Notes: generated from the sequence alone by a model not told the origin. DNA of 64,000 nucleotides from Cirrosporium novae-zelandiae (GCA_026023565.1 JAPETS010000011.1:496001-560000); one strand, 5' to 3'. Shown: positions 1-64,000, counted from the first letter of the stretch. Program-made: numbers and translations.

Positions 1-1200
1 CTAGTATTTAGGTATTCCTTCCAAAGTTCCAGCAAAGATCCTATGAAGGATTGAGGGCTCGATCTAGAGGTTGTATATTTCAGTATCCCCTCCACACCCT
101 CTCCGAAACAACATGCTGAATTGATGCCAGCAGGGTGCGAGTAATATAAATAATAACTACACCACCATCACTACCATCATCACCACCGTCATCATCATTA
201 CCAAATCCCCAGGAACTGTAGGAGGTTATGCAGCAAGACGGTTGTGTATATAGTAGGTAATAATGTTAATTAATATAAACTGTCAGTGTCATGAATCATT
301 GTTATGGAATTACCTAGTTTGAACTGTTTGACTAGTTTGTTTAGAACGCAGGCCTTGTCGCGGGATATATAACCAGTACTTCTAGAACTACCTAGGTACC
401 TAGGTACTCAGTGGAAATCTTCATCCTTTTTATAACTGACCACGTTGCTCATAACAATGACCATTTTCCCAATAATCATTCGGAGGAGAAGGTGAAAAAG
501 AGATAGACAAAGAAAGGAGCAATGCCAGTTTTAAGGAAGAGCTACAATGAAGGAACAGAATGAGGGGTTGTTTGCGAGAAGAATGAATATAATAGATCAA
601 ACTATTATCAATTCACAACATTCTATGTTGGAAGAAATTAGCGCTGAGATTTGTAAGCCATATTTGGTTTAGCGAATTTGCAATCCCTGGCGGCATCGCG
701 TCCTCTATAACCTTACCGAGACATCAATAAGAAGGTCATCTAAGTAACATTACTCGATATTATGTATTATATATACTTACCCATTTAATGAATCATAAAT
801 CCTATATAGGTAATACGAATCTGGAACTTTTTGGTTGTGATAGCTGAAATGCGACCTCATCGATGCACTACTGTTTCCATTTTCAATAGTCTACTGCATG
901 CAAATGTTAAGCTTACCGCAAGACCAAAAAAAAACGTGGAATATTATAGACAGCTTTACATGATATTGATCCTAACAAATTCTCTTCGATTTCATATTTA
1001 CTTGTCCCAACTAAATAACCCTACTCTTGGCGCTCCACAGCCACATCAATAGAACATTCCGGCAGAAGCACACCGCCGAGCAAAGTCAACTTACTTAACT
1101 CCATCCCCACCTCCCAAAATCACAATGTCACGTTCACCAAACATTTATTTCTCTACACTATTATCCCTAAGCCAAATATAAACCAACTTCTTCAGCCCTT

Positions 1201-1810
1201 ATGGATACTCCTCACATCGCGATGCCAGACCCAGACCCCGCGAGCCCAGATTCTTACAAGCGAGAATCTGCTGCTACAGTTGAGGAAGAAGAGGGAGAAA
1301 TCACTCCATCAGCTCTAGAATACACGGCACCGAAAGAAGGTGTGTGGGGGGGAGACAGCAGCGTGGACGCTGGAACAAGGCCCCAAGAGATCAAAGAAGC
1401 TGCCCAACAGGTCTTGAGTATGCACTTATATCCCTCCCCTCTCCCTCATCCCATCTTATCCCATCCCATCCCAAAACTAATACTAGCAAAACAGAAAAGC
1501 ACGTCTCAGACATAAAATTCAAAATGATGACTACACTCATCATCGGTACGTCTTACCTATCCATCCATATACTAACCTAATAATAATCCTTGTTTGTGTA
1601 TACATGCATGCATGCTTACTGAGCTACTAAGCTAATATAATATTCTCCTACCTCGAAACAGATAAAATCAACAAGACAGACGAGACAAATTTGTCAGAAT
1701 GGGCAAATATTAAAATGGAGATTTGGATGCTGGATACTTTGATTGATATGGCCAATCGGAGACAGGATTTTCATGTCGATATGAGGGAAAGGTGTACCTG
1801 GATGGAATAA
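1201..1810 (+). CDS. Hypothetical protein, probably 3 exons
   Basis: ATG at 1201. GT..AG introns at ~1418-1494 and ~1546-1661 give a continuous frame ending ...DMRERCTWME-TAA (1808-1810). No family recognised. Confidence 0.45.
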
Positions 1811-2536
1811 GTAGTCGTAGGGATGGGATCTCTATGGTGGTGGCATATAGTTTTTTTTTTTTTGGTTCAAAGCATGTGTGTTTATGAACTTGGATTCTTT
1901 TAAGAGATGAAACATTGGATATTTTCTCTGTGTGTACAATAATAAAAAATTAAGCCCCATCACCATAGAATCCCAATACAAAGAATACAAAAAAAAGCAA
2001 CATCACAATAATAAAAAATCCCACTATCAATTAAAAACAAACCATTGCGTTGCACTAGACAACCCTAAACCCTAAAAAAAAAGTATCCCTCAGTACCTAG
2101 GGTTCATCTATAAATAGTTAAAGTAAACTACTATTACTCCTACTACTACTACTACTACTACTACTCCAACCAAAGAAAAATATCTCAAAATATAAAGGCA
2201 AGTAGGCAAGACATAGTAGTCCTTCTTTCAGGGTGGACATTCATTTCACCTCCCTTTATTTCACCTCATCTTACCCCTTACCCCTTACCCTCCCTCCACC
2301 AACATCTGTATCTGCATATCCACTCACTCGCTCACTCACTCACTGCGACTTTGTGCGTGGCCGCCGAGCTGCCGCCGAGATCAAAAGTGGTGAATTTGAC
2401 ACTTTGACACACTTATTCACTCATTCCTTCCGTTCTTCATTCTTTTATCAACCCAAAAAATATCAACACCAACCCCCTTTCAAACCTCAATATCCCAACC
2501 ACACATCCATAACACAAGACAAGCATATTATCCAAA

Positions 2537-3324
2537 ATGTCCACCCCCTTCAAACTCACTCTCCTCAAACCCAAAAACCCCCCTCACTCAACCTCCTCAG
2601 ATCAAGATCTCTCAGATTCTTCAGACTCCTCCACCTCAGGCGGAGTGAAATTACCAGAAGGGGTTTTGAAGAAAATGAAAATTAAACCACCATCATCTCC
2701 TCCTCCTGCTAGTGAGAAAGGTTCGGAGGGTATGGAGAGTATGGAGGAAGGGTCAGAAGGGTCGGAAGGGTCAGAAGGGTCGGAAGGGTCAGAAGGGTCA
2801 GAAGGGTCAGAAGGGTCAGAAGAGTCAGAAGAGTCAGAATGGGAACATGCAGAATGGGAAAGGGAAGCGGATCTGGAAGCAGAAGAGAAACAGGAAAGGG
2901 GACGGGGACGGGAACGGAGAAAGAATAAATATAAATACAAAGTGGGAGATCCGATAGATCCGAGGGTGATTCGGGAGTGGTTCGAGGAAATTCTAGGTAA
3001 GGGGTGTTATTCTCTACTGCTGCAGCTATGTAAGATCTTCAAGAACTAACCCTATTATCTATTATCTATCTATTAGAAAACCCCATATCCCCACACATGC
3101 ATCTAACAGCTCTAAACATCGGAGGTAATGTTATCCCTTCCTATCCCCCTTTCCCCCTTCCTTGGGCGGGCGGGTGGTGTTCGTTCCCCTTGAGTGTTTG
3201 TTCTCCCAAGTCATTAACATTATGCACAGAAAGAATCCGAAATACACCTAGCGAGAATCTAAGAGAGTGGGATTTGCTTAGGGAGGAGGTTTCGAGACTT
3301 AGCAAATTTTGTGAGGGAGGGTAG
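2537..3324 (+). CDS. Hypothetical low-complexity protein with (EGS)n repeat, 2 exons
   Basis: ORF 2537-3049 joins ORF 3097-3324 in frame through a GTAAGG..TTAG intron (~2997-3076). The N-terminal half is acidic and Ser-rich. Confidence 0.5.
2746..2838 (+). repeat. 9-bp coding minisatellite (GAAGGGTCA/G), ~10 units, encoding EGS/EES
   Basis: Directly visible tandem units. Confidence 0.9.
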
Positions 3325-3965
3325 TTGGGGGGCTTAGGGGAGGGGGAAGTGATGGGGATGCGGTATTGCCTTGGGGTTCTAAGGGGCCAGGGGGTTGGAT
3401 AGGTATGGGGGGGGTTACTGTTGAGCTTGGGTGGTGATGATATCTGACAGGTTTGGAAGGTATGGCATTGCCTTGGGCGATAGCGAGCGAAATGAGAGTG
3501 AGAGTGATTGCAATGAACAAACACATCACATCACATCACATCGCATCCCATGAACATGAACTAGATACCTAGATAGATTATAGTCGTGGTCGTGATGGAA
3601 ATTTCAAACAAGGGCCATTACATACATACAACTCTAAAATTTACCCTTCTTTCATGGATGGGGGTGAGGGGGGTGTTGAATGGGCATGGCATGGCATGGC
3701 ATGGCATTATTCATCTTAAAGATTCCTACCTACACATATAGTAATCCATACATACATGATATAACTTAGTTAGAAAAAGGGAAAAAGGAAAGAAGTTCTT
3801 GATACGCTCAGTCGTTCGGTCGCTTAGAATAAATATAGCACGGCAGCATAATTAAAAGTAAATTCAAGAAACATTAAAAAAAAGGGGAAATTATAAAATT
3901 GACTAGCTGACGCTTACTTGCTTGCTTGGTCCCAACTAATCTTATCTTATCTTTTTTCTTTTTTT

Positions 3966-5711
3966 TTATCCTGCAAATGTTGTTGCCATCATCATCTTCT
4001 TAGTTGTAAATGTTGTGTAAAAATCATGCTGTTTCACAAACCAGGCGTTGTGTAATTTCCATTCCTTTTCGGGATTGAGGAGGTGGATCTGTGTTTGTTT
4101 CGAATAAGAACAAGAAACAAGAACAAAGAACAAGGGGATATGGGGGTGCTATGAATGCTTACATCAAATCGTCGCAGAAAGCTCGGTACAAGTTTATAAA
4201 TTTCAAGCAAGCTAATGTTTTTTCCAATGCATGTTCTTGCGCCCATGCCGAATTGAAACATGGTTCCATTCATTTCTTTCAGGCACTTTTCGTCTGCTTC
4301 GAGCCAGCGCTCAGGACGGTAGATGTCGGCATCTATTCCGAATATTTCGGGGCGGTGATGAATTATCCAGGCACTACATCCGACGATGGTTCCGCCGGCG
4401 ATGTGTTCGCCGCAGATGGTTGTCCCTTGTGGAGGTGTGACGCGCTCGAGGGGGAGGCCGGCAGCAGGGTGCATGCGAAATGCCTCTTTGATGCAGGCGT
4501 CGAGGTAGGGTAGCTTTTGAGACTCGGCCCAGGTGATCAGTCCATTCGGGCGGTCTTCTATCTTTCCATCCTCGACTGCGGTGGCAATCTCTTGCTGGAG
4601 CTTCTGGTAGCATCGTGGGTTTTTGAGCAGGTAGTAAAACACCGAAGATAAGCTGATTGCTGTTGTATCGGACCCTGCGAACGCCATAGAGACGGCCAGG
4701 GTTAGAACTCGGGGGTCCGTCATAAAGTCTGGATGATCCTTCTGCGCTTTGAGGAACATGGATAGCAGATCGCTTCGTTGCTTGCCTTCAATTTCTTTGG
4801 TTTCGGTAAGACGTTCTCGCATCCGTGCTTGGGCAAATTTAACGACCGGGAATGTAGAATTCAAGATGCCAAGCCTGTCAAGAAGCTGAAGGATTGGATT
4901 CTTAATGAACACTAGATCAAGCCATGGCATTTGACCAATCTGGGAAATGGTTAAACGATCCGAACACTAGTAAAATTAAGAATACGTACTGGAGCGGAAT
5001 AGCTAAAGACACCAGCAAGATAATTCACCATTCCCTCCACATCTTCTACACTATCAATGAAGCCATGCCTTTTGCTATATGTTATCTGTCCAATAACATC
5101 AAATGCATAGAATTGTAGCCACTGTGTAAAGTTACAGGGGGCTGATTTAGAAGCAAAAACCTCTTCGGTCTGGTCCAAAAACACTTCAGTAGTTGTATCA
5201 ACAAAGGGCTCGTATTGAATCAAAGAACTCATAGAAAAGGCATTGTTGACACAACGTCGTAAGGATGCATGAAACTGTTCGTCCGTGGTTGAGAAAAGGG
5301 ATGGAAGCCGACGGCCTTTTGATACGGACATTTGCACAGGATAGAACCCCGACTTTGCTCAAGTTAGCTTCAGCTCTATAGAAGAGGTAGTCCAGTAAAA
5401 GGACGTGCCTTGATAAAGCCCTTGTTAAGTCCATAAATATCTTTCAATGCCTTGGGGTTTGCAAAGGAGAGGGCGTTTGGTCCTAGTCGTACAATATCAC
5501 CATGTTTTCGATGGAGGTTGGTATGGGTAATGTCCGGTCTCCTCCTCCACACGTCAACAAAACGCCAGATGTTAGTTAAAGAGGCAAGGACCGGGCCAGG
5601 GTACTTGTTAAGACCATGGTTGAAGTAGTTACTGATAAGATACCCGATGGTAGCAGCGAAAAAGCAGAGGACTGGATGCCCCGAAAGTATAGAAAAGAGA
5701 GACTCTATCAT
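3966..5711 (-). CDS. Cytochrome P450 (pisatin demethylase/CYP57-like clan), multi-exon
   Basis: N-terminal TM followed by YPGP, I-helix AGSDTT, ExxR (EAFR), PERW and heme motif FGMGARTCIG. The last exon ...KLHNAWFVKQHDF... ends at TAA 3966-3968. Confidence 0.93.
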
Positions 5712-7479
5712 ATTTAACAAAGATATGATAATTTAATGCCAAGTCTTCACAAGTCAAAAAATAGGTATTGAAATTGTCTAATGAAATAAGAAAATTTGAC
5801 GACGGAACCTGAGAGAATAAGTAAACTACCGTGGAGGGAACTTTGAAGGAATACAGAGACACCTCGGCCTTCTCTTTAGATCAACATACAGTTCCTCCGG
5901 CAGTTGTGCTGAAATATAATTTGTAAACAAATACAGATGACCCTTATGCAGATGTGGAGACAATTTGAAATGGAATTAACTTATTGGAAAGATGAGACAT
6001 GCTTCTGCAAATATCCGACTAAGCCTTCGATATTGCTTTCTGCGTCATCGAGGTAAGAATGTTCGAAGAAGTTAATATCAAACTGCATTCGAGTGGACAA
6101 GATTGTAGTTGATATGCCGGACTGTGTGGAGACGGTTCATCTGTGGAGCGAATGCGGGGTGTAGGGTTGAACTGGACGAGATCCTTGTCTGTTTTTCTTT
6201 ATCGGCAAAGCGGGATCGAGCAGAAAATTGAGAGTTAACGGCAGTTGTTAACATTTCAGATGCCGGACTTGGCCTTGAATAATCTCATCATGTGTTAATA
6301 GTAACTGCATCGAACCAAATTGATATGGGCGATGCAGTTGCGGCGTCCTTGAGTTCGGGTTCATGGGTCTTGATATGTTCTTCGGTCGGGAAGGGCGGCT
6401 GAACCATCATCAAGAGTGAAACGTAACGTGCATTGCGAAACAATGGCATTTAATTCCTCAGTATAATATCCTGCATGCTTCCCGCTCGATCGGAGATGAA
6501 ATTACGAGGAAGACGGGTCAACCATATCGTCTTGGAGGACACTGATTCAACGTCATTGAAATGTGAAATGGTTGATTCGGCATCATACCAGAATCATGGA
6601 ATTTGACTGGAGTTTATCCTATCATGTTCAGCCTAACGTCCAATCAACACACCCCAAGACAGTCCAGGAGAAGATGGGATTCAACCTGAATTAATAGCTT
6701 GTTCGTGCAGCAGAGTCGAGTTGGACATTAGCGATGTTGCTGCAACTGATATCACCACACAAATTCTTCACCTAATGCAGAATAGCCATCTATGCTGAGA
6801 CATGTACTCATAAAATCACGAAAGGGGTAGAAGAATGAAAAGAAGGTGAAGAAACAGATGATGATGATGATGATAATCAATAGGACGATCAGCAATCAGA
6901 GGGAGGGCCAAACCCTAAGCGGCAACCGAGAGCAAGAAAAAAAAAAAGAAGAAGGGATCAACTAATTAATGAAGAAGATTCAAAAACCATATCGATAATA
7001 TTCCATCAACCTCTTCTTTTTTTTCTCTTCTTCTCCTCTTCTCTTCTTCTTTTAATTATTATTTTTCTTGGTTCAAATTGTTGATGTTCTTTAAAGGAAT
7101 CAATCAACAACAATAAACGGACGGACAAAAGTTTAAGGGGGACACTGAAGAGCCAACTAGAGCCCAAAATAGCTTAGCGGACACCCACCGCCTCGGACGT
7201 CATTCCACTCCCAGACGAGTGATGGACCGATGGTTCATGGGCAAATCCCAAATCACACCAGACGCCTAGAGAGCATTGTTCTGTTGTCCTTCATGTTCCA
7301 CCAGACGTTTCTTCTGCTAAAAAGTAAACCAGCATCACAATCTCCCAACCTTCATCTATAATCTCCCCCACCACATCACATACGTGGCGTGCTAAACACA
7401 CCCCTTGAGTCAATCCACTTTCCAAATCAAATAATGTGCATTTGAGTCGACCCCATAGCATAAGTATATACAAGCAGCC

Positions 7480-8833
7480 ATGGCACCGAAGAACAAGAGA
7501 GGTCGTTCAAATGGCAGCATCTCTATTTCACCGCCAGATCCAAACAAAGAGAGAAGGGACTCCAATATTCCAAAGACTCCCAAGTTTGTAAGAGAGTCTC
7601 CTCCATCGTCACCCATCATGGATACTCCACCAGCAGACGGAATAGATGATCTGTCCGAACCTTCATCGCCGTCCCCGCCGACCCCGCCGCCGCCATCGGA
7701 ACCGGAACCAAGACCTAGGACTCCCGCTACATCCTCTGCTTCAAGAATTCCTACATCTCCTACATCTCCTACATCTCCTATCGCAACTGCATCGGCGGCT
7801 CTCATACAGGCGCGTCAAAAATTTTCAGAGGTCTGGCCAAAGAAATGGCCCGCGCATCCTTTCGTCCCCACTCCTATCGAGTCCCCACTCATTGCCATCC
7901 CGCCGCTAGTCCTCCTCACCGGCCTCGTCTTCTCCCTCGTCCATCCTGCGCCGTCATACTTTTCCAAGAAATCTAATATCTTCAATGTCTTATTCGTGAA
8001 GCTCCTTTGGTTCTGGACAACGATAGCCTTCTTCATCTTCCTGTTGATGTCTCCTCTGTTCAGATCTCATGGAGGAATATTCTCGCCTCGTCGGTTATCT
8101 GCACTAGCTAGATATGGGATCTTCACATGTTCCTGGTTCCTGACCACTCAATGGTTCTTTGGAGCACCATTGATTGACCGCTCGTTCACATTCACCGGTG
8201 GCTCTTGCGCCCTTCCAAAGGCCAAGCTCACCGCCGCACTCGCAAAGAACCAAAGTGAAACCATTGCTCCGGCCACCTCGGCCTCGGCATGTCGCTCACG
8301 TGGTGGACACTGGGAAGGCGGTCACGATATCTCAGGCCATGTATTCCTCCTTGTCATTGCGAGCACGTTCCTCGCCATGGAAATGCTTCCCGTATTCACC
8401 CGGCTACTTCTTACATTCCCAACCTCGAAGAAGTCGCGAGAAATGAAAGCAAAAACGTCGGATGATGAAGAGGACGAATCGAGCTCCGACGAAGAAGATG
8501 AGGAGGAAAGGAGAGCCAAACGGATGTACCTGCTAAAGGGAACTGGTGCCGCCAGTATGGTTGTATTTGGTAGTTGGTGGATGCTCCTGATGACGGCAAT
8601 TTACTTTCATACGTGGTTTGAAAAGGTTAGCCAATGCTCCCCTTTTTACTTTCTATCTTGGCCTTTTTGTTCTACATTTAGTTGTAATTGTGTATATACA
8701 CACATTACTAACACAACACCAGATAACCGGCTTCATCCTCTCCTCTACTATCCTCTTCGCAGTCTACTTCGCTCCCCGTCTCCCGCAGGTACCGCCACAA
8801 GTGCGCGCCATAATTGGTTCGCCAGGTCAATAG
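7480..8833 (+). CDS. scs3: FIT family (Scs3-like) ER acyl-CoA diphosphatase / fat storage-inducing transmembrane protein
   Basis: Motifs NIFNVLFVK, TQWFFGAPLIDR, GHDISGHVF and TAIYFHTWFEK. An intron at ~8626-8722 precedes a terminal exon ITGFIL...GSPGQ-TAG. Confidence 0.9.
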
Positions 8834-10569
8834 GTTATCCCAACTTAAAGGGTCCCCGTCATGTCATATTGAAGGCCTGCAGTGTAGGCATGGAAGACAC
8901 AAGCGAGCAGACAGGTAGAAAGACAGAGAGGCAGGCAGGGAAGCAGGGAAGCAAGCGAGGAGGATTTAAACATTCCATGCTTAGAGCTCTTCGCTCACAG
9001 AAATGAGGAAATCTTTTTTTGTGATTCGACACAGGAGAAGAAAGGACGGGGATGAGATGAGATGAAACGAAGACGAGAGATGAGATGAGCATGAAGATGA
9101 GAACGCAGCTTATGAATATGAATACCAGAGAAAGAAATGTTACTTACCTTACCCCCCATCCCATACCCCACACATGTCCCATATCCCATAATTATTCATG
9201 TGATTTGTCATTTTCCACAAATGTTAATATTAATATGTAGATGTGCGATTAGATTGAATGATTTTATTTTCTTGCATGTTTCATTGCTCGTTACGTCGAT
9301 TTGATGATAGGGACACCTATTACTTCAACTACCATCAACCACCACTAATATTTACTTATTCTTCTTCATTTCTTGTTTGATGGAGACGGAGATCGAGATC
9401 GATAAGGGAATATAGGGACACCTAACTACCTATTACCTTGCTACCTTTACTATCTACTCCTACCACCACCATCACCATTAATATATTAACAATATTTACT
9501 TACCTAGGCACTTACTTACCTTATTACCACCACCCCCACCACTCCTACAACCATTACCCCCACTACTCCATCCCCATTACAACTACTACAACTTCCCCAC
9601 AAACCCCCCCCTTTTTTTTTCTCATCCCCATCCCCATCCCCATCCCACCCACCTCCCAAACCCAAAAACCTCATATCCAGTATCTATTTCAGATATAAAT
9701 GTTACTTTTACCTATTACCTATTACCTATTACCTATTACCTATTACCTAGGTAGTTTTAGTTTAGTTTTAATAGTAGTTTTAATAGTAGTAGAACCCCTC
9801 CCTCCCTCCTTCCCTCCCTCCTTATTCCCCCATCCCCTTTCCCCCTCTATCCCTCCTCCTCCACCTTCTAGCCCTGCTAGCCCTACATAGTACATATATA
9901 TATCCATAATATCCATCCATAATAAATATAAATATAAATATAAACACCTTACGATCCCTTTCATTTCTCTTTCACTTTCTCCTTCTCATTCTCTTTCTTT
10001 TATCTTTCCGAAAAATGGAAAAAATAGGGGGGGGGGGGGGGGTATTGAAATTTCTGCAATTGCAACTTTTTTACACAAGGAAAGACGGGACAGGACAGTA
10101 TGGATAGGATAGGATAGGATAGGATAGGATATAAACTCAATCCCCCCCCCCCTTATGTTATGGCCCCTCTCCACCTCTCTACCCCTTTAGCATACCAGTC
10201 AGTTGGTCAGTTAAGTGGTATATATGGATTGGATGTATTACTATTCGTTTCTTTTCTCTTAACAACTTTCCACGGAGGGGGGGGGATCCAAAAAAAGGGC
10301 CATCTCATCACCTCCCCGCAACTGCAACCAGACAGACAGGACATAACTAACCCCCCCTTTCCCTCCCCTCCCTCCCTTTCCCTCTCTGCGGTGGCTGATA
10401 CTCACTCCAAAAAAAAGCCACAGGAGTGATGATATAATAATTATGGATCCCCCAACAATCAACAAGAAAATATCATCTCTTTGGAAATAGTTTCTTTCAA
10501 TCACCAACCAACCAACCCACCCGGTAGTTGGGTTCCCAATCATCTCCCCTCGATAAAAAAAATCCATTA

Positions 10570-11451
10570 CTAACAAGCACATCCTTCCTTTGCACCAGCA
10601 CCCGCTCTCTCTGCCAAATTTACCCGAGACTGTTCCTGGTCTGCCCCCCTAGCTGTTCCTGTCGTCCTGGGACCCTTTAGACTGGTCTCGGGAATCGCAT
10701 TGGCAATCGCCGTGAATACTTCTGTTACCATGGTCCCCGTCTTCGCTGACGTCTCAAAGAACAACAGACCCTCTTCCTCTGCATAGTCCTTGGCTTCCCG
10801 GGTGGATATTTTGCGTGCGTCATTGATGTCCGCTTCCATCTCTCCCCCCTCCTCGCTTGTTGGTACCTCGGCTGCACCACCCACGCCACCATCCACGCTC
10901 GGATTTGTTAAATCTAATTTATTTCCTACGAGTGCGATGACAATTCCGGGACTAGCCTGGCGTTGTAATTCGGCGACCCAGTGTTTCGCTTTTGTGAGGG
11001 AAGATGGCTTGGTTAGGTCGTAGACGACTAGGGCGGCCTGGGCATTTCGGTAGTACATTGGTGCGAGTGAGGCGAAACGTTCTTGACCGGCGGTATCCCA
11101 GATTTCGAATTTTATTGTTCGAGTTGGGAGGGAGCATTTTTGCGTCAGGAATGCGGCTAGGAGGGTTATTAGCTAGGCCTTGAGGAGGGGTAGTACAATG
11201 GTTTCGCTAAAGAAGATATCTACGTGTAGACTATAGAGAGAGAAAATACATACCACCAATGGTTGGTTCTTTGTTCTCTTGGAAATCATTATTGACGAAT
11301 CGTAATACCAGCGACGACTATTTACGGAAGTTAGCTATGCCAGGAACTGCAGAGGCTGAATAGACTGTACTTTTCCCACAGCAGCTTCACCTAGCAAAAC
11401 AAGCTTTACGCTGCTTGTCGGCTTTGGCGCCGATGCTGTCGAGTCCGCCAT
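10570..11451 (-). CDS. vps21: Rab5-family GTPase (Vps21/Ypt51-like), multi-exon
   Basis: [41 protein letters not shown] and C-terminal CAC prenylation motif. Confidence 0.93.
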
Positions 11452-14400
11452 CCTGGAATACCGGAATGACTTTAGCCTGTGATTATTGAATCGGTAACTT
11501 GATGCCTGGGTTTCAGGACGAGGATAAGTTTTGTAGATCAACGATGATTCAAGAGACGTTAAGCTAAACAATAAAAGTGTCTAGCGAAAATATCTAGATG
11601 CGACGTATTGGCTCTGACCCCGATAGAGAGAAGCGTAATTAGAGAGTTGGAGATGATGGGTCGAGTTAGATGGAGAATGGATGTCTGAGGGACCGCCAAG
11701 AACAGCAGCTACTGACTGACTACCAAGTAAAGGCCGTGACGACAGCCCATCCGATGGCCGGATCCGGATAAACTACACGTCCGGGTCAATTATGTCGGCC
11801 GCCTTAGGCCTCAAGCTTTTGCAATCCTTTCAAGGCATCAATGACTCCAGATGAACTCCTATTGATAATTACTTGGGTATTTACCTAGGTAGGCAACACA
11901 TAATTTCGAATATAATAGGCTAGCCATCACTCTCAAAAATATGACACGGCTGAAAATTGAGACTCCCGAAGCTCTCCACCAAAGCTCGTCTCCACCATCC
12001 CCTCGGCTGTAGTGTACAACTGCACAACATTTTACCAACCTAATAGTCTCATATGAGGTACATGAATGTACATCGTTATTCAAAGTAGAGACGCATGGTC
12101 ATCTGTTGATAAGGTAAAGGCATCAACGCCACGATGGAATCAACCTTATTGCGTTTTCAATCTAAGCCACGACAACCTCAATTTACACCATGTACATGTC
12201 CAAGAGAGTGAGTTAGTGAGGCGTAACACGCTGGTAGTGGCAAGGGTGGCGGGATCAAAGCCGACGAGCCTCACGTCGCACAAGATCATGGAGATAGGAG
12301 ACTAGCAAGATAATACGCCGTCAAGATTTAGGTTTTTCTAGAGTCATTCTCGAAGATCAGATATTAGTGGAGACCAGATACACAACAGATATGAGACGGT
12401 GGGTTCAAAGTAAATGTTATTAGGTCATCGATAAAAAAATCAATCTCTATTAAATATATCCCAAGCCCTGGAGCAGGTGTTTACCAGCCCTTTGGACATT
12501 AACAGAGCTTTTTGTCCCGCAAGCACGCCTGCCCCGTCCCAAGTATTAGTTAAAAGGTATCCCCGCCGTCTAGGTTTAACCATTGCACCCGATCCATGGG
12601 TATCTCGAAAGCCCAGATCAGGTACTTTTGTTGCTTTTCTTTTCCCAAGCCGGCCCTTTCCAACAAAAAAAAATTGCAACAGTATTGTACATGATCCCAA
12701 ACCAGTGACTGCGAAGTCGAAGAATCTATTCTGTGTGGTATCTTTCCTTGCCCATGCCCATAATGTCCCGCACCCCAGTCTAATTTAGAACGCCGGAACC
12801 AACTTTTTGTTCGAGAACATCGAAAAGATGAGGGAGAGGAAAGAGAATCGTTGCCGTTGCCGCGGTCTGAAACACCAAACCGGTTGAGGATGCGAAAATT
12901 TTCAAATAAATCGCTCAAAGCATTGCTGGGTATCGCTCGCGAGGAAAGTCGATGAATGATGTTGTTGATGATACACTTTTCGTGAGGTGGATTAAAACCG
13001 ATAGTGGAAATGAGGAATTCATAGATGAAACGAAGGCGTGTAGAATTTTGCGGGAATATGTGGATGAATGTGCGAGTCTGAAATCATCTTCGTTAGCGGA
13101 GCCACTCGTAGAGCAGATGAAATGGATCGAGGCAACAATGCAGGGAGCCGGATCGGCACTGCAGCCCAAAGGCAAGACTTACGAATTAACAACGAGTTCC
13201 TCATCCCTTGACACGATCATTAGTTGAGGGATCGTGCAAGGTCATTTAATCGGAACAACATTCAATGTGTAGTTTCACTTTTCTCCCGGTTTTCCCAGGG
13301 AGCTTTCAAAATCCAAAAGGCAGATTGGGGGGGGGGAAAAAAAGATGACAAGGTTATTGGATGGGGTTCGACGATTGGAGCTCCGTCGCAAAGGTAGAAA
13401 GGTTGTCATCTCTTTGGTGGCTTAGGCTTGGGGACCCCGGTTGTATCATATGCGCCTCGGCCCATATTTGAGGTAGCGACTTCGGTGGTTCTGTCAATCA
13501 TGGTCGTGGTGTCTAGCTTATCCATGGCACGTCAGAAAGTTTGTCGAATGCAGATGGGATGACAATTAAACCACGGGGATGGCAACAGGTATATATAGCT
13601 CAAGATATCATGTAGCTGACTCACCTAGAAGACTAGAAATTGATTTGGAGGTGCTACCTGGCGTAGATTACTGACAATATCGAAACCCGATTTGTCGTGG
13701 CACGCAGCTAAAATAAAGCTGGAAAGAGAAAGTTGCAGCTGCAAATGGCTAAGGTGGAATGCCCTTTTAGGTGAATCGATGGAATGCTAAACTGCAAGAC
13801 GGGTCCCTGGACAGCTGGGAAAAGCAATTTCTTTTCAAGGATTTGTTGGGGGGGGGTTTGGGTTGTATTCGGACTTGTCGTAGGTGTTTTGGTGTTGCGA
13901 CAGGTCGTTTTCTTTTTTATTCGTGTTATATATTTTGCTGCGCCCTAAGCTGCGCCTGACAACCAAACTATTTGTGCGACAAAGGTGGAAATACGATAAT
14001 TGATTTGAGGATATTGAATCCAAGGTTGATAGAGTTTGGTCAGGATTTATTGGAGTTGTTTTCTTTTTTTCTTCCCAGAGGATACAATCCAGGTTCAGAG
14101 GGAGGTGTGTGAGTTAGGGAAGGGTCAATTATTAAATAAAGCTTTAAATGCTGTACTATAAAAGTCAGGATAGGATGATAGGACAGGATTGAGATTTGGA
14201 TTGGGGGGGTGGATGGGAATTGAGATGGGTGACAGGTGTTCGTCTTTAAACAAAAAAAGCGACGGGAGCCGACGGGAATGATTTTATTTTAAAAGTAGAC
14301 CAGACAGTCATTCAAGAAGGACCCCCTTTCCTTGTCCAGTGGGCGGGTGTGTATGGTGGTCATTACGGTCATTACGGGTAGAGAGTAGTAAGAGTAGGAT

Positions 14401-14939
14401 GAAGATTTCCAGTTCCAGTTCCAGTTCTCTAAAGTTCCTAGCTTTCTAGCTTTCTAGCTTTCTACTGTAGCTTTCTAGCTTCTCCGCTGCTTTCCAAGTT
14501 TACGAGCTAAACAAGTTCCCTAATCCCTCCTTTCCCTGGTCAATCAGTTCAGAAGGTAATGTAATGTTCCACAACCGAGACAAGAGCCTACGCCAGTCCG
14601 GTAGACTAATTAACATCTGGGGAGCTCCCAGAAAACTTAAGACCCAAGGAAACTAACCAGGGTAGAGGGTCTAGGGTCTAGGGATGGATATGGGTGTAAG
14701 TTAAGGGGAGGGATATGAGAAAGTCAAAGTAGCTAATTAATTAGTGGACAAAGAATGGGAAAAGGAAGAAAAAAAAGAAAAAAAAAAGAAAAGCGCCTTA
14801 ACCTTGGAAGCCTTGGAAGCCCTGGAAGCCCTGGAAGCCTTGGTGTAGGGGTCAGTTCAGGTACATGTACCTTTGCTTTTTTAGCTCTTTGCTTTGGGTA
14901 GCCAACCCACAGCCAGCCAGCCAGACACCTAACCTAGGC

Positions 14940-15045
14940 ACATACACATACACTCATACACTACACACTACACACTACACACATACTACACACACACTAC
15001 ACACACACTACACACACACTACATAGCTACAACAACTATACACTA
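14940..15045. repeat. Compound (CA)n/CTACACA microsatellite
   Basis: Directly visible low-complexity tract. Confidence 0.85.
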
Positions 15046-16771
15046 CCCTTCAGAGAGAGACCACATAGACAGCAGCTTCCTAACTAGAATGTCTCCAGAG
15101 AATTGTACCCATTTTTTTTTTTCTTTCTTTCCATTAACAACTTCTTTTTAGTTCCAAGGGGATGAAAGTTAGACACCTAGCCTTACTTAGTTACTAAGTA
15201 AAAAAAAAAATGAACTAAATATGCTTCCATTTGATCCATCAGTCTTCTATCCCTGAACTGGTGGCTTCATGAATATCCTCCCCCCCCCAAAATCCCCCAT
15301 CTAAGGCTTTTTCCCTTAGACTAATTACCTACCCTCCCGACCCCCCCCCCCCTCCTCCAAAATGGTTCCAAGGGTTCCAAAAGGTTCCAACTTCCAAAAA
15401 AAAAACAAAAGCCTTCCAAGACCTTAACACCTTCCTTGATGGCTAATCATCAATGCCCGGACAAACGCTTCCGTCTATAGCCCTTGGTCCGATACTGTTC
15501 ATCTTTTCATTAGTCTTTGAGATTATCCAACATTTACTTTGGAGCTAACCACGACAACTGGTGATTGGGTTTGCTGGCACGGCAGGGGAGGGGGTTATTA
15601 AATCGTGGCAGTCGTTGGCGACCAGGGGTAAAAAGTGTAAAAGCGTAAAAGCGGACAGCATTTTAGACAACTGTAGACATCAGTAGACAGCAGTGGTCGA
15701 TACTGGACAGCTCGCGTGGAACGAGAGGAAAAAGATGACGGTAGAAGTTTCTTCTTTGAACTTTACTCTATGAACAACTTTAGCTTCCTTGGTTCTACAC
15801 TTTTTTTTATTTTATTTTTCTCTCTGCCAGGTCTGCCAATCACCACTGCCACCACCCGTACCGGGGAACAAGGATAGTTCCTACATTGGGGCCGGACCCG
15901 TTGAGCATTTGTTGAGGTCTACTGATTTTCCATCAACTGGTTGGTTTCATGGAGATTATCCATGTTGGTTGGATTTCAGTGCTTGTTGTTTGACAGTGAA
16001 AAGGTGAAAATTAGCTGGGACGGAAGAGCCGAGACGAGAGATCAGGGCATAATTAAGACATGGACAAGTATAGATACTTGGATCCTAGGCATTAGATTCT
16101 CTGGGAGGCATCTGGTAGGCAAAAAGTACCTCTTTCAGATACATGGCACAAAGAAAATTGTAATGTATGTTCAAGATTACGGTTTCACGGCCAGATAAGG
16201 ATGGATGGGCAAGCGATTCTGATACTCTAGCTCATCCCAGAGCCGCGCCATCGACCGAGGATCAAATGCATCTTTGGGCATGACCCCCTGGTTCTTTGAC
16301 TTTGTTCCTGCGCAAGCTTCTTTCGTTATTCATCGCCATTTAATAACAACTTTATGGCCCCCTTTGGCCCCTTTGGCCCCAATGGTCTTGAATGGTCCCC
16401 GATGATCCCCCACCCCCAACCAGAATGATGAATACCTGACACATACAAAATCCAAGCATAAAAAATATAAAAATAATTAAGCAAGAATTTACCAGAAATC
16501 ATAGTACATTCATTATACGATTAATCAGTTGAAACCCACCAAAAAAAACTTCATAAACTACCGATGATTACGCGTTACCGTTCATTTCATTCTTTTGCCC
16601 TTCTGCACAGGGCTTACGCTGAACAGATGCGCCATAAGCTGCGACACGCTAAGAAGATAACCAGTCTTGCGAAAAATCAAGTAGAGTTGATGTGATTGAG
16701 GCCATATCAATTTACAAATGACTTTCCATCGTTGATGATTCTGATCGTCATAGGATGATCGACAACCATTC

Positions 16772-16804
<33 letters not shown>

Positions 16805-19800
16805 GTAATTCTGATGAAGCGCCCGGGAGGAAGGTGGCGAGAAAGATGAGAGCTGAAAAAATGTTCCTGTCTCTTTGCTATTTCCACCACAATTATTTCT
16901 GCGTCATGTTTGACATCTTACAGCTTACAACTTATTATATTCTTTTTGTTGGTTGGTATATTTGTGGTCTTGCTTAGTTTCCTAAAGAGGAGCATGTCAT
17001 TTGGTACATCTCAAAAGGCGAGCGGCTGTTTGGTGGATAAGTTGTGGTAAGTTGTCACATTCGGATCTCAGCCCTGAGCCTCGAAGCCCTGAACCCTGAG
17101 CCCTGTTCCAGAAAAAGCACAGAGCGCATCCGAATAATAGTGTGTACTTGTAGTGTGTACTTGGTTACTTAGGAGGTGTGCAGATGTGGCAGGTCACTCA
17201 GGTCACTCAAGCGAGAAGCAAGACGATAACATTTTGGTAGGGCAGATGGATGAGAATGATTTGCAGAGTGGAATTAATTATCCGATGCAAAAGTAACTCA
17301 TACAAACAAACTGACCAGGGTTGACTCTCTTTTCTCTCTTTCTTTCTTTCTTTCCTTCTTTCCAACTTTTTGATTTCTTCTCGAACACGTCGGGAAATTG
17401 CTGCGGGCTTGACCAGGGACGCTAGAAAATTGGAAGAATTAGCTTAGAAGGGAGTTTGCGTCTCCGTCAATCTTGTTCGGTAGTCGGACCAACTTCCGCG
17501 AACTCAATCAACTCCAGTCTTTGGCTCTTTTGGTTTGTTTGAATCATTTATTACTGTAATGGTCCAGTAAACTAAAACCCACTGACAGCCCAAAACTTAC
17601 ACAACAAGACTGGTTCAATGGAGGAATTGATGACTGACCATCATGACAATCCTGACAATCATCACCATGACCTTACCAACTGACCATGCTAAACATTAAA
17701 CTTACACTTAATTCTTTTTTACTCATTAGTCAATCAATGAGCCTCTGTGTCCCCTTACCCTTACCCATTGATACCAGCCACTTGGCTTTCCCTGGTTTTT
17801 TTCTTTAACCTTCCGGAGCAACACCTTCGCTCTTCCGTCTAGAACGTGTCAATCTAGGTTGCACTTAGGTATAACCCGAAGGCTTGTTGCTATCAAGCTG
17901 CCTCTTCAGGAAATCTCAATCAGAATAAACCTCAACTTTCCAGTGCGGGGCCGACATTCCCATTCCTATAATTAAATTGTTCAACGAGAGCTGGTCGGAT
18001 TTTCAATCTGTGGACTGATTGTTTGTTTGTCCCTCCCTTGAGTCTATATCCAGGTCTTTCCGAGTCAGTTCATGATAGATAAAACCATGATAATAATAGT
18101 CTGAAATGGTCTGGTTGGGTAGGGCCTTCTTCGGCATGCCGTCTCCTAGAGTCGTCTATCTTTGTGTGACGACTCACAACCTCCGGAATCTAGATGAAGC
18201 TACCATTGGAACTTGGAACCTGGGGAATCGGGTAGGTCGTCCTGGCTACTGTCCTATTCCTTAGATCCCGAGCGGACTGTGACTCCCCGTCCGCGGTAGG
18301 ATGCAGTGGTTGGTGGTGGTTTAAGAATGAGAGGCGGTAGAGGCACTGCCTTGTGGATCTGTCAAATTTTTCTGATGGACTCTAATCGTGGGTATTCCTT
18401 GTTCTGTTCAATTATATTGTCTCGTGAGGCTCACGAGAAAACTGTGTGAGATTGAACGACGCGTATACATCGCTTACGAGATTCTGCGTTGTTTCTTTTA
18501 CCATTGACATCAGCAGTTGAGGATATCCAAACCACACGTGGCAAAACAGCCAACAAGCATCAGTCCACTCGGGCTACTCTATACAATCAAGGCTAAATTC
18601 AAAGACTATGATGGGCAATCCCAGTTGTATGGAATTCAACTGTTAGTGGAGTATAGTAATTCTCCTTAAGTGGAGTAGAACCGCTGACCCTGAGGGGGAT
18701 CATTCGTTCTCTCTCTTAGGGCCTTAGTATTTCCGTACGATAATAGCGGCCAAAACCCAAAATGAACCAGTGTTGGTGGGCTGATCCACAAAATCCCACT
18801 CGAATCCACTTCCGAACTTGGTTCTTTTCCAAAGTTCCACAAGACCCAACGCCTTGCCGTGAACACCTCTCTTGGCATTCCCCATGATCAAATCCATTAT
18901 GGATCTCATCCAAGGAAAACTGGTCCTGTCTGTCTTTGTTTACTGTGTACTCTGAACTCTGCATCTTCTTCCTCTCTGTTTCTAATTGTGGATTAATTAT
19001 TGGTACAGATGCATACCCGTTTCCTACTGATATTTTCTGCAATATTCAATGCACATGTACAATGAAATGCAATATCCCGATGAAGTTGTCTCAGATGTCG
19101 AATACAAGAGATCAAATTCCAAATCAAGGCAATGCGCCACTCCTGCAAACGGCTTTCCCCAATATACCCGAACATTTCTTTTTCCCGCCCAACGTCCCAA
19201 CACCAAGGGAACAAGATCTTTACTCCTCACAAGTTCATCATCAATCATCTTATTGTCTCATCATAATTCATTCCAACTATCCATGTCCTTTTATAGACTA
19301 ACTTTTAACTTTACCTATCAATAATAAAAAATTCTTCCAGGCAATGGTGGCGGCACATGAAGAACGCTCATCGTATTTATAATCCCCTGGGGCTGAGTCG
19401 GTTGTCTCAAATCTACGAGCGCTTATCCAAAGCACATCATTCAGTTGACTAGACTAGATCTAGCGATTCAATAAAGATGTTATCAGTAACAGAAGATGCA
19501 ATGTCCTGCCTTTGCATCCAACAGGTGTCAACGGGTAAATATATAGTACTTGCGTATTATTAATGCTCAAAATATCTCCTGCCGCTGCAGCTGACCGTTG
19601 AATCCCACCATGAAAGATAATTGATATCGGCTACGGTTACTTACTTGATGTTGCAGAACCTGCGAACGGCTGAGAAGCGACACAAAACAATTCAGAACGA
19701 GTGAGCGGATAGAAATACGCTAGGGATCCGACTTGATGGTAATGTGGTAATATGGTAAGATAGTAAATACCACACAGCCTAAATTCTTTTTAGTTTCTTG

Positions 19801-21900
19801 ACGTAAACAATTCCAGGATCCCAGGATTCCCACACCTTACATGCAGATAACAATATATATTTTAATTGTATAAGTCACATGAAACAGTTTGTCGCTTTTA
19901 CTTATGATCGTCATCATGATATATATTTCCCTCCAGACCATTCAAAAAAAAAAGAAAAAAGAATCATGTAACAAAATCCATACCCCCTCCCACAAAAATG
20001 TACCGATAGTGGGATTCTTTTTGATTTGGCGGCTTCCACGTGGAAAGCCATAACTACCTAAACCGTGTTCCCGGTTCAGGGGAACGGGGAAACTGCATGG
20101 CTTTGGGTGCCGCTAAAATTGAGTGGAATGCTAAGAAGAAAAAACCGTCTTTAGGCCAACTTCGTCAAATTGCAGCTTTGGCGTTAAGATCGTCGAAGCC
20201 AGGGATAACCGGCTGCAGCACTTGCAGCACTTGCAGACTTGCAGACTTGCAGAATTTCAGAAACGTAGCAATGTGACGCAAAAGGAAGTTGGTTGAGGAA
20301 ACACTGACACAAGAGAATAGGAATTTTATCCTAGTTATCCTCCCTCTCCCCGACGAATCAATCGTCATGAACCAGAGGAGTCAGAATCCTCCCCTTGCCA
20401 GGTCATGTCCAAGCTCTACAAAATGTAACCAGCCAATTCAGCCATTCAGCCATTCAGCCATTCAGCCATTTCCGCCCTTGCAAGATGCGAATGCGAAGTG
20501 CGAACCGCGAACCACAAACCTTGTGTGAGATAAACTGACGAGTTTTTTTTATTTTTATTTTTATTTTTATTTATCACATTCATCACACCCATTGGTATTT
20601 CTCAAACGAGGTGGAACAGCAACAACAGGCTCATCCGAGGTCAAGCCGCAAGCCACATCAGCCTCTTTTGGCTTGATGTGTAAGTACTCATCAAACGTCT
20701 CATCATGCAAGCAAGCAAACAAATGCACATCGATAATCGTTGCTATCTTGTTTGAGTCCTGATCAGATGAACCAACACGAACGAGCCGACATAATTAGCC
20801 GGACCTGTCAATCTCATTGCTTTTGGGACGATTCGATCATCTTCGGACCTTGTAGAATGATTAATAAATTCATGTCTCGTCTCCTCCGAAACAATCTGGT
20901 CATCTGTGCCTCAATTGCCTCAGTTTGGTCACACATCCTCCTCAAGGTTTTTTCCAGTTTTCCCAGTTTGTCGGGTTCATGCTTGATGATATCTTGTCAA
21001 GATCTCTCATCTTATATCCTGGTGCGACGGTGATGACTTTGTTTGCTAATAAACATCCTGACTTTTCTCCATTCTTTCTACCAATTTGTCGGTTCACTAC
21101 CCCAATAATGCCAGCCAACAAATTTTATTGCCAGGCCGCGGCTCGGGGACGGGGATGCTTCTCCGTTTTGTATCCACAGTAAACTATCGACCGCAAACTT
21201 GTGCGATATTTGTTTTTTCTCCTCTCAACATTGAAGAACGATGGGGACAAGTATTCGTAAGTGCAATGGAACTGACTTTTGACCAATCTCGGTTCCTTCA
21301 ACGGTTATGGATATGGATCTACTTCTAATCCACCCACATTTTCTTTCCCTTGCTTATGAGATGAGGTTCCCACTGTACTTCCTATATTTATCTTACGTAG
21401 AGTCTTTCCCCTGTCTTCATGGGTTTGTCATTTCAAATATTTCAGAGAGTAAGGATGTAAGGGGAAAAGAACATTAATGATCCTTGGGTCCTGTTAAGCC
21501 TTTTCTCTGAGGAAATAACGGATGCGAGTCTCGCTAGAATTTTACTTTCTTTTGCTTTACATCATACCCACAAATAGTAGAGTGGAAGGAATGAAATGAT
21601 CTCCTAGGAACTGAATTGTGTCCCTCCAGCAAGAAAGGTTGTAGATTAGGGTAAATGTTGATTAATGTTGATAACAAATTACACAGTATGCAGTCGCAGG
21701 CTCCTCTACCGAGGTACGTCATACTGTTTAGACCAACGATACAACCACCATCAACGTTGCTGTCCAATGGTGGGAACTTCGATCTTACTACCACGTACTA
21801 TAATAAGACACACTTCGACCGAACCTTGAAGCATTCAGTCCCTCTGTTTGATTTCTACCATTGTTTTTGATCTCCTGCGCGTCGTATTTCCCCGCAAAAC

Positions 21901-22877
21901 ATGGCAACCACAAACTACCGCCTCATTCCCGTCGAAGTCTACGATCCCGACAGCGCCGTGAACTTCCCACTTGCGAGTCTCTTACCACCATCTGTACCGC
22001 CTCCGTACTCAATTACAGACATCCAGTCAGTCGGAAGTCAGATCCGGCAAAAACTGAGAAGTGGAGATGCCGAAGGAGCTCTGGTGATGGCTCTGGAGAC
22101 TACGGCGGGAGGTGTTTACGGTGCTGATGACAATGTCAAGGTCAGTCAGTAATGGCTTTCTTTTCTTTTTTCCTTCTGTTTTTTGGCATGATTCTTCTCA
22201 AGGATACATGAGGTGGCAATTTGATGTTTGGTGGTCTGATTAAATCGCTTCCTGTCATTGACAATATGGCTTTGTTGCTCCACTTTTTTAAGGCCAGAAC
22301 AGCTAATTGGGCACTCTCACAGGAAGCACACCTTGCGACTATTACAGAAGTTCTCAGCAGTATCAAAGCCAGCGAGATGACCCCATTATTACGACGGTTG
22401 TTTGAAAGTGAAGGGGGAGTGGAGTTGTGTGATGTGCTGGCAAAATATTTGTACGTTGTTGGCATTTTCGATCCATTAGTCGGAGAAGAAAGAGAAAGAA
22501 ATTCTACTTTACTCTATTCCGTCATCCATGTTCCTTTGCTGAATGGCATGCATCGCGCACATTACCTTCTTCAATTTTTTTTTTAAATTTTGACTATTTT
22601 GCTTTCCCTTATTTTGCAAATGTGCCCAAAACTAACGCCCCCCATTCCACCAATCAGATACAAAGGTATGGCGGCTCCTTCATCCGGCTCGAGTAGATCC
22701 GTGACGCCTCAATCGACGGGCGGGGGCTTTAGCCAAATGATGCACAGCCGAACCGGCCTAGGGGAGGGCAGCGGTGCAGCCACTATGAGTGTGCTGCTGA
22801 GTTGGCATGAAAAGGTCGTGGAGGTTGCAGGAGTAGGGTGCTTGAGTCGCGTCATGAGCGATCGCAGGACCGTCTAG
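21901..22877 (+). CDS. arc15: Arp2/3 complex 16 kDa subunit (ARPC5/Arc15), 3 exons
   Basis: NYRLIPVEVYDP, LRSGDAEGAL, EVLSSIKASEM, DVLAKYLYKGMA and VLLSWHEKVVEVAGVGCLSRVMSDRRTV, joined by GT-AG introns. Confidence 0.93.
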
Positions 22878-24722
22878 AGAGGGGGGTTGCTAAGGCAAGT
22901 GATGGGCAATGGTAAGCCTCACCGATCCGGATCGGACGACGGGGTAAGGGGCGGGGATAAAGGGAACAAGAAGAAACCAAAAGATGATCCAAGGGAAGTC
23001 AGACATACACGATTATACTGGGGGATTAGAAACTGGGCGGTCGGGGGGGGAGGGGAGTAAGGTATTAGTTTGCCAATAAGCACCTCTTTTGAGGCGATGA
23101 TGCATTTCATTTTCCCTTCTCCGACATTTTATTTTCCCTCTTTCCCTTACCCTTTCCCCCTCTACAAAATCTAAATGGATGCCCTTTTTTTTTTTTTCGA
23201 TCGTGCGTGCATTGCTTAAGTTTTAGTCGGTCAGAACAGCAGCAGCAGCAGGAGGGGGAAGAAGATGGGCAGAAAGAGCGGTCTGTCATGTGACCCAGCC
23301 TAGCTACCGTAGCTAGAAGTAGCTAACTAGCTACGTAGCTAGCTAGCTGGATCGATCTGACGGGATGGCGTTTTTCTTTGCGGCCTTAGGAGGATGATCA
23401 TTGATCATGATAGTTAATGGCAAAAATGCCCTTTCTTGATGAATCGATTGCGTGCATGCATAGTATGTGTATGTATAGTATGTATATGTATGCATGTAGG
23501 CCCAATTAATCAATAGTTTTTTTTTCTTATACTTGAGTAATTAGAAGAAACTGTGAGGAGTGGTTTTTTAAGAAAAATTAAATTCATTACTCGATTTTTT
23601 GGGAGATGGGAGAGGAGAGGAGGGGGGGGGTTGTTATGTGCTATGTGTGTGCTATGTATGTATTAGATACTAGATACTAATTAATACTAGTAATAGGAGC
23701 ATAAGATGAAATTTTCTTATTCTAGTCTATAGATATTTATGGTCAGAATCAGTTGGAGCAAATAAATTATAATCCATTTTTTTTTTGTTGTTATTTAATT
23801 TTTATGAGAGAGGGAGGGAAGAAGGGAAGGAGGGAAGGATGTATGCTATGTATGTATGTATGTCTATGTGTATACATTAGATACTTAATCACTAGGTAAA
23901 GCAAAGTATAGAATAAAATAAAATAAATTCCTAATTCTAGACTAATTATTTTGTATTGTTTTAGTTATTTTGGAATTTTGGAATTTTTTTTTTTGTTGTT
24001 GTTGTGCGTACATGTGCATATTTTTATTTTTCTACGATTGGTCAATTGGTTCAATTGAATAGATTATAGAATATGATTGATTGATGGAATATGGTTACCA
24101 GGTATTGGTTGGTTCATTTATGTAGGTGTACAAACTAGGGTTTTTGGAGGGGGTTTGAGGAATTGGGGAATTGAATGGCATAGAATGAGATGGTTGGGGT
24201 TACTGGTTTGATTAATCCATTGATTCACACAATCAAGTACTGACTATATGAAGGAATGAATATTTTATATACATTGCATCAACACTCTTACCTTACCCAA
24301 CCAATCTAAACTAATCTAAAAAGGACCGGATAGTTTAGTAGAATTATCTATCTATCCCCTACTTACTTCAGCGGATACGCCAGTATTAGGAAAGAAAGAA
24401 AGGGAGAGAGAGAGAGAGAGAGAGAATATATATCCTGCACAACGGTAACAGATTGTGTGCCTTTTTTTTGGTTTTATATTTTTGAGGAGGTGGGAGTGGG
24501 GAGGGGGATAGTAAGTATGTCCCTTTTTTTCTAAGTGACACTTGGTATACTGAAGGGATATATATCTATGTATACATTTCTACGTGATGTTGGTTATTCT
24601 ATGCTATGCTATGTATATGTTTTTCTATATTATATCTATATCCACACATGGCTATCTATATAAATACAGCGTATTTCATTTTCATATTTTTTTTCATTTA
24701 GTTTTTTTGAGATAAGCCTTAC

Positions 24723-25932
24723 TCACCTTCTACCCCCCTCCCTCTCCCCCTCCCCCTCCCCCTTCACCCCACCACCCCCCTCCAAAATCTCCTTCAGGTT
24801 AACCTCCCCACTCCCCCTCTCCAACGGCTTCGGCTGCCCCTCCCCCTTCTTCCACCCAATCATATAAATAATCCGAAACGTGGCCGGCAGCTTCGTAACA
24901 CCCTGCAAGCTCTCATGGTCCTCACCATACAACTCGCGATATACGGCTTCAGTCGCAATGAGCACGTCGCGCGAGAGGCCCATTAGCCCTTTCCTACGCT
25001 GTACCACGGCGTTCGACTCGCCCATTGCTTGTAGATCCGCCATCAGTGCGAAGACGTCTGGGTACTCGACAATGATGTCGTCGATGTCTACGGTTAGCAT
25101 TGTGAAGCCGGCTTTTGTGAGCAGGCCGCCGATGTCGCGGACGTCGGCCAGGGGGCTGATGTGCTGTGTGACGCCGCCCAGGCGCTCGAGATCTGAGAGC
25201 TGGAGGGAGGAACGGAGTTCGTAGAGGCTGTCGCCGCCTAGCATGGCAGCTAGGAAGGGCGCGTCTGGTTTTAGGGTGTGGAGGATTGAGGAGAGTAAGG
25301 TGGGTAGGTCGTTGATCCAGTGGAGGGCCATGCTGCTTAGGACTAGGTCGAAGGTGTTTTCGGAAAAGGGGAGGGGGAGGTAGGAGGGTAGGGGTTGGAG
25401 GGTTAGGGTTTCGATGGGTGTGGAGAGTGGGATGGAGGCGTCGCGGTGGAGGAGCGTGGGTGAGGTGTCGGTGCATGTGAGGGTGGTTATGGAGTGGCTG
25501 GTTGTGATTGGTGGGGAGGTGGGGGTGGTGGGGTCGAGGTTTGGAGATGTGAGGGCTCGCGCGATGGAGAGGGGCCCGCTGCCTAGGTCGAGGACGGATG
25601 GGAAGGGTCGTTTGATGTACTATTGATTTATATCCGGATTAGCCGTCTGATGTTTCTTTTTAGATACTCAATTGGATTGGATGGGGAGGGGAAGATGTAT
25701 GTACTAGTAATCGTTCGCATAGCCGTCGAGCGACTTCATCTCGTAGGTAGTCTACCTGGCGACTGGCTTCGGGATTCGAGGCTGCTCGTTCTTTTTGAAG
25801 ATATTTCGTATGGGGATCGAATACGCGGAGTGTGGGAGCTCCTGGGTTGTGTACCGCATGTGAGCGGGGAGATGAGTGGAGAGAGCGGAGGAGACGTCGG
25901 GGAAGACGTCGTAGGGGGTTGAAGGTCGACAT
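24723..25932 (-). CDS. NDUFAF5: Mitochondrial complex I assembly factor NDUFAF5-like SAM-dependent enzyme
   Basis: Arg-rich presequence, KYLQKERAA...DYLRDEVA, VLDLGSG, LHWINDLP, GGDSLYELRSSLQL, DLQAMGES and PATFRIIYMIGWK. Confidence 0.92.
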
Positions 25933-26232
25933 TGTTATAAGGTGGGGAGTTTTGGGTGGGTTAGAGCATAATGTATATAGAAATTTCAGAGAAGATGTAT
26001 GCTTCTCCGAAACATAATGGAGAGGAGAGCGAGTGATGCTTGATTGTTGATAAAATTATTCTTCATGACGATGACGCTCTTTTCTCATGGAGAGCTCCCA
26101 GCTACACTCGGCCGACAAAAAAACCCCGGAAACTCAACTTCTCTCCCAACCTAATCAACTATTGCCATCTCATTCCCCTGTGCGACTCTTTACATGCAGG
26201 GACAAACTAATCATTGACGACGTTTATCAAAA

Positions 26233-28024
26233 ATGATGAAATCCGTTCCATACACATACATTTCTTGTCCCTGTACAGACGCCTCCTTATCCGATCCTCC
26301 TCCTGGCACACTCCCTTCCATCCCTCCACCTCCCTCACCTACCTCTCTGACCTCCGACGATGAAGGAAAGACTTTCGATCCACGCTCCGCGAGGGCCAAC
26401 TACTCGCTGTTTCCGATAGAGAATCTGCTTTATTGCGAAGATTGTCATCAGATACGATGTCCGAAATGCGCGTTGGAAGAGGTTATATGCTGGTATTGTC
26501 CTAGCTGTTTGTTCGAGGTGCCAAGCAGTATGGTGAAGAGTGAGGGTAATAGGTAGGTGTGTGGGATATTATCCTTTGAAAGACAATTACTGAATGGGTT
26601 TTTTTCTTGTGAATAGGTGTACGCGAAATTGTCTCAATTGTCCAATATGTACGGCTCCATTGGGGGTCAATAGCTTGGGCAAGGAGGGCCCAGGTGATGC
26701 GCCTAGGGGGCCTTGGGTCTTGGGCTGTCAGTATTGTATGTGGACAACTTTGGATATCGGTATCAAATTTGAGAAACCTACAAATATCTACGGACAGCTT
26801 TTGAAGATCCGGAATGGAGGGGTGAAAAAGGACGACCATGATCATCATAAGGAAATCGCCGAAGAGGAGATCGAGGATGACGGAGTGGATGATGGTGATG
26901 AAGAAAAGGAAGAACAAGATTTAAAAAAGGAAATACCGTCGAATGACCAATCCCAGGATCCGGACGATCGGTTTAAGACCCTCAAATCCTTTTATAAATC
27001 CCAAATTTCCACAACTACCACGGGCTCACCATTCTTCGGGTCGCCTCTTGATCAATCATTTTCTTCGCCTTCTGCTCTATCCCGTATAATGTCACTTTAC
27101 ACTAGCCTTGGATCATCCTCCCTGTCTAAAAAGCCAAAGTCCAAACCACCAGTGATGCGAGAAGCTGCGAATCCAGGTGAAGGCCTTTTTGTCCATTCTG
27201 CCGATGCAGAGAAAAACACAGTCGAGGCTCTTCGGAAGTCTGGTGGTACATCACTACTCTCAACCCATGACCAGCGTCTTACCCAAACTTATCCCTCCAA
27301 TGCTCGTTTCGTTCAAGACCTCCGTCCAGTCCCTGCTCTGCTTCGAACCAAGAGATCGAAACGTTGTAGGGAATGTCGGCATATCTTGGTGAAACCCGAA
27401 TACAAAGTTCAAACAACCCGGTTCCGAATCCGTCTTATAGCCATGAATTACATCCCCTCTATAAGCATACGGTCACTTCACTCTTCTCGAACGGATTTGA
27501 ATGCGCTACAGCCTGGGCACCCTACACAATTATTACTTGTACTGAAGAATCCTCTTTTCGATCCCGTCAAAGTCACTTTGGCAACGCCTGCCATTACCAC
27601 TGGCCCTAGGCAGAGCAAAGTCACCATCCTGTGTCCCCAATTTGAGGTTGGCGCAAACACAGATGTCTGGGATGAAGCGCTTCGGGCCGGCGACAGCAAA
27701 AGGCAGAGCAGGGTTGCAGGCTCAGTAGATGCGAATGGTGAGAAGCAGGCTGAAGCAGGCAAGGTATGGGAGTCCGGCAGGAACTGGACGAGCATAGTTG
27801 TGGAGATTGTGCCTGGGATGAAAAAAATTGTGGATTCTGTGAAGGATCAGGAGCTGGAAGAAGGCGAAGGTGAAGATGAGGATATTCTAGAGATTCCGGT
27901 CTTTGTACGGATGGAGTATGACGCCGAAGGTGCCCCAGGTGAGACTGGGGAGAAGAGCGCGGAGGGAAAGAGGGAATTGACGTATTGGTGTGTGCTCGGT
28001 GTGGGTAGGATTGCTGGAGGATGA
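26233..28024 (+). CDS. DCTN4: Dynactin p62 subunit (DCTN4), 2 exons
   Basis: Cys-rich LYCEDCHQIRCPKC..YCPSCLFEVPSS..NR|CTRNCLNCPIC, LRTKRSKRCRECRHILVKPE and RELTYWCVLGVG. Intron ~26553-26617. Confidence 0.93.
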
Positions 28025-30727
28025 GGATGAAAACGAGGATGAGGAAAAACGTATAAACTAGTTGACGAAAATGTACCGAACGATGATACCCCTGAGCCTG
28101 GAACGTCATCCTTATCTCTAGGCCTCTACAAGTCCCACCTTGGTTCTTCGCGAGCATGTGTCCTAACAACAGAGCCACCTTGAAACCAAATAATACAATA
28201 CCTGCATCCGTAGCTTGGGACCGAACGGCACCACCAGCCACGAATAATAAATGAATAACTAAGGTAAGAAATGCTACATTATCAAGACATCTTCCCTGGA
28301 GGAGGACAAGAAAAAGATGATACCCACCGATTGAACAAGAGCGACAGAAGTAACTACTGCAAATATTACCCTGCAGTTCAGTCGTTTTCATATCGACGAC
28401 GCCCTTGATGAAGATCGATCCTGACTATGTATGTCACCCAGCTACAAGTTTATACCATTTGAACAGAGAAATAAGATACCAGGAATATTTTCGTCCTTTT
28501 TTATTTTTTAAAACATTCTCTATCGTACTGTAACTTGACCCAAAACGCGTCATATGCTTGTGAATGAATGTGAGACTTTAATTTGATTTATGTTGTTGAC
28601 CATAACCCAACTTCTTCCCCTTTCATAATAAGGATTTATTCTTCTCGTCGAAAGAATAATATTTGATTATCTGTCAACTCGCGACGAGTTCACGAGCTAA
28701 CATTCTAGGACTTGGAAGATAGATATTCGTATAATCTCTCTCCCAGAGGCTATCGATATATGTACTCCGTGGAGATGAAGCTAGCAACAAAAGCGATTAC
28801 TATGTTAATACCCATCAAGAATCACCATACCGCTATATATCTACCCTTTGTAGAATTCTCAATTTCGTTCTTCATTAGATCCCCCACCATCAAGTATATC
28901 ACCCTCTTCCCCATGACCATGACCATCATCCCCTCAACCAGTAACAAAAACAGCCATACTAAACCCTCATTCATAACATCCCCACCCGACCCCATTTCAT
29001 CCCCAACGAATCAATAGCCAGCCAATGTGATCAACACAAAGATCGAACAAATTCACATCATTAAAATAAATAAATAATCGATCTGACATACTTATGTCCC
29101 GTATCGCGGGAATCCAAGAGCAGGAACCTCCCTATGGTACATGTACATGTACAGTAGCTTCTCCAAACCACCCTTGGGGGGATGTAGTTCTCTTAGGATT
29201 GAGAGAACCTCCCCGTAGCTTTTGTTATTTTTGTCTCTTAGTTGTGATTGTACGTACCTTAATTCAACCTATTTATTTCATGAACATTGATATCATCCAC
29301 TCCAATCGTTCCAGCTACGGCGCATACCCTCGATAATTCTATGGATCTCCATCATTGGACCTCAATGGAACCTGCATCTCCACCCTCTCTCCCCTCTATA
29401 CTGTATCCATCTCTTCTCGCTTCTCTCATAGATAGATAGACAGGCAAACCCCAAACCCTTAACCACGGGTGAAGCAGCAACGAGTTATTACATCCTATTC
29501 TATAGGAATTCATTGCTCTATATCCCATCGAGTTTCCGAGATGCTTCTCATATAAAGATCGTTCACGGTGTAGACGGTTTCGTGAGCAGAGAGAAGGGGA
29601 CCCATGTAGCCAAAGGAAATAGCACTAAAAGAAGCATATAAATGATGGTGAGTATCGACAAGCTAGCACGACACCTGGACAAATGCCATCCGTGACTGTC
29701 CTGATTCGAACAATAGGTGTAGTATTATCCATGAAGTGTTTGGTACGTGAAGTGTCGAAGGAAGATCTTAGACCAAAAGTTCAACCGCTTTAGCCTCAAT
29801 TCTTTGAGCTTGTACCATAGTGAGATACTTTCGTTATTGACCTTGTGGTGGAAATTTATGATAAATTTGATGAAATCTTTGTGAGAAATATTTTTGGGTA
29901 TTAATTGGTGCTTATCAACCGTAGCGAGGATGGAACTTAACTTGTGCTGTATATGGCCTCAAAAATCTAAGAACTGCTTTGGCAATGTCCTATCTCTGTA
30001 GCTCTTATGTCCTAACGAGATAAAATTTCTAGAACGCATAGGATAAAGTTTATTTAGGTATTGGTTTGATATAGATATATCCGATCATAGATCTAAACGA
30101 GATGCACCCCTGGCTTCTCTGTAACGATGATTTAGTGGCCTCGGGTGGCTTAGTGTGTGAAGGAAGATATGTGAGAGCTGTCCTGTTTTGTAATTAGCTA
30201 TAGCTGAGGGGTAAGATTGTTTAAGTCTTTAATCCCTAGCTCTGATTCAAGATACTATAGAACGGCTGCCCTTTCTAAGGACATGCGTGATTGACCTGGA
30301 AGTTATGTTTTCATTGTGATATTGTGTGTCGGGTCTGTTGATGATGTGAGTTTAGACTGCTGGTTTGAGGTAATCTAGAGCTCATCTTCTGCAGCAAATG
30401 GAGGTTGATTCATAGCCTGAACAAGCGCTATTGACACTCCAGGTAGCGGGTTTGAAGAGAGGGACTGCTATCCCGTATCAGCATTTGGTTACACAGAAAC
30501 TGTTGATCGGCTGCTAGGATCTAAAAATATTCAGCCCCGCAGCGACGATTGACTTCAATGTCCAACTGCCAATCAACAGTAAATACTTGAAAATGCAAGG
30601 CTGAGGACTCAGGTCACACGATATTAAGACAATACCTCCCTCTCGCCTGAAACTTTGCATCCCACTCTTTTCATCTTAGTATCTCATCGCTCATATCGCA
30701 AATTACGTTTAATATCGCACCATTGCC

Positions 30728-32760
30728 ATGGCAGTTTTGGCACTTCTTACGACGGCCTTAAGTTTTTATTTTATATGGGCTCTAGTTCTATCCGATAGTC
30801 TTTTCCACCGAGTCTAGAGCCTCGCGTTGCTTTCCCTTCTATTCCTGAGCACTACGATATATACCCAGCCGATATCCTCTTATACTATATTCTTTTCCAT
30901 CCCTTGCGCTTCTAGACTTTGCACTATGTGCTTCTCTATCTCCTTTGCAAGGGTTCCTATACAGGTTCAAACCTATAGATCGAGATTACGAAGCTCTTAA
31001 AACAATTTACCCCACTGATAATAACCCTGAAGGCTGTCAAGGTTCTCAAGAACCTATTTATATTGAGTTCGTGCTATCCTTGCATTTCAATATTGTTTCG
31101 ATAACCAATTGTCTCGTTAGTATTGTCGCTGTTCATGGTCTTGCATCGAACCCCAAGACCACTTGGGAATCGCGCAGACAATCCAAAAGTGGAAGTGTAA
31201 AAGTCTCCCCAACTCAGACTATGTGGTTCCGTGACTTCTTGCCAAAAGAAAACCTAAATGCCCGTATCATGACCTTTAATCATAATACATCGTGGGAGGC
31301 GAACGCGCTTAGAAAATCGTTATACGATCATGCAAATGACTTGCTAAGCGAACTTCAAGATAAATCAAAGGTATGAAATAGTTACCTTGGAGCATTGCTC
31401 GATAATTTCAAGTAGTACTAACCATAGTTAGGGCACAAACCAACCGATTATTTTTATCGGCCACAGTTTCGGGGGCTTGATAATCAAGCAGGTGAGGTCG
31501 AGTCTTGCAATGGTGACTGTGTATTATTAACAGGATAAGGCCCTGGTAAATGCAGGCAGAGCCGACGCTGACGACTGTGCTCGTAACATCCGCTAATGAG
31601 CGCAAGGCTTTCTTTTCCTGGGCACCTCACATAACGGCACTAAACTCACCGCTGTTGGAAAGATGGTCTCTCTTCTTGGGTACTGGAAAGGGTCAAGCAC
31701 CAGCCTTCTTGAGCTTTTCGAGCCCGGGTCGACCATCAACGAGGAACTTCACAATGACTTCATGAAGTTTCTGGCGAAGGACAACATAATTGAACGTACT
31801 ATATGTATTTTGGAAAGTGTAAAAGAATCATTGTACGGCTTCCCATTCATGCATGTAAGTGTGCCATTCTGGAATTTGGCGTGGAGAAACTCATTATATG
31901 TCGTGAACTTCAGGCGGTGGAACGGGATTCGGCGACCATACCCGGATCGCAGAAAATTGCTTTCGCGAAGAGTCATCGGAGTATACAGAGATTTACTTCT
32001 CAAGACGACAGTGACTACAAACGTATTCTCATCCGGCTAAAAGAATGGGCAGATGAGGCCAAACAAAAAATTCTAGGTGAGTGCTCATGACGAACCCGTA
32101 CCACCTAGTATCTCAGCGAGATACTTCTTGGACCAGGGCTAACGACCAGGTTCTAATAGCACGACAGAATGAATTGGCGCAACAGAAGACGCAGGAACAG
32201 CAAAGTTAGATCTTACTATATAAATATATTTCATTTAGTGCTGATTTTGAGGAAAGCCTGCCTGAGGTCTTTACATTTTCCAGAAATGGATCTAAGAGCG
32301 AATGGTATGAAATATATAGCACCTGGAACATGTTCATGGCTGTTGGACAGTGACAAATACAAAATTTGGCTTTAGTCATCTAAGAGATTTCTCTGGATCA
32401 AAGGACACCCTGGTACAGGGAAGTCGACGCTTCTTAAATATGCTTTTAAGAACGCTAAGCAATCACGATCTCAGAATAAGGATGTCGTGGCTTCGTTTTT
32501 CTTTCACGGTCGCGGTGCCCCCATCCAGAAAAGCTCTCTTGGCCTGTTCCGCTCGCTTCTGCACCAGATCTCTGACGAAGCCCCCGATCTTCTTGCCGAA
32601 ATTGCTTTCAAATACAAGAAAAAATGCGAGACGCAGAGTGAGAAGTGGGAGTGGCATGAGACAAAGCTATGAGACATATTGGAGAATTTCAATCCGCTCC
32701 CCTCAAGGGTACACCCGATACGAATCTATATAGATGCGCTTGACGAATGTGAGGGTAAAG
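30728..32760 (+). pseudogene. NLR-like pseudogene: alpha/beta-hydrolase (SesB/PGAP1-like lipase) plus truncated NACHT
   Basis: IVAVHGL, WFRDFLP and IFIGHSFGGLIIKQ (GxSxG). Walker A LWIKGHPGTGKSTL (GHPGTGKS at 32403-32426), FFFHGRG and Walker B IYIDALDEC (~32724-32750). In-frame TAG at 32373 and TGA at 32670. Homology stops right after Walker B. Confidence 0.85.
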
Positions 32761-32973
32761 GATCGGTCGGAGGGAATTAGGTTTCACGATACACTAGCTG
32801 CATATTCCCATGCGGAAGGTTCTCGGCCCGCAGCCCCACATCAATCCTGCCGAAGGATGCCACGTGGCCGGGTGGACTATGGAGATCATGCGCACGGTTC
32901 TACGGTTCTCGCCATGATCCCCATCTCTCTATAATTGTATATTTAATATGATGCATGACTGCCCAGCGTAGAA

Positions 32974-35900
32974 ATGGTTTCTGGCCCCAGTCGAAAAGAC
33001 GTTACTGTGATGAATACTCACCAGAAAAGAACCTACCTTGTCTACAGTCGTGGCTTGATGCCTGAAGACTTAAGGATTGGAAGTCTCTATGTTAATCCTG
33101 CAAATCCTTTAGACGGGGAACGAAAGCGTTTTGTGTGCCCTCTAAAGTCAGTATCACTCAAGGGAAGGAATCTACATATACTCAGTCTCATCGTAACCCG
33201 GAGGATAAAATAAATGATCCAGACGATCTAGTTGGAACGCAGAGCCAGTTAGGAGAACTACTCTGGATACGATTGGAGGTGCTCGGAACGTTGTTCCCAG
33301 CACGATTTATGAGAACTTCGGCAATAGGTGATATAAATAAAACGATCGACGCTTTGGAAAACGCAGCGGCCGCCACGCCTTTTGACAATCCTAAACAAAT
33401 TGATCATCTAAATAGACTTGAAAATAGTCTTGAATTTCGATTTACAAAAACTAAAACAATAGCTGATATTAATCAAGCTATCGAAGCCACTGAAAAGATA
33501 GTGGCTGCTATGCCTTCTGATCACTCTAGTCGAATTGATCGTTTAAGCAAATTAGAGAATTGGCTTAAAATAAGATTTCAACAAACTAAAACAATAGATG
33601 ATCTCAATTAAGCTATCGACGTTACTGAAAAAATAGTGACAGCCACATCTTCCAACGACCCTGATCTAGTTGACCGGTTAAGCAAACTTGAAAATTGGTT
33701 ATATATACGATTTCAGCAGATTAAGAAAGTCGATGACCTCAATCGGGCGATCGATATGACTAAAGAGATAATAGCCACTATGCCTGATGACCACCCTGAT
33801 CGAGCTGATCGATTGAGTACGCTTGGGGATCGGCTCGGAAAACGATTTGAAGAGACTAAAATAATAGATGATATTAATCAAGCGGTTGACGTTACTGAAA
33901 AAGTACTAACCGCCACACCTTCTGACCACTACAATCGAGCTCATCGGTTAAACAATTTTACAAGACTGCTCTATGAGCGGTATAGTGAGACTGGATTAAT
34001 GAGAGATCTGAATCAAGCTATTGAAAATGTCGCTATCATGATGAAAGACTTTATTTCCAAGTTGGGACATACCAATCAACCTCTTGCATACAGAAATTCT
34101 GGGACTATATTCATGGCGCGATTTGAACGGACTGGATCAATAACAGAGCTGAACCGAAGCCTTGAACTTAATGAAAAAGGAGTACAACTCAGTGGTCCTG
34201 ATCATCCTGATCGAACTGATTTTTTACAGAGCGTTGCTGATTGTCTCGGTCGACGATTTAACTTAATGAAATCAACAGAGGATTTAAATCGAGCCCTTGA
34301 AATTTCTAAAATGGTAGTTGATGCTACGCCTTTAACTCATCCTGATCGAGCCCGCCGGTTAGACAGAGTTGGAATGTGGCTCATGGAACGATTCAAGTAG
34401 ATAAAATCAATAGATAATTTGAACGAAGCTACCGAAAATATGGATATGACATTGAAAGCCGCTTCTACTGATTTCTCACACAACGTCGAGGTGGTATCTA
34501 ATGTTGCAACTCGGTTTTACGATCGATTTAATCAAACCAAATCAACGGAAGATCTGAATAAAGGTATTGAACTTTGCCAAAAAGCAATAGAAATGACTCC
34601 TTTTGATCATCCCCGTCGACCTGGCGAATTATGTAATCTTGGGTGCATGTTTACCGAACGATTTGAATGGAGTAACTCAATGAAAGATCTGGACCAGGCT
34701 ATCAAATTAATTGATATGGCAATAGAAGCCGCTCTTCCTGACTACCCTGATTGAGCTAAATGGTTACATAATCTTGGAGTATGTTTGAGAATACGGTTCG
34801 ACCAGACTCAATCAATAGAAGACTGGAACCGCGGCTTGTCTTGTGTTGAAGAAGGCTGGAATTGTCAGAACGCTCCTACGACCGTTCGTATTAAACTTGC
34901 TTAGTAGATAGCCGCCCTTTTCGGCGTACAGTTAAACTGGGAAAAATCATATTCGTTTCTCCAGACCGCTGTAGAACTTCTTCCAGCTATTAGCCCACGA
35001 TCGTTGCAGCATACCGATAAACAGAATGTGCTCGCAGAATTTGCTGGTTTGGCTTCTACGGCCGCGGCCACCGCTATAAATGCAAGGAAGGAGGCGCACC
35101 ATGCGTTGGAGCTCCTCGAACTCGGTCGTGGTGTCATTGCGGGTCTTCTATTAGAAACGCGCACAGATATTTCTGATCTTACACAGCAATACCCTGAGTT
35201 AGGAAAGGAATTTACATCCCTTCGAGATGAGCTAGACTTGCCTGCTAGCAAAGTAGATCAACGTCTCAAAGCGGACCAAAGGTTTAAGGAAGCAATTCAG
35301 TTAATTCGTGCTAAACCGGAATTCGAGAGCTTCCTTCTTCCGCCGACTGCAGGTCAAATGATGGCCGCTGCAGATCCAAGCCCTATAATCGTTATACATT
35401 TAAGTCACTATCGTTGTGATGCGTTCATCATCGAGAAGAATCGGATGAGGGCGTTGGAACTGCCCAATCTGAGACTTGAAGAAGTCAATAAAAGGGCTGA
35501 ACTATTGAAATTAGATCAACTCTCCCAAGTATCCTCTTACGGTATAACATTGACGTTTGAATGGCTCTGGGATGTCGTTGCACGTCCCTGTCTAGAAGCG
35601 CTAGGCTTCAAACAATCACCTTTGGGTGATAACTTGCCACACGTGTGGTGGATCCCTACTGGACCCCTTAGCTACTTACCGCTTCATGCCGCAGGGAAGT
35701 ATGTTGACGGTGGTACTGAGACAGTACTTGATAGGGTGATGTTCTCCTACAGCTCGTCTGTCAAAGCACTCATATACGGACGCCAGCATAGAGTTCACAA
35801 GTCCGCTACCCCTTCGCATGAGCATGCCCTTCTAGTTTCCATGCAAGAGACGTCGGGCCAGTCGACACTCTCGTTTGCCGGAGACGAAGTTGCTATGCTA

Positions 35901-36704
35901 GACAAGCTTTGCCCATCGCTGCACTTAGAACCAGTCAAGCCGCCGCCACGGAAAGAAGACGTGCTAAAGCACTTGCGAACGTGTAAAATATTCCATTTCG
36001 CTGGCCATGGAAAGTCAGACCCTATGGAGCCTTCACAAAGTTATTTACTCCTCGAAGATTGGGAAAAAGACCCTTTGACTGTAGCAAATCTCCGCGACCA
36101 AACGCTCCAAGAGAACGCACCGTTTCTCGGCTATCTTTCTGCTTGTTCGACCGGCGCGAACGAAGCAGAGGGCCTTACTGATGAAGGAATTCATCTAATT
36201 AGCGCCTGCCAGCTTGCAGGGTTTCGGCATGTTGTCGGAACGCTCTGGGGAGTGTCTGATAAGTACTGCGTTGATGTGGCGAGGGTCCTGTACGAGACTA
36301 TTGAGAAGGAAGGTATGACCGACCAGGCAATTTATAGGGAATATCATCTGGCCGTTAAGAAACTTCGAGACAAGAGCCGCCTGGCAAGCAGTGTCGGCAT
36401 CGGTAGAGCAACTGCTGTCCATCACGATTCGACTGAAGCTGCAAAAATGGATGAAAATAAGGTTGAGATAATGCAGGGCAGCGATTTGTCTGGACCAACG
36501 AAAGAGGAAAACGTTCAGTATATGACGAAGGAGCAGGATATTGTGTCTGTGACGCCAAAACAGATAGATGGGCAGCCAGTTTGTAAGAAAGAGGTTGAAG
36601 TAGGGAACGACAATAGAAGCAATGATGCAAATACTAGTTACACTAGGACTGAGAGAAAGACTGAAGGAGACGAGGAGGAGACCCGAAAGACCAAAGTGGC
36701 CTAA
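32974..36704 (+). pseudogene. TPR-repeat + CHAT (caspase HetF-associated) protease gene with premature stops
   Basis: ~45-aa TPR-like repeats (DLNxAI...PxDHPDR...L..L..RF). CHAT motifs WLWD, WWIPTGPLSYLPLHAAG, FHFAGHG (His), LSACSTG (Cys) and LAGFRHVVGTLW. ORFs starting at 33135, 33636, 34419 and 35004 share one frame and are separated by stops. Confidence 0.88.
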
Positions 36705-37647
36705 ACATACTCACAGGGTGCTAGTATTTTGAGCCTTTAGTCGTATGTATCTGAACGAGGCATTGTTGAGGGAGAAAGGGGGAGGAGTGGTACGGATTAA
36801 GGTAACGTTTGTATGGTTTGTATGGTTTGCATGTTTGCTTAGTTTGTTTAACTGGAGTGAACGAACAGTCCGAGGCCTGAAGGCACCGACCCCCCTGGAA
36901 GATTTACTAACCTTATCTTATCATCCTTAAACAAACCTCCAACTCACAGACTACCCCTCCTTACAAATTTAAATTCTCAGCCTTTTCATAAAATCGTTGT
37001 TCTCTTCTGTCAGACGATGGTCTAGGATGAAGAAGATAATACACCAACGAGATGGGCATCTCCCTTTCTCGGCATCGTTAAAAAAAACGACTAGTCTGTG
37101 TCTGTGTGTCGCCATTCAAAAATCCATCCCACCAAGCTGACCGACTTACTTTATGGAGGATTTCCGAGCCTTATGTCCCCTGCTCCTTTAGTTTCTCAGG
37201 ATTATTGATTTTTCCTAAATTGATCGAATACAACTAGGATTATTGAAGCCAGATACTCCGTTTTTGGGGATGATTTGATGCCTCGATGTTCTGCTGCATG
37301 ATGATGTTGATTATCAAGATATTTGTGTGCAAGGCTGAGCTACCCTCCATAAGCATGGTATAGCCAGCAACATTAATTTAGGAAAGCCTACGAATCTTCT
37401 AGTCTTGAGTGCACATGTCGGTAGGCTACTTTTGTATCTCGCCTGATCAAACACATTTTTTTATTTGATCATATTAACGTCTACTTACCTATACGACGAC
37501 ACTATGTTGCAGCCTTTTTTACATATTTCGATTGCTCTTACATCCATTGACCCAATTCTTATCAAGGAGCACCAACCTGGCCTCAAGGGATTTGGACCAA
37601 CATACTAGTTGATTTTGTGGACCCACGCAGTAAATGTAAGACAACTA

Positions 37648-40482
37648 CTACTTCCCCGATGCTTCGTTATCTCCCCTCCGTGCCATCGTCAACTTCTCCA
37701 ACTGGCCCTGGAACTCCTTCGTCAAAGCCGTGACTCGCTTGAAGTGCTCTCGCGTGATGTTTCTTCCATTTCCCTCGCTGCATGCTAACGCATGTGCCGT
37801 GCTGACCACATTCCGGATCTGCCGGCCGTTGAGTTGATAGTCGCTGCCAGTCTCCTCGATCCAATTCTTGATATTTTTCCGCTCCCCCAGATTATCGAAC
37901 TCGAGGGCGTCGAGGAAATAGTTGAAGATGCTGATCTTGTCCTCCTGTTTCAGGTCGTCGTAACGGATAGCTAGATGGATACGTGACTGGACTGCAATGT
38001 CTAGAGAGTTGATGCGGTTGGTTGTCAAGATCATGATGCCTTGATAGTACTCGAGGACTCGAAGAAGGACTGCGATGTTATGCTTAGTGCTATTGGCATA
38101 CCTCAATTATTTACGAAGAGTCACCTGATATTAGGGCATTCCTGTTCGGATCTCCATATTGATTACGAGACTCCAGAAAGACATCAGCCTCGTCACTAAT
38201 GAGAATAATCAGACATCATCACGTGTTAAGACTCCGGAAACGCTTACACTAGAAGAATTGCTTCCCAAGCTCCGGCGAGAGCGAACATTCGATCAAGATT
38301 TCTCTCCGCATTCGACGCTGTCAGGCCAATCTCGGCAACACTTACAACCAACAGCGGCTTTCCCGTAGCTTCGGCGATCGTTTCAGCTGTGAGCTGTATA
38401 TCCAGTCAGCTTCATAGGCGTAAATCATCGATGCACTGCATCAGTTCAGATTTGTACGATACATACAGTCTTCCCGACACCAGGCGGACCTAGAAAATTG
38501 GTCAGTGCTCACAATTTCCATAAACAAGTGAATACATCCTACCATGTAGGAGCAAGACAAGACCTTGGCCTTTTCCCTTGACAACATCGCTCTTCCCTTT
38601 ATTGCTGCCGCCGCTATGGTTCTCCACTAGCGCCTTGACCATGATTTTATATTTCGCATCTAGTTGGAGATCCTTGTCAAATGCGGTGGCCTCTGGCTTT
38701 CCTTCAATAGCTTTCGCAGACTCAACCTTAAACTGCCCCCACATTTTTTCCCGTGTGGCATACCCAACAACTCGTGGTGGACATAGGAGGTATTTGTCTT
38801 CCTCTAGAACGCCGTAAAAGTCACCGGTCTTCTCGCTAGGGTCTTCGATATCTTCGGGGAACATGTTCCCGAGGGGCAGAGTTCCTGGGCCTAAACTCAT
38901 GTCAGTTTGCAATTTATTAAATAGAGACTTTTAGATTCGCTTTCACCGAATTGGCGGAACGCAGCGGCATCAATGATGACCCTTCCGGCGACCTATGTCA
39001 TTTTTAGAAGATTGAAGATCAAAAATGAGTGTAAGGAATTGACTGACTTTGAAAGGCTTTTGGACTGAATTATCGGTCGTAGTCGCATCGTGATTACTGT
39101 TATCGTCGCCATAAGATCCGGTCTGATTGTCATCATCGCCCTATTCAAAGGAAATAAATACCAAACATAATAACATGCTTCAGGAGTAGGTCCTTACCGT
39201 TTTGTTCATTCTAGTGATAGCGCCTCTTCCAAGTCTGCTCCAAAGGACTAGGTCGTCATAATCGAACATTTGTTTGGCACCTTTCTGGACTCTACAGAGG
39301 TCGTTAAACGTTTTTCCTCTATCGACGAGACTTGTTCGCAAGGGATTGGAAATTGCGTTCCCAATCGCATCCTTAGCATCAACGATCCCATCCTGATGAA
39401 ATTCAAAGGGATAGCATTCAAGAGCATTAATCATCTTTGTACCCTTGAACTTCTCAATCGGAAATTCGTACCAAACCTTAACCAGTTCCTTACCATTCCA
39501 GTCATATCCCCAGCAGTCCACAGTTTTGTTGTTTCCTGGGCCTGCTTCGGGGGGAAGTTCTACCTTGAAAACCTGAACAGTGTTCAAAAAAGGTTTCGCA
39601 ATGACCTCGGTTCCTGGGGCGAATATTGTCCACATTGTTTCATAAGTCGTAATTTTAGCCGTGTGGTTTGAATCTCGGGTTTTAAAATACGGCGTAAGTT
39701 CCTCAGTACGCTTGAGATGGCTGAGAAGCTGAGCGAGGTCCTCCCGCGTCTCTTTGAGTTTGGCGTCGTCATTGTCTTGGACAATCGTTTCCTCCATGAG
39801 CCTATCCCAATTGAATATAATGGGCGAGAATGGAGCAGTCATGTTTATGATCTGGCCCTCCCAACTCTGGCTAGGATATTCCTCTCCGATCATATTTTTC
39901 AGAAAGGTACGTAGCCCTTGCGCTTGGATATCTACCTCGGTGTACGCCAGTTTTGTAATGTCTCTTATTGACATGACCCGCCGAATTGTAAATGCAATTC
40001 CGGAGTTCTCTCCTGTCTCCGTGATGTCGCTAGGGCTAGAGGAATTCCCAACCTCTCTATCTTCCCGGGTGCCTGCATTCTCGTTCCAAGCAGAGATGAC
40101 ATTGCGGACCCTGGATTTGTTGGCTGGTTCAGAATGCTAGTAGAAATCAGAACATGTCATTTGGTGAAGGTGAGGGTATGTAAAATAGAACAATGCACCC
40201 TTACGTTGTTTGGTTTTACTTCAGGGCTCGTTTCTGGTCCGTTCTCAGTATTATGACCTTCCGAGTTATCTTTTGATTCATTCTGCACTGTCACACCGAT
40301 CGGAGTTTGGGACATATTTGAAAGTTCCTAATGTGAACAAAGAAGTTGGAACCACAAGGCTGGCTATTATAAGCTGGCCAACTTACAGCCTGGGCAGGTT
40401 TTTCTGTGTTGACCACTCGCTCCAGATCGGCGACTCTTTTCTCGAGAAGGGCTATGTACCGCTGCTCCAGAGTACTCTTCAT
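37648..40482 (-). CDS. Fungal AAA+ ATPase with long N-terminal domain, multi-exon
   Basis: KGKGQGLVLLLHG|PPGVGKT (Walker A split by an intron), ILLV|DEADVFLESR (Walker B) and LEYYQGIMILTTNR..D.AVQSRIHLAIRY, LNGRQIRNVV. The start codon is uncertain (40482 or upstream). Confidence 0.88.
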
Positions 40483-41015
40483 ACCTGGTAGAGTAGAAAT
40501 CTGTTTCTTCAATGAGCCATTGTGAATGTTCAACTAGCGGAGGATAGAATTACCAAATCATTTGCAAGCTTGGCTGCCATCTTTGCGATAATATCAAAGT
40601 AATGAAGACTTATGCGAAGATAGGGCCTCTCCATCAATTGGTCTCAATGGTCATTATCCGAGTATTTCTCCGAGCATTTATGCTTCAAAAATTTCCCTGC
40701 TACCAGGCTATGGACGGCAACGGCTTAAATAAATGTCAGCATATGTATTTTGCTGTTCAGGCTTCGGAAAGCTCTTTGCCGGGTTTCAAACCCCTCTCTA
40801 TTATTATCTTGTTTCTTTGCATAAGAGCAAGTAATAGTGGCTTCGGGGCTGCTTCCCCAAATGTCGTTAGTGCTTACCATATAGCACAGGGTGAGACGCA
40901 TTTTACTAGCGAGCATACACTCCCGTAGGATTCATCAGGTTCCAAGTAAGAGAACCATAAAGAACAGTAAGTTGATTGAAGCTGATTATGTTTTCAAACT
41001 GCCATCAGAATTCTG

Positions 41016-42914
41016 ATGATGCCTTCAGAAAATAGTTCCTCACAATTCCGTTTGCTTTGGTTTCGAAAGCGGGGTTCAAAGGAGTAAGTCAGTGTGGCCA
41101 ATGTACCTTGACAGCAAGCTGAGATTCGCCATTTTGTGGCTCTATAGTAGCGAAGCGTTAAGTATAGCGAAAGCAGCGTTGAAAGAGGAAGAGGACGTTA
41201 AGCGCAGAGTTCAAGATGTACTCAGGAACGAGCAGATAAACGTGAACGATGAAGTATCCTGCACGAAGGAAGGTGTAAAAAATCAGATTTTACGAATGCA
41301 ACACAGGGAACACAGGATCAATTCTCTGAAGGAGATAACCGCCATCGAGTTAGAAGAGGCTGGTGCCGAGAAGGATAAATGGGATAATCAACGCCAGCAT
41401 GGCCACAGGAAGGGCGCTGCTTCGCTACAAAGATTCCTGAATAACCTATCTGGATTTTTGGAAGCTTATTCCGGAGTTGTTGAAGTGGTCCGTTGTGCAG
41501 GTGCACAGTACGGAGATGCAGGATATGGAGCGCTGTCTTTGCTTCTCATTGTAAGCCAAATGCGTTTGGTCGTGACTGATCTGCAACTCACTTTAATACT
41601 TGATAGGTGGGAGTGTACAAAACCAAGAACGATGAAAAGATTGCAGATGCTCTGGCAGAGCTAAAGGAATCATTCCCTCGTTTAAATCTTATGACGGAAG
41701 TTTACCCTGAAGAGAGGGTCGAGCTGCTTGTAGCGGAGACTTACAAGGAAGTAATTTCTTTCGCAAGAGAGGCGGCTGACTACTTTGGCCTGTCATCAGG
41801 TAGACTTACACCTCCCCCCCCTTTTTTTCTTTTAACATGTGACTAATAATCACCTGTGAAAGGACGAAGGCTTTTAACTGCCATAGCTAAGCCCCCTCGA
41901 CTTGGAGTTGATATTGCCACCGAAAGGATCCACAAGCGACTTGCACAGGTGAATGCGGAAACAAGCAGTCTGCTGCATCGAAATGTCAAAAACATCGAGC
42001 AAGAAATGAAGAATATACAGGAGCAGAACAAAAAACTCCAACAAACACTTCGGAATATGCAGGAAGAGGCTGTAAGAAAGCAAGCACAGGATGATCAGAG
42101 GAGACTAGACGAGTTTCGAGGGATCCTTGGTGTTTTTCAAGAAGGAGAAGAATGCCAGCACACAAATATACAAGCCTGCAAAATGCTTCTCGGCGAAGCT
42201 TTCTCACCACCACCACCATCCTCGTCATTCTTCCAAAGTAACCGACTGAGCGGATATACGCAAATGACAGCGGAGGTTTTGTCCACCGAGCAAGCGTACC
42301 AAAGCTGGAAGCAATGTCCAGGTTCCAGTTTCCTGCTCCTAAGTGGTAAGTCTCCATCAGAAGCTCAAGTCGGCAACACCACGTACTGCTGGCTTTCATA
42401 TGCCGCAATCCTAGCCGTCGAGCAATTGCGCAACGAGGGCAAACGCGTTGCATATTATTGCTGTCACCCCCAAGCTCGAGCTACAGAAGTGCCCATCCAG
42501 ACAGCCATATCTCATCTTCTCGCACAGCTTCTCTCGTGGCAGCCCGAAATACTGCAAGATAAACTTCACCACTTCCAAACCCTAGTTCAAAAAGACAGAT
42601 GGCACCACGAGAACGAGAAGAAGGCTCTAGAAGCCATATTTGAAACACTAAAGGAGCTTCTCAAGCATCTGAAACTAGAAGAATATCCAACCTACATTAT
42701 TATCGATCGAGCAGACCAGTGCAAGTGTCGGCACAGATATCTGATAGAATGGTTCTCTCGCCTGGCATGCGAGTCGGCATCTGGGGTGAAGATTATGGTT
42801 GTAATGGACTCGAAGTTTTGGAACACCGACACTTTCTCATGTGAAGATGTTAGGGAGGACTCAAAGGGTTTTATGTTGTGCAAACTGGATTGGGATCAGC
42901 GACGACACTTTTAG
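41016..42914 (+). CDS. STAND/NACHT-like protein with N-terminal helical domain, coiled coil and degenerate P-loop
   Basis: FLEAYSGVVEVV...YGDAGYGALSLL, coiled coil, YQSW...FLLLSGK (no GKS/T), AYYCC, LLAQLL and YIIIDRADQC (Walker B-like). GT-AG introns near 41084, 41551 and 41800. Confidence 0.7.
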
Positions 42915-43582
42915 CAAAGCAGTCTAACTCAGGTAATTATAGTGGCATTCAAGGGAATTCAGGGACATTCAGGAGGTATTTTTAACGTAGACACGAACTA
43001 ATTTATAAGGCCTTAGGCAGCGAAAGGGCGCTAGAAAGGACCTGGTTAGGTCTTAAATCTTAAAGTGTCTAATAAACGGAAACAAAGCGAGTCCCCGGAC
43101 ACAAGACGGAAGATCCACAATCCCGGAAAAGGAATTAATGATACATCTCCCGGCTCAAACGACTTCCGTAAACACGGAATTTAAGCTATTTCATATCTTT
43201 TCTTGATCATATTTTGGTATTGAAATTGCCTTATATTGTTAAAAGAGAGTTTAAAGTTAACTCGCTTGATAACCAGGGCTGGGTTATCAATACGCTTTCG
43301 CAGGCTGCACAATGAACAAAGGTACTAGGTTTAGCAGAATCCATTTCACTATACAGACTGAACAATTGTGAAGATAATTCCGAACGATACGGAAAAGAAA
43401 TTTTTGTATAAAAATCTAGCATTGCGCACCCTTGTTTTGACATCATCTCGCTCCTCTCTCGTTTCTAGAATACCATATCAATTTTTGATATTACAGCTCC
43501 TTTTATACTGTACGGTGTCGGCATATTTTTGCCTCTCCTCATTCATCCCATCAACTTTCCCACAGCCCACAACGTCAACATC

Positions 43583-44203
43583 ATGGCCCGAACCTTCCCC
43601 GCCTCCCGCTATGCTGCCTACCTCCGCGGCTACAACACGCAAGACCTCCCCTCCTACTCCCGATTCTACGCCTTCAATATCAAAATAGACTGGTACGGTG
43701 TCCTAGTCGGCGCCATCCCCAGCCGCGAGGATCTGATGCGCTTCTTCGAGAATTTTCATTCCAAAGTCCACGAAACAATCGAACCAACATGGTATTGCTC
43801 AGGTGACGGGATGCTGGCGGTAGAAGCCGTGGTGCAGGTCGAGATTGTGGATGATATGGAGGAACCGTTGATGTTTACGGGGAAGAGATACCAAAAGGGG
43901 GATAGGACAAGCTATAAGCTTTCGTAAGTACTGTCTTCTGGAGCCACAGGCGGAGCTGTGGGTTCGATCAATTTGGGAGTTTTTTTACCTAACTACAGGC
44001 AACCATCTGCTGTGGTGGTGGTTGCGGGGTTTAGTATGCATTATGAATTCAACGAAGATCTCGAGTTCGCAACCCTCCGATTCACGTTCGAATGGCCGCC
44101 TCTCGGAGGCCAGGAACCGCCTTCCGGGGTCAATAGAGGTACCGGTATCTTGATCAAGCCGATTGCGCATTTTGGTTCTGAGGATGTGACACCCACCCCC
44201 TGA
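43583..44203 (+). CDS. SnoaL/NTF2-like fold protein, 2 exons
   Basis: YLRGYNTQD...FYA, SREDLMRFF..FHSKVHETI, LAVEA and MHYEFNED follow a SnoaL-like pattern. Intron starts GTAAGT at 43924. Confidence 0.6.
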
Positions 44204-45079
44204 GGATTAAATATTAGAGGAGAAATTTAAACCTTGCCGAGTAGAGGCTGAGGGAGTGAGTGAGTGAGTGGCTATGAGCGTCATCCAGGATGACAAGGGA
44301 TGGATGAGACTAGGTTACGAGGGGGTACGATTTAAATGCGATGCGACGGACATGGATACCGGAGAATGACAGACGGACGTGTTGTAAACATGATATGATA
44401 TTTACGTCTAACAAGGGTAGTCTAAGTATCGATTTATAAATCTCTCCGACTTGCTAGCCAGCTGGCTAATATATGCATATATATAAAATGACTCTTATGA
44501 TTCAAACTTCAAAGGCACCTACCACTACCATTTTTATTCTCATTCAACTCCGTCTAATATAGATAGTAGGGTTAGGGGACGGTTATCTAGGCGAGAAACA
44601 GAAAAAAAAAAGAAGAAAAAAAGAGAGATCAAATATCCCATCTATCTTCTTTAATAAAACCCTCTTGTTCCTTTTATATCTATCTATATCTATATATAGT
44701 AAGGAAAGGTAAAAGGTAAAAAGATTACCTAGTACCGTATACATATTTTTTTTTAGAATTCGAGGTTTTCAGATATTTAGATATATATCAATTGGTATGC
44801 AACTCAGTGAGTAAAGGTGGGGGGGGGGGTCAAGTTGTGGAATTATGTGGTAAGGCAGTGGTAAGGAGGTAGATAAAGTTTTTTATTTTCTAGGCTCTAG
44901 TCTAAAGGGTATTTATTTTTTATGCGCTGTAGTCTATTCATTTAGCACGTATGACCGTTTACTGTACCCTTACAGTCTGTCTATTCGTAGCATAACATAA
45001 TTATGTATAAATCTACATATAAATATGTAAAGTTGCTTCCCCTCACCCCTCTCCAACCCACAAACCCACAAACCCACAA

Positions 45080-45084
45080 TATAA
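45080..45084 (+). promoter_or_regulatory. TATA-like element at -29 of the 5S rRNA gene
   Basis: TATAA lies 29 nt upstream of the 5S start, the position known for dispersed Neurospora-type 5S genes. Confidence 0.6.
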
Positions 45085-45108
45085 CCCACCCTTCCATTTC
45101 ATTTTCCC

Positions 45109-45170
45109 ACATACGACCACAGGCTCAAGAGAACTGGGCATCCCGTCCGCTCTGCCATACATAAACTTGA
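45109..45170 (+). rRNA. 5S rRNA gene, 5' half only (~62 nt), interrupted
   Basis: ACATACGACCACAGGCTCAAGAGAACTGGGCATCCCGTCCGCTCTGCCATACATAAACTTGA matches the ascomycete 5S 5' half (ACATACGACCA..., CCCGTCCGCTC), with TCAAG/CTTGA helix pairing. The expected 3' half (..TTAGTA..GCGAATCC..GTATGT) does not follow. Confidence 0.9.
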
Positions 45171-46317
45171 TTATGATTAAGAGATTCCCTTCTCAATACC
45201 TTCTCACCCTGCCTTATCAGGTTCCTCACCCTCGCCGCCTGAGCGGTCATTTCAATCGCGCGATAACGGTGAACCGAAAGGAACAAAGTGGGGTAGAATA
45301 TCTGTACGGCCGTAAACGAAAGCCGTAACTGGAGTATGTATTACGTCTGACATTTTACCCTGTATACATGGTCAGTATTTTTCAATAATACATAGACAGT
45401 ATCCCTGAACTTCGTAATTTTTAGCGAGAAGCTCGGCGCGCTTATCTTATCTCCTAAACTAGCTTCCAATGTCACAAACTGGAGGGTCAATTGGCCCAAT
45501 GATAAGATCTTGAGGCTCAGTATGATTTAGCAAAGAAGCTGATACCTGACGTTTTCTGAAAATGGTTATCTGACCTATTATAATCCTTACATGACACCCC
45601 TACAAGCGTGTGACATTGGAAGCCAGTTTAGGAGATTGTCTGGGGAGGGTTTAAAACTAATGGAAGTTCTCCCTATTTGTTGTGGTAGCTTGCGGCCCAA
45701 TTCACTTCGCCAACAAAGCGCTAAGCCGCTGCTCCACTGATTGAGTTTATACCAAAAGTTTATGTAGTAACTGTCACCAAGCTTCATACAATGTTGCAGG
45801 AACCTAATGAAAATGAGCTTCCTTCAATAAAATTTGATTTGATCGCGGAAATCCAATGTTTAACCCGCTGCAAGATGAAGAAGCTACTGTACTCCTCAGA
45901 CCTTGCAGGACTGGTTGACACAAGCTGGGCGGAAAACCCCTGCACCAATATGCAAAGGAGAAAATTGAAAAGGATTTTTCTACACAGGGATTGGTAAGAC
46001 ATAATTTCAAACAGGGCGGAAGATACTGAGACGTTGAGGCTCTGGCGATATAAATCCTGGCAAACACTTAATCTAGGCAACAAGGCAACCAAATTAATTA
46101 CGTCCGCCTCGCCAACAAGTGTTGATACTTAAAGACATTATGCATTAGCCTTTAAATATTTTATGAGATTCGTAGCCATCCCATTCGCATCTATGGTTGA
46201 AATCAGAAAGGATTAGGTATACGGCTTCCTCTAACATCGATACTCTTCCGCCGTAACCCACTAACGGCTTAAGAACCAGCAGTGATTCCGAGTATCAAGT
46301 GGATTTCCTATCTCAAA

Positions 46318-48058
46318 ATGAGTTCACACCAAGCAACTGCTGGCTCAGAACGAAGTGCAGAAGTAGAGGGTGCTTTTGCTTCTGAACAGCTCAAACCAGA
46401 CACCAGACTATCTCATCGTTCCACGGTCGAATCTCAAAACATTGATCGAGATCAATCGTCGGACTCCGACCCAGGTATTCCAGACCTAGTGCTTCAACTT
46501 GAAACTAGATCTGTCACTCAAGAACAGCTTATAAATTATATTCGAAGTAAGTTTATCTATTTAATCATGACTTCTACCTTTCTAATCAGAGGAAGGTATA
46601 TATAAAAAATTGGTACCGGTCGAAAAACAGTGCATTGATAGCGACGAAGCACAAACCAAAGCTTTTCAAGCAAACGAACCTGGACCTAACAAGGAGCAAT
46701 GGCATACACAAATAATTCTTCACCGCACGCTCCTTTATCAATATTACGACTTCTATTTTAGTTCTCAGAATCCTTCTGTCGATCCTATTTTGCGCAAATT
46801 AGCTGCGAACCACGCTATGCTAATTAGAATGTGGCGTCATGGAATATATTCCTTTTTAGAAGTTTTACGCCATAGATTACCCGAGTCTTACGATCATATG
46901 GTGTTTTTTATTTTCTCGGCCTATTCGATTATAACTGTTCTATATGAAGCCGTACCTACGTATGAAAACATATGGATGGAATGGCTCGGGGATTTGGGAC
47001 GTTATCGTATGGCTATTGAAGATAGTGATGTCCGAGAACACAAAAAATGGACGAAAATTTCACGTTTTTGGTATTCGAAGATTATTGGTAAAAATCCAAA
47101 TATTGGTCGGTTATATCATCATCTTGCTATTCTTGCGCGACCTATGGCTTTACAACAATTTTACCTTTATACTCGATCTCTAACTTGCGTCCAACCATTC
47201 CAAGCCACTCGAGAAAACATCCTCACTCTACTGAACCCAATACTGGAGTCCGACGGATCTTCTTGCAGACTGCAGGCCCTCGAAAGAACCTTTATTCGAA
47301 CTCATGCTATTATATTTACAGAAAGATCTAACGATGTTTATACGGACTCTACCTTCAAGCTTATGCAATTGTTTGATGATTATATCATCGACGTTACCGG
47401 TGAATTCAAAGAGCAAATGACTTGGATTGCTATTGCAAACCATGCTGCATTTTTTGAGTATGGGGTTTCGAATGCTATATTCACACAAGCTTATAATCAG
47501 CGTCTCAGTGACCAGCCAACTCAAAAATCCTTTGAAACCATTGGACGCGCTTCCATCCTGAGCTTTGGTATTCTTTCTCGCATTTTACTGTATTTGGATG
47601 ATAGCAATGTCCATGATTATTTGCATATCACCCTAGTATTCCTTGACAGTCTTACTTTGGTTGAAAAGGCTATGAAATTGATTGAATCATATATTCCCTG
47701 GGATGCTTTGGCATCTTACCTAAATACGTTACTAATTTCAGAAGAAGCGGTTTTCACTCGTGTTCAGAAACTCGATTCCCTCTTTCCGCAAAGCGAAGGG
47801 CCATTACCTGAGGACTATATTATTCGAGGTCAAATATGGGCACAATGGTATTTCCCGGACAACTGGTTCGACAAAAATGGAAAACGCCAAACCGAAGAAA
47901 CAGAATCTCGTCTGGAACGAATTATGTATTTGGCTTTCCGTATTGCCTCTTTCAAGAAGTGGTTGATATACGATAATACTTCGCAAAGATTCTCGGTATC
48001 TCACGGGACTGACCAACTGGCAGACGAACTAGGCAATCTAAAGATCACCACGAGCTAA
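46318..48058 (+). CDS. Est1/SMG5-7-type DNA/RNA-binding (TPR-like) domain protein, 2 exons
   Basis: LHRTLLYQYYDF, RMWRHGIYSFLEVLRHRLP, WMEWLGDLGRYRMAIE, GRLYHHLAILARP and PLPEDYIIRGQIW. Intron ~46547-46589. Confidence 0.8.
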
Positions 48059-48077
48059 GCTTATTTGTTATGTCAGC

Positions 48078-48188
48078 GTGTCTGGGAGTCAGTGAGCCTG
48101 TGTGTCTGGGAGTCAGTAAGCCTATGTGTCTGGGAGTCAGTAAACCTGTGTGTCTGGGAGTCAGTGAGCCTGTGTGTCTGAGAGTCAG
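48078..48188. repeat. 24-bp minisatellite, ~4.6 copies (GTGTCTGGGAGTCAGTGAGCCTGT)
   Basis: Units start at 48078, 48102, 48126, 48150 and 48174. Confidence 0.92.
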
Positions 48189-48410
48189 GACCAATGAACC
48201 AGTAGATCGCATTGGAGCAATGGCAGTGGAGCGATTCAAATAATCTAGGCGATCTATATAGTAGATAGGATCCTTATCCCATATTTCGCAAGCAACAGAT
48301 CGAATTTTGATTCAATAAACGTCTTCTTGTCACCCTATTTAATCCGCAACCCTTTCATAATAGTGCTATTGGAGCAGATAAATCTCGAATATTAATTGAT
48401 CAGCTATCAA

Positions 48411-51329
48411 TTATCTAAATATTGGCCATCGAGCTCTACCTGTTGGAACCCCGCCTTGGCGACCGCCTTGTTCATCATTTACTTGAACCCTGCCTTGGCG
48501 ACCGCTTTGTTCATTATTTATTTGAGCCCTATCTCGATAGCCATTTTGCTCAACTTGACCATTTCTTTGAGGTCCACTTTCAGTATTTAACGATAATCCA
48601 TTTATCCGGCCTGTCAGCTCGTCTATCCTTTCGTTCAACTTTGTATACATCAACTCTAGCTTCGCTCCCATATGACTTACGGTGCGAACTATATGATTGT
48701 TTTCTGCATCTAGCGCTCCGCGAGTCCGTGATCGAACTGTAGTGATTGGAGGCGGTTCCAATATTCCTTGATCTCTTCGGTAAAGCTTTTCCTGCGTTGT
48801 TGCACGAGCATAAATCATAGCATCTACATGAGTCTTTGGCATCCGCATTAGTCGATAAAGACCAGTGCGGGTTTCTATTGACCACATATGATTATCTTTC
48901 CATTGCACGATAATATAAGTGGAAGGGAAACTTGTGGTTCTACGAGGATCCAGCCTAGCAAGAGGCTCGGATTCTTCGTAGGGTTGCACTTTCCAACCTA
49001 TACCAACGAAACACTCGATCTGACTTTCGTCATAAAGGAATCCATTTTCGTCGCCTGGCTGATTAATATCAAATCCGATTCCGTTGTGTATTCTGACTTG
49101 AGCTCGTCTGTCCATCGATGGAATATGGTTATCAGCTCTTTCTTCGTACACATGATGAGAGCCTGGCTCCACGCGATAGGTAGGATATTCCTCTCCATAT
49201 TCTACCAAGACTTGTCTACCCACATTTCCTACTTTTCTCCAACCTAAAACCTGGCCACTCCCATGAGTAAAGAGATCTGTTGATAGAACTCCACGAAGTG
49301 CTTCGGGGGTATGATCATTTTGAGGGATATGGTAAGGGTCATCCCAACCATAATCATCGAGGTTGTACTCCATAGCTTCTTCAGTATGAGGCCCACCAAG
49401 TTGATTTCCCTGGGCTTGATTTCCCCAGGCTCCCTGAGCTTGATTTCTCTGAGCCCGGGTTCCCCAGGTTTCCTGAGCTTCCTGAGCTTCCTGAGCTTCC
49501 TGAGCTTCCTGAGCTTCCTGAGCTTCCTGAGCTTCCTGAGCTTCCTGAGCTTCCTGAGCTTCCTGAGCTTCATGACCTTCATGAGCTCCCTGAGCTTCCT
49601 GAGCTTCTTGGTCCTCTTGGTCCTCTTGGTCCTCTTGGTCCTCTTGGTCCTCTTGGTCCTCTTGGTCCTCTTGGTCCTCTTGGTCCTTTTGGTCCTCCTG
49701 CACTCCTAGACCTTGGGTCTGTTTAGATAAATGTTGATTCTCTTTATTCTTTTCATAGCTAATCATTTGCCTAGCGGCTTTGACCATATCGTCCATATTA
49801 ACTGTTAGCACATCGTTGCATCCCAAGACTTGAACCATTTTCTGTATATCATTTTCAAAATCTTTCCATTCGTCTGCATCTATTGGATCCGCTTTTCCCG
49901 AATCAAAAGCCGCTTGCTGCCTAATAAACCCCAAATATTTTTCACGCCATTGATAGAATTCCTGAAAATCGAGTGTGTTTTTTGATTCGTCGTAATGAAA
50001 GTCATTATTTAAGTCTCGGATTCTTTGATTATGTAGGTTAAGAGTATCAAGCAAACATTGTGCTGTTCGAGGAAAATCTAAATCATGTGGTATATCCCAA
50101 AGTAGCGAAAAAACAAGCTCGAGATCTACTACCCGTATTTCTTTTAAACAATGATAATATTCAGGATTATTATCATTTACCGGAAGCTTTCCTTTTCCCT
50201 TTCCAATATTTAAAAGATCGGAAAATAAACCACGAGAAGTTTTTCTATTTTCAGAAATATCTTGGTCTGTTTGATCATCTTCAGTGAAATGAACACGAGG
50301 GATCGTATTTGGAGAAATATATTGAGATTGTGAAGGCCCTGCAGAAGGGCTAGGAGATTGCGGTGTTTGAAAATCAGTTGTAGATTGACGAAAAGAGCTA
50401 CTGTGTTGGGGAGTGGCAGATGAAAGGGGTTTTTGAGAGAGAGGAATGCCGGATTGATGAGATTGGGGAGCAGTGGGTTTGTAAATTTTGTATCGAGACT
50501 CCTGAGGGCGAGTGGATTGACGGAGAGGAGGAAGCCGAGATTTGGAAGGAGTGGTCGGTTCGCGGAGAGGAAGAAGCTGGGATTCGATAGGAGTAGATTG
50601 ACGAGATTTCTGTGAAATAAACCGAGAAGTAGCTGGTTGACGAACAGGAGGGTGCTGAGATTCGGAAGGAGCGGTCGATTGGCGGAGATTCGGAAGCCGA
50701 GATTCGGAAGGAGTAGATTGACGTGATTGCTGCGAAATAAATCGAGAGGCAGCTGGCTGACGGAGAGGAGGGTGCCGAGGTTCAGAAGGAGTCGTCGATT
50801 GGCGGAGACTCGGAAGCCGAGATTCGGAAGGAGTAGATTGACGTGATTGCTGCGAAATAAATCGAGAGGCAGCTGGCTGACGGAGAGGAGGGTGCCGAGG
50901 TTCAGAAGGAGTCGTCGATTGGCGGAGACTCGGAAGCCGAGATTCGGAAGGAGTAGATTGACGTGATTGCTGCGAAATAAATCGAGAGGCAGCTGGCTGA
51001 CGGAGAGGAGGGGGCTGAGATTCAGAAGGAGTAGATTGACGTGATTGCTGTGAAATAAATCGAGAGGTAGCTGGTTGACGAACAGGAGGGTGCTGAGATT
51101 CGGAAGGAGTGGTCGATTGGCGGAGACTCGGAAGCCGAGATTCGGAAGGAGTGGCTGATTGGCGGAGATTCGGAAGCCGAGGTTCAGCAGAAGTGGATTG
51201 ACGTAATTGCTGCGAAATAAATCGAGGGGCAGCTGGCTGAGATTCTTGACGTTGCAGAAGTCGATCACCGGCTCTCGTTCGAGGGTGATAACGATGAGGT
51301 GGAGGTTCTTTTTTCGTTCTTGGTGGCAT
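48411..51329 (-). CDS. 972-aa hypothetical protein with N-terminal S/Q/P/R repeats, central (EDQ)n(EAQ)n tract and globular C-terminal region
   Basis: One uninterrupted 2.9 kb ORF with good ATG context (AAAATG). No family recognised. Confidence 0.75.
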   Translation of the reverse strand: MPPRTKKEPPPHRYHPRTRAGDRLLQRQESQPAAPRFISQQLRQSTSAEPRLPNLRQSATPSESRLPSLRQSTTPSESQHPPVRQPATSRFISQQSRQSTPSESQPPPLRQPAASRFISQQSRQSTPSESRLPSLRQSTTPSEPRHPPLRQPAASRFISQQSRQSTPSESRLPSLRQSTTPSEPRHPPLRQPAASRFISQQSRQSTPSESRLPNLRQSTAPSESQHPPVRQPATSRFISQKSRQSTPIESQLLPLREPTTPSKSRLPPLRQSTRPQESRYKIYKPTAPQSHQSGIPLSQKPLSSATPQHSSSFRQSTTDFQTPQSPSPSAGPSQSQYISPNTIPRVHFTEDDQTDQDISENRKTSRGLFSDLLNIGKGKGKLPVNDNNPEYYHCLKEIRVVDLELVFSLLWDIPHDLDFPRTAQCLLDTLNLHNQRIRDLNNDFHYDESKNTLDFQEFYQWREKYLGFIRQQAAFDSGKADPIDADEWKDFENDIQKMVQVLGCNDVLTVNMDDMVKAARQMISYEKNKENQHLSKQTQGLGVQEDQKDQEDQEDQEDQEDQEDQEDQEDQEDQEAQEAQGAHEGHEAQEAQEAQEAQEAQEAQEAQEAQEAQEAQEAQETWGTRAQRNQAQGAWGNQAQGNQLGGPHTEEAMEYNLDDYGWDDPYHIPQNDHTPEALRGVLSTDLFTHGSGQVLGWRKVGNVGRQVLVEYGEEYPTYRVEPGSHHVYEERADNHIPSMDRRAQVRIHNGIGFDINQPGDENGFLYDESQIECFVGIGWKVQPYEESEPLARLDPRRTTSFPSTYIIVQWKDNHMWSIETRTGLYRLMRMPKTHVDAMIYARATTQEKLYRRDQGILEPPPITTVRSRTRGALDAENNHIVRTVSHMGAKLELMYTKLNERIDELTGRINGLSLNTESGPQRNGQVEQNGYRDRAQINNEQSGRQGRVQVNDEQGGRQGGVPTGRARWPIFR
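49470..49700 (-). repeat. Two adjacent 9-bp coding minisatellites encoding (EDQ)n and (EAQ)n
   Basis: GTCCTCTTG and TCCTGAGCT tandem arrays on the + strand. Confidence 0.93.
50560..51240 (-). repeat. 120-bp (40-aa) coding tandem repeat with ~13-14-aa sub-units
   Basis: The 60-mers at 50701, 50821 and 50941 are identical, as are those at 50761 and 50881. Confidence 0.93.
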
Positions 51330-51456
51330 TTTGTATAATTAGAAGATTATTATAAACGATATTATAAAATTAAGGTCAAGCTTGCTTATGGTGTTTTTAT
51401 ATTTCTAGATTATTATTATATTTCAGGAAAATAGGTCGTTTCTAGATCAGCGCCAG

Positions 51457-51514
51457 ACTGGGAGCACTGGGAGCACTGGGAGCATTGGGAGCACTGGGAG
51501 CACTGGGAGCACTG
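51457..51514. repeat. 9-bp tandem repeat (ACTGGGAGC) x ~6
   Basis: Directly visible, between two divergent genes. Confidence 0.9.
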
Positions 51515-51602
51515 GAAGACTGGATATCCTTACAGCTAATATTTTGAATATCTGAAGCTTTCATCGCTTTCTTATTTTTTTTTTCAAACTCGACTGGCAA
51601 TA

Positions 51603-52388
51603 ATGCATTACCTCAGTTACATGTTATTCGTGGCTGCTGCTGAGGCTGGCTTAATTGTTGATGGTGATGCAAGGTAATATGGATATGATAAATATGTTTT
51701 CTTCAACTGACACAAGTATAGCATCAATGCCCAAATTTCTGGTGTACCAACAAATGTCGAATTCAGTGTGAATATCGATCTCAACACCAAGCAGTCCAAA
51801 GCATATTCTACAACCGCTGGCGGTTCTGGAATCCTCAGTTCTTGGTTCACTGGATCAATCCTAGACCAAAGTCTATTCACTACTACTTCTTCTACCCAGG
51901 TTCGAGTTTTCCCTATTTTAGAAACTTAATTCTATACTAAATGATGGCAGGGCGCCATATCTTCACTTCCGATTTATAAAAGTATATTCTCCAACAATCA
52001 GTCTTCTCTAGTTGCAATGTCAAATTCTATTCAGAGCTCAGGAACTGCCACCACGAAAGACCAAATTGTATCGTCGGGTCGTGGCTATTACTCTACTTAT
52101 AGCCTGGTACCAACCTCTATACCACCAGGCGTTTTCTTTACGGGCCTACCCGCCCAGACTGGAGGAACTTCAGCGTCACTTGATTTAATTATTTCTTCTT
52201 TGCTGAATGCCAATTCTTCAAGTAAAATAACGTATTCGAAACCTACACTTCGGTTCACTCCTGTTGCGACTACCTCGCCGCTGGCCTCGACTCCTGCAAA
52301 TTCTGGAGCTGCATGGTTATTAGCTTCAAAAGGATCATACACATTGGTTATATTGGCAATTTGTTTTTTTAGTTGGACTCTTTTCTAG
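51603..52388 (+). CDS. Secreted Ser/Thr-rich, probably GPI-anchored surface protein, ~3 exons
   Basis: Signal-like MHYLSYMLFVAAAEAG, introns starting near 51674 and 51900, an S/T-rich body and C-terminal NSGAA...YTLVILAICFFSWTLF (GPI signal-like). Confidence 0.6.
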
Positions 52389-53249
52389 GATTCTTTAGGT
52401 ATATAGTAACCCTCTTCTACGGATGATTATTACCTCTGAGAGGTAGCAGAATATCAACAACAATATAGTGATTTACTATATAACAGTCGTAAAGCAAGAA
52501 ATACCTCAGCTTAGAGATAAACCCTAGTATAGAGCTTGATATTTTGAATTATGCGCATCAATTACTATAATAATACTTATAATTACTATGGCAGAGTAGG
52601 TTGTCAACCCTACTTTGCTGCATGTAGTCTCACCCCAAAAAGTGATATTTGTTTTTGTTTGGTTATAAAAGCAAGCGAGCGAGCGAGTTACCAAGATTAT
52701 CGATCCTTTTATTATTCTAGATTGACCAATTACTTAGTTACCAATTGAAACTGTTATCTACGAATTATCTATATTCAGTACGCATGCGAATATCATGAAC
52801 AGAAGCTTTAGTCTACTAGTTGGGCTTTCCCCTATGCCTAAATCTTGAAAGTTCGTACACCCCATGAGCATGCAGACCCGCTCCACCACACTACAATGTA
52901 TAAAATTAAAAAAAATCTTCCAGCAAACGTTTTGGAATATATTGTACTCTATATACAGTAAGCAGGAAATCTTATATTCAGTTTCCCGTTTATTTTGCCT
53001 ACTGAAAGTCCTGGTCGCATGTTTGAGTGTGCACTCGCTTAATTCTTCAATGTCGTGCAATTCACCCTCGGGCGCTTCGAAAAAGCTAAACTCACCCCAT
53101 CACCCGAATTAATTTTAGAGACCGCAACTGTTGCTTCAATTTGGGGTTAAAACTCCCAGTTGCTATTTCATCTCCTAAATATTTAAATTCCTAATGTACC
53201 AATACCTTCACGTATTAATGCTAGTTTATTACTTTCAAGCTTAGTCAAG

Positions 53250-54032
53250 ATGCATTACTACGCAGAATTACTATTTGCGATTTTTGCAATTTTCAACAGT
53301 ACTCAATGCCACTCTTGGGTAGAAGACCTTTCCGTGATCAACATTGAAGGCGATCTCACGGGTTCCCCTGGATACTCCCGTGGGTATGTGCAGCGGACCT
53401 TAATTTTTGATGATCAAGCTATTCCGAATCCATTATTCAGCGATGACACCATGACTTATTTACTACCTCCAAATGGACGTCCAGGTAATGATTTCCTTCC
53501 TACAGATCTAATTTGTATGTCTAGCCAAGATTCCCGTAACGAGACAGTAAGCAGCCCTATATTGCGAGCCTCCCCAGGTTCTCGAGTCGTCGTACGGTAC
53601 CAAGAAAATGGACATGTTACTTTGCAAACTCCAATAGGAAAACCTCCGAAGGCTGGAAAGACTTTTATATACGGTACAAACGAATCATCCCCATCGGATA
53701 CCTTGCACAAGATTCACAATGTTTGGACACGAGATGGAACAGGTGGTAATGGACGGGGCACACTTTTATCGGAGCAGACTTTTGATGACGGAAGGTGCTA
53801 CGCTGATAACGGTTCTTTTAAGGCGGAGAGGCGAAAAGCTGTTGCAGGATATCCTTCAGACCCAATTCAAGGGGCTAATCTTTGGTGTCGAAATGAGATT
53901 TTGCTCCCGGCTCGTCTTAATCCAGGTAGTATCTACACGGTATATTGGGTGTGGGATTGGCCGACAGTTGCGGATGGAAAGAATGGAAAGAAGGAATTAT
54001 ATACAACATGTATTGACATCGAAATAGTGTGA
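53250..54032 (+). CDS. Secreted protein with N-terminal His after the signal peptide (DUF7492-like, LPMO-like)
   Basis: Signal peptide followed by HSWVE, then YQENGHV, FDDGRCY, YTVYWVWDWP and ELYTTCID. Confidence 0.75.
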   Translation: MHYYAELLFAIFAIFNSTQCHSWVEDLSVINIEGDLTGSPGYSRGYVQRTLIFDDQAIPNPLFSDDTMTYLLPPNGRPGNDFLPTDLICMSSQDSRNETVSSPILRASPGSRVVVRYQENGHVTLQTPIGKPPKAGKTFIYGTNESSPSDTLHKIHNVWTRDGTGGNGRGTLLSEQTFDDGRCYADNGSFKAERRKAVAGYPSDPIQGANLWCRNEILLPARLNPGSIYTVYWVWDWPTVADGKNGKKELYTTCIDIEIV

Positions 54033-54033
54033 C

Positions 54034-54155
54034 TTTGCTCCCAGCTCGTCTTAGTCCTGGTAGCATCTACACGGCCTATTAGGTGTGGGATTGACTGACA
54101 GCTGCGGATAGAAAGAAGGAATTATATACAACATATATCGATATCGACATAGTGT
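54034..54155 (+). repeat. Degenerate tandem duplicate of the last ~130 bp (53900-54030) of the upstream gene
   Basis: Collinear match with a 9-bp gap. Two TGG codons have become TAG and TGA. Confidence 0.9.
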
Positions 54156-54174
54156 TTTTTATCTAAATACTATA

Positions 54175-54630
54175 TCAAAACAGTTTCACTTCGTCTCCTT
54201 CCAGTTCACTAGGCTTGATTCCCCAATACTCCAACATATCCCGTTCTGACATAGCGACTTTCTCCGACAGAGTTTGTAGAGCCCGTTCCAATTGTTGATA
54301 GATATCGATCGTAGTAGCATGAAGATCAAGCAGACCCTGGCGAGTTTCTTTGAAGTAAGAGATTTCCTGTCGAAGGTAACCGTTCTCACGAACAAGCTCT
54401 TCTATCCGCTTAGAATAATCTGGCTGCGGATCACGCTTGGCTTTCTCGACACGGTGTCGTAGAATCTCTAACCCAGAGGATGTCCCTCCGTGGCGTGCGA
54501 TGCGATGATCAAGGGAAGTGACTTCTGCTGGTGTTCCCAAAGCCCGTCTATCTTGTGGACGAGGATTGCTTGAGAGTGCTGGCAAAGATATTTTCCGGCG
54601 AGGGCTCCCATGATGAGGAGATTGATCCAT
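54175..54630 (-). CDS. Hypothetical coiled-coil protein
   Basis: ORF from MDQSPHHGSPRRK with heptads RIEELVRENGYLRQEI. Divergent from the kinase-like gene. Confidence 0.6.
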   Translation of the reverse strand: MDQSPHHGSPRRKISLPALSSNPRPQDRRALGTPAEVTSLDHRIARHGGTSSGLEILRHRVEKAKRDPQPDYSKRIEELVRENGYLRQEISYFKETRQGLLDLHATTIDIYQQLERALQTLSEKVAMSERDMLEYWGIKPSELEGDEVKLF

Positions 54631-54853
54631 TAATTTGGTATAAGATCTATTAATGTTGAGATTTAAAGGTTTGATATGCTCGTGATGCTTGTAGTCCATT
54701 GTGATGATGCAAATAAGACATAGTACCATTGTTATATATGCACCCGTTATCGGCTCGCTGAGCCGATTTGGGAGCTACAGGTTCCATAAATATTGTCAGG
54801 CAAATTCTATCTACTTAGATGTTATCTTCAATTTCCGACCGATATTGTCAATT

Positions 54854-55951
54854 ATGGAAGAAAATTCTTTACAACGAACCGCAACTCGATTTCCTCGCAG
54901 GGAAGGGGGATCCTTAAGGGAATATACTATTACACCCTCTCCACCAGATCGAAAACGCAAGTTCCCCGATCAAAGTACACCGCGACCCCCACGGCTTCCT
55001 TTGGGCATTCATACAACCTCTTCTTTTACCACTAAAACGCCAACCAGCTTTGCTCATACTAGTAATCCTTGGAATGAGTATCAAGCCTTTATCAAAGAAG
55101 ATATGGCTGGAGATGCCATCATTGCCTATGAAAAAAACCCTAGTTTCAAAGTGGTGGTGATAAAGGAAAGAAAGTTGAAAAACCCTCAGTCCATAAAAAA
55201 TCTTCATCGTGTCTTTCATACAAATATTGTTGCCTTGCTGCATTATTATCAAAATAATGATAGCATATTCTTCATTTATGAAGTTACCAATGTTTCCTTG
55301 GCACATTTGGTGGCCTCGTCCTGTGGCAAGCTAGAGGATTATGAAATTGCCGCCTTCTGCAAAGAGGTCAAACTCTCAGAACTCCTTTGATTCAAGCAGC
55401 TTAATTTATTAGGTACTCGAGGGTCTAAACTATATCCATCGAGTAATCAAAATAGCACACGAGACAATAAATTGCGATAACATTCTTCTCACAAGAGATG
55501 GGACGGTTAAAATTGGTATGAGAGCCCGCTTAGTTTCCTTTCTCGGTTGCTAATACAAACCAGCCAATATCGGTGACAGCATGTTGGATGATTCTGAGGG
55601 ACCATTAGAAGCTCGACAATGGCAAGATATCCAAGCAGTTGGCTATCTTATGACAGCTGTGATGGAACCTGGAACTAGCTTTGCTAAACCTAATACTATA
55701 GAGTTACAATTCCCCGAAAAATGGAAGCCATATGTGTTGCAATTTTTGCAAAAAACAACTTCAAAAAATCTACAAAACCTCTTACAAGTAAATATTCCGA
55801 GACGTGATTTGCCTACAGCTGCTGATGCTCACAGGACGATTTTTTAAGACTTTCTCCGGGCTCTGGTTGCTTGATTCCTCATGTTTGGATTGCTGAGAGG
55901 ACTGTTTACAAAGAGTGGGATCTGTGTAAAGTTCAGGAAATATCTGTGTAG
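54854..55951 (+). CDS. Protein kinase-like (probable pseudokinase), 4 exons
   Basis: VVVIKE, HTNIVALL, FFIYE, IAAFCKE|VLEGLNYIH, AHETINCDNILLTRDGTVKI|ANIG and DIQAVGYLM. TAG at 55949-55951. Confidence 0.78.
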
Positions 55952-56016
55952 CATTGCGACTTACCAGAGTCGTTAATATCAAAAAAAAGTAAATAGCAGA
56001 AACAAAATAACAATGA

Positions 56017-56484
56017 TTACGCTCTGTAATGCTTCCGCTTCCTAGCACGACCTTCTTCCTTTCGTGTCCTTCTGCAATCTATTTCTGTTTCGTCCTCCTC
56101 CTTGATCATAAAAATATTCATTCCATCGTCTCTCTCGGTCTTCACCGTGGAAATATTCCGCATACCTTGAATTGTCTGCTCAAGGGTTGCAATGCGTTCG
56201 TCTTTAGCCTTCACAGCAGCTTGCTCATCGGCTAAATGTTCGACCATGTCATCAAAATCGAGTTTGCGTCTCTGGTTGTCCATTTCAATACTCATCTGAA
56301 GATCCTCAAGCGCGTATTTCCGTTGTTCAACCTCGACCATTAGCTCGGCAAGATTTCGACATTTGCTTGCAGTCGCAGGAGATGTGGAAGGATTCGGTAG
56401 GAGATCAATAATACGGTTCAAAATTGGCCAGACACTGTCAAGCTTCCTTTGAGCGTCTTTGTATCGTTCTTCTTGAACATGCAA
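56017..56484 (-). CDS. Hypothetical coiled-coil protein (5' end uncertain)
   Basis: 155-aa helical ORF with a basic C-terminal tail (RARKRKH). Confidence 0.5.
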   Translation of the reverse strand: MHVQEERYKDAQRKLDSVWPILNRIIDLLPNPSTSPATASKCRNLAELMVEVEQRKYALEDLQMSIEMDNQRRKLDFDDMVEHLADEQAAVKAKDERIATLEQTIQGMRNISTVKTERDDGMNIFMIKEEDETEIDCRRTRKEEGRARKRKHYRA

Positions 56485-57269
56485 AGCTTGGCGAACCTCT
56501 CGTAGTTGCTGTCGCTCCTCTAGAAGGTCGCTCTCATATTTGGTTCGAGTGGCTTCTGATTCTGAATAAAGGTACTGTAATTGTGCGTACTGAGCCTGCA
56601 GTTCACACAGTGCACCTTTGCTATTGTTTATATCGACCTGAACTTGCTGCCAGCTATAGCCAATCTGAAGTATATGCTGCTCTAGAGAATGCGCGTATCT
56701 CTGAGATGCATGTTCTCGGTCGAAACATTCTTTGATTAACTCTACGTCAGACTTTTGACGGCAAGGAGGCGGAAGTGGCGCTGGGGGCGGTGGATGCGGC
56801 GGTTTTGGCTGCAGCGGTCGGCACTGTATAGTAAATATCTGAGATTGTATAATGATTTTTTATTTGCGTACCTGTCTGAGTCTGTCTCCCTGGTTAAACA
56901 TAGTTATAGTATTGTGGCGGACGTTGGTCTCAGAAACGATCAGTCTTGATCTTACCTATTTTATAAAGAGAATGCTAGTCTTATTAACCAGTTTTTTTTT
57001 ATTATTATTCTAAGTCGCGCGATAGATCTACAAATAGAAATAGAGATTGGCGCCAGTTGAGAGAATAGGCAGTTCTGAAATTTTCTTATTCTATCGCTTG
57101 GCCGATTATTCACAGGTCCATGAGCTATAGCAGAAGCAAGTAGCCCCGCTATCATTTGTGCAAGCAAATCACGCTTCCCCGCCAGATGCTGGTCATAACT
57201 TCGCCTGCATGAGTCAGTGTGGGCTAAGACACAATCGTATGCGCCGTGCTTACTCGGATGAAGGGATTT

Positions 57270-57488
57270 TCATGGCACTTGTCCTCGGTTGACAAGTTCC
57301 TTCCATTTAGAGGTAATAGAGTCATAGGTTCGGGAACGATCAGCAGGGACATTCTTGTTGAATAAAGTACAAAGTTCATTCCAAGACATGAATGGTTGCT
57401 GGCTGCGTAAGGTTTTGAGAAGTTCCATTTCTTCATTTGACCAGCGAGACCAGAAGCGGCACAGTTCTTCTTGCTTGTTGGATGACAT
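57270..57488 (-). CDS. Small Myb/SANT-like protein
   Basis: RWSNEEMELLKTLR...SWNELCTLFN...RTYDSITSKW shows the three-Trp Myb helix-turn-helix spacing. Confidence 0.7.
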   Translation of the reverse strand: MSSNKQEELCRFWSRWSNEEMELLKTLRSQQPFMSWNELCTLFNKNVPADRSRTYDSITSKWKELVNRGQVP

Positions 57489-57967
57489 TGCTCCGTTGGT
57501 AAAATTATCAAAGACAGAAATAGCACGGGATAGAAGGAGGGTTGAAAATAATAATGTAAGGAGTGAATTCGCAATCAAGACATGCTGAAAATATGTATAT
57601 TTTTCTTTGCCGCATGGACACATGATCGGTATAAGATGTGATGTGATATTAATGACTTTAAAGTTGGTAGATGATAGGAGAGGTTGCCGCTCCCGGGTGA
57701 AGACTGGGGTCTGCATGCGCGTAGCTTAGATGGGTGACCTGCCTAAGGAGCCTAAAACCGGGGATCCGGATGCAGCTAAATTTTAACGTCGAAGCGCAAG
57801 AAGAGCCTCAGTGAAGTCAAAAATAATGGAGCGTTTGTAACCAATTATGGGAGTCTAGGTAAACAGGCCATCCCGCAACATGATAAAAGTACAGTCCTTT
57901 TCCGCGAACAATCTACGATCAACTTCAAAGAAACCCCAACTTTCATTTTCTCTTTTTTTGATTCAGA

Positions 57968-58273
57968 ATGGATGTAGCGAAGCCAATGACAGACGAAGAA
58001 TGGGACAGCTTGCTCGAAGAATTGTGTAACGATGAGGCGATGGACGACATGAATGCGATCGACTTCAATCCCGATTTCGATTTCGGAAATGCCGAGCCCC
58101 TCTCTGACAGCGATTTCCAGGAGTATCAGCCGATGGGTGATTATCTATTCGAACAAACTGCCGAGCTTGATAACACGAATGCTGTGCCGCAACTAGTCCC
58201 AGATAACCTCGCTCAACAAGGCCCTTCATTGGAGGAGGTATTCGCAGCCGTCGAAGGATTGCAGAAACAGTGA
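57968..58273 (+). CDS. Hypothetical acidic protein (first exon; may continue after an intron)
   Basis: D/E-rich 101-aa ORF ending at a likely GTGAGC donor. Confidence 0.45.
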   Translation: MDVAKPMTDEEWDSLLEELCNDEAMDDMNAIDFNPDFDFGNAEPLSDSDFQEYQPMGDYLFEQTAELDNTNAVPQLVPDNLAQQGPSLEEVFAAVEGLQKQ

Positions 58274-58614
58274 GCTTAACTATTCCCATTAAACCGCAGC
58301 CGTTAACTGTGTCTAGAATCGAAACGCTATCAAGGTTCGGAAAGAAATCCCCCCTATAGGAACAGAGTGCTGTGGATTAACAAGACTAGGAAAATCGATA
58401 GAGCGTGGGAATATCTTGAAGAGCTGCAACCGTGGACTTCGAACATTAGTAGTGATATCGATAATTTGAGTCATAGGATTGGGAAGGGCCTGAACCAATA
58501 GAGTAGATAGGTGCATCCGGTCTGAGCAGGCTCTCAACGGAATGGAGGGTTATTTAAATAGAGTACAATCTTACAGAGAATCTTTGCAAACAACCTTCTT
58601 TAATACTTTCAAAA

Positions 58615-58926
58615 ATGCCTAGTAACAGTCCATGGTCCAAAAACGAGAAAGCAATTCTGATATATTTCGCGTCTCGGGGTGTACATCATCAAGCATGCGC
58701 CGACCTAATCAACCATAAATGCAATTCGGTGCGAAGCGTAAGCGGAGCACGTGACCAAATCAAGAAAATCCGGAAAGAACATCCGGAACTCCGCTACGAG
58801 GATACCAATGAATGGAATATCTGCGCTGTCGATGGCTGGCTGGAAGCCCAGAACATCCCAAATCTCCCTGGCCTTGTTATGCTTTGGAAGGAGGAGGAAG
58901 AGTTGGTTAGCAAGGTAAAAATCTAA
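58615..58926 (+). CDS. Small Myb/SANT-like HTH protein
   Basis: PWSKNEKAILIYF...ACADLI...RSVSGARDQIKKIR. A short extra exon may follow AAG|GTAAAA. Confidence 0.55.
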   Translation: MPSNSPWSKNEKAILIYFASRGVHHQACADLINHKCNSVRSVSGARDQIKKIRKEHPELRYEDTNEWNICAVDGWLEAQNIPNLPGLVMLWKEEEELVSKVKI

Positions 58927-59223
58927 TTTATTTCCGCACACATGGTTCTTACCAATTCAAATTTAGTATCAGCCTCTGAATATAATCTTACCAAACCTCT
59001 TCTACCCATCAATTATTCCCCATCTATCTTACGGGCAGCCTTAAGAAACCTTATTTCTTCCTAGTTGTTGTTATGTTGGCTTATGTTTGCGGCGTTACAG
59101 TTGAGTTGATGTTCATGGATGGACTTTCAAGGAAGGAATTTCTTTTTAATTGTTGGCACTATATATGTACTTCATAACAAATTACTACTTTATAGGCAAA
59201 ATGCATCTAAAGTTCAGTTCCCC

Positions 59224-62200
59224 TTAGACTGGTTTCCTGCGAACATCGTGAGATGAACTTCCTTTTCGCTTTTTTATAGGCGGCCCGGAAACAGCTGATC
59301 TACCAGCATAGCAGATAAATGTTTGATATTTTCTATGATCAGCATATCCAAAATGGCAGTCCAGCTGCTGCTGCTTGACAAACCAAGCCAATGTTTGGGG
59401 GAAGCCGCTTATTTTGCGACGCGTCTGCTTCCCAAGTTTCATGTATATGGTGATAATATCGTTTGGGTGTCGTACGCAAAATTGAACTTCTCTGTGATAC
59501 ATGTGACATACCATGCAGATATACTGGCCCACGTCACAAAGGATTTCACTGTCAGTTGTAAACTGTAAATCTCGTGTACACAGCTTGTGGAGTGCTTCCA
59601 CAATGGCGGTACCGTTATGACGGCACCTAATAGTCCCGTAACAGCGATAGACTCCGAACTCATAGCGTGGCAGGGTTGATAATTCGAAAAAGAAAGATGA
59701 AATTAATAGAGCCGTAGCTGCTCCTATTCGACCCTGGGTACCCTCTGGTTGTAGATGTACGCTCCGCCGTAGTTTATCCATGCCATCGACATCATCCATG
59801 GTTGATTGATTTGCTTGTAATAATATGTTGAACCGAAAGTAATCGGAACGCGCGTTTTCATCCAAACCATTCATTAGCTGGCGCCAAGTCTCCTCACCAT
59901 CCGTTGATGACATAAACGAACGGTAAATTCGGAGGAGGAAGCCGTCTTTAAAGACGTTGCGGAAATGAGGAGCATTTGGAGACTTAGGAAATTGTTCGGT
60001 TCCGGTACCAAGCGATACAACAACATCAGGACCGCGGTTTGAAGGCCATATTTGTCGACTTTCCCAAAGAGCGAGGTTGACGGGATTGTTATATTTCAGA
60101 CCACCATCTTGAAAAGCTCCGATGGCAGCTATATGAGCTGGTTGAAAGAGACTGTCTCAAGATTAGATAGGAAATATAGTAAAAAGAAAAAAAACCTCAC
60201 GATGGTGCTGCCGATGTTGCTCGAGCACTTAATTATATTAGTCACCTTTAATTATGCTCTTAGGTGTAACTTACGCCTCCCAGAGAAAAGGTTCATTTTC
60301 CACCTCGCTTGACCTTAAATGCTTGTACCCTAATCTTCAGTTAGCATCAGACAACCTAAGGGCGAATGGTGCTCTACCGCAATCTTTACTCCTTACTCCA
60401 ACTCCATTATAATTAGAGAATAGAAATGGGGACGCATCTGAGATCGATGAAGTAGTTACCGCGACTTTGACTCCCGAAGACCCAGAATTGACGGTGTCGA
60501 ATACTCGTTGAGTAGACCCAAAGGTATGTTGCAGCAATGTCTCGTAGTCTTTGGCATTGTATTTTCCATCGGAAAAGTAACATGTCAGCAGTTTTCGTAA
60601 ACGACCAAAAATCGTATGTTGGCTATTCTGCGACGTGAAGAATGTCTTGACGAGAATATCAAAAATTTTGCCACATTTGTCAATATCCCAACGACAGAGA
60701 AACAGGCATAATATAATCAGACCCCCTAGATATATCAGCGAAGGTCACCAACTACATCAGTTTTCATACCCGAGCTAGTACCGAAAGCCATATCAAAGAA
60801 GTCCTGCAGGGGGCAATCTGGGCCAATGGTTTCTTGGAGCAATTTGATGGACTCGAGAGGGATCACTCCACGGGAACCCCCTCCATCGATGGCCAAGATA
60901 CGAACCCCCCCAGTAGGGGGTTTGAGACGTGCAATGAGGGATCCTTTCGAAACGCATAGAATGCAGAAATCAATTTTATAGTGATATTCGAAACCGGCAA
61001 TTTGTTTGCCAAAAATTCGAACGCAGGTGTCACAGATCGAATGTCCACAGCTAAGAACATGTTCTGGACACCGACGAAGACAATACAAGCATGTTCTGTT
61101 CGATTTGATTTGCACCCATTGAGCACAATGAATTCGGGAGTTTTCCATGTGTAGTCGATATGTAACTATCTGATTTGCCGTGAAAGCTTCGAATAGGTAT
61201 TGGAGATAGACTTTGATGCGATGACACCCAGCATCGGCGAACTGTTGGCCATGGCCTGACAAGGCCTGCAGGCAAGAATCCTTGTAAAGCTTATCGAATA
61301 TAATGTGGACTGGGAAGCCTGAACATGTTAGATGCGACGGTACATATCGAAGAATGTACCTACAATGCATTCCAGGAGGATACATATCCATCAAGATACT
61401 AGATGCAATAAAAGAAGTGATGCTTTCTATAGAGAACCTGCGTTCCAACGTAAGGCGAAAAAAAACGGCCAGATGGTCTTGATAATCAGGAAGAATCATA
61501 TTACTTTCCCGTGTAGCATGAATAAAACTGAACGGTTCAACTAGCGTGCTGGCACAGTGCTGCAAAGCCAGGGTAAAAAATGCTTCCAAATGAACGGCAG
61601 AAAACTGACAGCGACTGGCTGCGCGTATCGCCTGCATCTCATCGGAATGTCTAACAAGTGCTTGTTTGAGACGGAGATGTCGTGCCATAGGAGAGAGATG
61701 GTGGCCAGCAAGGCGAATGAACGAAACAGAGGAGAAAGTCTCCGTAAACATTTGGAATCTCCCTTCCAGGTAATCCTTTTCAAACAAACCAAACGGACTT
61801 CCACTGTCATATTTTGAGGATACAATTACCAAACGAGGCCGAATTTGTTTAGGAAGATCCGAGCTTGCATTGATGTTGATCCAAGATAGTAGCCGTGTTG
61901 AAACATGTTCAAGGTCGTCAAAATCATCGGCAAATACGACGACGATATCACAGAAAGGGTATATCAATCGAGTAAAAAGAAGATCTAGAATTTGAGGGAC
62001 TGGGTCGCATGGCCAGCATGTAGGATACTCAAAGGTTTCATGACAGTCAACAAAATGAGATGGGTTAAGTTTGGATTGAAAAGGGTCGCTATCCGCAAAA
62101 TAGATGGGATGCCCGGAGGATATAGTGTTTGTGTCCACTCGAAGGTTGCAGATTCCATTGCTTTTGTTCCTTTTAATATTGTTTTTGGAGAATAATTCTT

Positions 62201-62369
62201 TGATCGCTAAATCTTTGGCCTGTCGTCCAAGAAAGAATTGAAGGCTTGGATATTGCTCGGAAGGGTTAGTCAGCTCCGCCACAATCGTTTTCATTCGTTT
62301 CTCGTCGCGAAGGCATATCTGTTGCCGAACTGCAAGTTGCAACCAGGCAACATGCTCGCAGACAGGCAT
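59224..62369 (-). CDS. Patatin-like phospholipase with long N-terminal region and RING-like Cys/His cluster, multi-exon
   Basis: ILAIDGGGSRG, FDMAFGTSSG (GxSxG), ARATSAAP, FQDGGLKYNNP (~60085-60115), VVSLGTG and CLYCLRRCPEHVLSCGHSICDTC. Likely start MPVCEHVAWL. Confidence 0.9.
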
Positions 62370-62576
62370 AATGTGTCGATTAAATTGTTTGTGGCCGATG
62401 GGTAAAGAATAATCTGGAATTACTTCAGCATTTATGGATCTGGAAGTTGCTAAATTTAACATCTGGTTGCTCTGGCAGAGCCGTTTCCGACTCCAAGGGA
62501 GCTTCGGTTTTGAAGTCATTTTTAGTTGACACGTTTCAACATAATATCTCAATTTGGGTGAGTTCAGCACATCACT

Positions 62577-64000
62577 ATGGATGACATTTGCAATGAAAGC
62601 CCTATTGACGAAGGGGTTTTCAATGATAGGTATAGTAAATGGTGTGGTAGCGCTAAAGTTGACCTTAGATTTCTAGCATATACCGAAGCCAAGCATGATG
62701 CGCGCTGGATCGATGAGAAGAATGTGGAAAGACTGATACAAATATTTCATCTCGAAGGCTGTCACCGACTGGACTTGGAAAACCATGTCCCAGTTTTAAT
62801 TAGCGAAGAACAGTTACACCAAGCTCTCTCTCGAGCCCATCTAGCCCGCCAAGACCTGTTGAACTTGAACGAGTTCCCATTCATTACTTTCGAAGACGAT
62901 ATCCGTCTTATTTGTATTCATGGAAAACACCGTCTGATTGCCGCCGATAAATTTCTTTGCCCAAGCGAGAAATGGTGGGTTGTCGATTTGTATATTGATG
63001 GTAATGTTCTCTGGTATATATGATGAGTAGAGTGAATAATTAATTATTACTAGGGTTGTTACCACAAACTGTTCGTGACATAGCTGAAGAATATGCCAAC
63101 TCAAAAAACTTTTGCGATGGGGATATATTTCGGAACATTCGCCATCATCAGAGGAATGATAATACCGCGCAAGCAACCAAATGGTTAGCAAGATTATCGG
63201 AAGGCAAAAGACAAGATCTGAAGAGACTGAGGAAAGCAGACGATCTTACAGAGTTGCGCTTGGCCTTCGATAAACTGTTACCTTTTACTGGGCTTTGGCC
63301 TGCTCTTCAGATTGGCACTTTTCACCGCCTCTTAGCTCTGAAATGCCCCGAGGTAAGCATCTCATTCATGAACTACTACCGATCCTAACATGATTTGAAG
63401 GAGCTGTGCCACTACCTGGAAGCAGTTTTCCAGACGTGGGATATTATATTCTTCCACGACGAAAGCTTGAGACCTTTGCTTGATGCAGGGACCGTGTCAA
63501 GTTTGCAAATGAGATGGCCAAAATATTCTCTTGATGATCGCATTCATATTGAAAGCTTAATGCAAGATAGACGCATTTTTCCGGCCATTACTTCAAGGTT
63601 CCTGCGATGCCGAATCTTAGGTCAGTTGCAAAACATACGTTACCGTATACTTAGTCTTTATACATTTTTGGAAGATACAAAATATCTGGAACCTGCGGCT
63701 TTTGCAATGAAAAGGCTGTTGCCTCCAAAGTTCAAAGGCTCAGTCCGAAGCCAGATGCGGATGTGTTATACCGGAAGGAACCAATCCAATGGTAAGCTGG
63801 AATGCCAGGTTTCAGAGTACGATTTCCAAGAGCAAAACATCAATGGACTGGAAGGGATCCAGATCGATCTACGAACCGACCAACTTTTTCTCTATAGTTT
63901 TCGTCATTTTCCTGAAATGAGTGGTATCAATCCCCGGAAAGACAACGGGAAACCCAAACCGCCACCACAGACCATCTGTGAAGAATCGGTAGTGGGGTTA
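62577..64000 (+). CDS. DUF3723-family protein (partial, runs off the window)
   Basis: KNVERLIQIFHLEGCHRLD, CIHGKHRLIAA, WWVVDLY, EEYANSKNFCDGDIFRNI, FDKLLPFTGLW, LKCPE|EL, SLYTFLEDTKYLEP and RHFPEM. Confidence 0.85.

Follow-up and report, generated by a model that had tools for sequence, protein, structure and literature searches.

A window of 64,000 nucleotides from Cirrosporium novae-zelandiae (GCA_026023565.1 JAPETS010000011.1:496001-560000) contains a 5S rRNA gene that stops after about 62 nucleotides, and the locus raises the question of whether this gene was split by a Starship, one of the cargo-carrying giant transposons that a DUF3435 tyrosine recombinase, called the 'captain', mobilizes. 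Starships transfer sizeable sets of genes inside fungal genomes and from one genome to another, and targeting of 5S rDNA is among their known specialist strategies. In PMC9156397, a Starship is defined as a region that target-site duplications enclose and that has a DUF3435 gene at its 5' end; DUF3723, patatin-like phospholipase, ferric reductase, and NLR genes are given as conserved cargo, and regions with at least three conserved-gene matches but without DUF3435 are treated as degraded Starships. A previous reading of the window, made without database searches (the sequence-only reading), had proposed that the break in the 5S gene is a Starship boundary. In this proposal, the break site, the gene content, and the expectation of a captain further to the right all gained support, whereas the argument from DNA texture failed.

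The 5' half of the 5S gene is preceded by a TATAA box (Table 1) at the spacing of -29 that the sequence-only reading had given, as direct reading of the bases bears out. A TATA box near -29 is typical of fungal 5S genes. The claim that the gene stops near nucleotide 62 held up both against RF00001 and against contigs of other organisms. At the gathering score (38 bits), RF00001 had no match in the whole 64-kb window, and a 701-nt E-value scan with Rfam did not recognise 5S in the uncut sequence. When the sequence was ended at 45172, which invokes the truncated mode of Infernal, RF00001 matched 45109-45172 with a cut 3' end (19.0 bits, E 0.059, model positions 1-64 of 120). X2 and X3, two different organisms of the same study, have contigs that, compared at 80% likeness, align solely from 45102/45112 to 45153/45166 (8 and 8 pieces listed); past 45156-45168 they carry different letters that are alike among themselves, as expected of complete 5S genes. 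These contigs cover almost nothing but 5S and are thus uninformative as to an empty site or synteny. The 5S 3' half was sought in the window by a 13-nt motif: every match had three or more mismatches, and the 21 such matches compare with 15.4 expected by chance. The stretch 45109-45170, which does not match RF00001 at full length, is thus a gene fragment and not a complete 5S gene. None of the differences listed separates it from the organism's many other copies of 5S, for which the summed contig depth (X1, the organism itself) reaches 36,096 at 45125 versus ~349 in the flank, a sum over contigs and not a copy count.

Table 1. Features at and to the right of the 5S break, in window coordinates. 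Counts out of 80 refer to metagenome loci collected by DUF3723.
Feature	Coordinates	Strand	Basis and remarks
TATAA box	45080-45084	+	Read directly; -29 to -25 of 5S gene, left (host-side) flank
5S rRNA gene, 5' half	45109-45170	+	RF00001 model positions 1 to ~62
First non-5S bases, proposed terminal non-coding part of element	45171-45448		Direct reading
MITE-like repeat, 188 bp	45449-45636		28-nt terminal inverted repeats; nested in terminal region
EST1/Ebs1-like DNA/RNA-binding domain gene	46318-48058	+	P0001, 563 aa, 2 exons; PF10373 2.6e-08
Repeat-rich open frame, 975 aa, family unassigned	48414-51338	-	Internal repeats 50512-51240
DUF7492 gene	53187-54029	+	PF24320 4.2e-83
Unnamed gene	54178-54774	-	tblastn matches in 5/80 loci, <=49% identity
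Weakly kinase-like gene, two ORFs	54695-55844	+	Pkinase E 0.00085, below cut-off
Coiled-coil ORF	56020-56859	-	Homologues in 5/80 loci
Weakly Myb-like ORF	57273-57725	-	PF00249 E 0.027, 15 bits; homologues in 2/80 loci
Unnamed small ORF	58558-58923	+	tblastn matches in 5/80 loci
Patatin-like phospholipase gene	59227-62519	-	Pfam, tblastn; intact, at least 2 introns
DUF3723 gene	62577-64000+	+	Intact; introns 63001-63054, 63352-63400 (GT..AG)

The window stretch was found in one public run, possibly its source sample, and an independent assembly of this run breaks within the 5S gene at 45115. It is therefore the window's own assembly that ties the left flank to the junction, and the left flank might have been wrongly attached, through ~62 shared 5S bases, to a 5S half and element junction from elsewhere. 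The break in the independent contigs, the multi-copy nature of 5S, and a source that is, by its protein names, a metagenome-assembled genome (MAG) would all fit such a join. Contig depth, however, is similar across the junction (~349 to the left and ~359-377 to the right), and even after a false join the joint between the 5S half and the right-hand DNA must be present in the reads, such that the element-5S junction stands. We consider a join of this kind very improbable.

The window 5S sequence at model positions ~55-62 is AAACTTGA. In the starfish tables of PMC11162782, direct repeats are recorded as aagccaca (aspasp9_tyr632), aagccacacg (aspacu4_tyr352), and ttaagccacac (aspjen1_tyr1572), all from fam06, the Enterprise family. 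On the Rfam alignment of the truncated RF00001 match, the letters of these repeats coincide in model position with the final 8-11 bases of the window 5S half. Relative to the repeats in those tables, the break falls in the 5S coding region (model position ~62) at a recurrent Starship repeat site, 0-2 bases from the end of that site. This coincidence supports a Starship edge at 45170/45171.

Immediately to the right of the break, no captain remnant was detected by tblastn in the terminal region (45171-45448). The motif CTCACCC is present in two copies immediately inward of the junction and is shared with published terminal inverted repeats (TIRs), but it was rejected as a common TIR because it has the wrong orientation reading inward, and its presence is attributed to chance. 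The arms of the adjacent MITE-like repeat (45449-45476 and 45609-45636) are 96% complementary, and the repeat is found in many contigs with differing flanks (summed depth up to 21,240, peaking at 45564). One X1 contig differs from the window by G>A at 45276 and 45281 and by a 4-nt insertion behind 45291, with a depth of 378.9 of 735.6; the organism thus has one or more further copies of 45276-45291 that differ slightly from the window. A second copy would suit a 5S-derived SINE-like retroposon, in which a 5S head and an unrelated tail are copied round the genome, yet just one other contig was found there, not many, and the 5S head is followed by 18 kb of intact genes and not by a poly-A or simple-repeat tail. 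Moreover, the 5S part ends before the internal control region of a 5S promoter would be complete. A retroposon origin is hardly credible.

The right-hand DNA contains genes for the patatin-like phospholipase and DUF3723, both of which the sequence-only reading had named and both of which were recovered as intact genes arranged head to head. The patatin gene (~62.4-59.2 kb, minus strand) may start at a Met codon at 62519, 62462, or 62369. It encodes a Cys-rich, RING-like stretch ahead of the patatin domain, and the motifs DGGGSRG and GTSSG are present; its Pfam scores are weak because an intron splits the domain. The DUF3723 gene extends ~1.1 kb past the window and yields a product (P0122) of 798 aa. 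Its interpretation as a pseudogene, with frame changes at 63020/63044 and a stop at 63386, was rejected in favor of two GT..AG introns and a continuous 798-aa product. Two of the four kinds of conserved Starship cargo are therefore represented in the visible 18.8 kb of the proposed element, which would run past the window end; ferric reductase genes (Pfam) and NLR genes are absent from this part.

A protein search with P0001 returned a 100% match and two paralogues (63% and 67%) from the same organism; P0001 is itself a paralogue, reduced in length, of a gene conserved in fungi. The 975-aa frame had no Pfam family above threshold, and the gene at 54178-54774 was likewise without a Pfam family. 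Of the Myb/SANT-like genes that had been reported previously, one sub-threshold PF00249 match could be recovered and nothing stronger.

To place these genes, we compared the window with 80 metagenome loci that were collected by DUF3723 alone and taken with 10-kb flanks. A patatin homolog lies directly upstream of DUF3723 on the opposite strand in 21 of the 80 loci, as it does in the window. Among window ORFs of at least 60 aa, 17 of 107 to the right of 45170 had tblastn matches in the 80 loci (E < 1e-6) versus 1 of 250 to the left, the single left-side ORF being a P450. Homologs of the two kinase-like ORFs were found in 12 and 19 of the 80 loci and EST1-like homologs near DUF3723 in five (tblastn); in other fungi, the gene at 54178-54774 again adjoins the patatin gene and DUF3723, and the 975-aa frame had no homolog in the 80 loci. 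That genes from the right side, and not the left side, recur around DUF3723 in other fungi further supports a Starship edge at the break. The patatin-DUF3723 pair together with kinase-like, Myb-like, EST1-like, and unnamed genes may form a wider conserved module, which would recur in many lichen- and soil-associated fungi.

The last gene-like ORF to the left of the break ends at 44200, and the first conserved-neighbor gene to the right begins at 46318, such that the 5S break falls inside the 2.1-kb interval where a boundary must be. Composition does not mark the junction. The sequence-only reading had described DNA of a different texture past the junction, but GC content, 4-mer profile, and RIP indices are without a shift at 45170, and the RIP indices reveal no signs of RIP. 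Filamentous fungi commonly harbor dispersed 5S pseudogenes, and an ordinary truncated 5S pseudogene, or some other break, might by chance edge a cluster of accessory Starship-like genes whose limits lie elsewhere. The presence of NLR-type accessory genes to the left of the break and nowhere else, the similarity in 4-mer content of 28-44 kb to the right side, and what may be a decayed 5S start, situated 8.4 kb leftward of the break, are consistent with such a cluster. Against it, the break is 0-2 bases from the end of a repeat site in the tables cited above and lies in the only 2.1-kb gap that separates non-recurring from recurring genes. A random break is disfavored because it needs both coincidences, and we regard it as unlikely. 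Candidates for a second and a third 5S remnant (36748-36713 and 28452-28428, both minus strand) were rejected: Rfam did not recognise them, truncated mode included, and a remnant alignment score of 44 is inside the range of shuffled sequences (mean 35.5, maximum 65).

A captain was detected in 4 of the 14 patatin-paired loci that had a full 10-kb downstream flank (L005, L015, L051, and L073). In all four, it is downstream of DUF3723, on the opposite strand, and 7-12 kb from the DUF3723 start. Three of these loci (L015, L051, and L073) are 90-96% identical over ~20.9 kb and then continue into three unrelated flanks, with the first captain exon ~250-350 bp inside the diverging end. These copies, with a captain at their end, indicate that a homologous module is carried by a mobile element laid out as a canonical Starship, the first gene at one end being an inward-facing captain. 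Like the window, this element has the head-to-head patatin (minus) and DUF3723 (plus) pair, with 40-45% protein identity, as well as an EST1-like gene and homologs of the ORFs at 56020 and 58558. The two differ in that the EST1-like gene adjoins DUF3723 in the metagenomic element, whereas it is at the far end from DUF3723 in the window, and none of the three insertion flanks is 5S. Rfam gave no gathering matches to 5S in seven related loci, and a blastn-short search of all 80 loci with the window 5S half returned nothing 5S-like, nor did 32 motif matches. The lack of 5S in the 80 loci or in the three flanks suggests that 5S targeting is not common to the nearest relatives found.

No DUF3435 gene was detected in the window, by Pfam and tblastn (192 stop-to-stop ORFs in the Pfam search) or by a local captain HMM applied to each of the 359 ORFs that reach 60 aa, which extends to the entire window the earlier remark that none follows the junction. 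By analogy with L005 and L015 among the patatin-paired loci, where the captain is downstream of DUF3723 on the opposite strand, the captain should lie beyond base 64000, at ~70-74 kb (window coordinates, minus strand). Alternatively, the element may be a degraded (Derelict-like) Starship that split the 5S gene upon insertion and whose captain was later lost or broken, leaving immobile, fixed cargo. A protein search with a piece of the L015 captain gave 23 proteins, not one of them bearing the name of the window's organism, although this search was a weak one (word-seeded and confined to proteins of 441-2000 aa); sister assemblies with similar locus-tag prefixes were among its results. Degradation would further fit the fragmented captains in two of the three related copies (L051 and L073), the MITE that settled in the terminal region, and the many captain-less regions with Starship cargo described in PMC9156397. 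The intact patatin and DUF3723 genes, a 5S half without difference from other 5S copies among the differences listed, and the lack of RIP signs argue against it and fit a young or maintained element equally well. Degradation is, in our estimation, a minor possibility.

Collectively, we consider it probable that the region is a Starship, degraded ones included, while the chances that it is a Starship of known kind, with a captain, appear evenly balanced. In the proposed model, the element entered the 5S coding region by site-specific recombination at model positions ~55-62, where AAACTTGA would be the counterpart of the Enterprise repeat aagccaca, and split the host gene such that its 5' half and promoter remained on the left, and its 3' half would follow the far end of the element, with a short direct repeat expected just before it. 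The window would then contain the captain-distal end and ~18.8 kb of the element, comprising a terminal region with a nested MITE, the EST1-like paralogue, the repeat-rich ORF, DUF7492, small conserved genes, and the patatin-DUF3723 pair. By analogy with related elements, which themselves appear mobile, the element would end at ~73.5 kb or slightly past this and total roughly 28-30 kb. A more specific version, in which a compact Starship of ~28-30 kb from an isolated ascomycete lineage uses the Enterprise 5S site in the opposite orientation, gained this site independently, and carries a conserved module wider than the four auxiliary genes, is put forward tentatively and may well prove incorrect.

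If a Starship does end here, then the 5S position of the Aspergillus Enterprise-family elements is also used in a host lineage remote from both Aspergillus and Macrophomina, which would bear on whether 5S targeting originated more than once, and the base-exact junction would allow the far end of the element to be predicted. In addition, the DUF3723-associated gene set (a head-to-head patatin gene with kinase-like, Myb-like, and EST1-like genes) provides a lead for recognising Starship-derived regions that lack a captain or whose captain lies off the contig.

Among the 222 curated Starship insertion sites in PMC11162782, 23% are in 5S, at five or more distinct sites, and families of 5S-rDNA-targeting Starships include Enterprise, Arwing, and Voyager. 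An insertion in 5S is for this reason unsurprising to specialists. The Osiris elements of A. fumigatus (PMC12153272) and the Aspergillus Enterprise elements insert in the 5S coding region exactly where the window 5S is broken, and the cargo described for 5S-targeting Enterprise-family Starships includes DUF3723 and patatin genes, as in the window, although the window host belongs to a lineage distant from their Aspergillus hosts. Voyager of Macrophomina phaseolina (PMC9156397), the type element among 5S-targeting Starships, always inserts in 5S rDNA, and its DUF3723 and patatin genes are neighbors by number (mp102_11356 and mp102_11357), comparable to the pair in the window. However, Voyager is ~97 kb in size, and its insertion point lies 20 bp from the 5' start of 5S (target GCCCTGTATTCT), whereas the window break is at ~62.

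The window departs from the Enterprise elements in its orientation. In plus-strand Enterprise elements of the starfish tables, the repeat is in sense and the captain begins 300-630 bp after it, beside the 5S 5' half, whereas in the window the 5S 5' half is followed by 18.8 kb without a captain. In the supplement text of PMC11162782, aagccac (sense) occurs 38 times versus 3 times for gtggctt (antisense), which suggests that the captain-distal arrangement proposed for the window is the rarer one. The sole antisense-orientation element in that text, aspche2_tyr886 from Aspergillus (~27 kb, with a very short annotated captain), has a 20-nt direct repeat in the same 5S stretch, antisense to the captain (tgtggcttaagtacggctga). 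In this element, as is proposed for the window, the end adjoining the 5S 5' half is the captain-distal one.

The sequence-only reading held that a 5S rRNA gene is cut at about nucleotide 62, and the results bear this out. By direct reading, the sequence past 45170 is unrelated to 5S. Rfam screens of the whole window at gathering score and of a 701-nt stretch with E values up to 10 recovered no 5S; because Infernal allows for truncation at stretch termini alone, a stretch ending at 45172 was then used. This gave an RF00001 match to 45109-45172 of 19.0 bits (gathering score 38; E 0.059) that spans model positions 1-64 of the 120 and carries a 3'-truncation flag. When contigs from public runs of two other organisms were compared with 36001-56000, the only notable match among the pieces listed (eight from each run) extended from 45102/45112 to 45153/45166, and the loose ends behind 45156-45168 were unlike the window and mutually alike, as for a complete 5S. 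The missing 3' half was sought with a 13-nt motif, which had no occurrence in the window with fewer than three mismatches (21 matches versus 15.4 expected). Collectively, these observations show that the 5S is genuine, that only its 5' half is present, and that it ends at about model position 62. For the organism of the window itself, contigs of a public run (X1) gave a summed depth of 36,096 at 45125 versus ~349 in the left flank, consistent with a many-copy 5S family, although such a sum does not count copies.

The position of the break was compared with known insertion sites. In the parts of PMC11162782 available to us, 5S rDNA accounts for 23% of 222 curated Starship insertion sites and Starships use at least five distinct 5S sites. 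The starfish tables of its supplement include the direct repeats aagccaca (aspasp9_tyr632), aagccacacg (aspacu4_tyr352), and ttaagccacac (aspjen1_tyr1572), from Aspergillus elements whose captains (DUF3435 tyrosine recombinases) bear the family label fam06, as does the Enterprise captain. In the Rfam alignment, ...UAAACUUGA of the window sits at the model positions of ...UAAGcgcc(c). Since these are the positions of the published repeats, 5S identity in the window stops 0-2 bases from a documented Starship repeat end, and the truncated gene at 45109-45170 thus presents the target site of 5S-targeting Starships.

Genes right of the break were called from stop-to-stop open reading frames (ORFs) searched against Pfam. 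The patatin-like phospholipase and DUF3723 genes proposed from the sequence are both present, representing two of the four conserved cargo gene kinds, while Pfam detected no ferric reductase in the visible 18.8 kb. The patatin gene holds both DGGGSRG and GTSSG, and its weak Pfam score is fully explained by an intron that interrupts the domain immediately after the GTSSG nucleophile motif. Decay of DUF3723 was considered and rejected, as its frame changes are two GT..AG introns and a continuous 798-aa product is in the database. Hence the two marker genes are intact, and they lie head to head, separated by 58-208 bp depending on the choice of patatin start codon. The proposed Myb/SANT-like gene survives only as a single sub-threshold ORF. 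The 975-aa frame contains internal repeats (50512-51240, copies 75-95% identical) and a His-rich stretch.

Features of the window and of two related metagenome loci
Feature	Position	Strand	Remarks
NPHP3_N/NACHT + TPR + CHAT	31600-36704	+	left cluster
DUF7025 + AAA lid	37651-40136	-	left cluster
DUF7708 + NPHP3_N	41020-42911	+	left cluster
TATAA	45080-45084	+	read from sequence
5S rRNA 5' half, 62 bases	45109-45170	+	last bases ...CATAAACTTGA; sequence and RF00001 3'-cut match
EST1/Ebs1-like gene	46318-48058	+	5 of 80 loci (tblastn)
975-aa repeat-rich frame	48414-51338	-	no Pfam family above threshold
DUF7492	53187-54029	+	
ORF	54178-54774		5 of 80 loci (tblastn)
Weakly kinase-like gene	54695-55844	+	kinase-like ORFs in 12 and 19 of 80 loci (tblastn)
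ORF	56020-56859		5 of 80 loci (tblastn)
Myb-like ORF, sub-threshold	57273-57725	-	E 0.027; 2 of 80 loci (tblastn)
ORF	58558-58923		5 of 80 loci (tblastn)
Patatin-like phospholipase	about 62.4-59.2 kb	-	
DUF3723	62577 to window end	+	extends ~1.1 kb past window
DUF3435 in locus L005	20001-21788	-	follows ferric reductase, SRF-type gene, patatin(-), DUF3723(+), ankyrin, SIR2
DUF3435 in locus L015	20716 down to 17200	-	follows patatin(-), DUF3723(+), EST1-like(+)

To evaluate the company that DUF3723 keeps, an alignment of the window protein and six database homologs was used as the query and retrieved 80 metagenome loci, each with flanks of up to 10 kb. In 21 of these, DUF3723 was immediately preceded by a homolog of the window's patatin gene on the other strand. 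Right of 45170, 17 of 107 window ORFs (≥60 aa) matched the loci (tblastn, E < 1e-6) versus 1 of 250 on the left, a P450, which indicates that the right-hand DNA is part of a gene set travelling with DUF3723 and that the left-hand DNA is not. The repeat-rich frame had no homolog among the 80 loci. A boundary must lie in the 2.1 kb between the end of the last left ORF (44200) and the start of the first recurring gene (46318), and the 5S break falls inside this interval.

The head-to-head pair and its short common intergenic region are likewise kept in the 21 loci (e.g., L003:7668-9776(-)/9929-11596(+)). EST1/Ebs1-like genes occur within 10 kb of DUF3723 in five loci (L015:13134-15038, L051, L073, L062, and L079). 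The EST1-like protein of the window is 100% identical to one that NCBI names from a metagenome-assembled genome of Cirrosporium novae-zelandiae. It has two paralogs in that assembly (63% and 67% identical), and its best matches in other fungi are ~45% identical. A full-text literature search found no paper linking Est1 with Starship and DUF3435. The EST1-like gene may be a recurrent Starship passenger.

The claim that DNA of a different texture follows the junction did not hold: GC content is 0.41-0.46 left and right alike, and neither 4-mer distances nor RIP indices step at 45170. The 4-mer content of 28-44 kb is as near the right side as the left. Contig depth is the sole visible difference, being flat (349-357) across 36-44.6 kb, while several right-hand stretches draw extra diverged contigs. 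A 5S pseudogene unrelated to the right-hand DNA would sit easily with this uniform composition; set beside the left/right disparity in recurring genes and the site coincidence, we consider it unlikely. An independent contig set of X1 breaks at 45115, within the 5S, so that adjacency to the left flank is carried solely by the assembly of the window; however, the similar depth on either side indicates that left and right belong to one organism. An assembly join or a 5S-derived SINE, taken jointly, seems very improbable.

An NLR-type/AAA+ gene cluster (31600-44200) adjoins the 5S on the left. Its 4-mers resemble the right region as much as they do the housekeeping left, suggesting that the accessory region may begin near 28-30 kb. 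Two candidate 5S pieces, neither recognized by Rfam, were noted left of the break. At 36748-36713 (-), a possible decayed start of a second 5S gene agrees with the 5S half at 18 of the first 20 bases and more loosely up to about position 38, and the stretch upstream of it is likewise CA-rich. It lies 8.4 kb left of the first 5S and faces away from it; its alignment score is within the shuffle range. At 28452-28428 (-), the nine bases that close the 5S half recur as ATAAACTTG, and TAGCTGGGTGAC, which comes immediately after, resembles the 5S 3' motif. Speculatively, the two pieces could flank an 8.2-kb insert, with the NACHT-TPR-CHAT gene, that interrupted an old 5S. To the right of the break, a 188-bp MITE-like element (45449-45636) has 28-nt terminal inverted repeats that are 96% complementary; its borders are the end points of many X1 contigs whose flanks differ, and the summed depth is as high as 21,240, indicating a high-copy small repeat.

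As anticipated from the sequence, no DUF3435 follows the junction as far as the window reaches: none was detected in the window by Pfam over 192 ORFs, by a local HMM made from 23 captain proteins and applied to each of the 359 ORFs of ≥60 aa, or by tblastn, including the 1.4 kb adjoining the junction. Captains were found in 4 of the 14 patatin-paired loci with a full downstream flank, in each case downstream of DUF3723, in the opposite orientation and at 7-12 kb from the DUF3723 start. The L015 element has two further copies, in L051 and L073; the three are 90-96% identical across ~20.9 kb, and similarity is lost past about L015:20945, L051:21000, and L073:21000, where three unrelated flanks begin. 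This demonstrates a mobile element with the captain as its first gene, ~250-350 bp inside the end and facing inward, which is the canonical Starship layout as described in part of PMC9156397. The captain is whole in L015 (in reading-frame pieces) and fragmented in L051 and L073, suggesting one family at different stages of decay. A degraded Starship that has lost its captain would fit such decay; with both marker genes intact, it is unlikely here. A word-seeded protein search with a piece of the L015 captain returned 23 proteins, none named from Cirrosporium, with sister assemblies present, which is weak evidence. No recognizable 5S piece was found in the 80 loci and the flanks of L015-type elements are not 5S, so the nearest relatives found do not share the 5S target.

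A Starship with its captain beyond the window is a reading to which we give about an even chance. By the definitions of PMC9156397 the region is at present Starship-like, with a boundary on one side, working like the 5S-targeting Starships. A DUF3435 recombinase encoded at the far end would have recognized the 5S segment around positions 55-62 and integrated the element there, splitting the gene and leaving a direct repeat of a few duplicated or shared bases. The promoter-bearing 5' half would have been left at 45109-45170, with the 3' half expected behind the captain end and predicted to begin by repeating part of ...AAACTTGA. The interrupted copy cannot yield functional 5S rRNA, but many other copies remain. 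Everything past base 64000 is inferred: from the DUF3723 start (62577) and the spacing in relatives, the captain is predicted on the minus strand at ~70-74 kb and the element end at ~73.5 kb or slightly beyond, for an element of ~28-30 kb.

The case is neat, base-exact, and cheap to test, but a specialist would not find it surprising. What it adds is modest: a distant host lineage (PMC6712537, in the part consulted, places Cirrosporium in an isolated lineage of Leotiomyceta), a 5S site of Enterprise type used in a proposed reversed orientation, and the wider gene set around DUF3723. Orientation qualifies the site match: in the available supplement of PMC11162782, plus-strand elements carry the repeat in sense and their captains start 300-630 bp later, beside the 5S 5' half, whereas the window has no captain in the 18.8 kb past that half. 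Sense repeats prevail there (at least 38 aagccac versus at least 3 of the complement gtggctt), but an antisense case is seen in aspche2_tyr886, whose captain-distal end lies against the 5S 5' half, as the window would need. Voyager, in the part of PMC9156397 available, carries patatin and DUF3723 with adjacent gene numbers.
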